NCBI RefSeq assembly: GCF_963921235.1
Contig: NC_086108.1
Location: 84,446,001 to 84,510,000, forward strand
From: Mobula hypostoma
Lineage: Eukaryota
DNA: 64,000 nucleotides
Direction: 5' to 3'
Position 1 is the first letter of the stretch; each line of letters opens with the position of its first letter. The translations under genes were made by a program, and so were the position numbers. The notes under the pieces are model-generated. The model searched no databases and was not told where the DNA came from. It saw nothing but the letters and a program-made list of their open reading frames with translations. Shown here in pieces: positions 1-64,000 of the stretch.

Positions 1-900
1 TCCTAAAACGTTTTTGATAGAATAGATTCCATAATCTTATTTTATATTTGGAATCATAAAAATCCTAGATTGAGTAAACCTTCATTACAGAAATTAAAGA
101 AGGATGGTGGTATGGGTTTGCCAAATTTTAGAATGTATTATTGGACAACTCCTCCCTTGGAGGGTCAGACACCCTGAGCCAACAGGCTGGTCCTGGACTT
201 ATTTCCATCTGGCATAATTTACATATTATTATTTAATTATTTATGTTTTTTATATTGCTATATTTATACTCTTCTTGGTTGGTGCAACTGTAACGAAACC
301 CAATTTCCCTCGGGATCAATAAAGTATGACTATGACTATGACTATATGATAGCCTTTTCAACTTTATTGACTAGGAGAGCCATTTTACTGAAGTGGAAGG
401 ATTCTAATCCGTCTACTGTCTTTTATTGGCTCTCCTCCATTATGTCCTGTTTAAGTAGAAAATAAGAAGTCAGACATTTGATTCATCCTTTAAATTTGAG
501 CAAATCTGGTGACATTTTATTCAATATTTTCATTTGATTTGATTTATTACTCTTCCAATTTTTTTTCGAAGTTTTAGATTTGATCAGAAAGTTTTTCTTT
601 TTTTTTGGTTGTATCCTCAGAATGGACTGCCCAGTCCCTTTTTTTTGTATAGTGTGGTGTTTTTTTTCCTTCATTTAAAATTCAAAGTTTTTTCTTTCCT
701 CTTCATGAATTGATAAGAGGAGAATTAGCTGTTTTCTTTTTTATTACATATTACATACTAGCTTAACACCATGTCTGATTTTGATCATGTCTATGTCAAT
801 CTCTGTTTGTATTGTTTTTGGTATATATATTGAGATAATTCTCCTCTTGTTTGTATTTATATTCCTTTTAAATCAATAAAAAGATTAATAAAGAAAGAAG
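1..900 (+). mobile_element. L1-clade LINE, ORF2 C-terminal fragments plus 3' UTR (interrupted at 147-345)
   Basis: Translates PKTFFDRIDSII..GGMGLPNFRMYYW (1-146) and IAFSTLLTRRAILLKWKDSNP (from ~346). T-rich 3' UTR ends aataaaaagattaataaagaaagaag. Homologous to 63520-63660. Confidence 0.8.
147..345 (+). mobile_element. Rex1/Babar-type LINE 3' end inside the L1
   Basis: Ends aatttccctcgggatcaataaagta followed by a (tgacta)n tail. Confidence 0.55.
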
Positions 901-1608
901 TGGTCAATAACTTTACTGGGTGTTTTTTATAGGCCGCCCAATAGTAACAGGGATATCGAGGAGCAGATAGGGAAAAAGATCCTGGAAAGGTGTAATAATA
1001 ACAGAGTTGTTGTGATGGGAGATTTTAGTTTCCCAAATATCGATTGGCATCTCCCTAGAGCAAGGGGTTTTGATGGGGCGGAGATTGTTAGGTGTGTTCA
1101 GCAAAGTTTCTTGACACAGTATGTAGATAAGCCTACGAGGAGAGGCTATACTTGATTTGGTATTGGGAAATGTACCTGGTCAGGTGTCAGATCGCTCAGT
1201 GGCAGAGCTTATTGGAGAGTGTGATCATAATTCTATCTCCTTTACAATAGCATCGGAGAGAGATAGGAACAGACAAGTTAGAAAAGCATTTAATTGGAGT
1301 AAGGGGAATTATGAGGCTATCAGGCTGAAAATCAGAAGCTTAAATTGGGAACAGATGTTCTCAGGGAAAAGTACGGAAGAAATGTGGCAAATGTTCAGGG
1401 ATATTTGTGTGGAGTTCTGCATAGGTACGTTCCAATGAGACAGGGAAGTTATGGTAGGGTACAGGAACCGTGGTGTACAAAGGCTGTAATAAATCTAGTC
1501 AAGAAGAAAAGCTCACAAAAGATTCAAAGAGCTAGGTAATGTTAGAGATCTAAAAGATTATAAGGCTAACAGGAAGCAGCTTAAAAAGGAAATTAGGAGA
1601 GCCAGAAG
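901..1608 (+). mobile_element. CR1 LINE, endonuclease region (degraded)
   Basis: Motifs GVFYRPP, VVMGDFSFPNIDW, DHNSISF, FNWSKGNY, EPWCTK. Confidence 0.85.
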
Positions 1609-3541
1609 GTAAAACATGAGCAAGCGGGACAGAAGCAAGTGCTGAGAGCCACCACCTCCACAAATGCTGCTGCTCTGAGAGTGTCGTACTTACTGGCTAG
1701 CCGTATTGCTAAGGCTAAGAAGCCTTTCACTGTTGGTGAAGAATTGATTCTGCCTGCTGCCAAGGACATGTGCCGTAAACTGTTGGGAGAAGCTGCAGCT
1801 AACAAGATAGCACAGGTTTCTCTTTCAGCTACCACAGTTTCAAGGAGAATCGATGACATAGCAGAGGACATCGAAGCACAGCTGTTGGAACAGCATAACG
1901 AGTCACCATGGTATGCTATCCAGGTCGACGAGTCTACCGATGTCGACAACAAGGCAATACTGCTGGTTTATGTGTGATGTATATTTCATAACGATGTGCA
2001 CGAGGATATGTTGTGTGCATTGCCGCTGCCAACTAACACAAATGGGGCAGAACTATTCAAGTCTTTGAATGACTACACCACAGGCAAACTGGCTGGTCAT
2101 TCTGTGTTGGAATATGCACAGAGAGGGCTGCAGCTGTGACTGAATGGCTGTCTGGTTTCACTACCCGAGTCAGAGCTTGCTCCTGAATGCCAGTCTACAC
2201 ACTGTGTCGCACACAGGGAAATGCTGGCTAGCCGAAAAATGTCACCTCATCTTAACAGTATATTGAGTGACAGTGTTGAAGTTATCATTCACATCAAAGC
2301 AAAAGCCCTTAACTCACATCTGTTTGAGCAGCTTTGCGAGGAAATGAATGCAGAGCACAAACGCCTTCTCTTACACATTGAAGTCAGGTGGCTAACAAGG
2401 GGGAGAGCCCTGGCAAGGGTTTTTGAGTTAAGAGAGCAGCTGCAGAGATTTCTTTAAGGAAAATAGTCACCACTGGCAGCACACTTCAGTGACGAGGAGT
2501 GGATAGCAAAACTCGCTTATCTGTGTGACATCTTCAACCTGCTCAATGAACTCAATTTGTCACTTCAGGGGAGAATGACAACTGTCTACAAGTTGGCAGA
2601 TAAAGTGTCTGCTTTCAAAGCCAAACTGGAACTGTGGGGAAGGCGAGTGGACAGGGGCATATTTGACATGTTCCCAACATTAGCTGGGATTTTGGGAGAG
2701 ACTGAGGCTGCACCGTCCTTCTCTCAGCTGGTGCGCGATCACCTATCTTCACTGTCGACAGAATTCGAGCGTCATTTCCCAACTGCAAATGATCCAAGAC
2801 GTGCAAAGGAATGGGTCCGTGACCCATTTGTGAATGTCCCTGGTGAATCATCCATGTCAGCGCGGGAAAAAGATCAACTCCTCGAGCTTGCAAGTGACGG
2901 TGGGCTGAAAAGTATGCTTGACATAACATCTCTGCCGGCATTCTGGATCAAAGTCAAGGCTGAATATCCTGAGATAGCCATGAAAGCACTGAAAACGTTG
3001 CTTCCATTTCCAGCATCATATCTCTGTGAAGTGGAGTTTCTGCAATGAATGCAACGAAAACTAAATTGCAGAATAGACTGGACATAAGGAACCCCCTTCG
3101 AGTATTGCTGTCTCCTATCACCCCTCGATAGGACCGTCTTGTTGCAGGGAAATAAGCCCAGGGCTCCCACTGATTCAGCGATATTGGTGTGTTGCAATAA
3201 TTTTATAAGTTCAAACGAGGAAAATATATGCTGTGTGCTTAATATCCAAACATTACTTAAAATGTTATGATGCTATTGACTTATAAGTGACTTATAATTG
3301 ACATCACTATATTCATGCGAGGAAAATATGTGCTGTGTGTTTAATATTAAATTCGTTAGATAAACCCTTTTAGAAATGAAATTGAGTGTATTAGCCACTT
3401 ATAAGTGACTTATAGTTGACTTATCACCTATATTCCGGTCGTGGTTAACAACCCCCCCCCCCACCACTCCCATCAGCCAGTCCGCAAGAATGTTGTCAAT
3501 ATTGAACCAGTCCACGGTGCAAAAAAGGTTGGGGACCCCTG
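1609..3541 (+). mobile_element. hAT (Charlie/Buster, Charlie3/MER1-like) DNA transposon, 5'-truncated, transposase pseudogene
   Basis: ORF pieces IAKAKKPFTVGEELILPAA, YAIQVDESTDV, EVRWLTRG, FWIKVKAEYPEIA..LLPFPASYLCE. The 3' TIR aaaaaggttggggacccctg ends at 3541. Confidence 0.9.
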
Positions 3542-4630
3542 GCTTTGTGGATCCAGAACTGGCTTGTCCACAGAAGGCAAAGAGTGGTTGTAGACAGGTC
3601 ATATTCTGCATGGAGGTCAGTGACCAGTGGAATGCCTCAGGGATCTGTTCTGGGACACTTACTCTTCGTAATTTTTATAAATGACCTGGATGAGGAAGTG
3701 GAGGGATGGATTAGTAAGTCTGCTGATGACACAAATGTTGGAGGTGTTGCAGATAGTGTGGAGGACTGTCAGAGGTTACAGCGGGACATTGATAGGATGC
3801 TAAACTGGGCTGAGAAGTGACAGATGGAGTTCAACCCAGATAAGTGTGAAGTGGTTCATTTTGGTAGGTCAAATATGATGGCAGAATATAGTACTAATAG
3901 TAAGACTCTTGGCAGTGTGGAGTATCAGAGGGATCGTGGGGTCTGAGTCCATAGGACGCTCAAAGCAGCTATGCAGGTTGACGCTGTGGTTAAGAAGGCA
4001 TACAGTGTACTTGCCTTCATTAATCGTGGAATTGAATTTAGGAGCTGAGAGGTAATGTTGCAGCTATATAGGACCCTGGTCAGACCCCACTTGGAGTATT
4101 GTGCTCAGTTCTGGTCGCCTCACTACAGGAAGGATGTGGAAGACATAGAAAGGATGTAGAGGAGATTTACAAGGATGTTGCCTGGATTGGGGAACATTCC
4201 TTATGAAAACAGGTTGAGTGAACTCGGCCTTTTCTCCTTGGAGCGACAGAGGATGAGAGGTGACCTGATAGAGGTGCATAAGATGATGAGAGGCATTGAT
4301 CGTGTGGATAGTCAGAGGCTTTTTTCTCAGGGCTGAAATGGTTGCCACAAGAGGACACAGGTTTAAGGTGCTGGGGAGTGGATACAGAGGAGAAGTTAGG
4401 GTTAAGTTTTTTACTCAGAGAGTGGTGAGCGCGTGGAATGGGCTGCCGGCAACAGTGGTGGAGGCGGATACAATAGGGTCTTTTAAGAGACTTTTGGATA
4501 GGTACATGGAGCTTAGAAAAATAGAGGGCTATGGGTAAGCCTAGTAATTTCTAAGGTAGGGGCATGTTCAGCACAACTTTGAGGGCCGAAGGGCCTGTAT
4601 TGTGCTGTAGGTTTTCTATGTTTCTATGTT
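3542..4630 (+). mobile_element. CR1 LINE, RT and 3' end
   Basis: WIQNWL..RRQRVVV, PQGSVLG, KSADDT, RPHLEYCAQFW, RGHRFK; tail ttctatgtttctatgt. Confidence 0.9.
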
Positions 4631-5014
4631 ACAACATTAATAACTCCATTAAAGTCACCCAGAAATGTCCACAAAATTTGTTCATACAATTACCACCTAG
4701 GCTATGCCATTTTTATTTCAGTCATTGTCCAGACAAATTCCCCCCATCAAAATGACTTAATTCTAACACAAACATAAGAGATTCTGCAGAGGCCGGACTT
4801 CTATGCTAATTCTAACATTTGTTACATTAAATGGAAATGCTATTAAAATGTTGCCTGATTTGATTTTATATTGAAGAGAAAATTTGAATGAGATTTGACT
4901 GTGTTTAATTTGAATCTCTGCATTTTCAAATAGCATATGTCAAGAAACTATGGAAAGTGAGTTAGATGATTATTAACATATTTTCTGGTAGGCATGTGCT
5001 GGTTTTTTCCTTAC

Positions 5015-5063
5015 CTTCATAATCAGGACATATATAGGCAGCGTCGATATTCTTCTTAATCTC
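5015..5063 (-). CDS. Candidate 49-bp internal exon of an unidentified host gene (EIKKNIDAAYICPDYE or RLRRISTLPIYVLIMK)
   Basis: On the minus strand: ttatttgtag|GAGATT...GAAG|gtaagg. Lies in non-repetitive sequence and retains CpGs. Confidence 0.4.
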
Positions 5064-5449
5064 CTACAAATAATGTTTCAACTTGTTTATTGAGAATTTC
5101 AGCACCAACAACACAAAGTTCTAAACAGTTATGGACACGTGGCAAAATTACGCAAAAACACAAATAAAAACCACCTTTGATAAGGTTTTTTTTAAGATGT
5201 TGTCTTTAGCATATTATTTCCTCATGAAGGATTTTTAATAATCCATGAAAATCAATCCTGCTTCAGTAATTATTTAAATATTCAAAGCATATTTATTATC
5301 AAGGAATGTATAAATTATACACCTTGAGATTTGCCTGCTTACAAGCAGCCATGAGCAAGAACCCCGAATAACCCAATTTGGGAAAAAAACAAACAATTGT
5401 GCAGAGAAAGAGACAGAGAAAATCGTGTGGTGAAGGCGGCCCAGCGAAT

Positions 5450-5875
5450 TGTCAGGATGGAGCTCCCAGGTCAGGAGGAAAGCAATCAGCATAACCAGAG
5501 ACACCACACACCCCGGCCACTCCCTGTTTGACCCTCTGCCGTCCAGCAAAAAGTTCAGGACACTAAACGCCAGAATAAATAGACTGAGGAACAGCTTCTA
5601 TCCCAGAGTTGTGGCCTCCATCACACCACTCTCACAGAACAATGACTGAAACTGTGAGCACACACGTGCACACACAGGACTCAAATACTTGCACTAACGG
5701 CACGGTGCACTACTGTGATATTCTGGTGCTGCTGCAACTTATTTTCTGCTACTTATCTATTTAATACTGTTTTTCTATTACTGCCTTGTTTTTATCTACC
5801 GCTTTATTTATTTGCCTGAGAGGAAGCCAAACAGAGTTTCATTGTACCTATGTATAATAACAATAAAGATCATTC
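5450..5875 (+). mobile_element. Rex1/Babar LINE 3' fragment
   Basis: RRKAISITRDTTHPGHSLFDPLPSSKKFR..RLRNSFYP is the Rex1-type ORF C-terminus; AATAAA near 5862. Confidence 0.75.
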
Positions 5876-7009
5876 AAAACCCATAGATCACGCAAACAAT
5901 ACAAGCAGGCCAACAGCATTCCGAACCAGACTGAGTCCCAGATCCACTCCCGGAGTTGCCGGAGGAGGCCCAAGCCTCAGTCCCAGGTCATCACACCAGC
6001 TGGGCAAAACCACAGGGCAGCTGGATCAGTTCTCAGCCTTGGCGGGGCGGATAAAAAAATGAACTTTCGCGGGACAGCGAGAGATATCAGCCCAACCTTT
6101 GCCTCTGTTCCCAACACTCAGGCTTCCAGACTATCCATGCCGGCATTAAAATTGGTTTGTTTGCCATCGATAATTTTTTGTTTTCTCACAACTCTCGATA
6201 TTCTGAAGCAATAAAATGATGCAACTCAGAAATTAGTCAAAATATAAAGTGAAAATATGCACACCACTTCAGAGTTGCCCAAAATGAGAGGCTGATGATA
6301 GAATGATATATATGTACAGTATCTGAAATACATCTTATAGAAATGTTTGTTTGATGAAATTCAATAAAAAATAAGTTACAAAAAAAAGAAATACCCATCT
6401 AGTAGTTAAATGAATCCAAACACCTAAGACTGAGACAATTTGCTCACTTGCTCTGTTAGCTTGTCCATTTTATTATATCACATTCAAAAATTTAAGCGCA
6501 TAAACCACTAAATCCCTCTGTTTTTGTAATCTCCTTGGAATGGTGCCATCAAGACCATATCACACCTTCTTACCCCTGCTATCAAAACTCAACACCACAA
6601 ACTTTTGTGTTCAATTCCATCTGTAACTTATCTGTCTATAGTGCCAACCTATGCCCAGTCAACTGGCATCACCCACCATCTGACATTTGTTTGGTATAAT
6701 AGATAAATATTGAGATTTTACTCTATTCCAAGGTAACTTAATTACAATAAATACAGCGTTGAGAAATACTGCAGCTACCAACTTTGATTTCCAATTTGAG
6801 AAACAAGCATTTTTCACACTTGAAACCTCCTACTTTTAAACGGTTTTAAATTTAAGCTGATACTAACACTCAACCTAAAATACCCTCAGCAGTCTGATCC
6901 ACTCAAATTGACTGTGTCCTTTCTCCGTCAAGGACATCCGAGCGTCTCGTGCAATCAGTGTGGTCACTGTAATCCCATTTCCCTTTCACAAAATTTTATT
7001 CAATTATTG

Positions 7010-7240
7010 AGATACAGCTTGGACAGAATGGGCTCCTCCAGCCCTTCAAGCCGTGCTGCCAACAACCCCTGATTTAACCCTCGCCTAATCACAGGAATAT
7101 TTTTACATTGACCAATTAACCTACCCACCGGTACGTCTTCGGACTGTGGGAGGAAACTGGAGCAACCTGGATGAAACCCACGTGGTCATGGGGAGAACAT
7201 ACAAACTCTTTGCAGACAACAGCAGGAATTCTGAACGCTC
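7010..7240 (-). mobile_element. HE1/V-SINE-like SINE fragment
   Basis: Core ggaggaaactggagca..gaaacccacgtggtcatggggagaacatacaaactc, repeated at 45290-45515. Confidence 0.6.
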
Positions 7241-8519
7241 TGTATTCATGAATATTAAGTACCCAGCCGTCACTATATTTAAACCACGCATCTGTGGAGT
7301 ACTGCATCGTATACTTACGAGACAGTCTGTTCACATCATTCACCAAAAGAAAGCACTCACCACATTTTGTGTGTTAATATACACAAGCTACATCTTGCAC
7401 AATGTTTATCTGACATCAATTGCCTAATCTGCTTCTTTTTTAGGTACATATGCAGTCACAGAAAATATTGCAGACCAATTAGACAAGTCTTAATTCATAT
7501 GTTATGACTGTGCTTTGCAATCAACTTGTAAATCTGAATTTAGAAGGAAAAAAAAATGCCAAATGCATGATCCAATTTCGAAGGTAATGTATCGAATTAA
7601 TTGTTATATCCTCATCTTTCCCAGATAGGCTTTTACGAACCAGACTTTGATGCAGTAATAAGCTATTTTAAGACCACTGGGGGAAAGTAACACGTTTCAA
7701 AACAGGAATGGCAAAAATATACTCAGTACTTTCATGTTGAAACAAGAACAGTCTTTCAAGAATATAATTATTGTGTGCCACCACAGAAAAGTAAATATCT
7801 CGTTGTATATTTTTAAGGTAATACTCTACAATTTTTTTTCCAACACAAATTGAAATTAAGACAGCTTCAATTGTTACAGCACAAGTCAAAAGCAACAGTT
7901 TCTAATCTGCATCACTCAGGGGGGTAATGTTCTGAATGATTTTCCTGCTGCATTTACCTTAGTGCACCATTTTCTAAATGCAAAGTAAAGACAATAACTT
8001 AATCTCTAAAAGATAAATATCACTGAACAACCTTGGACAAGAGAACAATTTCATTCACAGGTGTGGTCTTTCCATTTTAAATCTAATATTAATTTATTAT
8101 CACAGACATCTATCTCAAATTTGTTTTACTTAACTGCCCCCTCTTCATTTGCAAATTGGGATTAACAAACAATGCTGAATAATCATAAATGACAAGCTGT
8201 TTTTCACATCATTATTTCTTTTACATCTTAAAAAAACACCCAGAAATATTTCTTCTGCCTTCTTCTGCCTTTTATTAAAACCAGATCCATGACCTGACTT
8301 CATAGGCATGCTTTTTGTATCATATTTCTGCAAAATATTTGATTATATCAGTCAAACTTTCCTTTCTAATTGGGTTCTCACATTCGCACTGCTCTCATTA
8401 ACCCACCAACCAGAGAACTACATTCACAGTTTATCCACAGTAACTCTGACCTCACCCTATCCATTTCTCCTCCACCCTCCCTGCAACTTAAAACTCATTT
8501 TCTCCTTTTCCATCCAGAC

Positions 8520-9540
8520 CACAAGACCGTAAAACATAGAAGCAGAATTAGACCATACAACCCATTGTGACTGCTCTGCCATTATGTCCTGCCTTCTCCG
8601 GGTAACCTTTGATGCCCTGACTAATCAACCTTTGCTTTAAATGTACTCAATGACTTGGCCTCCACAGCCAACTGTGGCCATGAATTCCACGGATTCACTA
8701 CCATCAGGCTAAAGAAATTCCTCCTCATCTCTGTTCTAAATGGATGTCCTTCTAGTCTGAAGTGGTGTCTTCCGGCCCAAGACTCATCCACTATAGGAAA
8801 CATCCACTCCATCTAGGTGTTTCAATATTTGAAAGGTTTCAATGAGATACCCCTCATTCTTCAACTCCAATAAGTACAGGCCCAAAACCATCAAACACTC
8901 CTCATATGTTAACCCCTTCATACCCAGAATCATTCACGTGAATCTCCCCTGGACACTCTCCAATGCCAGCAAATCTTTTCTTAGATAAGGGGCAAAAAAA
9001 CTGCTTACAATATTCCAAATGAGGTTTGACCAATGCCTTATAATGCATTATATCCTTGCTTTTATATTCTAGTACTCTTGAACTGAATGCTAATATTACA
9101 TTTGCCTTTCTTACCACCAACACAACATGCAAGTTAACCTTCAGAGAAACTTGCACAAGGACTTCCAGATCCCTTTGCACCTCTGAGTTTTGAATTTACT
9201 CCCCATTTAGAAAACAGTTTACACCATTATTCATTCAACCAAAGTGCATGAACCATCCACTTCCCTACACTATATTCTATATGCCATTTCTTTGTATATT
9301 TTCCCAATCTGCCTCAGTCCTTCTGCAGTTGCCCTGCTTCCTCAACACTACTCACCCCTCCACCTATAGTCACATCATCAACAAATCTGGCCACAAAGCC
9401 ATCAATTCCGACATTCAAGTCATTCACATATAACATGCCAACACCAACCCCTGCAGAACATCACCAGCCAACCAGAAAAGGCCCCCTTTAATGCCACGAT
9501 TTGCCTCCTGACAATCAGCCGATCTTCTATCCAAAAGAAG
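8520..9540 (-). mobile_element. CR1 LINE RT/3' fragment
   Basis: QRDLEVLV, KPHLEYC, FRTEMRRNFFS..WNS. Confidence 0.85.
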
Positions 9541-9924
9541 TCTATCCAAAATACCTCACCTCAGTTCATCTTTTCACAGACGTTTCCCAAGTATCTTAAA
9601 TGCATTTCCAACATCTTGTTTTCCTTTCAGATTTCCACCGTCTGACAATATTGATTTTTAAGATGAAAGTTTTACTTGTCAATGGTTATTAAAATGAGAT
9701 CATTTTAGTTTTTACGTTTCAGTAAACACCAGTGAATGACGATGAAGTAGGTCTTTAAGAAAGAAACTTATCTTAGCTAAATGTAGACTTAATGACTCCC
9801 ATCTGTTTCAGTATTTGTTCACAGCCTCAGAGGAAAGAAGGTAAACTAGCAAGTTTAATACTGCCAAGTACACATAACAGCAGAGGTAAGATAACATATG
9901 AACAACCCACATCTGAAATATCAA

Positions 9925-10935
9925 AGCAGCACACACAAAATGCTGAAGGAACTCAGCAGGGCAGGCAGCATCTTTGGAAAACAGTAAACAGTCGACATTT
10001 CGGGCCGGAGAACCTTCAGCAGGACTGGAGGAAAAAAGATGATAAGGCAAAGTAAGAAGGTGGGGGAGGGCAAGAAATACAAGGTAGAAGGTGATAGGTG
10101 AAACGAGGAGCGGGGAAGAAGATGAAGTAAAGAGCTAGGAAGTTGACTGGTGAAAGAGATAAAGGGCTGGAGAAGGGGGAATCTAATAGGAGAGGACAGA
10201 AGGCCATGGACGATAGAGAAAGGGGAGGAGCACCAGAGGAAGGTGATGGGCAGGTAAGGAGATAAAGTTAGAGGGGAAAATGGGAATGGGAAATGGTGAC
10301 ATGGGTGGGGTGGGGGGCAATTACCAGAATTTCGAAAAATCGATGTTCATGCCATCAGGTTGGAGGCTACCCAGACAAAATATGAGATGTTACTCCTCCA
10401 ACTTGGGTGTAGCCTCATCGCAGCAGTAGAGGAGACCATGGACTGACATGTCATAATGGGAATGGGAAGTAAAATTAAAATGGTTGGCCACTGGGAGATC
10501 GCTTTTTCTGGCATAGGTACCCTGTGAAGCTGTCTCCCAATATATATCACCGATATACAGGAGGCCACACCGCGAGCACTGGATAGAGTAGATACTCCAA
10601 CAGATTCACAGGTGAAGTGTCACCTCACCTGGAAGGGCTGTTTGGGGCCCTGAATGGTATTGAGGGAGGAGGTGTAGGGACAGGTGTGGGACTTATTCCA
10701 TTTGCAAGGATGAGTACCAGAAGGGAGATCAGTGGGGAGGGATGTCTGGAGAAGGGTGTCACTTAGGGAATGATCCCTGTGGGGGGGGGAGAAAGATGTG
10801 CCAGATGGTGGGATCCTGTTGGAGATGGCCGAAGTCATAGAGAACTATGTGCTGGATGCAGAAGCTGGAGGAGTGACAGGTGAGGACAAGGGGAACCCTA
10901 TCCCTGGTGGGGTGGCAGGAGAATGAGATGAGGGC
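9925..10935 (-). mobile_element. Penelope-like element (GIY-YIG end plus terminal repeat), degraded
   Basis: RDRVPLVLT, GTHPCKWNKSHTCPY, IQGPKQPFQVR; purine/pyrimidine-skewed UTR; degenerate hammerhead at 9990-10026. Confidence 0.8.
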
Positions 10936-11529
10936 AGGCTTTTCAAAAATAAAATCAGAGCAAATGCTGGAAATCCAAAGCAGATAAACCAGGGAATATT
11001 CAGGTCCAGCAAACATCAGTGGAAAAGGAAAAAAGAGTTGACAATTACAACTCTAATGAAGGGATTTCAATCTGACTGACCCATTAACTTTCCATTTCCA
11101 CTGATGCTAGGTGACTTGCTGAATGTTTTAAGCAAAGACTCAGTCAAAAAAAGAGCTGCAGGTGCTGGAAATCTGAAACAGAAACAGACAATGACGGAAA
11201 TTCTCGAGTCAGGCCACATCAGTTCAAGGAGAAACAGTCACCTTTCAGGTTGGAAACTCTTCGTCAAATGTGAAAGGCAGACCAAAGAAACTTGCAAAGC
11301 TGCATGGGCAGCAATGGAGGGAGGTGGCTCTAATAGGGTGAAATGATAGTCACCGTAGGATTAGGTGTAATAAAGGTTATCAGTCAATGAATGAATGAGA
11401 GCAGTTAGAGAATGAGAACATAGATAATAAAAAAAGTGTAGGAGACACAAAATGCAGAGCAGAATGACATGACCAGCAGGTCAGTCTGAGCACATCCCCC
11501 ACTCTCAGCAGAAAATACAAACAAGCTGA

Positions 11530-11900
11530 ACTAATATTGCGGGCAGGCTTACTAGAGCTGTTGGGAGTGGGTTAAACTAATATGGCAGGGGAATGAGAAC
11601 CAGTACGACAGAGCTGAGGTTGAGCCAGCAGGTTTACAAATAGATAATGGATGTAACATGAATGTAAGGAAGGACAAGTCAATGATTGGGTACAAATACA
11701 GATAGAGCAAAGAGTTAAATTGCACCACAGAGGCAAAATTCAAAAGGGTGAAGAATGCAATACAGGATGCTGGATTTAAATCTACGTACTATTCAGGATA
11801 ATATGGATCTAGTGGCGCAATTACAGACTTGACGGTATGAAATTTTGGGCATCACTGAATCGTAGCTGAAAGAAGGCCATAGTTGGGAACTTCTGACATT
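11530..11900 (+). mobile_element. CR1 fragment (ORF1 end / ORF2 start)
   Basis: Homologous to 13190-13570 (gctgttggg..ttaaactaa..ggcagg; ggcatcactgaatcgtagctg). Confidence 0.6.
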
Positions 11901-11959
11901 TGTGGTTGCAAGGGTAAGTGCCATAAGAAGCGCTAAAAGGAGATTTTGTGAACTTCTGG

Positions 11960-12297
11960 TAATTGGCCCAACCTTCACCATTCCACATTCCTGTTTCCCT
12001 CTCTCACCTTATCTCCTTACCTGCCCAACACTTCTCTCTGGTGCTCCTCCCCCTTTTGTTTTTTCCATAGTCTTCTGTGCTCTCCTATCTCTTTCGCCAA
12101 TCAGCTTCCCAGATCTTTACTTCACTTCCTCCCCCTCTCCCGGTTTCACCTATCACCTTGTACTTCTTCCCCCCCACCCTCAACTTCTTACACTGGCTTA
12201 TCTTTCTTTCCAGTCCTGATGAATGGTCTCAGTCCAAAATGTCGACTAGTCACTATTCTCCATGGAAGCTGCCTGCCCTGCTGAGTTCCTCCAGCAG

Positions 12298-12300
<3 letters not shown>
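11960..12300 (+). mobile_element. Penelope-like terminal fragment
   Basis: Pyrimidine-rich UTR, degenerate hammerhead at 12211-12248, then gctgagttcctccagca. Confidence 0.7.
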
Positions 12301-12351
<51 letters not shown>

Positions 12352-12421
12352 TGTGTGTGTGTGGTGTGTGTGTGTGGTGTGTGTGTGTGTGTGGTGTGTG
12401 TGTGTGTGTGTGTGTGTGTGT
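12299..12421. repeat. Interrupted (TG)n microsatellite
   Basis: Direct inspection. Confidence 0.97.
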
Positions 12422-12999
12422 TCTTTGTTTTTACGCAAAATAGTATTGAAATTCGACCAGAAGCAAAACTTGTTAGAAGTTTAAAGAGTAAATACCAAGA
12501 ATTCATTTGATCCTAACAAACTATAAAATATGAGGAACCCATGATTTTGAGACTTTTAGAACATCAGTTGCATTTTTGGTAATTACATTAAAACCAACTT
12601 CCCTCTTTTAGGATTTCAACAAAGATAGAATTTGAAAGAATTCATATTCTAAGAGAAGCACTTCGATGTTCCATTCATCTTTTGAACAAAACAAAATCTG
12701 CTTGGAATTCAGATTTCTTAACAAGTGCCTGATTAAATTTCAACAGCTAAACGCAAACACAATATGCTCACTGAAGGCTATACTGATTCTTTTATATCAC
12801 TGATAGAATTTAAAATAATTCTTCACCAGATTATGCACTCAAATAGCATTTATCATTTCACTGTTGCTAAAGTTTAACAAAAGAGCCAAAGGCAATTATC
12901 TCATCACATGTGGAAAATATTGATGTGTTGTTATCTTCAGTAGTTTATGGATTCTATATAGGAGTGCTAGTCACAGATTTAGATCTATCGTATCTCTGG

Positions 13000-14480
13000 G
13001 GTAGTAAATTCTGGATTGTTACCTGTGCCACGCACCAGAGAGGGTAGAAACAAGATGATTTGGCAGGTAAATACGTTGCTGAGAAGCTGGTGCAGGGGGC
13101 AGGGCTTCAGGTACTTTGATTGTTGGGCCATCTTCTGGGGGAGATATGACCTGTACAAAAGGGACGGGTTGTATCTGAACCTGGGGTGGCAAATGTTCCC
13201 GCAGGCAAGTTTGTTAGTGCTGTTGGGGAAGGTTTAAACTAATCGGCAGGAGGATGGGAACTAGAGTGAAGGGACTCAGGATAGGACAGATGGTTAAAAA
13301 AAAACAAAGATTGCGTTCAGTCAGGCTGTCAGGAAGGGTAGACAGATGACAGGACAAAATTTCAGCCAGCAGGGTGAGTATCAGTGCATTAGGGATACAG
13401 AATCAAAAAGGGTAGCAAATACAGTACTCAGAGTGTGATATCACAATGCATGGAGTATAAATAATATGGTAGACTATCTTGTTGCAATTTTACAGATTGT
13501 CGAGTAAGATGTTATGGCCATCACAAAATTTTGGCTGAAGGATGGTTGTAATTGGAGCTGAATGTCCAAGGTTACTCATTGTACTGGAGGGATAGGAAGG
13601 TAGGCAGAGGGGTGAGGCTCTGCTGGTAAAGGAAGGCATCAAGTTATTGGAAAGATGTGACAAAGGATCGGAAGATGTTGAAACCTTGTAGGTCGAGTTA
13701 AGAAACTGCAAGGGTAAAATGACCCTGATGGTTGTTATATACAGGCCTCCAAACAGTAGCTGGGATGTGGATTACAAAATACAATGGGAAACAGAAAAGG
13801 CATGTCAAAAGGGCAATTTTATGGTCGTCATGTGAGATTTTAACATACAGGTAAATTGGGAAAATCAGCTTGGTAATGGATCTCAAAAGACTGAATTTGT
13901 TGAATGCCTATGAGACAGCTTTTTACAGCAGTTTATCGTTGAGCCTACTAGGAGATCAGCTACACTGGATTGGGTGTGTGTAATGAACTGGATGTAATTA
14001 GGGAGCTTAAGGTAAAAGAACCCTTAGAAGACAGTGATCACAATATGATTGAGTTCAACTTGAGATTTGATAGGGTGAAAGTAGAGTCTGACATAGCAGT
14101 AATTCAGTGGAGTAAAGGAAATTATGGTGGTATGAGAAAGAAGATGGCCAAAGTAAACTGGAAGGAGATGCAGGCAGGGATGACAGCAGAACTGCAGTGG
14201 CTTGAGTTCTGGGAAAAAAAGAGGAAGGTGCAGGATAGATGTATTCCAGAATGAAGAAATACTCAAATGGCAAAATAGTACAACTATGAATGACAAAGGA
14301 AGTCAAAGTTAATGTAAAGGCAAAAGCAAGGGGATACAACAAAGCAAAACTTAGTGGGAAGATAGAGGATTGGGAAGCTTTTAAAATGAGATGAATATGA
14401 AAGCAAACTAGCAAACAATATCAAGATGGATAGAAAAAGCTTTTTCAAGTATTTAAAAAATAAAAGAGAGATGAAAGTAT
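13000..14480 (+). mobile_element. CR1 LINE: ORF1 esterase-like C-terminus and ORF2 endonuclease
   Basis: LPVPR..WCRGQGFRY..DLYKRDGLYLN (SGNH esterase-type ORF1 motif), VIYRPPNS, EPLEDSDHNMIEF. Confidence 0.85.
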
Positions 14481-15250
14481 TTTTGATCCATTTAGAAAAT
14501 GATCAACCCTATCATTTCTTCTACCAAAGTGCATGACCATAAACTTCCCAACATTTGTACTCCATCTGCCACTTCTTTGCCTGTTCTCTACTTCCTCAAA
14601 ACTAACTGCTCCTCCACCTATCTTCAAACTTTGCAACAAAGCCATCAATTCCATCATTCAAATCATTAACATGTACTATAAAATGAACCGGTCTCAACAC
14701 AGACACCTGTCGAACACCACTCATCATCAGCAGCCAGCCAAAAAAGGTGCCCTTTATTCCCACTCTTTGCCTCCTGCCAAGTAGCCACTTCTTTATCCAT
14801 GCTAGAATCTTTCCTGTAATACCATGGGCTCGTAGCTTGTTAAGCAGCCTCATCCTTAAGCAGACCTTGCCAAAGGCCTTCTGAAAATCTACGTACACTA
14901 CATCAACCAATTTTTCTTTTGTCCATCCTGCTTGTAACTTCTTCAAAGAATTCCAAAAGGTTTGTCAGGCAAAATTTTCCCTTGAGGAAACTATGGCCTA
15001 TTTTATCATGTGCCTCCAGGTACCCTGAGACCTCATCCTTAATAATTGACTCCAGCATCCTCCCAACCACTGAGGTCAGAATAACTGGCCTATAGTTTCC
15101 TTTCTTCTGCCTCTCTCCTTTCTTGAACAGTGGAGTGACATTTGTAATTTTCCAGACTTCCGGAACCATTCCAGAATCTAACTATTCTTGAAAGATAATT
15201 ACTGATGCTTCTCTGATCTCTTCAGTCACTTCTTTCAGAACTATCAGATC
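14481..15250 (-). mobile_element. CR1 RT fragment in opposite orientation
   Basis: WKITNVTPLFKKG..GNYRPV, CLTNLLEFFEEVT, YVDFQKAF. Confidence 0.85.
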
Positions 15251-15259
15251 CAGGTGACT

Positions 15260-16060
15260 TATCTACCATCAGACATTTCAGTTTTCCAAGAACCTGCTCA
15301 AACACTTTGCTGCTGCTTGTTTTTACTAGCCCTGACATGTACCTGCCCCTGCATTCCTCCACCCCCTGCAGCATCCATACTTTTTGCTAAGGTGAGCGCC
15401 CACAGGGAATCCTGCGCGAACTGCTTACCCCCCTTACTTCCACCAGTCACCCATCCACTGTCTGAAGCCTACATTATGTGTGTGACTGCTTCTAAAAAGC
15501 TTCATTTATGAGTTTTTAAGCCTCCTGGATGGCCCTGAGTACATCTAGCTACAGCTCCACTTCCTTAACCTGGTCAGTCAGGAGCTGAAACTGCATGCAC
15601 TTCCTGCAGACGTAGTCCTCAGGGAGACAGATACCGTGAAATTGCACATCTCACAGGAGGAACAATCCACCATCTTAACTGTCCTCCCTACACTAAACTA
15701 GCTACTAAGGATTTCCAAACAATAAAAATAGCTTACCTGGGCCTTCTGTCTGAAACCTTTGAGGTTTGCACTCAGCTCGGTCACTTACTCAGCCTCTTAT
15801 TACCAAGCTTGGCTCCAACTTCTCAAGTCCAGGTTCCACGATCAAAACAAATGATAACAACTCAGCACCCTTAGCCTCTGTCTGTTCTTGTCAAAGCCTG
15901 TTTAGCCCAAGCCTGACACTCTAACATGGCCCACTCCAACAATGGGCGCTCCCTCAACAATCACTCCGCTTACACCTTCCTTCTTTTTATTGGCTCAAAT
16001 AAAACTCACCCCCGATGAGACGTGCCCTTTACCAATGGCTCCTAACTTGCAACAATGGTG
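15260..16060 (-). mobile_element. CR1 ORF1 N-terminus and probable 5' UTR
   Basis: Minus-strand GICLPEDYVCRKCMQFQLLTDQVKEVEL (Cys motif plus coiled coil) near 15550-15640. Confidence 0.55.
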
Positions 16061-16530
16061 CTATCTCGCTCGTTAATTCAAAGCTTTAGCATAACATTTT
16101 ATTCCATCAACTTTCCACACATCTATTGATACCATCTCTACCATCAGCCTGTGCTCTGACATCCTTTAACCAGGCCTCATTCTCTCACTGCCCTCTAGGA
16201 ACACTGGAATAGAAATTGGCAATTGATCCACTGGGGCTGTTCTATCATCCAATGAGATTAAGGCTGATTTTAGAACAAACTCAGCATGTTTTCCTTCCCT
16301 CCCCCAGACACACACCCATTTGTCATCATTGTAGTCACAGACAAATACAATATGGAGACAGATCATTTGTCCCACTGGTGGTTGATGATTAATGTGGCCT
16401 CAATCTATTTTAATCCTACGTCAATCTATTTTTTTTAATTCTCCTCTGAATATACCAGTCATCTACACACTAGGGACAATTTGTTTACCAACCTGCACAT
16501 CTTTGAAGTGTGGGAGGGAATATTGGAAAA

Positions 16531-17104
16531 TGTAAACGCATTCATTGTATTTTCTATGTATTACAATATTTACTCAACAGTATTTCAGTATTTACTCAAA
16601 TGCACACATTATATTTTCTATATTTACTATGTAACCACTGCTAGCTGAATAGAGGGTATTCACTATGTAGCCATGACTTTTGACCTAATCACTATTAATT
16701 CATGAAGAGAACTAGAATGAAACCAAGTAGAAAGATATCGGTGGCGAGTAAGGTAATGAAATATGTGGTAGTATGTCACAACAAGACTAATTAAGAAATA
16801 ACTGGTTAGGGATGAGGAGACACCTGGTCTAAAATGTAAACTAGGACATAATTAAGTTGGGGAGTAAAACAATAGTGCAAAGTCAAGAGCACATATATTG
16901 ATGATATGTAATCACAGGCCGACTAGATATGATAATGTAGCTAAGATAGGAAATTGCTATAAAAATGCTGTGTACAAGCCTCAGGGGGCAGTCAGCAACT
17001 ACCTTTCTGATTGTCTCAGCTTTGATTTGCAAATTAAAGTTTAAAACTTCTTGAAGGATTTTCTGCGTCTCCTTGTCGTTTGTGAGAAACGAGAAACCAC
17101 GACA
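16531..17104 (+). mobile_element. Probable solo LTR inserted in a SINE
   Basis: tgt...gaca termini, TATAAAAA near 16958, ATTAAA near 17033; SINE halves on both sides; TSD not clean. Confidence 0.55.
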
Positions 17105-17330
17105 GGAACTACAATGCCCAGCAGAAACCCAGAGAGAACATACAAACTACAAACAACTATCACTTGAGGCCAAAATTGAACCCAGGTCTCTGGCATGCAA
17201 GGTAGGGGGTTCGCCACCTATTTGCCTTGATCTCTTTGTTTAACGCCAATCTACACGTCAGATTTAAAATTAACAAGTGACCTAGCTGCTTTCTGTGAAA
17301 GGAATTTCTAAATTGAGATACAACTGGCTT

Positions 17331-17790
17331 CATAGAACATAAAACATCGAAATCTACAGCACATTAACAGGCCCTTCAGCCCACAATGTTGTGCCAACCA
17401 TGTAACCTAATCTAGAAACTGCCTAGTATTTCCCTAGCGCATAGCCCTCTATTTTTCTAAGCTCCATGTGCCTACCTAAGAAGCTCTTAAAGGACGTTAT
17501 TGTATCCACTTCCAGCACCACTCTCTCTCCCTGTGAAGAACTTAACCCTGACATCCCCTTGGTACCGATTGCCAAACACCTTAAAGCTATGCCCTGTCAA
17601 GTTAGCCATTTCAGCCCTGGGAAAAAGCCTCCGGCTATCCACATGATCAATGCCCCTCATCATCCTATACACCTCTATCAGGTCACCTCTCATCCTCCAT
17701 TGCTCCAAGGAGAAAAGGCCAAGTACACTAAAGTTATTCTCATAAGGTATGCCCTCCAATCCAGGCAACATCCTTGTAATTCTCTATAGT
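17331..17790 (-). mobile_element. CR1 3' end
   Basis: MRGDLIEVYRMMRGIDHVD; catagaa tail. Confidence 0.85.
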
Positions 17791-18450
17791 TTCCACTGCT
17801 TCACTGCTGATAAGGGAAAGGGAAAAACTGCCAAGGCTCTTGCTCACAAAGTTGATCAGTAAGTTCTGTCAAAGGACCTGTGTGGTTAAGTCAACTATGA
17901 CAGTACCACAAATAAGTTAATGTTCACAACAGAAGTGAGGCGAGGTGAGTCAGTGTGCCCATCACCTAGAGTGAAGAAGACCTGAGGTTCAATCAGTTTC
18001 AGTGCCTTGCTGAATCAGAAAGGTCAGGTGTAGGCCAAATCGAGGCAGCAAGCTGCAGGCTCCAGAGCATATTGAAACAACTGAAGCCAGCGTCTGGATG
18101 ACGATTTAAGAGACATGCCGAATTGAGGCGGCAGGATCTAAGCCCCAGAGCACATTAAGTTAACTGAACCCAATGTTGGATGACAACTTAGGTGCCAGGT
18201 GCCAAACTGAAAAGACCAGGGTGTCGGGGCCCAAGGCGAGGGATGTACTAGTTCAGCTTGCTGCTCCGGTCTGTGTCCATGGACAAAATCCCTCTATGGA
18301 CTTCAGTTCAGAATGCTTACTTGCTTGCATTCATTGCTTGCAGGATTTGTTTTTCTCTCGGCACATTGGGTGGTTGACTGTCGTGCTTTTTTAATGGGCT
18401 TTGTTTCGTGACTGACTGTTAGGACACAAATCTCAAGGTATGTATACATA

Positions 18451-20161
18451 AACATGAGAAAAATCTGCAGATCCTGGAAATCCAAATTAACACACACAAA
18501 ATACTGGAGGAACTCAGCAGGCCAGGCAGCATCTGTGGAAAAGAGTAAACAGCTGACGTTTTGGACCGAGACCCTTCATCAGGACTGGAAACAAAGTGGA
18601 GAAGTCAGAGTAAGAAGGTGGGGAGGTGGCAGGTGATAAGTGAAACCAGGAGGGTGAAGTAAAGAGCTGTAAAGTTGATCCGGGAAAGAGATACAGGGCT
18701 GGAGAAGGGGGAATCTGACAGGAGAGGACAGAAGACCATGGAATAAGGGAAAGGGGAGGAGAACCAGCACGAGGTGATGGCCAGGTAAGAAGATAAGGTG
18801 AGAGAGGGGAACAGGAATGGGGAATAGTGAAAAAGGGGAGGTGGAGTGGAGTGCAATTACCTGAAGTTCGAGAAATTAATGATCATGCCATCAGGTTGGA
18901 GGCTACCCAGATGGAATATATAAGATGTTCCTCCTCCAACCTGAAGGTAGCCTCCTCATGGCAGTAGAGTAGGCCGTGGACTGACATGTTGGAATGGTAA
19001 TGGGAAGTAGAATTGAAACGGGTGACCATCGGAAGATCCTGCTTTTTGTGGTGGATGTAACAAAGGTGCTCAACGAAGCAGACTCTCAATCTACGTCAGG
19101 TCTCATCGATATACAAGAAGTCGTACCAGAAGCACCAGACACAGTAGACGACCCCAACAGACTTGCAAGTGAAGATCCGCCTCACCTGGAAGGACTGCTT
19201 CGGGCCCTGAATGGGAGTGACGGAGGAGATGTGGCACTTCTCCCGCCTGCAACGATAAGTACCAGGAGAGAGATCAGTGGGGAGGGACGACTGGACAAGG
19301 GAGTTGTGTAGAGAATGATCCCTGCAGAAAGCGGAAAGTTGGGGGCGGGGGGGGGGAGATGTGCCTGGGGGTGAGATCCCATTGGAAATTGCGGAAGTTA
19401 TGGATAATTATATGCTGGACATGGAGGCTAGTGGGGTGGTAGGTGAGGACAAGAGGAACCCTATCCCTGGTGTGGAGGCAAGAGGATGGGGTCAGGGCAG
19501 CATTGATAGTGGTGAAAGGAAAGCCCCTTTCCCTGAAGGAGAACATGTCAGTTATTCTGGAATGAAATGAAATGGAATGAAAAGCAGATGTGGTGAAGAC
19601 GGAGGAACTGAGAGAAGGGGATGGTGTTTTTACAAGTGACAGAGTGGGAAGAGGGATAGTCCAGGTGGCTGTAAGAATCAGTCTCCAGAGACAGAGAGAT
19701 CAAGAAAGGAGAGATAGAGATGTCAGAAATAGACCAAGTAAATTTGAGGGCAGGGTGGAAGTTGGAGGCAAATTTGATGAAATTGACGAGCTCAGCATGG
19801 ATGCAGAAAGCAGCTCCACTACATTTGTTGATGTAGTGTAGGAAGAGTTGGGGAGCCATGTTGGTGTAGGCTTGGAACCTGGTCTTCTGTTCTCTCCTAT
19901 CAGATTCCCCCATTCTCCAGCCCTTAATCTCTTTCACCAATCAACTTTCCAGCTCTTAACTTCACCCTCTCCCCCTCTCCTGGTTTCATCTATCACCTGC
20001 TAACTTACACTTCTTTCTTTCCTGCCCCCAGCTTCTTTCTCTGACCTCCCCTTCCTTTCCACTCCTGACGAAGGGTCTCAGCCCAAAATGTTGACTGTTT
20101 ACTCTTTTCCACAGATGCTGCTTGGCCTGCTCAGTTCCTCCAGCATTTTGTGTGTGTTATA
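18451..20161 (-). mobile_element. Penelope-like element with inverted terminal repeats and 11-bp TSD
   Basis: RT/GIY-YIG remnants (NFHPALKFTW, HSHLDY-like, IPFSQFLRL, RDRVPLVLTYHP, RFVEH-like, EEEHLIY). Arms ~18490-18740 and ~19880-20158 are inverted. TSD atgtatacata at 18440-18450 and 20162-20172. Confidence 0.85.
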
Positions 20162-22310
20162 ATGTATACATACTTTGATAAAAAATGTACTTTGAACTCT
20201 GAGGAATAAATTGAAAAGTTATTGCTTGCTGGAAATTTGAAATAAAAGCAGAAAATAACAAAAACACAATAGGTCAGCAGCACTGTGGAAAGAGACATAG
20301 TCAATGCTTCCGGTTAAAAGAACCACATAAATATTGCATGTTACACAAACACCCACTTGGTTGAAATGCCAATTCACTAGGATCTATCCCTCAGAAGGAT
20401 GTGAACAGCTTCAGGCCAGAAAAGGAGAGTGAAAATTGGGAAAGAAAACAAATTATCCTGCCAACATATTATCAATTAAATGTGAAGTATTTAGTTGTGA
20501 GAGAAAAGTTAAAAGCATATCCTTCTGAAAATCACTGTTAACAGTACCAATTTCAACTGCAGTAGGATTTTTCGCCCAATCAGCTGCCACAGTAACCTTC
20601 TACACATCACAATGACACCCCTTCACAAGGCTGTGAAAGGTATTGGACTCTAACACTATACTCTCAGAAAAGAGAATTATCAAACTCTGAACATCGTAAT
20701 CCTTTTTCGTAGGTTATTATTCCCACCAGAACTCCTAACTATTAAGCACAAAATAAGAACACACTTCTCAATGACTACCAGAACAGCTGGAATATTAAAT
20801 CAAAATCAGGATGTTCTGCCAAATATCACAGCAGCTGGATCATCCAATTCCAAACCAAAGCACTTCTTATTTATGCCATTCAGAACAAATTAAAAACATA
20901 CTACAATTAACCAAACTAATATCCAACAAGGCAGAGATAAAACTACAGCATTTTCTGAAGTTCAGCAGTGTGGATGTGACTGGCAGACTAATGGGGCTAA
21001 CGAAAATATTAGCATTTTTTCTCCACATCTCTACAGAGAAATTACTTAATGGAACACCACCTGACTGAGAGATTTTTCTCAACGGACTCTAGATAAAATT
21101 GTGCATTCACTTGTTTTGGCATAGCTCCCACTACAAATTTGATATCAAAATTAAATATGATTGGGGTTCTAATGTTCTTCGGTCATTCATTTTTTGGGGG
21201 TTTCTTCTGTTTTGTGGATGTCTGCTAAGAGTAAGAATTTCAGGCTGTATACCGTGTACATTCTCCAATAATAAATGGAACCATTGAACCATTGACAGAT
21301 AGCATCATAAACTGACCAATGATCAGTGATGCTTGCATGATGGTAACATTATTGCAAAAATGCAATGACAGTGTTTCACATTCAGCTATAAACAAGGCTT
21401 TTGAAAAACAGAACGAAGTATAGTGAACACAGCTGATCCTGCAGATGCTGAAAGTCCAGAGAAACACAACATGCTGGAGGAACTCGGCAGGTCAGGTAGC
21501 ATCTATGGAGAGGAATGAAGAGTTGACATTCTGAGCTGAGACCTTTCATAAATATGGTGAAATAGCAAACATCTTCAGTTTGAGTTTGAATGGATATGGT
21601 ATCACCTTTTGCCCTTGAAAACTGAAGAATGTCACAATCGAAGTATCTTAATATGATTGTTTCATATATATTTCCTTGTACATTTATGAACTTTTGAGTG
21701 TTAAAACTGCTAGCAATACAGATTATTGTAATATTCAATACTGATGCTTGAAAAATATATTGATACTGTAGCTATTAATGCGGTGACAAACAACTGTGTG
21801 TAAAAGAATTTGTTAACAAGTTTCTGCCCCTAAACTTGGAGTACATATACAAACTAACACTATTATAGGTCAGGATCTGAACAATCATTTGAACTACTTA
21901 GAACAAGATGAAGGGGTAAATTAAGGAATTTCCTGATGACTATCTTATAATAAAAATTGGGGTAGTTTCAAAACAGACAAAACCCCTAAATTAGTTTAGA
22001 AATAGCTACAAAATTTTTCAGGATAAATTAATGGAATTCAGCCAAATTGCCTTTTTATTTATAATAATTTTATGGTTTTGGAATCCAATGGTGTGTAAAT
22101 GGCTGCCAAATTACAGTCAAAGTGCTTATGGCATGCTTTTTCCCCAAGCATAACATTTTCCTAATTCATCACTGCTCTTACATTTCCGACTCAATGGGCC
22201 AAATGGCTTCATTCCTGCTGTTACCGAATCATCTTTCAAACTGAAATTACATTCAATGGGCCAAGTCAACACTTCAAATGTCCTGGACCAAGAGAAAATA
22301 TTGTGAATAA

Positions 22311-22857
22311 ACACCAAAGGTTTGGCAGATCCTGGAAATCCAGAGCAACAAACACAAAATGGTGGAGGAACTCAACAGATCAGGCCAGTGTCTTTGGAAA
22401 GGAAAGAACATTTCAGGCAGAGACCTTTCATCAGGACTGGAATGGAAGCCAGAATAAAGAGGTGGGGGAGGGAAGGAGTGTAAGTTAGCCAGTGATAGGA
22501 GAAACCAGGTTGGGGGAAAGGTGGGTGGGGTAGAAGGAGTGGTTGGGTGGGGGGATGAAACAAGAAACTAGTTACCTGTCCATCACCTCCATCCACTCTC
22601 CACCACCTTTTAGATTCCTTCTTCTTCAGCCTTTATCCTTTCCAGCTTTTCACTTCACGCCCCCCCCCCACCCACATAACTCCCCCCCTCACCCGGATTC
22701 ACCTATTACTTTCCAGCTTGTACTCTTTCTCCTTCTCCCAGCTTCTTCTCCATTCCTTTCCAGTCTTGATGAAGCGTCTCAGCCCAAAACGTCAACTGTT
22801 CATTCCTCTCCATAGATGCTGACAAACTTGCTGAGTTCCTCCATCATTTTGTGTTTG
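22311..22857. mobile_element. Short non-coding Penelope-derived element with inverted termini
   Basis: Two opposed terminal copies; TSD atatt(g/a)tgaataa at 22298-22310 and 22858-22870. Confidence 0.7.
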
Positions 22858-23507
22858 ATATTATGAATAACTAGTGGAGTTTACCAGAGATCAGTTCTTG
22901 GCTTTAAGTTGCTTTCTATTTGCATTAATGCCCCAGAGAAGAAAACACAATGCAAGGTTTCCAAGTTTGCCAATGATACAACAATATGATGAGAACATTG
23001 TGATTCTGCAGCAGGATGCAAACAAGTTGATACAGTAAAAACCTGACAAGATGGTGTCAAGCTACAACATCCGTAGAAATCACAGCTCAGATTTAGCTGT
23101 TTTTTAAAAAAATTCATAGTGATGGTTTTGGGGACAGAGGGGGGAAGGTAAGGGTCAGGTTGGGGTCTAAGGATGGGTACGTGGGGGAATTAGAGGTCAG
23201 GATGGACACCAAGTCTCCGCTCCACTTTCAGAGGCCAGTGGTGCGGACGTGGGACACCCGTGGTCTGATGTCAGATGTCAGGCCAGCATACCAGTGAGGA
23301 TCAGGGCTGGTGAACTTGTCCCCACCCCCACCCCAACCACAGGGTCAGCGTTTCCTGGGGTTAGAGGATTGTCTATCTACGTGGTGGGAGGGAGAAACGG
23401 GATTTGTTCTGCTGTTTATGTTCTGTTGCTTGTTGTGTGTTCTCTTTTGTTATGCTCTGTGTTGTTCTGCCATGCATTGTGGACATTGTATGTAGGGGCC
23501 GGAATGT

Positions 23508-25640
23508 GCATTCCAAAGATTCACTACTCTCTGGCTAAAAAAAATTCCTCCTTACCTCTGTTCTAAAAGGTCGCCCCTCAGCTTTGAGGCTGTGCCCTCA
23601 AGTTCTGGATAACTCCACCATAGGAAACATTCTCTCCACATTCACCTTATCTAGTCACTTCAACATGCAATGAGATCCTCCCACATTCTTCTAAATTCCA
23701 CTGAGTACAAAATGCTCCTCATATGTTAAGTCCCCTATTCCCAGAATCATCCTTGTGAGCGTCCTCTGGACTTTCTCCAATGATAACATATCCTTTCAGA
23801 GATATGGGACCCAAAACTGTTGACAATAAGGTCATATAAGTGCAGCCTAACTAGTGTCTTATAAAGGCTCAGAATTATCTCCTAGTTTTTATATTGTATT
23901 CCACTTGAAATGTATGCCAACATTGCATTTGCTTTCTTTACCACAGACTCAACCTGTAAATTAACCTTTTTGGAGTCTTGCACGAGGACACCCAAGTCTC
24001 TCTGTACCTCTGATGTTTGAATATTCGCCCCATTTAAACAATATTTTGCACTATTGTTCCTTTTACCAAAATGTATTATTGTACATTTCCCAATATTGTA
24101 CTCCATCTGCCAAATTTTTGCCCATTTTCCAATTTGTCTAAGCCTTACTGCAATCACACTGCTTCCTCAGTACTATCTACCCTTTACCTATCTTCGTATC
24201 ATATGCAAACTTTGCCACAAGGTCATCAATTCCATTATCTAAATCACTGACATACAATGTGAAAAGTAGCGGTCCCAATACTGACCCTTGAGGAACAACA
24301 CTAGTCATTAGCAGCCAACCAGAAAAAGCCCCCTTTATTCCAATTTGCAGCCATTTCTCCTGTATCATTCCTGTAATACCATTGGATTTTATCTTGTTAA
24401 GCAGCCTCACATGTGGCATCTTATCCAATGCCATCTGAAAATCCAAGTGAAGGACATCCACTGCCTCTCCCTTCTCTACCTTGCTTGTTACTTCCTCAAA
24501 GAACTCTAACAGATTTGTCAGGCAAGATTTCCCTTTAGAGAAACCATGCTGACTTTGACTTATTTTATCATTAGTCTCCAAGTTCCCCAAAACCTCATCC
24601 TAAATAATAGACTCTAACACTTTCCCAACCACTGAGCTTAGGCTAACTGGGCTATAATTTCCTTTCTTTTGCCTTCCTCCTTTGTTAAAGAGTGGAACGA
24701 CATTTGCAGTTTTGCAGTCCTCCAGGACCATGACAAAATCAAGTGATTCTTGAAAGATTATGACCAATGCATCCATTACCTCTTCAGCAACTTCTCTCAG
24801 GATTCTGGGATGTAGTCAATTTAGACCAGGTGATTTATCCACTTTTCGACCTTTGATTTTGCCTAACACTTTTTCCTCTGTAATAGCAATGACACTCACT
24901 TCTGCTCCCTGACACCCACAGACCTCTGGCACACTGCTAGTGTCTTCCACAGTGAAGACTTTTGCAAGGTACTCATTAAGTTCATCTGCCATTTCTTTGT
25001 CCCCCATTACTACCTCACTAGCATCATTGTCCAGTGGTCAAATATCAACTCTCACATCCCTTTTACTTTATTTTAATAACTGAAAAAACTGAAATTCCTG
25101 CTTTTTTGTGGCTGGTTTGCCTTCCTATTTCATCTTTTCCCTTCTTATAGCTTTTTCAGTTCCCTTTTGTTGGATCTGAAAAGCTTCCCAATCATCCAAC
25201 TTCTCACTCACTTTTGCTACCTTAAATGCCCTTTCCTTGGCTTTTCTGCAGTCCCTAACTTCCCTTGTCAGCCACTTTTGCCTAGCCCTGCCAATTGAGA
25301 AATAAATTTGTCTTTGACGTGTCCTCCTGTGACATATCTATCCTGTGCCTTGTGAACCATTGCCAGAAACTTCAGCCACCCCTGCTTTGCTGTCATCCCC
25401 ACCAGTATCCTCCTCCAATCGACCTGGGCAAGCTACTCTCTCTCACCTCCACACTTCCCTTTATTCCATTGCGATACTGATACATGTGACTTATGTTTCT
25501 CCCTCTCAAACTGCAGTATGAATTCAACTATATTATGATCACTAAGGGTTATTTTACATTAAGCTCCCTAATAAGATCTGGGTTATTATCTAACACCCAG
25601 TCTAAGATAGCCTTTCACCTAGTAGGTTCAAGCACAAACT
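23508..25640 (-). mobile_element. CR1 LINE, long degraded ORF2
   Basis: SQHGFSKGKSCLTNLLEFFEEVT, PQGSVLGPLLF, KFAYDTK, KSPG. Confidence 0.9.
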
Positions 25641-25989
25641 GCTCTAAAATCCATCTTGGCATGGAAAAATCATGGTTATTCTCTGCAACCAAGGAAGACC
25701 CCAGTTTGTGACAATTATGCATACCGCTGAACGCCATCTTCCGAGGTTGAGAAGGTACAACGTCCCCAGTTCCCACTTTAAAGGCTTTTCCACTTTAAAA
25801 CACTCCTGCAAAGGTTCCACTGTCATCGTCAGATACAATAGACAACCAACATGCTGCTATATTCTTTTGATTGATTGTAAATGAACAAAATTAGCACAGG
25901 CACCTAGCAAAGGCAATGCTTTCGAAGATTGCATCCTCCAAATCTTTTCATTGCAAATTCATGATAAGTGTCGATATTTTCAAATTCTT

Positions 25990-26444
25990 GGCATCACACA
26001 AAATGCTGCACGAACTCAGCAGGCCAAGCAGCATCTATGGAAAAAACATAGAAACATAGAAAACCTACAGCACAACACAGGCCCTTCAGCCCACAAACCT
26101 GTGCCGAACATGTCCTTACCTTAGAACTACCTGGGCTTACCCATAGCCCTCTACTTTTCTAAACTCGATCTATCCATCCAGGAGTCTCTTAAAAGACCCT
26201 ACTGTTTCCGCCTCCATGACTGCCGCTGGCAGCCCATTCCACACACTCACCACTCTCTGTGTAAAAAACTTACCCTTGGCATCTCCTCTGTACCTACTTC
26301 CAAGCACCTTAAAACTATGCCCTCTCGTGCTAGCCATTTCAGCCCTGGGAAAAGGCCTCTGACTATCCACATGATCAATGCCTCTCATTGTCTTGTACAG
26401 AGTAAAGAGTCAACATTTCAGGCTGAGGCCCTTCACCAGGACCA
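25990..26444 (-). mobile_element. Penelope terminal fragment, itself interrupted by a CR1 3' end (26047-26400)
   Basis: Flanked by tcaaattctt at 25980-25989 and 26445-26454; CR1 part reads RGIDHVDSQRPFP..RGHSFK. Confidence 0.65.
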
Positions 26445-26960
26445 TCAAATTCTTCTTAGTTCCTAACTTTATGAAGTAGTGAAATTGTTTCCTTTTCACT
26501 CCTGGTTGTTTTGTGCATCTCCAAGCATGACACTGCAGTTTCAGTGAAGAAAACAGTTCTGAATTGTCTCACTGCTTTATTTCTCACCAACTATCAGTGA
26601 CAAAAATCACTGTTCTTTGAACCGAAGCATACACAATTGATGCTATTTAAAAACTGTTTGCTCTTAGCATGGTGTAGTGTCTAACAGCCACACAAGTTCA
26701 CACGACTGACACGAGGAAGAAACTGTTCGGCAACAGTCTCAATTAAGTGGCATAGTGTCTCAAATAAACAATGGGAAGCCTGGCTATTGTCTAGCAGCTG
26801 CCCTAACCCAGTAACATAAACACGAGGAATTCTGCAGATGCTGGAAATTCAAGCAACACACATCAAAGTTGCTGGTGAACGCAGCAGGCCAGGCAGCATC
26901 TCTAGGATCTCTAGGTTAACCCAGTTGACCAGAATCCACAATACATACATATATATATAT

Positions 26961-27420
26961 ATACTCAGTGACCACTTTATTAGGTTCCCCTGTACACTAG
27001 CACATTTATGCAAATATCTAATCAGCTAATCATGTGGCAACAATCAATGCATTAAATCATACCGATATGGTCAAGAGGTTCAGCTGTTCTTCAGGCCAAA
27101 CATCAGAATGGGGAAGAAATGTGATCTAAGTGTCTTTGACCATGGAATGATTGATGGTGGCAGATGGGGTGGTTTGATTATCTCAGAAACTGCTTGGCAT
27201 TTTCATGCACAACAGTCTCTAGAGTTTACAGAGCATAATACTAAAAACCAAAAAGATCCAGTGAGCAGCAGTCCTGTGGGCAAAAACAAGTTATCCTAAG
27301 AGAGGTCAGAGGAGAATGGCTGACTGGTTTAATCTGACAGGAAGATGACAGTTACCCAAACAACCACATGTTACAACAGTAGCGAGCAGAAGACATCTCT
27401 GAACCCACAACACATCAAAC
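26961..27420 (+). mobile_element. Tc1-like non-autonomous element, partial
   Basis: TIR-like ctcagtgaccactttattagg after a TA run; MGKKCDLSVFDHGMI is a Tc1 HTH start; same family as 46198-46719. Confidence 0.7.
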
Positions 27421-27760
27421 TTCGATGTCTCTGTAAGTTTTCAGGCGATTCAAAGGCTTGTGATGTGTGGATAGTGTAGAAACTGACATGGCATTCACAG
27501 CAGTAGCTATGGGCAAAGGAATGGCAGATGCAGTGTAACCCAGCTAAAGGTGTAGTGTTGCACTTTGGGAGATCAATGTAAAGGGTCAGGACACTATTAA
27601 TGGCAGGGCCCATATCAGCATTGATGTAGAGAAGGATCTTGGGGTCCAGGTTCATACTCCCTGAAAGTGGCTAAACAGGTTGATAAGAAGGTAAAGAAGG
27701 TGCTTGCCTTTATTGGTTGAGGAAGTGAGTTCAAGAGTCAGAAATTTATGTTGTAGATTT

Positions 27761-29946
27761 TGTCACATACCCTGTGACGGGTTAAAGAACCAGCAGAGAT
27801 GGAAAACACTTTGGATTCCAGTACTGCTATCAGCTAATAATATTTATAAGTAACTATGCAATACAGTAATACACCCTGTCCTCGTTATATGCGGGGGATA
27901 CGTTCCTCAAAGTTGACGCATAATGTGAAATCGCATAATGTGAATAATTATTTAAATGCAGAAAATAGGGATGCGTTCCAGAGGGCTTCCTAAATATGTT
28001 TGATCTATAATTTATTCACATTTTCACACCAATACGACACAAAAGCAATACTACAAGACTTTTGTATTATATTTCATCAATTTAAGGTAATAAATCATAG
28101 AAAGTTAACATCCGAGGGTGTATAGTACTCACCAACAGTGGCAGGTGTGTTCGCTCCAGGAGATAAGTGGTTGTTGTGGTGTCGGGCAGCTTTACAGGGA
28201 TAAAGTGGATGGTTGTGGTCGGCAGGATGATATCAAGCACAGCATGGGGTGAAGGAAGACTCACAGAACTCTTAGAACTGCCGGCAGCAGCAGATTACAG
28301 TGATTTGCATAAAGTGGTGAGGGTTGTTGGCTTGGCAGCATTTTGTTTTTCAGCATAAATTTGCTCGTAGGGAAGAAGGGTTGACGGCAGGGAACGACTG
28401 AAATGCTGACTCATGTTCTAAACTTGGGTCCACGTCCATCGCCATTTGTGCCAAGTGTTCTGACTTCCACCATTCCCTCACCGTCGGTAAACTCCCAGGA
28501 TTTTCAAAATCGTCTGTTGCTTACAGCATCTGAGAGACAGTTCGCGGTAAAAAAATACCCACGCCTTGAATGTGGATTACACCTTGGTCGAGTGGTTGAA
28601 TCAGTGATGTTGTGTTAGGCAGCAGGAAACGCACTGTTATGTTAGGATCAATGCTGTCCAAATGTTTAGGATGGGCTGGCACATTGTCAAGCAACAAAAG
28701 AACTTTAAAGGCAAGATTCTGTTCCTGGCAGTAGCGTCCCAGAGCTGTGTTACCTTCAGCTGATGCCGCGCTGTTTCTAATTTCCAATTTTTTTTCAAGT
28801 GTTAAAGCGGTTCTCTGCCGCTCGGCTGACAGCCCAAGACATGACATCGGACGCTTAGGAAGCATAGTTAAATATTTCAAGCGTAAAATCATTGCACCGT
28901 AGGTAAAACCAACAGAAGTTTAAGGTCGTGCATCCACACCTTGCCAAAACCAATGCGAGAGTGATGGGAGAGAGATTGTGAGGTGCGTGCACCTGACGCG
29001 TACTGGCAAGAAAGTGGTACTTCTCATCCCTGTGAGGTGTGCACACATGACTTGTATTGGCGGGAAAGCAGTGCTCCTCGCATAACTGTGAGTTTTGGAC
29101 GTATATAACGAGACGTTGGTAGAAATAGGTTCCTCGCATAACTGTGAATCCGCATTGTCTGAAGACACATATAACGAGGATAGGGTGTATAAATGCAGAT
29201 AAACCAAACAAATTAGCAATTATGTAAGTAAGCATATCAGTAAGTGTGGAAATATATGAAAAACCAAGCTTCTTCAAGTCTAGGGGTAAATAGTCTTACG
29301 ATAATGAGTAAAGTTCAGTTCAGTTTGTGGTATTGAGTTGAGTAGTGATGGAGAGAGAGGGGGGAGAGATTTGAGTCTTCAGGTGAGCTGACGCCGTCGA
29401 TCTTCCCGTTGTCCTCCGAAATCCTTTAAAAGTCACCAACTGTGACCACCACAAAGGGTACCGTTCTTCTGTGGTAGAATAATCAACCCAGGTGACGGTT
29501 GGGCACACAAATAATTCCCCACCGGTCTCGCCCTGTTCATACTGCAAGAGCCACTGAACGATCCGCCTGATCAACCCTTCAAAACCAACTTTTTCTATGG
29601 GCACAACAAATCTCATTCAGCGTCCAAAATCATGTGTCTCCGGTCTATCATCTGACCTTCTATTTATCTCCCCGTGCTGAGTACCAACTGTCTTTCAAAT
29701 CAGCTCCTCCCTTCTCTTGCTGTGTAAGAATGTACAAGCAGGCCATGTCCTTGTAGAAATGTAAACATGCTGTTGAAAAATCATAACACCATCTCAAAGC
29801 AGTCTTCATTTCTCTCTCTCTTACAAGCAAGATGTCGGTGTTACATAACTCTCTCTTTCTCTTTTTAACAAGGTGTCTGTTGTTGAACACCTCTCTCTCT
29901 CTTTCCAAAAGCACAGTTCATAGGGGTAATTCAGGACCCCATCACA
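27761..29946 (-). mobile_element. Solo LTR interrupted by a Tigger element
   Basis: tgtcac...atcaca termini, flanks attt/cttt; start resembles the LTR at 57219 (aaccagcaga(g/a)atgga). Confidence 0.65.
27872..29187 (-). mobile_element. Tigger/pogo internally deleted DNA transposon
   Basis: 20-bp TIR caccctgtcctcgttatatg (19/20 match), TA on both sides; ORF fuses the HTH start (RQRTALTLEKKLEI) to DDE motifs LLLLDNVPAHP..PNTTSLIQPLDQGVI. Confidence 0.92.
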
Positions 29947-30334
29947 CTTTAGTTAGGTCCCATCTGCATACTACATTCAGTTCAGTCACCCTATTAAAGG
30001 AAGGATGTGGAAGCTTTGGAGGATGCAGAAGAGGGTTACCAGAATGCTGCCTGTATTAAAGGGCATGTGCTATTAGGAAAGGTTAGACTAATTTGGGTTG
30101 TTTACTCTAGAGAGGCAGAAGGTCAGGAGAGATCTGACAAAGTTTTGTAAGATTATGTGAGGCACAGATAGTAGATAGTTAATATCTTCACATCAGAGTT
30201 TAAATGGCTAATACTGGAGGGCAAGCATTTAAGGTGAGAGGGGCTAAGTTCAAAGGAGATGTGCAGACAGGTGATTTTACAGAGTGGTGGGTGCCTGGAA
30301 TGCACTGCCAGTGATGACGGTGGCAAACATAATA

Positions 30335-31425
30335 GTGGCCCCCTTGTGCAATTGAATCCCGGATTTCCGCACTTGCAGACTCCAGTCAGTTTGGATTGGC
30401 AAAAGCATCTCCTCCACAATCTCCATCAGCACAGGAGCACCACAGGGATGTGTACTTAGCCCCCTGCTCTACTCGCTTTACACTTGTAACTGTGTGGCTA
30501 AGTACAGCTCCAACACCATATTCAAGTTTGCTGATGACATCACTTTTGTGGGCCTTATCAATGGTGGTGATGAATCAGCATTCAGGAGAGAGACTGAAAA
30601 TCTGGCTGAGTGGTATAATAACAGGAGTCTCTCACTTGATGTCAAGGAACTGATAATAGACTTCAGAAGAGGGAAACTAGAGGTCCATGAGCCAGTACTT
30701 ATCAGAGGATCAGAAGTGGAGAGAGTCAGTAAATTCCTCTGTGTCACTATCTCAAAGGACCTGTCCTGGACCCATCATATGAATATAATTGTTAAAAAAG
30801 CACAAGATCACCTCTACTTCCTCAGGAGTCTGTGGAGATTCAGCATGTCATCAAAACCTTGGCAAACTTCTATAGACGTGTGGTGGAAAGTTCACTGACT
30901 GACTACATTACAGCCTAGTATGGAAACACCAATGCCTTTGAATGAAAAATCCTACAAAGGATAGTGGATTCAGCTCAGTACATCACAGGTACTGTGACAT
31001 GACATGTTGCCGTAGAAAAGCAGCATCCATCATCAAAGATCCTCACCACCCAGGCCCTGCTTTTTTCTCACTGCTGCCATCAGGTAGAAGGTAAAAGTGC
31101 CTCAGGACTCGCACCACCAAGTTCAAGAACAGTTACTAACCCTCAACCGTCAAGCACTTGAACAAAAGGGGATAACTACACTCATTCCATTTCTGGTGTT
31201 CCCACAACTGATGGTCTCACTTTAAGGACTCTTTATCTTGTTATTTCATGCTTTCGTTATTTATTGCTATTTATTTATATTTGCATTTGCATAGTTTGTT
31301 ATTCATTGATCGTGTTTATATATACTGTTCTATAGATTTGCTGAGTATGCCCATAAGAAAAATAATCTCAGGGATGTATGTGGTGACATGTATGTACTCT
31401 GATAATAAATTTTACTTTAAACTTT
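30335..31425 (+). mobile_element. Rex1/Babar LINE, RT and 3' end
   Basis: IFKFADDITFVGLI, KELIIDFRR, DLSWTHH, DPHHPG; tail gataataaattttactttaaactt. Confidence 0.85.
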
Positions 31426-32498
31426 GGCATTCGAGAGGCTCTTAGAATGTGAATGTGCAGAAAATGGAAGATATGGACATTGAGTAGGAGGAAGGATTAG
31501 TGTAGTTAGGAAGTTAATAATTACAGGTGTCTCCCGCTTTTTGAACATTCACTTTATGAAACCTCACTGTTACGAAAGACCTACATTAGTTCCCTGTATT
31601 TGCTAACAGAAGGTGTTTTCACTGTTACAAAAAAAGGCAGTGCGCGAAAAAAATCAGCACGCGCCCCGAGCAGCCGCTCTCCCCCGGATTCGGAACGGCA
31701 TTCTCACCGGCATTGCTTAAACACGTGCCTGTGAGCAGCCGTTAGCAAGATGAGTTCCAAGGTATCAGAAAAGCCTAAAAGAGCTCGTAAGGGTGTTACA
31801 CAGCCTAAAACTAGACATAATTAAGTGTTTTGATGGTGGTGAACAAAGTAAGGGCAAAGTGAGTTTGGCTTGTGGAAGTTGACGAAGATGATGTTGAAGA
31901 GGTTTTGGCATCCCATGACCAAGAACTGACAGATGAAGAGTTGATGAAATTAGAAGAGGAAGGGATAACAATCGAAACCGAATGCAGTAGTGAACAGGCC
32001 GCGGACAGATACCCATTCGAGGAGAATGCAGCGGTAGCCGTAGCCAGGAGGCACACAGCACATCTTTAAGAAAAAAGCAGAAATAAACAAGCTAATTAAT
32101 TAGGTGCCACCCGGCAGGTAATTGTCAGCCCAGATCAGTTGCGACGCAATCGGCAACCGCCTCTGATCTGGGCCGACATCTACGTGCCGGGTGGCACCTA
32201 ATTAATTAGCATGTTTATTTCGGCTTTTTTCTTAAAGATGTGCTGGATGTGTCCCGGCTACCGCTGTACCCCTGCATGCTTCGCGGATCGGTATCGGGTC
32301 GCTGCCTGGAGGGTGGGGGCCACTGCACCACCCCAACCTCCGACATCATCAGTGTGCTCGGCGCTGTCCCAATTCCGGTAAGTGATACTACACTGTACAT
32401 AAATAACAGAAATTCTGCAGATGCTGGAAATTCAAGCAACACACATCAAAGTTGCTGGTGAACGCAGCAGGCCAGGCAGCATCTCTAGGAAGAGGTAC

Positions 32499-32534
32499 AG
32501 TCGACGTTTCAGGCCGAGACCCTTCGTCAGGACT
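32499..32534 (-). ncRNA. Minimal type I hammerhead ribozyme motif
   Basis: agtc CTGACGA agg-gtctcgg-cct GAAA cg TC gact. Confidence 0.8.
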
Positions 32535-33020
32535 AACTGAAGGAAGATTTAGTAAGAGTTTTGAAAGTAGGAGGGGGAGGGGAGATAAAAAATGATAGGA
32601 GAAGACAGGAGAGGGAGGGATGGAGCCAAGAGCTGGGCAGGTGATAGGCAAAGGGAATATGAGAGGATCATGGGACAGGAGGCCCGGGGAGAAAGAAAAG
32701 GGGGGGGACCCAGAGGATGGGCAAGGGGTATTGTCAGAGGGACAGAGGGAGAAAAAGGAGAGTGAGAGGAAGAATGTGTGTATAAAAATAAATAATAGAT
32801 GGGGTACGAGGGGGAGGTGGGGCATTAGCGGAAGTTAGAGAAGTCAATGCTCATGCCATCAGGTTGGAGGCTACCCAGGTGGAATATAAGGTGTTGTTCC
32901 TCCAACCTGAGTGTGGCTTCATCTTTACAGTAGAGGAGGCCGTGGATAGACATGTCAGAATGGGAATGGGATGTGGAATTAAAATGTGTGGCCACTGGGA
33001 GATCCTGCTTTCCTTCAGTT

Positions 33021-33054
33021 GTCCTGATGAAGGGTCTCGGCCTGAAACGTCGAC
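33021..33054 (+). ncRNA. Minimal type I hammerhead ribozyme motif
   Basis: gtc CTGATGA agg-gtctcgg-cct GAAA cg TC gac. Confidence 0.78.
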
Positions 33055-34222
33055 TGTACCTCTTCCTAGAGATGCTGCCTGGCCTGCTGAGTTCACCAGC
33101 AACTTTGATGTGTGTTGCTACACTGTACATACATTATTTCTACTATATATCGGCTGTGTATTTTTACGTGTTATTTGGTATGATTTGGCAGCTTCATAGT
33201 TTAAAGGTTACTGGAGAGAGTGTTTCTGCCGAGAGCGTTTGCGTGAGATTTTTGCTATGGAGAACAGTGCAGGCAATGATTGTGGACAGGTATTTTTACT
33301 TTATATAGGCAGTGTATCTATCATATTATTCCTGCTTTTACTATATGTTACTGTTATTTTAGGTTTTATGTGTTATTTGGCATGATCTGATAGGTTATTT
33401 CTGGGTCTGCGAACGCTCACAAATTTTTCCCACATAAATAAATGGTAATTGCTTCTTCGCTTTACAACATTCTGGCTTACGAACCGTTTCACAGGAACGC
33501 TCTACCTTTGGATGGCGGGGGAAACCTGTAATTTATTTAGTTCTGCACAACATTGTGGGCCATAGACCTGATCCTCTGCTGTATGTGCTAGTTTTTAAAT
33601 GTCAGTGGTTATCAGTCATTGAAATTTTAAAATCCATGACAAGAAAACTCTGCCTCCAGTTTTGCCTTGCATCAGAGTCTTGACAGTACATCTATAGCAT
33701 TATAGGAACACATTTGTCTCATTGAGTCTTTATACAAGGCCTACTTAGCAAGGCCAACTCTCCCACCTTCCCCACATAGCTTTGCGGTTCTCCTTTTCAA
33801 ATACTTATTCAGCTACCTTTAAAACACCACTGACTGCATTACCTGAGACTAGTGACAGAATTCCATGATATAAAACATTAGCAAGATTGGCCCTTATGAT
33901 CCAGTCTAGATATATGCAGGTATGCAAGGACGGCAAATGCCAAGTCTGGATAGCAAACTCCAGAGCAATGAATCTGGATATCAAAACCTGGTGTGATCAA
34001 ACCTCTTTGATTTTAGACATTCCACAGGCCTTCTAAAACCACCAAAACATTTTGAGAGGAACTGCTTGATCAATTGACATAAAAAGTGCAGTTCCGCCTC
34101 CACATTTGAAATAAATAATAACATTAATCTCTTTTTGACAGCATGGTTCCACATGACTAATTTAGTTAATTCCAGGCATTTGACAAATTGTTGTGTATAT
34201 AGTACTTCAATAATATTTGAGT

Positions 34223-35895
34223 TAAAGAGCACTAGCGCTAGTACACACCCCTGCCTCACCCCTGTGTGTACAAGGAAGGGCTTGGACTCTTGCCCTCCTA
34301 TGGTCACCCGAGCAGTCATCCCACCATGGAACTGGCGGAGGATGTTAACAAATTTATTGGGACAGCCAAACCTAAGGAGAACATCCCATAAGAGCTCTCT
34401 TTGCACAGTGTTGAATGCTTTGGAGAGGTCAACAAAGGCCATAAGCAGGTCCTGATGTTGCTCCCGGCACTTTTCCTGAAGCTGCTGAGCTGTAAAGATC
34501 ATGTCAATCGTGCTCCTGTTCTTCCTAAATCCACACTGCGATTCAGGCAGCATTGACTCGATGATGGTGCTAATGAGTCTCTGAAGCATCGCCTTAGCCA
34601 GGACCTTTCCAGCAACAGAAAGGAGTGATATGCCCCTACTATTGCCGCAGATGGCCTTGTCACCCTTCTTCTTATAAATGACGACAATGTTTGCGTTTCT
34701 CCATTGCTGTGGGATGTTCTCATCAGTTCAGGCCTTGTGTATAAGCCTCAGTCTTCCTCTTGTGTGTTACCAAGCTTCTACACAACGAGTCTGAAGACAG
34801 CAGTGGTGTGGCAGTGGACGTCAGATTAGATGGCAACCTCTTTGACATCAGGAGGCTCCATGTAACCACCAAACTCCCTGGAGAGTGGGTCCTGGAGCTG
34901 TAGTATGCAGACGATTGTGCTCTTGTGGCCCATACTCCGGAAGATCTTCAGACTGTCCTTGCTGTGGCGGTGAGAGCGTACAGCAGGATGGGGCTGACTG
35001 TCAATACCACCAAGACAGAAGTGGTTTGCCAGTGAAGTACCAGTGTCCCACCCAATCTACCTGCCTTCACTGTTGGTGATGAAAAGCTGTCAGTAGTGCC
35101 ATCTTTCAAATATCTGGGGAGCATTCTCTCTGAGGATAGCGGCATTGACAACAACATCCAGAGCCGCATTAAACAGGCATCATCTGCCTTTGGGAGACTT
35201 TGGCGTAGAATCTTTCAGAACAGGAGCCTTCATCCCTCCACAAAGGTCACCATATACCAAGCGTCTGTGTCACCACCCTCCTTTATAGCTGTGAAGCTTG
35301 GGTAACCTATAGCCGTCACATCAAGTCCTTGGAGCGCTTCCACAAAAGCTGCCTCCAGCGCATCCTGGAAATTACCTGGCGTGAGCAGGTGCCTCACACT
35401 GAAATACTTGTAAACACCAACTGCAGAAGTATTGAGGCCATGATCACCCAGCATCAGCTGCAGTGGCTGGGGCACGTGATAAGGATGCCCCCATGTCGGC
35501 TACCCCGCAGAGTGTTATACGGCCAGCTACATCATGGTCGACGCTCAGCTGGAAGGCCAAAGAAGTACTATAAGGATCAGATGAAGAATGCTTTAAGGAA
35601 GTGCAAGATCAGACCCGAGGACCTAGAGGAGGTTACTGCTGACCATACCACTTGGCGACAGCTGTGTAGGGACAGGGTTCATATTCTGGAGATGGAAAGA
35701 ACAACCAGAAGACAGCAGAAGAGAGCCAGGAGAAATGCTGCCACGGTTTCCACCAGTACCACCACCACTACTACATATACATGTCCCACCTGCAATAGAG
35801 ATTGTGGGTCCAAGATAGGACTGTATAGTCATCAAAGATTTCACTGTTAAAGCAGTGGATGTTGTCATCGGATTTCGAGTGACAACTGAAGAAGT
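34223..35895 (+). mobile_element. RTE-clade LINE with 5' inversion
   Basis: Minus part: LPESQCGFRKNRSTIDMIF..FVDLSKAF..GVRQGCVLA. Plus part: DGNLFDIRR, ADDCAL, FKYLGS, QWLGHVIRM, CPTC..SHQRFH; (gaa)n tail; TSD atatttgagt. Confidence 0.9.
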
Positions 35896-36659
35896 ATATT
35901 TGAGTAATATTATAGATTATATTGTTTGATGAGGCATTCTATATTGTTTATATAATTCATTATGAGTTATATGTAAAAGTACGTGATTGACATATGCCAT
36001 TACGCCACCACATCATATGTACATGTCAATGCAGCATGCCAGCTGTGGCCGTTTCACTAAAGTAAAAATAAAACTAAACTACAAGAGTACATTTCCAGCT
36101 CTGCATTTTTCTTTCAATTAGTTTTCACATTTTGGAGTTACAAAACATAACTGTGGAAATGAGTAAGTTTTAAAATGAACCTAAGACAACCCCTACCTGT
36201 TGACACACAGTGAGGCATTCGAGTTTAAAAAAGAGCAAACCATGCTTTCTTCGCAAAAGTTTACAAAGAACGAGCAAGATTCATGGATTCATAAACATCG
36301 ATGTTTATGAACCATGAATCTTGCTCATTTAAAAGAGCAGTTGAAATCGCTGTATCAGTGGAAACTGCACACAGAGACAATTGAGTTGCAGTCAGGAATT
36401 AAAGTGAGGGTGAACAAAACTTCAACGTCTAAACAGAAACTGGCCTTTCTGAAAAAACAGTGTTAACCTTGTGGCAGGGGCTCATGTACACTAGACTAAT
36501 GCAGGTTTTAAAGGCAAAACATCAGAAAATGTAACAAAGTAGGACACATACAAAGAGCAAGTCGGGCAGACAACGATAAATGGACTGCAGAGAGAAGAGA
36601 AAAAGAGTCAAGTTGCAGTTTCAAAAAAAGCACTAATCTGCATGCTGTTGATGAAGAAT

Positions 36660-36965
36660 TTATGTAAAAAGAATATTATTAAATTGGTCGCCTCTTTCAT
36701 TAATTGGTCGAATAAACTCTATCAAAATGAATATATTACCTAAATTTATATATCTTTTTCAGGCATTGCTGGTTTTCATTCCTAAATCCTTTTTTGATTC
36801 TCTCGACTCTATTGTATCTTCTTATATATGGAAGAATAAGCGTTCTAGATTAAATAAAATTCATCTTCATAAGGATAAGAAGCATGTAGGATTAGCCTTA
36901 CCCAATTTTAGATTTTATTATTGGGCAGTTAATATAAGAAATCTTACATTTTGGTCCTTATATGC
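36660..36965 (+). mobile_element. L1 ORF2 fragment inside the Gypsy element
   Basis: MNILPKFIYLFQAL..GLALPNFRFYYWA. Confidence 0.8.
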
Positions 36966-39900
36966 GATTTAGCTCAATGTACTGACATATTTTTCCTGTA
37001 CTCTGTATTCATATATATATATATATTAATTAATAAGAATATTGAAAGAGAAGAATTTGATTATGATTTGAATGACACAGGACTGAGTAGCCTTGAGATT
37101 TAAAATGTGAAAACTAACAATAGACAAGCAATATGGCTTACACCGGAATATACAGCAAACTAAATAAAATGAATTGGATATTGGCTCAGCTGTTCCATTC
37201 ATTCCACAAAATGATTTTGAATGGCATTTCAAAGATACTGAACTGAATCCTACAGATATCCACCTAAGAACTTCCACTGGAGAAAAGATCTCATATGAGA
37301 ATAACAGTGAAATACAACAACCAACAAGCCACATTGGGCATGTATGTGGTAAAAACAAGAGGGCCAGCATTGTGGGGTCACAATTGACTCCGACAACTAT
37401 AACTTAATTAGAGATCCATCCACCATTTGCATGCCACATTGCTGGTAAGAGGGTCAAATGAAAGTGAATTAAGAAAGAATCTAGGTGAAGCCACAACAGT
37501 GTTCAAGGATGGCATTAGGAAATATCAAGGGTAAAATAGTGTTAAATGAAAATGCCACACCCAAGTTTTACAAAGCACGTCCTGTGACAAAGTAGCCAGT
37601 GAGCTAGATCACATGGAGGCTGAAGGAAATACCTAAAAAAAAATTACAAAAGACGATACTCCTCTTGACATTTTCTCCCTAATGCAAATCGAAATTCTCC
37701 CCATTACGGCAGAGACGGTCCAAAGGGAAACCAGAAAAGACCCCACACTGTCTCAGGTCTACATGGCCATCCAAAATGGCTGGAATGTGCAGCAGAAACT
37801 CCAGCTCCCCCATTTTTACCAGCACCAGAACAACTTGCCTTGACAGAGGCTGCCTTATGTGAGGATTGAGAGTTGTACCATCCAAGTTGAAAGCTAAAGT
37901 GTTGGACGAGTTACATGTCAGTCTTCCAGGAGTGGTCAAAATGAAAGCGTTGGCTTGAAGCTCTGGCCGGTGGCCTGGGATAGATCAGCAGATGTTTGAG
38001 ATGCCGTCACATCCAGAAGACAACAAGAGCAGCACCTCTCCATCAGTGGAAATGGCCTGTATTGCCCTCGCAGATAATTCATGTGGATTTTGTTGGACCC
38101 CTCAGTGGCATCAATTTCTTGATAGTGGTTGCAGCTACAAAGTGGCCAGAAATGTTCCCAATAGCCTCCACTACAGCCTCACACTCAGTTGATGTGGTGA
38201 GAAGCCTCTTCAGAAATGTTCCCAATAGCCTCCACTACAGCCTCACACACAGTTGATGTGGTGAGAAGCCTCTCCTCAAGTACTGGTTTCAGAGCTCTTA
38301 ATCAGTGACAATGGACAACTTTTTGTTGGGAACAGTTTCAATCATTCCTGCAAATGAATGGAATAAGACATGCTGCATCTGCACTGTACCACTCAGCTAC
38401 AAATGGATTGGCAGAAAGGTTTGCCCGGTCTGAAGAACGCACTGAGAGAAATGTCAGCAGAACGCACTACACTAACACTGAATCAGAAGCTCACCGATGT
38501 CCTCCTTGAACATCGCAATGCAGCGCACCCAACAACTCACCAGGTATGCTGTTCCTGGGTCATCCCTTGTGCTCACTCTCAGATCTCCTCAAACCCAATC
38601 TTTGAAAGAGTATGCAGAACAAACTGCTGGGACAAATTGAGGGCTCCCCAAACAAGGAGATTCAATGTTTTACTCCTGGACAGATAGTTCTAGTGAGAGA
38701 CTACAGCAGTGATCAAAACTGGGTACTTGGAAAGATTAACAACAGAACTGGACCACTCTCCTACACAGTGGAGATGGTGTCTTATGTTATCTGGAGAGCA
38801 CACATTGATCAGTTGAGGAGCAGAGTCAATCGTAAAAGAAAGGTGTCCAGACCTGTCAGAACCTCATCTTGCAGTCCCCTCCTACAACCACTACAGAGGA
38901 GGCCCCAGAACCTGAGATTGTTTCACAGCCACAAGTCACCTACTAAGCAGGTTGAATCTACCCAACCCCACTTGTCAGGAAAAACATTATCTCACAAGAG
39001 TAAGCAAGCCTCCAAAGCAATTAAATCTTTAGGCCTGAATGAGACAAATTATTAAAATTTACTACGCTGTGCACATCAGAGTCTTGTAGCTGTATTATAC
39101 AGTATACATAGTTGAGATGCATTCTATATTGAGATGAATTTATAGCTAAGCAGGGAGGAGTATTGTGTGTTTATTACTTCAGCAATATTGTCAGATTAGG
39201 AATTCTGCGCTGTTTACATAATTCATTATGGGTTATACATAAAGGTACATGAATGACATACATCATTACACCACCATGTCATGTGGGTGTTTCACTGAAG
39301 TAAAAATGAAACTAAAGTACATACGTTATTCCCGGCTCCACATTTTTCTTTTTAATTAGTTTTTTGTTTTGGACTTACAACACAGAACAAATATCATAAT
39401 GCAATTTGAAACTTTTCAGCCATTTCATTCAGTTAAAAGCTACAAATATAACTACAGAATACAGAAGTACAGCTGTCTGAATCATTGGGAGTCAGGAGAT
39501 TACGGAAATCTCTTCCATTTAAACTGGGCCAAATACAATGACAGAATGTTAAATACAAGCTCTGGATTTAAGGAAATTAAAACTATCCTTTTCCCTTTCA
39601 TCTTCACCACAGGATGAAAGATATCAATCTTAACTTTCACCTGGAACAGAACATGATTTCTTAAATGCAATCACAATCAAAAACAGTCGGAAATGAAATT
39701 TCTTCAGGGAGGTATCCTGTTAAGTGAAAATTAACCAAATGAATTTGGTGCTTGTGCAATTGGAATTTCATGTCTACACAGACGGGCTACAAGGAGTAGT
39801 CTTTCTCGATCCAAGGAGCTGGCTGACTGACAAAAGCAGCTGGATACAAGTAGGCCTTTATGCAGTATGTACATTGCTAAGCTGCCCCAAAGGAGCTCGG

Positions 39901-40849
39901 AAAATAACTTCTTTATGCTCCCATGACTACTTGGCTTCGCCCAGTCACTGACTGCGGAAACTAAACATCTCAGAGTGCAACGTTCCTCCTTTATGCTCCT
40001 GTCTCTCACCGTTTAATTAATCTCTGATACACTGGTGAAATGTGAAAACCCCAGAAAAGTGAACAGTGAGTTTCTTCAATTTAAATAGACTATAGTAAAT
40101 TTGTTAAAACCCATTAAAAGATTATTTCCTTCCTCAAGAATTAAAGTCATTTGAGAAGGTTTATTTTTTTTAATGTAAACTATGTTTAAACTGTACTGAA
40201 AAACCATTTCCTCTATTAAATGTAGTAACAAATGAACCACCTTTTGATTTTGTGTATTTATTATAAACAGTTTTCAAACATTTAGAGCGAATTTAATGTT
40301 GTAGCTAATTTATAAATTTCAGTTCTGCTGGTATTTCTGTTAACAGCAATAGGAATCATTGAGTCTATAATTCCCTGTAGAGCTGCTTAGAATTGAGGTA
40401 AGATGGAAAAATTGTAAACAAATAAAACTTCACATGTTGGAATCGGAAACAAAAAACAGAGAATGCTGGAAGAACTCCACCAATGAAGCGGTGACTGTGG
40501 AAAGAGAAACCAGCTAGCATTTCATGTCAGGGACTGATCCTCAAAGTTGGGGAAAAGAGTTGGGGTTTACAGTTTTCAAAAAAGAGCTGAGAGAAGGAGT
40601 GAAATTTAAGGTTAAAGACAGACAACTGAGGATAACTCCTGTGGATGAAACAAAGTGATCACCAATTCTATGTTTGGTTTCACCATTGCAAAGGAGGCCA
40701 GATTACAATCAATGCATGCAGTCGAATTGTTTGGAGTAAGTGCAAGTGATTTGCTCTGTTATATAGGCCTTTATGAAGTATCTGTTACTGCAATCAGTTT
40801 CTGGCTTGAAAGATTACATGCCAGACTAAATTTGCAATCATTAAGAGGG

Positions 40850-41148
40850 GTGGAAGGGTGGAGATAGGTCTCTACCAAAGTAGCACCTCCTTAGGGCTCG
40901 GAACAGCGTCACATAAAGCCAAGGGAGCAGGTGGTGGATGGTTGTGTGTGCAGCTGGCATATATAACAAGTCCTGGTTATACAAACACTAATGCCAGCAA
41001 ACAATCTCTGAAGAGTATTGATCATGGGTGGCGACACCTGGCTTGTAAAGATACTACCCACAGGAAGGCAATGACAAACCACTTCTGTAGAAAAATTTGT
41101 CAATAACAATCATGGTCATAAGCCCACATCATTCAGACATGGCACAAA
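40850..41148 (+). mobile_element. SINE with an RTE/BovB-like 3' motif; (GAT)n tail probably displaced to 44598-44619
   Basis: gaaggcaatgacaaaccacttctgtag motif; the GAT repeat appears right after the nested CR1s. Confidence 0.45.
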
Positions 41149-42815
41149 GGACCATAGGACATAGGAGGAGAATTAGGCCATTCAGCCCATTAAGTTGGTT
41201 CCACAATTCCATCGTGGCTGGTCCTGAATCCCACTCAACCCCATATTGCCTACTCCACATATCCTTCGATGTCCCAACCAATCAGGAAACTATCAACTTC
41301 TGCCTTAAATATACACACGAACTTGTGTATATTCCACACAGTCTGTGGCAGAGCATTCCACAGATTTACTACCCTCTGGCAAAAAAAAAAATTCCTCCTT
41401 ACCTCCGTTCCAAACGGTCGCCCCTTGATTTGGAGGCAGTGCCGTCTAGTTCTACATATGCCCACCACAGGAAATACCCTCTCCATATCCACCCTATCTG
41501 ATCATTTCAACGTTTGGTAGGTTTCAATGAGATCCCCTGTGTTTTTCTAAATTCCAGTGAGTACAGGCCCAAAGCTGCCAAATGCTTCTCAAATGTTAAC
41601 CTCTTCATTCCCAGAATCATCCTTGTGAACCTCTTCTGGACTCTCTCCAATGACAACACATCCTTTCTGAGATATGGGGCCCAAAACTGTTGACAATACT
41701 CCAAGTGCAGCCTGACGAGTGTCTTAAAAAGCCTCAGGATTATTTCCTTGCTTTTATATTCTATTCTCCTTGATATAAATGCCAACATTGCATTTGCCTT
41801 CTTTACCACAGACTCAACCTGTAAATTAACCTTCTGGAAGTCTTGCATGAAGACTCCTAAGTTCCTCTGCACCTCTGATGTTTGAACCTTCTCCCCATTT
41901 AGATAATATCCTGCACTATTGTTCCTTTTACCAAAATGCATTATTACACATTTCCCAACACTGTATTCCATCTGCCACTTTTTTGTCCCATCTTCCAATT
42001 TGTCTAAGTCCTGCTGCAATCACATTGCTTCCTCAGCACTACCTACCCCTCCACTTATCTTTGTATCATATGCAAACTTTGCCACAAAGCCAATTTCATT
42101 ATCTAAATCATTGACAGACAATGTGAAAAGTGCTTGGTAAGTTGATGGAGAAGATCCTGAGAGGCAGGATTTATGAACATTTGGAGATATATAATATGAT
42201 TAGGAATAGTCAGCATGGCTTTGTCAAGGGCAGGTCATGCCTTACGAACCTGAATTAATTTTTTGAGGATGTGACTAAACACATTGATAAAGGAAGAGCA
42301 GTAGATGCAGTGTACATAGATTTCAGCAAGGCATTTGATAAAGTACCCCATGCAAGGCTTATTGAGAAAGTAAGGAGGCATGGGATCCAAGGGGACATTG
42401 CTTTATGGATCCAGAACTGGCTTGCCCACAGAAGGCAAAGAGTGGTTGTAGACGGGTCATATTCTGCATGGAGGTCGGTGACCAGTGGTGTGCCTCAGGG
42501 ACCTGTTCTGGGACCCTTACTCTTCGTGATTTTTATAAATGATCTGGATGAGGAAGTGAAGGGATGGATTAGTAAGTTTGCTGATGACACAAAGGTTGGA
42601 GGTGTTGTGGATAGTGTGGAGGGCTGTCAGAGGTTACAGCAGGACATTGATAGGATGCAAAACTGGGCTGAGAAGTGGCAGATGGAGTTCAACCCAGATA
42701 AGTGTGAAGTGGTTCATTTTGGTAGATCAAATATGATGGCAGAATATATTATTAATGGTAAGACCCTTGGCAGTGTGGAGGATCAGAGTGATCTTGGGGC
42801 CTGAGTCCACAGGAC

Positions 42816-42984
42816 TGTTATGAACTCACAGGTTTAGTTTACTGTAGACTGCCACTTTCAGCGCCTGAATGAAGTGGGACAATGACGTCAGTCACAGGCT
42901 GAAGGGGAGGGAGGGAGGGAGGGAGAGGGAGAGGGAGAGGGAGAGGGAGAGGGAGAGGGAGAGGGAGAGGGAGAGGGAGAGGGA

Positions 42985-43081
<97 letters not shown>

Positions 43082-43721
43082 CGACCGACCGACCGACCGA
43101 CCGACCTTCAGTCGTAGTAGAGAGTGACTGCGGAAGCTGGTAGCTTCAGCTTGTCGCAGCTGAGGCTTGGAACTCTCCTATGCCCACAAGGGTGGGTTGA
43201 TCACTGGCACGCAATGCATAACGGATGTGTGACTGTCGCTTCGTATAATCCATAGGAGTGGATTTTTGGGATATCTTGTGGGACCACTTGTGTAGCCCTT
43301 GCCTGGGTATGTTATGTGGTAACCACTTGCGGTGGATTTGGAACGTCACGACGGACAAGATCTACAGCGACAGTTATCTTGTTTTACCTGATGTGGAACC
43401 TGTGGAATACTTTGTACTTACTTTCCCTCTCCATTACAATGTGGATTACAAATATCTCTCCCCCATCATTTATTTCGTGGATTACTGAACTTTCCTACTT
43501 TACCACCTCAAGACTTTAAGCCTTGTTCCCCCAAGCTCAATAGTTTGGGAGTTATATTTACACACATATGTACAAATAACATTGTTAACTTTTATTCATC
43601 TTGGTTGAGTTGCGATATTATAAGTAGATACTAATAAAGATAGTGGTTTTAACATTAAAACCTGACTCAGTGTGAAATCTCTTGCTGCTGGTTTGTTTTT
43701 AAAACATTACAGTTCGTAACA
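42816..43721 (+). mobile_element. Solo LTR (~906 bp)
   Basis: Termini tgttatgaact / agttcgtaaca (10/11 inverted), AATAAA near 43633, decayed TSD ggac/gaat. Confidence 0.8.
42903..43105. repeat. Compound microsatellite (GAGAGG)n-(GA)n-(GACC)n
   Basis: Direct inspection. Confidence 0.97.
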
Positions 43722-45289
43722 GAATGCTCAAAGCAGCTGCACAGGTTGACTCTGTGGTTAAGAAGGCATATGGTGCATTGGCCTTCAACAATCATGCGAT
43801 TGAGTTTAAGAGCCGAGAGGTAATGTTGCAGCTATATAGGACCCTGGTCAGACCCCACTTGGAGTACTGTGCTCAGTTCTGAGCGGAACTGAGAGGTACA
43901 GAGAAGATGTCAGGGTTCAGTTTTTTACTCAGAGAGTGTTGAGTGCATGGAATGGGCTGCCGGCAATGGTAGTGGAGGTGGATAAGATAGGGTCTTTTAA
44001 GAGACTTTTGGATAGGTACATGGAGCTTAGAAAAATAGCGGGCTATGGGTAACCCTAATAATTTCTAAGGTAGGGACATGTTTGGCACAACTTTGTGAAC
44101 CAATGGGCCTGTATTGTGCTATAGGTTTTCTAAAGGTAGCGGTTCCAATACTGACCCCTGAGGAACAACACAAGTCACTAGCAGCCAACCAGAAAAGGCT
44201 CCCTTTATTCCCACTCACTGCCTCCTGCCTGTCAGCCATTCCTCCTGTATCTTTCCTGTAATGCCAAAGGATTTCATCTTGTTAAGCAGCTTCATGTGTG
44301 GCAACTTATTAAATGCCTTCTGAAAATCAAGTAAATGACATCCACTGCTTCACCCATGTCCAATCTGCTTGCTCCATAAATTAATGTAATATATTTAAAT
44401 ATGTAAAACATTAATTTATAGATGCCTTTTACAGAAACCACACTGATTTTGACTTATTTTATCATTGGTCTCCAAGTACCTGAAGCCTCATCCTTAATAA
44501 TAGACTCCAACACTTCCCAACCACTGAGGTTAGGCTAACTGGCCTATAATTTCCTTTCTTTTGCCTTCCTCCCTTCTTAAAGAGTGGATTGACACATGAT
44601 GATGATGATGATGATGATGAAGAGGGAAGAAACAAGGGTTAATGATTTCAGAGGGCTACAGTAAGAATGAGGTGGCATCAGGTCCAAATGAACTGTGTGA
44701 AGGAGATGAGGGTAAACAATGGCCAAATGATCGGACTATTCCATTCTTAAAGTTGACACTTCAGAGAGAACTTGACCAAGCGGCCAGAATTTTGTGCAAC
44801 AGGATAAATTGGGTTGTTGCTTGATTGAACTGAACTAAACTAAACTAAACATTCCTAGACTGTTTCAATAACTTTCTGGTTTGATGTTTTATATTCTGTG
44901 TTTTTCGCTCATTTGTTTGCCATTTGCATGATTTCGGGTTTTTTTGGCATTTTAGGAGTTTCATGTTTTTTTTGGATCGGGTCCCATGGTTTGCTTTGTT
45001 TCATGGTTGTTTGTGAAAAGATGAATCTCACGGTTGGACACTGCATATATACTTTTATAATAAATGTAGCTTGAATCTTGAGCATCGAATCAACAGCCAC
45101 ACTTGGAAAATAGTACACTTTACTGAGAAGAGCAAAAGGTAGAAAACTGCACACCACTAAATCTTCTGAAAGATGCCCTGTGTCTTTTCATAAGAGGATA
45201 TTTCTCATTCTGGAACAAGTAGATCCAGGAGCTATAATTTATTTAATTATTTGTTTGTTTGTTTATCGACATACAGTGCAGAGCAGGCT

Positions 45290-45515
45290 CTTACAGCTTT
45301 TCGAGCCGCAGTGCCCGGCAATCCCCTGATTATCAAAATGACCAATTAACCTATCAACCGGTACGCCTTTGGAAAGTGGTAGGGAACCAGAGCACCTGGA
45401 GGAAACCCACATGGTCACAGGCAGAATGTACAAACTCCTTACAGGCAGTGACGGGAAATGAACCCAGGTCGCTGGTACTGTAAAGCATTGTGCAAACTAC
45501 TACGCTATCGGGCTG
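45290..45515 (-). mobile_element. HE1/V-SINE-like SINE
   Basis: Same core as 7010-7240, plus a tRNA-like box (gaaatgaacccaggtcgctgg). Confidence 0.65.
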
Positions 45516-46197
45516 CCCCGTGTTTTATGTTCTGTTATTATATTGATGCTCCCAACAAGTGGAGGCAGAATGTTCTGGAGCCACTATGAAACAGCAAAAT
45601 GTAAAAGCCTATTGGTGCTTTTAGAGGATGGAGAGATACAAAAGTTGCTCTGACCAAGAAAAATTTTTGAATGTGAAGTTTTGAAACAAAGAATAGGATA
45701 CAAGGGAAGCATGTATAGAAACCTTCAAGCAACTCCAGAAATGACCATTCTTGGTATAATAACAGGATTTCTGAGATAATGGACAAACAAAGGAGTATTT
45801 GTAGCGGTCATTAAAATGCCTCCAGCTGGGTTCAGTGGGGAGCAAGCAAACTTCAGAGGTCCTCAACATTGACTGACCTTCTGAGATAAGAAAGCCCACT
45901 ATAACACAGAGGACACTCTTCTTCCCAAGGTTAGCTGTATTAAATGGCCACGATTCAGCTGAACCCTTTTCGCAATCTTTCAACTCAATGTTGCATCACA
46001 CCTTCAACAAAATTCCCACAGGAGAAAAGCTAATCTTCAGAACAAATGGGAAACTGTTCAACTTATGGTAACAACACTCCAAAACCAAGGTCAGGTGAAC
46101 GTCAACAGTTACACTGCAGAATGAAAACAATGTTTTCATTGTTGCATGCTGAGAGGATGAGCTCAGAGCCATAGCTGGCTCCTTCGCTATGTACATA

Positions 46198-46719
46198 CAT
46201 TCACTGGTACTTTATTAGTACAAGAGAGTATGTTCATAGTCTTCTGCTGCTGTAGCCCACCTACTTTAAAGTTTGAAGTATTGGGCATTTAGAAATGCTC
46301 TTCTGCACACCACTTTTGTAATGCGTGCTTATTTGAGTTACTGTCACCTTCCTGTCAGCTTGAACCATTCTCCTCTGAACTCTCTCATTAACAAGGTGTT
46401 TTCACCAACGGAACTGCTGCTCACTGGATGTTTTTTGTTCTTCACACCATTCTCTGTAAACTCTAGAGACTGTTGTACATTAAATCCAAGGATATCAGCA
46501 GTTTCAGGGATACTCAAACCACCACATCTGGCACCAACATGCTCAAGTTCACTGAGAGCACATTTCTTCCCCATTCTGATATTTGGCCTGAAAAGCAACT
46601 GAACCTCTTAATAATGTCTGCATACTTTCATGCAGAGTTACTGCCACATGATTGGTTGATTAGATATTTGCATTAAAGAGCATGTGTACAGGTGTACCTA
46701 ATAAAGTGGCCACTGAATG
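46198..46719 (-). mobile_element. Complete Tc1-like MITE
   Basis: TIRs cattcactggtactttatta / taataaagtggccactgaatg, TA flanks; MGKKCALSELEHVGARCGGLSIPETADILGF. Confidence 0.85.
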
Positions 46720-46909
46720 TAGAAGCTATGCCTTGCATTAATGTTCCACAAAACATAAACCTTGACCCCCCCCCACCACCACCACCCCCACTGTACAGCC
46801 CTGTCCTCCAACAAAAAAAGTTCAATTCATGATCTGGGAAATTGTGTACCAATACCCATTTCTGGGAAGCCACTTCAATGGCAAAAGTAGACATCAGTGA
46901 TGGAATGTA

Positions 46910-47038
46910 AACAACAGGAACTCTGCAGATGCTGGAAATTCAAGCAACACACATCAAAGTTGCTGGTGAACGCAGCAGGCCAGGCTGCATCTCTAGGAAG
47001 AGGTACAGTCGACGTTTCAGGCCGAGACCCTTCGTCAG
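46910..47038 (-). mobile_element. ~125-bp Penelope terminus with 16-bp TSD, ending at the hammerhead core
   Basis: TSD tcagtgatggaatgta at 46894-46909 and 47035-47050. Confidence 0.85.
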
Positions 47039-48061
47039 TGATGGAATGTACTACCTTCTTCACTAGTCCACTTTGGCTAAATGAAGAAAACACCTATCAT
47101 CTCCCAACTACTTTCTTCATAGCCCCTCCCCCCCCACCTACCTTCCCACTACCTTGGTTTCACCAATCACCTGTCAGCATGTACTCCTTCCACTTCCCCT
47201 GCCTTCATATTCTGGATTTCTCTCCTTTCCTCTCCAGCACTGATGAAAAATCTCAGCCTGATATCTTGACTCTTTATTCCTCTACATAGTTGAGTTCCCC
47301 CACAATTCTGTATGTGTTCCTGAGGAAAACAGTGTTTGAAAATTTGGATCTCAAACCTGACACAACATTCATGGTCAAGGCAAAACCTCAGTGAATTTTA
47401 ATATCTCTCAAGGCATTAGAAAGAGACCACAAAAAGTGTCTCAAAATCCTCCAAATTCACAGAAAGGATAAAATGACCCCTCTTCCAAATCCTCTGCCAG
47501 ATCGATATCCCCACACCAAGGCCCAAATTACACTCATTTGGATACCTTGGAAAGCCAAGTGATTTGCATGCCTCAAATACCAGACGCACACAATCAGATG
47601 CTGCATTTCAAGCTCTTTCATAAGAAGAGATTTTAGGTGGTCAGATGAAAAGATTCAAGAATGTGCTCAAAGCCTTCACAAAAGAACGGCACTATTCCCA
47701 GTGACTCCTGGAAACCATTACAACAGTTGCAAGTGAAGGAGGAACATTTGGGATGTTATTAAGAATACAGGTTCCTTACAATGAGCAGTTTAAAACTCCT
47801 GGGAGTGCACATCTCACACAACCTTTCATGGTCCCAGAAGAAAGCTCACCAACGCTTCTACTTTCTGAGGAGGCTGCAGAGCGCTGGACTATGCTCATCT
47901 ATACTCACATCATTCTACAGAATCACAGTAGAGAGCGTCCTAACATGCTGCATCACTGCATGGTACGGATTCTGCACTGCAGCAGGCAGAAAGGCTCTCC
48001 AATGGGTAATCAAAACTAGCAACATATCACTGGCATCAGCTTACCCACCACCAAGGACATA

Positions 48062-48709
48062 CAGTCTCGGCCCTCCGTATCCGCGGATTCAACCAACCGC
48101 GGATCGAAAATACTCAGAAAAAATAATTCCAGGAAGTTCCAAAAAGCAAAACTTGAATTTGCTGCGCACCAAGCACTACACTGAATCCACGCGAATGAAG
48201 TGATGTGTAGGCAAACCCTGCTGTAGCCTCCCGCCATTTCACAGATCCTCAGTCTCTCACCAGCACTCGTTGTTTGAGCATTGTTCACCTCGCGTCTACT
48301 TCGTTCGCTACTTGTGTTATGAGCGAGAGGAAGGAGTTTAAGGCTAGTAAGGGATGGCTGGCTAGCTGTGTAAAGTGCTACAGCCTCAAGAACTTAAAGA
48401 TCACGGGAGAATCGGCACTGGCTGATGCTGAGGTAGCATCAACGTTCCCAGAAGAGCTACGATGGTTGCGTCTGTACTGAACATGTACAGACTGCTTTTC
48501 TTGTCATTATTCCCTAAACAATACAGTACAACAATTATTTACATAGCATTTACATTGTATTAGGTATTATAAGTAATCTAGAGATGATTTAAAGTATACG
48601 GGAGGACGTGCGTAGGTTATATGCAAATACTACACCATTTTATATAAGGGACTTGAGCATCCGCAGGGGATCCTGGAACCAATCCCCTGCGGACACCGAG
48701 GGACGACTG
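48062..48709 (+). mobile_element. Tigger3/MER2-like non-autonomous transposon
   Basis: TIRs cagtctcggccctccgtatccgc / gcggacaccgagggacgactg, TA flanks; EFKASKGW..LKITGESA. Confidence 0.88.
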
Positions 48710-49004
48710 TATATACAGAAAAGGCCAGCAATATCATGAAGAACACTACTCATCCTGCTCATGGATCATTTCTCCCACTCTCATCAGGGAAGAGGATACG
48801 TAGCATCAACGCCAAAGCCACCAGACTCAAATATAGTTACTTCTCCCAAGCAGTAAGGCTGATCAACACTTCCTCCCACTAAACCACCACTCTACACCCC
48901 CAACTTCCACTACTTTATCATTTCCTGTTAGACACCTTATGTACAGCCACTCCTGTGCCTAGCATCACTTTATGCCTACATAATTGATCTATATATCGGA
49001 ACGA

Positions 49005-50343
49005 TCATAGAACCATAGAACCATAGAAACTACAGCACAGAAACAGGCCTTTTGGCCCTCCTTGGCTGTGTCGAACCATTTTCTGCCTAGTCCCACTGAC
49101 CTGCACACGGACCATATCCCTCCATATACCTCCCATCCATGTATCTGTCCAATTTATTCTTAAATGTTAATAAAGAACCCACATTTACCACCTCATCTGG
49201 CAGCTCATTCCATACTCCCACCACTCTCTGTGTGAAGAAGCCCCCCCTAATGTTCCCTTCAAACTTTTCCCCCCTCACCCTTAACCCATGTCCTCTGGTT
49301 TTTTTCTCCCCTTGCCTCAGTGGAAAAAGCCTGCTTGCATTCACTCTATCTATACCCATCATAATTTTATATACCTCTATCAAATCTCCCCTCATTCTTC
49401 TACGCTCCAGTGAATAAAGTCCTAACCTATTCAACCTTTCTCTGTAACTCAGTTTCTCAAGTCCTGGCAACATCCTTGTAAACCTTCTCTGCACTCTTTC
49501 AACCTTATTTATATCCTTCCTGTAATTTGGTGACCAAAACTGAACACAATACTCCAGATTCGGCCTCACCAATGCCTTATACAACCACATCATAACATTC
49601 CAGCTCTTATACTCAATACTTTGATTAATAAAGGCCAATGTACCAAAAGCTCTCTTTACGACCCTATCTACCTGTGACGCCACTTTTAGGGAATTTTGTA
49701 TCTGTATTCCCAGATCCCTCTGTTCTACTGCACTCCTCAGTGCCTTACCATTAACCCTGTATGTTCTACCTTGGTTTGTCCTTCCAACGTGCAATACCTC
49801 ACACTTGTCTGTATTAATCTCCATCTGCCATTTTTCAGCCCATTTTTCCAGCTGGTCCAAGTCCCTCTGCAGGCTCTGAAAACCTTCCTCACTGTCTACT
49901 ACACCTCCAATCTTTGTATCATCAGCAAACTTGCTGATCCAATTTACCACATTATCATCCAGATCATTGATATAGATGACAAATAACAATGGACCCAGCA
50001 CTGATCCCTGTGCCACACCACTAGTTACAGGCCTCCACTCAGAGAAGCAATTCTCTACCACCACTCTTTGGCTTCTTCCATTGACCCAATGTCCAATCCA
50101 ATTTACCACCTCTCCATGTATACCTAGCGACTGAATTTTCCTAACTAACCTCCCATGCTGGACCTTGTCAAAGGCCTTACTGAAATCCATGTAGACAATA
50201 TCCACTGCCTTCCCTTCATCCACTTTCCTGGTAACCTCCTCGAAAAACTCCAATAGATTGGTCAAACATGACCTACCATGCACAAAGCCATGTTGACTCT
50301 CCCTAATAAGTCCCTGTCTATCCAAATGCTTGTAGATTCTGTC
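49005..50343 (-). mobile_element. Young 5'-truncated CR1 with uninterrupted 412-aa RT ORF (49087-50325)
   Basis: SQHGF..CLTNLLEFFEEVT..YMDFSKAFD..QGSVLGPLLF..KFADDTK..RPNLEYC..RGHGL; repeated catagaac tail. Confidence 0.95.
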
Positions 50344-50838
50344 ATATATATTTATATATAGTGTCTTTTTTATTACTGCGTTCTATATCTTAAGTGCATT
50401 TTTATATGCTGCATTTGATCTAGAGCAACAATTATTTCATTCTCCTTCACACTTTCATACTGAAAATGACATTAAACCATCTTGATCTTAAGCCTGGGAT
50501 TCGAAAATCTGAAATGAAAGCAGAAATGCCAGAACAGCTCGGTCAAACAGCAGCTGTGGAAAAGGGAAATCAGGCAGGCATTTTTTTTCAATCAGCAACC
50601 TTGTTACATGTCCTTCCTGACGCTGCTTAACTTGCCAAGTTCTCCTAGTCTTTCTGGTTTTGTGTCTCGGAATTGATTACAGCCAAAAGAACAGAAGAAG
50701 ACCTGATTAAGCAGTTCAAGATCCTAGATACCAACGCAGAATTTTAATACTAATCCAGCATCATGTTATTTTCTTTGCACAGGAACTTTATGAACCATGA
50801 TTAATGATAAATATGAGCCAAGACAAGATCCCACACAC

Positions 50839-50892
50839 TTGCATAATTAACAGCTTCTCTTAAAGCACGTCTAGCCTCTCTGATGTTAGAGT
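50839..50892 (-). CDS. Candidate 54-bp exon (SNIREARRALREAVNYA)
   Basis: ctttcctattgattttag| acceptor, open in phase 1, weak donor |gtgtgt. Confidence 0.25.
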
Positions 50893-51437
50893 CTAAAATC
50901 AATAGGAAAGTTTGAGTTTGAAACACCACATGTTCTTTCCCACATTCCTTTGCCTTTGATCCCAACACATGATCCGATACCAAAAACAACATTGCTGCAA
51001 ACACTCAACAGGTCAGGACACATTTGTAGAAAGAGAAACGGAGTCAGTATTTCAGATCAGAAACCCCTCATCACATTATTTACTCTGAATTCTTATGTTT
51101 ATGTTCTCACCTTCTAAGTGCTCCATTTGACTATGAGTTGATAACTATGTTTACAGCTTATTGCCATAATCACCCCAGTTTTACCCTATAAGAGACATCC
51201 ACCTTTTCCGCTCTCATTACAGCTCTACAAGCCTCTTTTCAGTCTGACAATCGGTCTGTGACATGACATGTTGACTCCTTTTCTGCTCCTACAGTTGAGG
51301 CCTAATCTGAGTATTTCTAACATTTTCAGTTTTTTGCTTTGGACTCCAACCTGTAGCCAGATTCCTGTGGCATTCGTACAATGGCCTTGGACTTCATATG
51401 AATTGTCAGCCTGAAACAATCTTACAGTCCACTCCAT

Positions 51438-51977
51438 GGAACAACACCTTATATTCCGTCTGGGTAGCCTCCAACCTGATGGCATGAACACTGACTTCTC
51501 TAACTTCCGTTAATGCCCCATCTCCCCTTTGTACCCCATCCCATTTTTATTTATTTTTATTATTTTTTTTTCTTTCCCCTTTTTTTCTCTCTCTTTTTTC
51601 TCCCTCTGTCCCTCTCACTATAACTCCTTGCCCAACCTCTGGGCTTTTCCCCCCTCCTCCCCCTTTCTTTCTCCCTAGGCCTCCCGTCCCATGATCCTCT
51701 CCCTTCTCCAACCTCGTATCCCTTTTGCCAATCACCTGTTCAGCTCTTGGCTCCATCGCTCCCCCTTCTGTCTTCTCCTATCATTTCAGATCTCCCCCTC
51801 CCCCTCCCACTTTCCAATCTCTTACTATCTCTTCTTTCAGTTAGTCCTGACGAAGGGTCTCGGCCCGAAACGTCGACTGTACCTCTTCCTACAGATGCTG
51901 CCTGGCCTGTTGCGTTCACCAGCATTTTTTGTGTGTGTTGCTTGAATTTCCAGCATCTGCAGATTTCCTCGTGTTTA
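51438..51977 (+). mobile_element. Young Penelope-like 3' fragment
   Basis: EQHLIFRLGSLQPDGMN, pyrimidine-rich UTR and terminus; highly similar to 55012-55590 and 32402-33010. Confidence 0.88.
51843..51878 (+). ncRNA. Minimal type I hammerhead ribozyme motif
   Basis: agtc CTGACGA agggtctcggccc GAAA cg TC gact. Confidence 0.78.
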
Positions 51978-51979
51978 CA

Positions 51980-52208
51980 TTCTACAGATGCTGGAAATCC
52001 AAAATAACGTATACAAAATGCTGGAGGAACTCAGCAGTCAAGCAGCACCAATGGAAAGGAATTACAGTTGACGTTTCAGACTGAGCCTTTCATCGGGGAC
52101 TGAGTGGACTTATTCCTTTCCATTGATGCTGTCTCACCTGCTGAGTTCCGCCAGCATTTTGCGTGTGTTGCTCTGGATTCCCAGTATCTGTAAAGCCTCT
52201 TGTGTTTA
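51980..52208. repeat. Palindromic MITE-like unit made of two opposed Penelope termini
   Basis: aaaatgctggaggaactcagcag ... ctgctgagttccgccagcatttt. Confidence 0.7.
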
Positions 52209-54379
52209 ACACTCTGAGAAGGTGAGGTATGTCCACAATGGGATGATCAGTGCTGGGCAAGAATTTCAAATCATCTTAAAAACTACTGGTAAATGAGATT
52301 CGGACTTTCAATCAAGTAGCCCTTTGTGAACAACATACAGGGAGCACGCAAAGGCAACTTCAAAACTTGTATGACACCAAAATAATGGTTCCCCTGTAGA
52401 ATCATAGCACGTCATTCTGTCTGGCCACTCACTGGACAAGCCCTGCACCTGAGCTACTCAAAAGACAGTCAAAAAGCTTGAGGAATCTTGCTACCTATCG
52501 GACAAGCACAACACACAATGTCATATTGAAGACACACATTCAAAGTTTTAGAAACAGCTTCTTCCCCTCCGCCATCAGATTTCTGAAAGGACAATGAACC
52601 CAGGTACTGTACCTCACTGTTTTTTTTCTATTTCTGCTCTCTTTTTCACTACTTAGTTGATTTAATTTTACATATGGCAGTATGCCAGTGATATTAAACC
52701 CAAATCTGAGGTCTCTGAACTTGTTAATTCAAAGATAAAAATCAATGAGAGGAGCCAAATTCCAAGGCTCTCCCTAGACTGGAAGAAGGGCTCTGCCAGA
52801 TAGCACCTATCCTTCTATGAGGAGCTACTAATACCTTTCAAAGTACGATTATCATTGCTAAGATTTTCAAAGGCAGCGATAACAGACATCTTTCACTAGA
52901 AACTGGGATCTGATAGTGGGCATGTGTGTCTTGGGTTCATGCCAACATTTAATCTTATTTGACACAGAAGCCTTCGCTAACATTATCAAGTAACTCACTA
53001 GTGAAGCCCCTTTCTCCTGGGCGTCTCTGGAAATGCGGCTCGATAGCCCCTCGCCAACAGCCACTGGATTCCGTGGCGAGTAACCCACCTTTCAGGTGCT
53101 CTGTACATCTAGGGTGTACATCCTATGAAGTTGGGATGTCTCGCTCACCCAAACCCCGGTTTGTGTGAATGCTGTTTGATTTACTGGCCCCCTACAATCG
53201 CCCATCAGCAAGAAATTACCGATTGAACACTGCATACAATTATAAAGAAAGTGTATATATGACTGTCAACTTAACCAGTTATTTAAAAAAGGCAGAAAAC
53301 AAAAAGTGCCCATTATAAGTCAAATATGCACATATATTGGAGCTCAACTTGAAGTTGTTTGTAACTCACACACTGGACCCTCGGTCTGCAAGAAAGCACA
53401 CACCACCTTCCAAATCACACTCAAAATCCATCTCAAACAAATGGGCTCTCCTTGGGAGTACTGGTTCTTCCTCCTTGAAGCCATTCATCTGCTCAAGGCA
53501 CCTTGTGCAACAGGGATGGCATCTTCAGCCATCTTCCCTCCTGTCTTCTCCCAGCTCCTGCCAAAAAAGACCTTGACCCATACCAGTGTCCCTCACAAAA
53601 CCTCTCTGCCCAGCGTTCTCTCGAACCTTCTCCCAATTCCACCATCCTGACTGGCTAACACCACATTCCGAAGCTGAACAACAAAGCCCCTTATCTCAGC
53701 TCTAACCCAAACAGGCTTAAAGTGGCATAGACTGCTCTTACAGAACTGTTCAAATGGAATACCTAAGTATCGTAGCAAAAATCTTAACCGGGTGGGGGAA
53801 TTACACTTGGATAGCAAGAACCTTTGATTTCTTTGCAATTCTCCCCAAGCAACTGTTCTAAACCCTCCAGTCCTAAAAGGTTCAGTGCCACTGATATGAT
53901 TGGTTATGGTCATAAGGTTGATCTACAAACTACAAGATTGCATGACTTGATTAGAAAAGCAAAGGGTTCATAATGAATCTGCATAGAATCTTAGTTTGCC
54001 AAATTGAAATAGTGAGCACAGCTCAAAGTTCAAAAGTACAATTGAGGTTTTAAAAAGGTGATTAAAGATACAGTCATACTTCACTACAACACTATTACAG
54101 CAGAGTATTTAAACAATTAGTTTTTCTACATTAAAATCTTAACTACTCTTCAAAAGGATTTAATTTTTATTTCAAAGAAGTTGGGCAGCATCACCGATAA
54201 CAACACCTCACTTCCCAAAGTGCTTAATGCAGTCAATGCGTTTCGAACAGAAGACAAGGGGTTTGTCACCAGCCACTGCGGCAGTCTCAAGTGCAATTGA
54301 ACCCACAGTCACCACTACAGACGCAAGGCAAGATCATTCTTATGGAGAGTGAACATGTGGAAAACATCTGGCGTGGATG

Positions 54380-55010
54380 TTATCACTGTCTGTATCTTTG
54401 CACTCAGTGCAGATCAGCTGGCAGGAATGATTGCAGATGTTTTTAACCTCTCCCTGCTTCATTTTGTGGATCCCACCTGATTTAAGAGCACCAGTGGGTG
54501 CCATCTCCCTGGTGCTACAGTCATCTCTGGAGCATCTGCATAGCAAATACAACCATATCAGACTACTGATAGTGACTTCAGCTCTGCCTCCAACACTGTC
54601 ATCCCAAGTGAATTCATCGCCAAACTATGGATCCTGGCAATCAATGCCTCTCTCTGCAACTGGATCCTTGACTTCCTCACCACACACCACAATCAGTAAG
54701 GACAAGCAGCAACACCTCGATGACAATTATTCTAATCACGATGCTCCACAAGGTAGTGTCTTCAACCCCTAACTCTACTCCCTGTACACTCATGACTATG
54801 TGCCCATATTCCATACTCTAATTCCATTTACAAGTTTGCAAATTATACCACCATAGTGGGCTGTTTCTCCAATAACAATGAATCAGAGTACAGGAGAGCA
54901 TAGCATAACATAGTGTCAAAATAACAGCTTTTCCATAAATAACAGTAAAACAAAAGAGTTGGTCATTGACTTCAGGAAGGAGAGGGCCGGTGCACATGCT
55001 CTTGTCTACA
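54380..55010 (+). mobile_element. Degraded Rex1/Babar RT fragment
   Basis: APQGSVFNP, YKFANYTTIVG, KELVIDFRK. Confidence 0.7.
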
Positions 55011-55011
55011 T

Positions 55012-55590
55012 CATTAATTCCACATCCCATTCTGACATGTCTATCCACGGCCTCCTCTACTGTAATGATGAAGCCACGCTCAGGTTGGAGGAACAACACC
55101 TTATATTCCGTCTGGGTAGCCTCCAACCTGATGGCATGAACATCGACTTCTCTAACTTGCGCTAATGCCCCACCTCCCCCTCGTATCCCATCTGTTATTT
55201 ATTTTTATACACATTCTTTCTCTCACTCTCCTTTTTCTCCCTCTGTCCCTCTGAATATACCCCTTGCCCATCCTCTGGGTCCCCCCCCCTTGTCTTTCTT
55301 CCCAGACCTCCTGTCCCATGATCCTCTCGTATCCGTTTTGCCTATCACCTGTCCAGCTCTTGGCTCCATCCCTCCCCCTCCTGTCTTCTCCTATCATTTT
55401 GGATCTCCCCCTCCCCCTCCAACTTTCAAATCCCTTACTCACTCTTCCTTCAGTTAGTCCTGACGAAGGGTCTCGGCCTGAAACGTCGACTGCACCTCTT
55501 CCTATAGATGCTGCCTGGCCTGCTGCGTTCATCAGCAACTTTTATGTGTGCTGCTTGAATTTCCAGCATCTGCAGAATTCCTGTTTGCGT
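55012..55590 (+). mobile_element. Young Penelope-like 3' fragment
   Basis: NSTSHSDMSIHGLLYCNDEATLRLEEQHLIFRLGSLQPDGMNIDF. Confidence 0.9.
55456..55491 (+). ncRNA. Minimal type I hammerhead ribozyme motif
   Basis: agtc CTGACGA agg-gtctcgg-cct GAAA cg TC gact. Confidence 0.8.
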
Positions 55591-55594
55591 ACAC

Positions 55595-58215
55595 AATATC
55601 AACTGATTCTACTTTGTCTATCCTGCTTGTTGTTTCTTAAAAGAATTCCAACAAATTTATCAGGTAAGAGTTTCTCGAGGAAACCATGCTGACAAAGGCC
55701 TATTTTATCATGTGCCCCCAAGTACCCTGAGACCTCATCTTTGATCCTTGACTCCAACATCTTCCCAACCACCAAGGTCAGACTAACTGGCCTATAAGTT
55801 CCTTTCTTCTGTCTCTTTCCTTTCTTGAAGCGACATTAGCAATCTTTCAAATCTTTTCAAATCTTCCAGAACCATTCCAGAATCTAGTGATTCTTGAAAG
55901 AATCCCTCCATGATCTCTTCAGCCACCTCTTTCAGAACTGGGGGTATACACCATCTGTTCCAGGTGTCTAAACTACCATCACACTTTTCAGTTTCCCAAG
56001 AACCTTCTCCCTAGTAATGGTAACTTCACACACTTTATAACCCCTGACACTTGGAACTTCTACCATACTGCTAGTGTGTTCCACAGTGAAGACTGATACA
56101 AAATACTTATTCAGTTCATCCACCATTTCCTTGTCCTCCATTACTACCTCTCCAGCATCATTTTCCACTCTAACCTCTCTTTTACACCTTATGAATTTGA
56201 AGAAACTTTTGGTATTCTCTCTAATATTATTGCCTAGCTTACTTTCTACTTCCATCTTTATCCTCTTAGTGATTTTTTAGTTGCCTTCTGTTGGTTTTTA
56301 AAAGCTTCCCAATCCTCCAACTTCCCACTAATCTTTACTCTATTATATGCCCTCTCTTTGGCTTTTATGTTGGCTTTGACTTCCCTTGTTAGCCATGGTT
56401 GTTTCATCTTTCCTTTAGAATACATCTTCCTCTTTGGGATGTACATATCCTGTGCTTTCCAAATAGCTTCCAGAATTCCAGCCATTGCTGCTCTGCTGTC
56501 ATCCCTGCCCGTGTTCTTTTCCAATCAATTCTGGCCTTTCTCCTCTCTCATGCCTCTGTAATTCCCTTTACTCCACTGTAATACTGATTTATCTGACTTT
56601 AGCTTCTGCTTCTCAAATTTCAGGGTGAAGTTGATCGTATTATGATCACTTGCTGCTGAGGGTTCTTTTACCTTAATGTCTCTAATCAATTCTGGTTCAT
56701 TACTCAATACCCAATCCAGAATAGCCAGTGAGCTCAAACACGAGCTGCTCTAAAAATCCATCTCCTAAGCACCCTAGAAATTCCCAGTGCTGGTATCCAG
56801 CACCAATCTCAGTTTCCCAGTCTACCTGCACATTGAAATCCCCCATGACTATTGTAATATTGCCCTTTTGGCATGAAAATTCCTGTTGTAATTTGTAGGC
56901 CACATCCTAACTATTCTTTGGGGATCTTTATACAAATCCCATCACTGTCTTTTTCCCCTTTGCAGTTCCTTAGACCCATCCACAAAGATTCAACACCATC
57001 TGACCCAATGTCACTTTTTTCTAATGATTCAATTTCATTTTTTACCAACCGAGCAATGCTACCCCCTCTCCCTCTGCCTTCCTGTCCTTTCGATACAATG
57101 TGTATCCTTGAACATTAAGCTCCCACTATAATCCTCTTTCAGCCATGATTCAGTGAAGCCTAAAACATCATACCTGCCAATCTGCAACTGTACTGCAAGT
57201 TCATCTACCTTATTCTGTTGTTACGTACCCCGTAACTGGGTTGCCAAACCAGCAGAAATGGATCACTCAGTTGGAGTCTGGAGTACTAGAACTAAGAAAG
57301 TTTTATTAAAGAAACAAGCAACACAGTAATCGAAAGGATAATAAATGCAACAATTCAACAATGATAACCACACATGTGCACAGAATTAAGATAACAGCAT
57401 CAATCAAGCTCTATCGTTGTCTAGGGGTAAATGACCAATTTCAAAATGACTCAAAGTTCAGTCCAGTTTAGTAGTTCAGTTCGCAGTAATCGTTGCCATG
57501 GCGATGGACAAGGTGGGGGAAGAGAGACAGAGAGAACAACTCATCATTCAGCACAGCTTCACTCACAGACCAGCGGGATGGCTCACAACCAGCTTTTGGG
57601 CAGGTCCTTGGTGATGTCACCTGAGGTCACCGACTGTGACCCCTCCTCCAGATGCGGTCGATCCTCTGCAGTGAACCCGGCACCCAGGCAAGGGCGGACA
57701 CACACCGGGTTCCCGCTGATCGTACCTTTTCACCCTGTGCGTTGTCCGGTTCTTCTCACCACTCGTGAGAGGCGCACCGCTTCCAGGGTCTCGTTACCTC
57801 GGGTGGCGTGTGTGTCGTCTTAGCGAACCTGTCCCTTTTTATCCCCCTGCTGGGGTATCGCCTGTCCATCACTTCAAACAGTTCAAAGGGGGGAGCCGCT
57901 CCAGACAGCTCTTCCTCCCACATCCCCTCATTACACATCCCCAGACGCTGCTCCATTGTTCCTTATCTCTCCTTCCCCTGAGGGCAGGTGGCAGACCAAC
58001 TGCTGATGCCACTGATGCTAGCCCAGGCCAGCAAACATCTTAATTTTATGTGTATTCTCGTAACACTGTATACTGCACACATTCAAATATAACACCTTCA
58101 GTCCTGTATTCACCCTTTTTGATTTTATCCTCCTTTTACATTGCAACTCATCTTTGTGACTGCAATTTCACCCTATCAACTGCCTCTCCTCACTACAAAT
58201 TGCCTGTTTGTAAAC
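55595..58215 (-). mobile_element. CR1 LINE endonuclease/linker region interrupted by a solo LTR
   Basis: IVMGDFN, ASDHNTINF, QPWLTREVK, KYFVSVFTVE. Confidence 0.88.
57219..58065 (-). mobile_element. Solo LTR (847 bp), young
   Basis: Perfect tgttacg/cgtaaca termini, perfect 4-bp TSD ctgt, CpG-rich, minus-strand AATAAA near 57302. Confidence 0.9.
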
Positions 58216-58452
58216 CAGATTCTCTCCTATTAAGAGAGATTAACCTTATTTGTCAAATATAGTATACATCAAAACACAGTGAAATGCATTACTTGCATCA
58301 ATGACCAACACAGTCCAAGATGTGGTGGGGGCAGCCCCAAGTGTTGCCATGTTTCCAGCATCAACACAGTAAACCTACAACTCACTAACTCTAACCCATA
58401 TGACTTCGAGATGTGCGAGAAAACCAGAGCACCCTGTGGTAAACCATATATA

Positions 58453-58662
58453 TGTTGTAACTGGGTGAACTGTCTGGACACGCCCCTCTGCTGACTGCCC
58501 CTGTGGCTCCTCCCACAGAGTCCTGTATAAATGTGTTTCACCTTGCCCCTCCCCCTCAGTCTGGGGGCAGACACTCACCATGGAGGTCGTATTGTACAGT
58601 GAATAAAAGCCTTTCAGTATTTTACCTAACCTCAGTCTTTTGGAGTTATTGAAGGTGCTTCA
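58453..58662 (+). mobile_element. Short solo LTR (~210 bp) inside a SINE
   Basis: TG...CA termini, TATAAA near 58526, AATAAA near 58602. Confidence 0.65.
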
Positions 58663-58699
58663 CACCCAAAGGAAACCTATGCAGTTACAGGGAGTATGG

Positions 58700-59247
58700 C
58701 CTAGTCAGGCCGCAACTGAAGTATTGTCAATAGTTTTGAGCCCTATATCTCAGAAAGGATGTATTCTCATTGGAGAGAGTCCAGAGGAGGTTCATAAGGA
58801 TGCCAGGATTGAAGGGGTTAACATACGAGGCGCATTTGGTAGCTTTGGGCCTGTACTTACTGGAATTTAGAAGTATGTGGGGGGATCTTATGTAAACCTA
58901 CTGAATGTTGAAAGGACTAGACAGGATGTTTCCAATGGAGGGGGTATCCAGAACTAGAGAGTGCAGCCTCAAAATTATGGGGCGACCCTTTACAACAGAG
59001 GTAAGGAGGAATTTTTTTTTAGCAAGAGAGTAGTAAATCTGTGGAATGCTCTGCCACGGACTGCGGTGGAAGCCAAGTCCATGCATATATTGAAGGCTGA
59101 AGTTGATCGGTCAGGGCATCAAAGGATATGGCGAGAAGGCAGGTATATGGGTTGAATGAGATCTGGGATCAGTTATGATGGAATGGCGGAGCAGACTCAA
59201 TGGGCTGAATGGCCTAATTCTGCTCCTATGTCCTATGGTATTATGGA
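58700..59247 (+). mobile_element. CR1 3' fragment
   Basis: FFSKRVVNLWNALP; CR1 tail ctgctcctatgtcctatggt. Confidence 0.8.
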
Positions 59248-59389
59248 GAATATTCATATTCCTTATAGACAGCAGTGGAAATTGAACCCCAATTTGTGAT
59301 AGCTAAGGCAGGGAAGTGTTGTTTTAACTGTTATACAACCACGCCGCCCTATCTGAGTAATGACCAGGCAGGGCAACGACTCAGCACAT

Positions 59390-59860
59390 GACTATAAGAA
59401 ACTACAGACCCGTGGACACAGTTCAGCACCTCAAGAAAATTGCTTCCCATCTACGGACGTCTCGCTGCCTCAGTAAAGCAGCCTGTATAATCAAACACCC
59501 AGCCCACACTCAACATTCTCCCTTCTCCCCTCTTCCACTGGGTAGAAGATGCAAAAGCCTGAAAGCACATATCACCAGTCGCAAGGGCAGCTTCTACCCC
59601 ACTGTTACAAGACTATTAAATAGTTCTATAGTACAAAAAGTGAACTCTTGACCTCACAATCGGCCTCATTATGACCTTGCACTTTATTGTTTACCTGCAC
59701 TGTACTTTCTTTGTAGCTGTTATACTTAATCCTGCATTGTTATTGTTTTACCTTGTTCTACCTCAGTGCATGAATCATGATTTGATCTGTATGAGGATGG
59801 AAGAAATGTTTTTCACTGTATCTCAGTGCATGTGACAATAATAAACCAATTCCAATTCAC
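59390..59860 (+). mobile_element. Rex1/Babar 3' fragment
   Basis: KAACIIKHPAH..FSPLPLGRRCKSL..SFYPTVTRLLN; aataaaccaattccaattc tail. Confidence 0.7.
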
Positions 59861-60141
59861 TGCCTATAAAGAACCTTACGAGATTTTGAAAGGATGGTAT
59901 ATTAGTGGAAGTTTTGTTTTAATAAGAGCTTTGTCATGACAAAGAGAAAAATACCATAGCAGACTCAATAGCAAGAAATGGCTTGTTTCCCTGTTTACAC
60001 ATTTTATCCTTCTATAACAGAAAGCTGGAGCAGCACTGTGCTGGGTGGAGGAGGGTACACCAACAAAGATCAAGTCTAATTATACACTGCCTTGGCCTTG
60101 TACAGAGAGGTCTATACTTACACACTGCCTGAATTACTTAC

Positions 60142-60178
60142 ATTTTGTTCGGTGTTTGCAGTGAATGCCACTGGAACA
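60142..60178 (-). CDS. Candidate 37-bp exon, frame unknown
   Basis: tctattttcccag| acceptor and |gtaagt consensus donor; open in all three frames; unique sequence. Confidence 0.3.
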
Positions 60179-61624
60179 CTGGGAAAATAGATTTTCTTTT
60201 GGTAATTATCAAACATACAATTCTAACCGAGGTATTATTTACAATAATCAGAAATCACAACCTTTTAAAAAATATAATAAAAAATTCTACTGCGCTCATG
60301 CTAACAACAACACATTCTGAACCATTTATCCTTGGGATTTTTGGGAGGCTGCTCAAATGTGTTAAATATCAGCAGATGTTCTACAGTTACAAACAAGCAT
60401 TTATACATTACTTAGATTTGGCAGAAACTAGCTGGCTAGAATTATTTGATTTTATAGCTGAAGCGTCATAAGGATCCATTTGCTTTCAAACTGAAGAATT
60501 GCATCTTATGAGAGCAACCTTAAAAAATTAAATGTTTTGTACATAGTTCAAAAAGGAATGGAGGTTAGATGAGTACAAAGTCTAATACTCTTTGCAAAAC
60601 CAACTGGAAATTCACCTTTTCAAATCAATATTACATGAAATTTTGCACAGGTTAACAAATAAAGCCAACTTCAATTAAAATAATCCATTTGTAGTTATTA
60701 TTACTTCACCTTTCCTTTCGTTAAAGGAATTCCATTAATTTCATAAAAAGAAAGAAAATAATAATCCAATCAAGTACAATAAACAAGCTAGCTGAGAAGA
60801 CTGTACACAGTTTCATAGAAAATATATTTTGAGTGGTTCTAAACCAAAACCAACATTTCCTATTACATCAAAATTATAGATTTGCTGGTTTCTATATATA
60901 GTATAAATGCAGCAGCATGATCCAAGGACATTGAGCTTGGAAAAATAGAGGAATATGGGTAACCTTAGGTAATTTCTAAATAAGTACATTCGACACAGCA
61001 CTGTAGGCCGAAGGGCCTGTATTGTGCTGTAGGTTTTCTACGTTTCTATGAAATTGTGAATGCCCCATGTACTTTCCAACATGTGGATAGAGACACGAGT
61101 TATTAGGGCCATTCTCTCTTCCTGCTGCTGTTACTGGGAAGGAGGTACAGGAGCCTTAAGCCCCACACCACCAGGCTCAGGAACGATTATCACCCTTCAA
61201 CTACCCTTGAACCAGCATGGATATGTTCACTCTCCTCACTGATTCACCAATTTCTGGACTCACTTTCAAGGACTCTACAACTCATGTTCTCAGTATTATT
61301 TTATTATGTTTTTTTTTGTACTTGCACTGTAAGTCTTCTCTTGTAAATTGGTTGTTTGTATTTGTGTGTAGTTTTTCATTGATTCTATTGTATTTCTTTG
61401 CTCTACAGTGAATGCCTGCAAGATAATGAATCTCAGGGTAGTATATGGTGACATATACAGTACGTACTTTGATAATAAACTTATTTTGAATGATACCTAA
61501 CACAGAAAACAAATTTATTGAACAATATCTTATGATACTATTCAACTGTACCACTGTAGTAATATCATGTGCCATGTTTGTATGATGTATGTAATCATGG
61601 TCCACTGATCATGATTGTTCTCGA

Positions 61625-64000
61625 CAAATTTTTCTCCTATTCAAGAATTGATTATTTCTTTATTGATTCTTGTCTTATTTCCTCAGTGATTAAATGTGAT
61701 TATGACTCTATAACCATTTCGGATCATGTTCCACTTAAGCTTTCTATTAAAATTCTGGCCAATATACAAAATAATAGACAATGGCGTTTTAATTCGCTGT
61801 TGCTTCAGGACTCGGACTTTGTTAACTTTATGAATGAACAGATTGATCTTTTTTTTTACAATTAACTATACAGAGGATATTTCTGTTAACATTCTTTGGG
61901 ATACTTTTAAAGCTTATATTCGTGGTCAGATTATCTCGTATTCTGCTGCTTTGAGGAAGAAGCTGAAGCAGGAGGAGTTGGTAATTGTGGACAAGATTAA
62001 GGAAATTGATAAGAAATATGTTATAGCTCCTTCTGAGGAGTTATATAAACAAAGAACTGAACTTCAAATGGAACACAGTTTATTACTCTCGTCCTCGATT
62101 GTAAACCAATTAAAGAAAACAAGAAGTGAATTTTATGTACACAGTGACAAAATTGGCAAACTGTTAGCTAATCAACTGAAGTCTAATTATGCTAAATCTC
62201 AAATTAATCAGATTTATAACCAAAATGATCGACTGATTCTTGATCATGTGGGGATTAATCAAACCTTCTGTGATTTTTACTCTTCCTTATATCAATCAGA
62301 GTCTCCTCGAGATTCTAAATATATGAATGACTTTTTAGATAATTTAGACTTCCCTGAGATTTCACAGGATATGTCTTCTATGTTAGATACTCCCATTACT
62401 ATGGATGAGATTAAGAATGTTATTTTCTCTATGAATTTGGGGAAAGCTCCTGGCCCTGATGGGTTTACCGTAGAATTTTATAAATGTTTTGCTCCTTCAT
62501 TAATCCCTTGGCTCTGTAGGGTTTTTGAGGCTTCATTAAAACTTGGTAAACTTCCTGAATCTTTAAATAGAGCATCAATTTCTCTAATATTAAAGAAGGA
62601 TAAAGATCCTGCTCAATGTGCATCTTATAGACCAATATCTTTATTAAATGTTGATTCTAAAGTTTTTTCTAAGTTATTAGCAAATAGATTAGAAAAAGTA
62701 CTTCCTTCTATTATTTCGGAAGACCAAACGGGTTTTATTAAAGGTCGTTACTCTTTTTATAATATTCGCACACTGTTAAATATCGTTTATACTCCCACAC
62801 AAAATGTTCCTGAGTCTGTTATCTCTTTAGATGCTGAGAAAGCTTTTGATAGAGTAGAATGGCCTTATTTATTTAAGGTGCTTGAAATGTTTAATTTTAG
62901 CTCGAAATTTATATCCTGGATTAAACTGTTATATCATTCTCCTGTGGCCTCGGTCCGTACTAACTCTTTAAGTTCACCTTTTTTCCCTCTTTTTCGAGGT
63001 ACTCGACAAGGTTGTCCTCTTAGTCCCTTATTATTTGATATTGCATTAGAACCTCTTGCAATTGCCATTCGAGAATCTCCAAATATTACTGGGATAACTC
63101 GGGGCTTAAAGTCCCATAAAATATCATTTTATGCTGATGATTTACTTTTATATATTTCTAATCCTCAAAAATCCATCCCAGCTGTTTTAGAGCTATTAGC
63201 ACAATTTGGTCTTTTTTCAGGTTATAAATTAAATCTTAGTAAGAGTGAACTCATTCCGATTAATAAACAACTTCTCTTATATTATAAATTTCCATTTAAA
63301 TTGATTAATAATTATTTTTCATATCTTGGGATTAAAATTACTTGTAAATACAAAGATTTATTTAAGACTAACTTTTTACCATTAATAGACCATATTATTC
63401 AACTTTCATCTAAATGGTTTCCTTTATATTTAACTTTGATTGGTCGTATTAATGCAGTTAAGATGTTTTTTTTGCCAAAATTTTTATATATATTTCAGGC
63501 ATTACCAATCTTTGTTCCAAAATCTTTTTTTGACAAAGTTGACTCTAAAATTTCTTCATTTATTTGGCAGAATAAAAACCCGAGACTGGGTAAAATACAT
63601 TTACAGAAAGCTAAGAGAGATGGAGGCTTAGCATTACTTAACTTTAGATTTTATTATTGGGCAATTAATATTCGACATATGAAATTCTGGTTACTTGACC
63701 AGGATATACTATCCATTCCTAAATGGGTAGCATTGGAATTACAATCTGTTCAGGGTTTTACACTTGGCTCTATTTTAGGTTCCTTTCTTCCTTTTGATTT
63801 GAAACGCCTTAAACAGGTATCTAACCCGATAGTTAAATATACCTTACGTATTTGGTTTCAATTCAGAAAATTTTTTGATCTTAATCAATTTGGGTTAGTG
63901 ATTCCTATTTTAGGTAACATATTTTTTCCTCCCTCTTTTACGGATCGTGCTTTTCAAATTTGGAAGACTAAGGGTATTTCACGGTTTTGGATTTATTTTT
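61625..64000 (+). mobile_element. L1-clade LINE ORF2 (EN end plus full RT), 5'-truncated, continues past the window
   Basis: YSRIDYF..ISDHVPL; frameshift in a poly-T near 61850; then open 61861-63999 with KAPGPDGF, YRPISLLN, SLDAEKAFDRVEW, GTRQGCPLSPLLF, FYADD, YLGI. Confidence 0.95.

What the first reader, a model, noticed from the sequence alone, without database searches (positions are those of the whole stretch)
9990..55491. Dispersed family of minimal hammerhead ribozyme motifs carried by Penelope-like termini
Seen: the motif agtc-CTGA(C/T)GA-hairpin-GAAA-cg-TC-gact has an intact core at 32499-32534(-), 33021-33054(+), 47007-47038(-, lacking the 5' stem I strand), 51843-51878(+) and 55456-55491(+). 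Decayed copies lie near 9990, 12211, 18551, 20061, 21521, 22407, 22761, 26408, 47240 and 52066. Stem I is agtc/gact, and stem III is reduced to the palindrome ACGT. Established: Penelope-like elements carry minimal type I hammerheads that are thought to cleave as dimers through such a palindromic stem III. Inference: predicted cleavage after GUC (33051, 51874, 55487; 32503 on minus). If the window is intronic, the host pre-mRNA carries several same-strand copies that could pair in cis. The class is known; activity of these copies is not.
Basis: partly seen in the sequence, partly recalled or inferred. Interest (0 to 1): 0.75.

Follow-up and report, generated by a model that had tools for sequence, protein, structure and literature searches.

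The report
Penelope leftovers carrying tiny hammerhead ribozymes
These small RNA motifs, predicted to self-cut, are the already described miniature hammerheads of a Penelope-type jumping gene with about 45,000 exact copies in this genome; the copies here are broken leftovers, likely copied from uncut RNA and likely too trapped in mirror-image pairing to cut the host's RNA.

Summary
Observation confirmed. Five motifs have an intact core at the stated places; 45,139 exact copies occur genome-wide (control 0). The carrier is a Neptune-type Penelope-like element (PLE): a full-length tandem copy elsewhere has motif, 1,043-aa RT/GIY-YIG frame and motif again 3,515 nt on. Across 7 subfamily consensuses the 36-nt motif is 86% alike against 47% for the upstream flank, so it is likely under selection. 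It matches the published minimal hammerhead of animal PLEs.

The cis-pairing idea for this window is weak: 32499/33021 are the two mirror arms of one insertion (14-bp target duplication), 47007 lacks a stem I strand, folding locks 4 of 5 copies to antisense copies, and no host gene or strand was found. Copy 5' ends pile up at the motif's first base (2,598 junctions, about a third from older subfamilies) rather than at the cut site (412; neighbouring controls 221 and 155), so templates were likely uncut. A middle-aged subfamily, including the 9990 copy, spread with a damaged core (A6C). Earlier scan notes report the same family, the 5'-end pile-up and A6C in this genome. Known kind; low interest.

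The parts
55014..55585 (+). 5'-truncated young PLE copy: EN C-terminus (aa 992-1043), pyrimidine-rich 3' region, hammerhead, tail
   Evidence: 93% DNA identity to full-length L037 unit; tblastn 90%. No TSD found
55456..55491 (+). minimal hammerhead, intact core, stem I 4/4, stem II 4/4 (G10.1-U11.1 wobble), ACGT; predicted cut after 55487
   Evidence: only intact copy not locked by a nearby antisense arm in local folding (11 of 36 nt paired outside)
51438..51977 (+). 5'-truncated PLE copy of a slightly older young subfamily (83% to the 55014 copy; an independent insertion)
51843..51878 (+). minimal hammerhead, intact core, G10.1-C11.1; predicted cut after 51874
   Evidence: 32 of 36 nt predicted paired to the adjacent antisense old copy
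32402..33117 (-). one insertion: 5'-truncated copy on minus (EN end, 3' region, hammerhead, tail) plus a 110-bp inverted arm; 14-bp TSD at 32388 and 33118
32499..32534 (-). minimal hammerhead, intact, main arm of the insertion
   Evidence: 34 of 36 nt predicted paired to the inverted arm
33021..33055 (+). minimal hammerhead, intact core, stem I cut to 3 bp; inverted arm of the same insertion
   Evidence: 34 of 34 nt predicted paired to the main arm
46909..47038 (-). 130-bp mini-insert starting at motif position +5 (core intact, no 5' stem I strand) and ending at the tail; TSD of up to 16 bp including a CTGA microhomology
26818..26907 (-). 90-bp stub of the young family starting downstream of the hammerhead (+45)
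18451..20161 (-). one older insertion: RT thumb, linker and EN remnants (18860-19922), decayed hammerhead 18551-18586 (-) and inverted arm with hammerhead 20061-20096 (+); 11-bp TSD
22311..22863 (-). one older two-armed insertion with decayed hammerheads 22405-22438 (-) and 22762-22797 (+); 7-bp candidate TSD
9924..10950 (-). older copy with linker/EN remnant and an A6C hammerhead at 9990-10026 (non-palindromic ATGT)
12080..12309 (+). older copy, hammerhead 12212-12247 with G12A; possibly the inverted arm of the 9924 copy (TSD not tested)
51979..52208 (-). old head-to-head insertion; decayed hammerhead 52066-52101 (-), second arm without hammerhead
47171..47326 (+). old decayed copy (hammerhead 47236-47271)
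21427..21551 (-). old decayed copy
26395..26442 (-). old decayed copy (A6G), split from its tail near 25983-26045 by another repeat

Best explanation
The motifs are the minimal hammerheads in the terminal repeat of a very abundant Neptune-type Penelope-like retroelement, and the copies in this window are truncated leftovers that are likely inert. SHOWN: the motif lies about 300 nt behind the GIY-YIG endonuclease stop and about 70 nt before the next open frame; full-length tandems carry it twice, 3.5 kb apart; copies end at +98 or +134 and very often begin at the motif's first bases; many insertions have a mirror-image arm. INFERRED: the element's RNA starts at, or is processed to, the foot of the motif; the element's RT starts inside the RNA at +98/+134 and copies it while it is still uncut; a lone motif folds into an inactive hairpin (core GACG paired with CGUC); cutting after GUC would need two motifs on one tandem transcript swapping strands through the ACGU palindrome, probably helped by the element's protein, and would serve the element (unit-length or circular RNA), which is why source elements kept the motif. 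Scattered copies in host RNA would mostly be trapped in long duplexes with antisense copies and would rarely cut.
For: Carrier: EN remnants upstream of four window copies; L037 motif-ORF-motif with 3,515-nt spacing, inverted 5' arm and 14-bp TSD, same spacing in L042 and L045 (3 of 20 long-ORF loci); RVT_1 and GIY-YIG Pfam hits, both below curated cut-offs; 922 homologues at E<=1e-20, the closest from rays and sharks. Selection: 7 subfamily consensuses, motif 86% mean pairwise identity (21 of 36 invariant), core 92% (8 of 11), upstream 36 nt 47% (2 of 36), next 14 nt downstream 61%. Uncut templates: 17 of 58 young pieces begin at -3..+5 (4 of them one duplicated locus), none at +32..+34; 12 of 47 exact copies begin at -8..+2; junction counts +1: 2,598 (32 of 100 listed are older subfamilies, my count), +29: 155, +33: 412, +37: 221; 21 of 30 +33 junctions are head-to-head joins. 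Inertness: TSDs, folds; 0 of 100 consecutive exact copies have a same-strand partner at tandem spacing, 16 of 100 sit in mirror pairs. Literature: monomers inactive and dimers weak in vitro (PMC4209133); anole PLE hammerhead cuts only with protein, mutants do not affect insertion, uncut RNA is the main substrate, no RNA-seq ends at the site (PMC11167929).
Against: No cleavage was measured. Junctions at the cut site are 1.9 to 2.7 times the two neighbouring controls, so a minor cut-template class is possible. No compensatory base-pair change was found within this lineage (one search shows only one-sided changes and loop changes), and a second block downstream is also conserved (75%), so conservation could reflect another role. 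Nearest-neighbour folding ignores tertiary contacts, proteins and co-transcriptional splicing; it also rates the dimer far below alternatives even for adjacent copies, so it cannot rank activity. The 55456 copy has no adjacent antisense arm.
Confidence: 0.8

Rival explanations
1. One reading: the window lies in an intron, and same-strand copies (chiefly 51843 and 55456, 3.6 kb apart) pair in cis and cut the host pre-mRNA to a measurable degree.
For: Both copies are fully intact and their spacing (3,613 nt) is close to the natural tandem spacing (3,515 nt). One public run, only guessed to be RNA, covers the unique sequence around them evenly while a larger run does not.
Against: No host exon among 125 of 195 low-copy frames scanned, no strand or splice joint; 51843 is predicted to be paired with the antisense copy next to it (-72 kcal/mol net) or with 47007 (-175); min-HHR dimers are weak in vitro and the tested PLE motif needs its protein; 45,139 exact copies split evenly between strands are tolerated.
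Confidence: 0.08
2. The motif is kept mainly for a non-catalytic job, such as promoter/initiator, splice acceptor or binding site for the element's RT, and cutting is vestigial in this lineage.
For: A subfamily amplified with A6C (60 of 100 listed matches of a diagnostic pattern, 902 matches; 10 of 45 in a random 1.0 Mb against at most 3 changes at other core positions); A6C strongly lowers Mg2+ activity in other hammerheads (PMC7151607). 5' ends cluster at the motif's foot; all 7 consensuses have a pyrimidine tract ending in AG at the foot. PLE clades without hammerheads spread well (PMC8557442).
Against: 6 of 7 consensuses, including both young ones, keep A6, and both core halves, both stems and the palindrome are kept while N7 and loop 2 vary, the pattern expected of catalysis; A6C ribozymes keep some activity.
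Confidence: 0.25
3. Most new copies are made from self-cut RNA (unit-length linear or re-ligated circles), so the ribozyme is obligatory in the cycle.
For: 412 junctions begin exactly at the cut site against 221 and 155 at neighbouring positions; long copies with an intact motif are also what a re-ligated circle would give; this is the model proposed in PMC4209133.
Against: Junctions at the motif's foot outnumber those at the cut site several-fold at a single position; 21 of 30 cut-site junctions are head-to-head joins, many explained by GACT microhomology; A6C subfamily; anole data.
Confidence: 0.12

Closest known systems
Minimal type I hammerheads (min-HHR) in pLTRs of metazoan PLEs (Cervera and De la Pena 2014, PMC4209133; parts 1-2 of 4 read, 2 of 3 supplements searched)
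   Same: CUGANGA and GAAA-NN-UH core, no loop 3 with palindromic 15.2-16.2, 4-5 bp stem I, extra nucleotide between 9 and 10.1, in both pLTRs about 3 kb apart, mostly single dispersed copies, opposite-strand pairs 100-700 bp apart.
   Different: Stem II is only 4 bp; the dominant young subfamily has G10.1-U11.1 instead of G-C; copy number (45,139 exact) exceeds the 4,000-9,000 reported for coelacanth and frog; no cartilaginous fish is named in the parts read or the supplements searched.
Neptune/Nematis-type EN+ Penelope-like elements (Craig et al. 2021, PMC8557442; passages read)
   Same: Single RT-EN frame with DKG motif, C-X4-C-X2-C linker, CxxC inside GIY-YIG, partial tandems, inverted 5' arm, optional tail of about 36 bp.
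   Different: Clear 11-16 bp TSDs and no (TA)n targeting seen in the copies inspected; no tree against named Neptune or Nematis elements was built.
PAc (Poseidon) of Anolis carolinensis (Frangieh et al. 2024, PMC11167929; parts 1-2 of 4 read)
   Same: Hammerhead at the pLTR-ORF junction, two 3' end points a tail apart downstream of it, signs that uncut RNA is the template.
   Different: Other clade; here the motif lies before the open frame, not across the start codon; activity untested here.
Animal non-LTR retrozymes (bioRxiv 10.64898/2026.07.22.740005; part 1 of 5 and passages read)
   Same: Type I hammerhead related to PLE pLTRs; reported from one chondrichthyan.
   Different: Retrozymes are short head-to-tail arrays; no such array is in the window and the copies carry EN remnants.
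Natural A6C hammerhead of phage Bcep176 (Naghdi et al. 2020, PMC7151607; passages read)
   Same: Same CUGCNGA core as the middle-aged subfamily and the 9990 copy.
   Different: Those ribozymes are monomeric with a full stem III; effect in a minimal dimer is untested.

Membership tests
min-HHR of metazoan PLEs | Core C3 U4 G5 A6 N7 G8 A9 ... G12 A13 A14 A15.1, U16.1 H17 | tested here: met
   5 of 5 named copies have all 11 letters
min-HHR of metazoan PLEs | Stem III reduced to a palindrome (15.2-16.2), no loop 3 | tested here: met
   ACGT in 5 of 5
min-HHR of metazoan PLEs | Stem I of 4-5 bp and stem II with an extra nucleotide before 10.1 | tested here: met
   3 of 5 copies have 4/4 stem I pairs, one 3, one 0; stem II 4/4 in all after an unpaired A
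min-HHR of metazoan PLEs | G10.1-C11.1 pair (highly conserved, not obligatory) | tested here: inconclusive
   G-C in 51843 and most consensuses, G-U in 4 of 5 copies and the young consensus
min-HHR of metazoan PLEs | Located in both pLTRs of a PLE | tested here: met
   L037, L042, L045: same-strand motifs about 3.5 kb apart around the ORF
min-HHR of metazoan PLEs | Covariation in stems | tested here: inconclusive
   only one-sided and loop changes among 7 consensuses; targeted stem I test negative
min-HHR of metazoan PLEs | Self-cleavage as a dimer | not testable with these tools
   needs bench assay; contigs cannot show RNA ends
Rfam hammerhead families | Covariance-model match | tested here: not met
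   no hammerhead among 4 matches at E<=5
EN+ Penelope-like elements | Single ORF with RT and C-terminal GIY-YIG endonuclease with CCHH | tested here: met
   1,043-aa frame in L037; motifs read directly; Pfam RVT_1 E 0.0025 and GIY-YIG E 0.001, below curated cut-offs
EN+ Penelope-like elements | Partial tandem, inverted 5' arm, 30-40 bp tail | tested here: met
   3' ends: 21 of 47 at +96..+108 and 16 of 47 at +133..+138
Neptune/Nematis clades | CX2-5CxxC linker between RT and EN | tested here: met
   C-X4-C-X2-C in the linker (definition)
Neptune/Nematis clades | RT phylogeny with named members | not tested
   no named reference proteins were at hand
Non-LTR retrozymes | Short non-coding head-to-tail repeats each with a hammerhead | tested here: not met
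   no such tandem in the window; EN remnants upstream

The most novel reading that the evidence does not exclude
This lineage is a natural knock-down and rescue of the Penelope hammerhead: a source element with a crippled core (A6C) made tens of thousands of copies, and the youngest, most abundant subfamily arose from inside that group and regained A6. With the RNA starting at the motif's first base, the ribozyme would be a protein-gated switch that clips the element's own 5' leader, dispensable for a jump but selected over evolutionary time.
Probability: 0.15. Interest if true: 0.55.

Novelty: new member of a known kind. Interest (0 to 1): 0.2.

Why it matters
As a class it is known, and at about one exact copy per 77 kb it is background in this genome. 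What remains useful: (1) the family gives tens of thousands of dated insertion junctions that bear on the open question of what PLE hammerheads do, and they point to uncut templates; (2) the A6C subfamily gives a ready pair of natural constructs (A6 against C6) to ask whether cutting matters for transposition; (3) if scattered copies did cut host pre-mRNA it would affect many long genes, but the evidence here is against it.

Tried and rejected
Rfam scan: no hammerhead match. Host gene: 195 low-copy frames of 45 aa or more in the window; 125 scanned, 0 Pfam hits; intronic status and strand remain unknown. Sequencing runs: no holder on record as RNA; contigs of three runs laid on 50400-57400 show even low cover of unique sequence in X1 only, no splice joints, no ends or strand: no verdict. 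51843 and 55456 as two pLTRs of one element: rejected, 83% identity and no RT between them. Compensatory change in stem I: I assumed GTTAAC could not come from CpG decay; 92 of 100 listed matches keep AGTC, so the test failed. Reversion from A6C in the young family: the ML tree nests it among C6 copies; all 16 C6 copies as one clade is rejected (p-AU 0.0003) but the core C6 group, defined after seeing the tree, is not (p-AU 0.14), so unproven; 19 of 65 rows were left out of the tested tree (16 young, one long branch, one without the position, one young C6 copy). Cut-site footprint: at most a weak excess. Dimer fold as a thermodynamic minimum: not supported by ViennaRNA, not informative on activity. 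PDB search of the ORF: nothing at E<0.25. Lunse et al. 2017 (dimer cleavage of PLE hammerhead variants) is not held; I saw only its title and a review's summary, so it may already list these motifs or A6C. Paper searches for Penelope+hammerhead+shark, Penelope+Neptune+Chondrichthyes and Penelope+hammerhead+CUGCUGA found no description of this family; one supplement of PMC4209133 and the bioRxiv supplements could not be searched.


Full report
Observation. The five motifs are present as described. All have the 11 core letters, ACGT and C17; stem I has 4 of 4 pairs at 32499, 51843 and 55456, 3 at 33021 and 0 at 47007; stem II has 4 of 4 pairs after an unpaired A, closing with G-U in four copies and G-C at 51843. 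A profile search finds 21 hits to the motif and its downstream block in the window; the ten decayed places are real, 9 of 10 with core changes, and four more were missed. The 34-nt motif has 45,139 exact matches in the 3.48-Gb genome, evenly on both strands, against 0 for the control; a random 1.0 Mb holds 216 profile hits, 11 exact copies and 20 with intact core, stem II and ACGT. The window is only mildly rich. Rfam has no match.

Carrier. Upstream of 55456, 51843, 32499, 18551 and 9990 lie remnants of a GIY-YIG endonuclease C-terminus, with RT thumb remnants at 19358-19922. A search with that remnant gave many long frames. Of 20 long-frame loci fetched, three show two same-strand motifs about 3.5 kb apart around the frame; L037 is complete: inverted 5' arm, partial copy, motif, 1,043-aa frame, motif, tail, 14-bp TSD. 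The protein has the DKG motif, RT motifs, a C-X4-C-X2-C linker and CxxC inside GIY-YIG, with weak Pfam RVT_1 and GIY-YIG hits. That linker defines Neptune and Nematis (PMC8557442, passages). The closest homologues come from rays (78-94%) and sharks, so the host is likely a ray.

Anatomy of the window copies. 32499 and 33021 are the two arms of one insertion with a 14-bp TSD; 18551/20061 (11 bp) and 22407/22761 (7 bp) likewise; 47007 is a 130-bp mini-insert with its own TSD. 51843 and 55456 are independent (83% identity, no RT between), so their 3,613-nt spacing only resembles a tandem. Genome-wide, 16 of 100 consecutive exact copies are in mirror pairs within 2 kb and none has a same-strand partner at 3.4-3.6 kb; 72 of 216 random hits are in mirror pairs within 1.5 kb.

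Is the motif selected? I clustered 120 spanning hits from 1.26 Mb and compared 7 subfamily consensuses (2 hits left out): motif 86% mean pairwise identity, core 92%, upstream 36 nt 47%, next 14 nt 61%, downstream block 75%. N7 and loop 2 vary; stems persist. Against: no two-sided compensatory change was found, and the oldest consensuses are noisy.

Can the copies pair in cis? In the double-hammerhead fold each junction takes its stem I from the 5' strand of one copy and the 3' strand of the other (established model; PMC4209133). On the minus strand the only partner of 32499 is 47007, which lacks the 5' strand, so the 32503 site has no partner in the window. On the plus strand, local folding pairs 34 of 34 nt of 33021 and 32 of 36 of 51843 to antisense arms; net duplex energies with antisense copies are about -170 kcal/mol, against -9 to -14 for the dimer fold; a lone motif prefers an inactive hairpin at about -12. 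These are predictions without tertiary contacts or proteins. No host exon was found and public contigs give no strand or ends. Published min-HHR monomers are inactive and dimers weak; the anole PLE motif cuts only with its protein, and no RNA-seq reads end at its site (PMC11167929).

What the junctions record. Numbering from the A of AGTC, the cut is after +32. Among 58 young pieces, 17 begin at -3..+5 (four from one duplicated locus), six at +11..+31 and none at +32..+34. Among 47 exact copies, 12 begin at -8..+2, 13 at -9..-250 and 22 further up; 3' ends cluster at +96..+108 (21) and +133..+138 (16), the PLE tail. Genome-wide patterns demanding four non-consensus letters before a position gave 2,598 at +1 (32 of 100 listed are older subfamilies by my count), 155 at +29, 412 at +33 and 221 at +37. 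Of 30 loci at +33, 21 are head-to-head joins, 3 small indels, 2 internal joins and 4 true flanks. So most short copies were likely made from RNA that begins at the motif's foot and was not cut; a minor cut class is not excluded. The foot has both an initiator-like sequence (recalled consensus YYANWYY) and a pyrimidine tract ending in AG in all 7 consensuses; Drosophila Penelope has an internal promoter and an intron ending at stem I (PMC2377424, passages). I cannot tell start from splice; TSD-flanked minis without an upstream exon favour a start. This test was prompted by earlier scan notes and agrees with notes on this genome; those are unchecked AI notes, not support.

A6C subfamily. One cluster (14 copies, 14% from consensus) has C at position 6 in 11 of 12 copies with a letter. 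A diagnostic pattern has 902 matches, 60 of 100 listed with C, 34 A, 5 T, 1 G (my count); in the random 1.0 Mb position 6 is C in 10 of 45, while other core positions show at most 3 changes. These copies carry RT/EN remnants, and the window's 9990 copy is one. A6C sharply lowers activity in Mg2+ in other hammerheads (PMC7151607, passages). The tree nests the young A6 family among C6 copies, but reversion is not established. Earlier notes report the same subfamily; no paper was found.

Verdict. A new member of a known kind: the min-HHR of a Neptune-type PLE. Identity is near certain; activity is unmeasured; the window copies are likely inert leftovers (0.8); measurable cutting of host RNA in cis is unlikely (0.08). 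Interest 0.2.

Noticed in passing
window 55505-55575 (+) and all copies; motif positions +51..+125: A second conserved block follows the hammerhead (75% across 7 consensuses) and is predicted to form a closed multi-stem structure spanning both 3' end points; a candidate binding or priming site for the element's RT.
   Followed up: partly
window 55425-55458 (+), 51812-51845 (+); L037:5610-5640: Branch-point-like sequence, pyrimidine tract and tandem AG sit right at the hammerhead's foot, overlapping initiator-like sequence; could be a splice acceptor that trims stem I.
   Followed up: partly
window 9990-10026 (-); L177-L206: A6C core marks a middle-aged subfamily with roughly 10 recognisable copies per Mb.
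   Followed up: yes
window 55456-55491 and the young subfamily: The most abundant young subfamily fixed G10.1-U11.1 in place of the usual G-C pair, weakening stem II (predicted -2.5 against -5.1 kcal/mol).
   Followed up: partly
L083, L096, L098, L166, L170: A second young subfamily (8% from consensus) on a long branch keeps core and stems but changes loop 2 and both flanks; other, unrelated hammerhead-like families with longer stem II also appeared in the random sample.
   Followed up: no
window 50400-55050: Run X1 (guessed RNA) covers unique sequence evenly at depth about 6 with no mismatches while the larger X3 does not; may be tissue-specific transcription or DNA.
   Followed up: partly
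window 49087-50382 (-), 42259-42804 (+), 33981-35850, 30356-30898 (+): LINE fragments with long RT frames (CR1-like and RTE-like by recalled motifs; RVT_1 hits for three of them).
   Followed up: no
window 1597-3048 (+), 28521-28919 (-), 38367-39055 (+): Decayed hAT-like transposase (recalled resemblance), a DDE_1 transposase fragment and a gypsy-like integrase remnant (recalled resemblance).
   Followed up: no
window 32036-32265: A 108-bp inverted repeat with a 14-nt spacer (87% complementary), not part of the PLE family.
   Followed up: no
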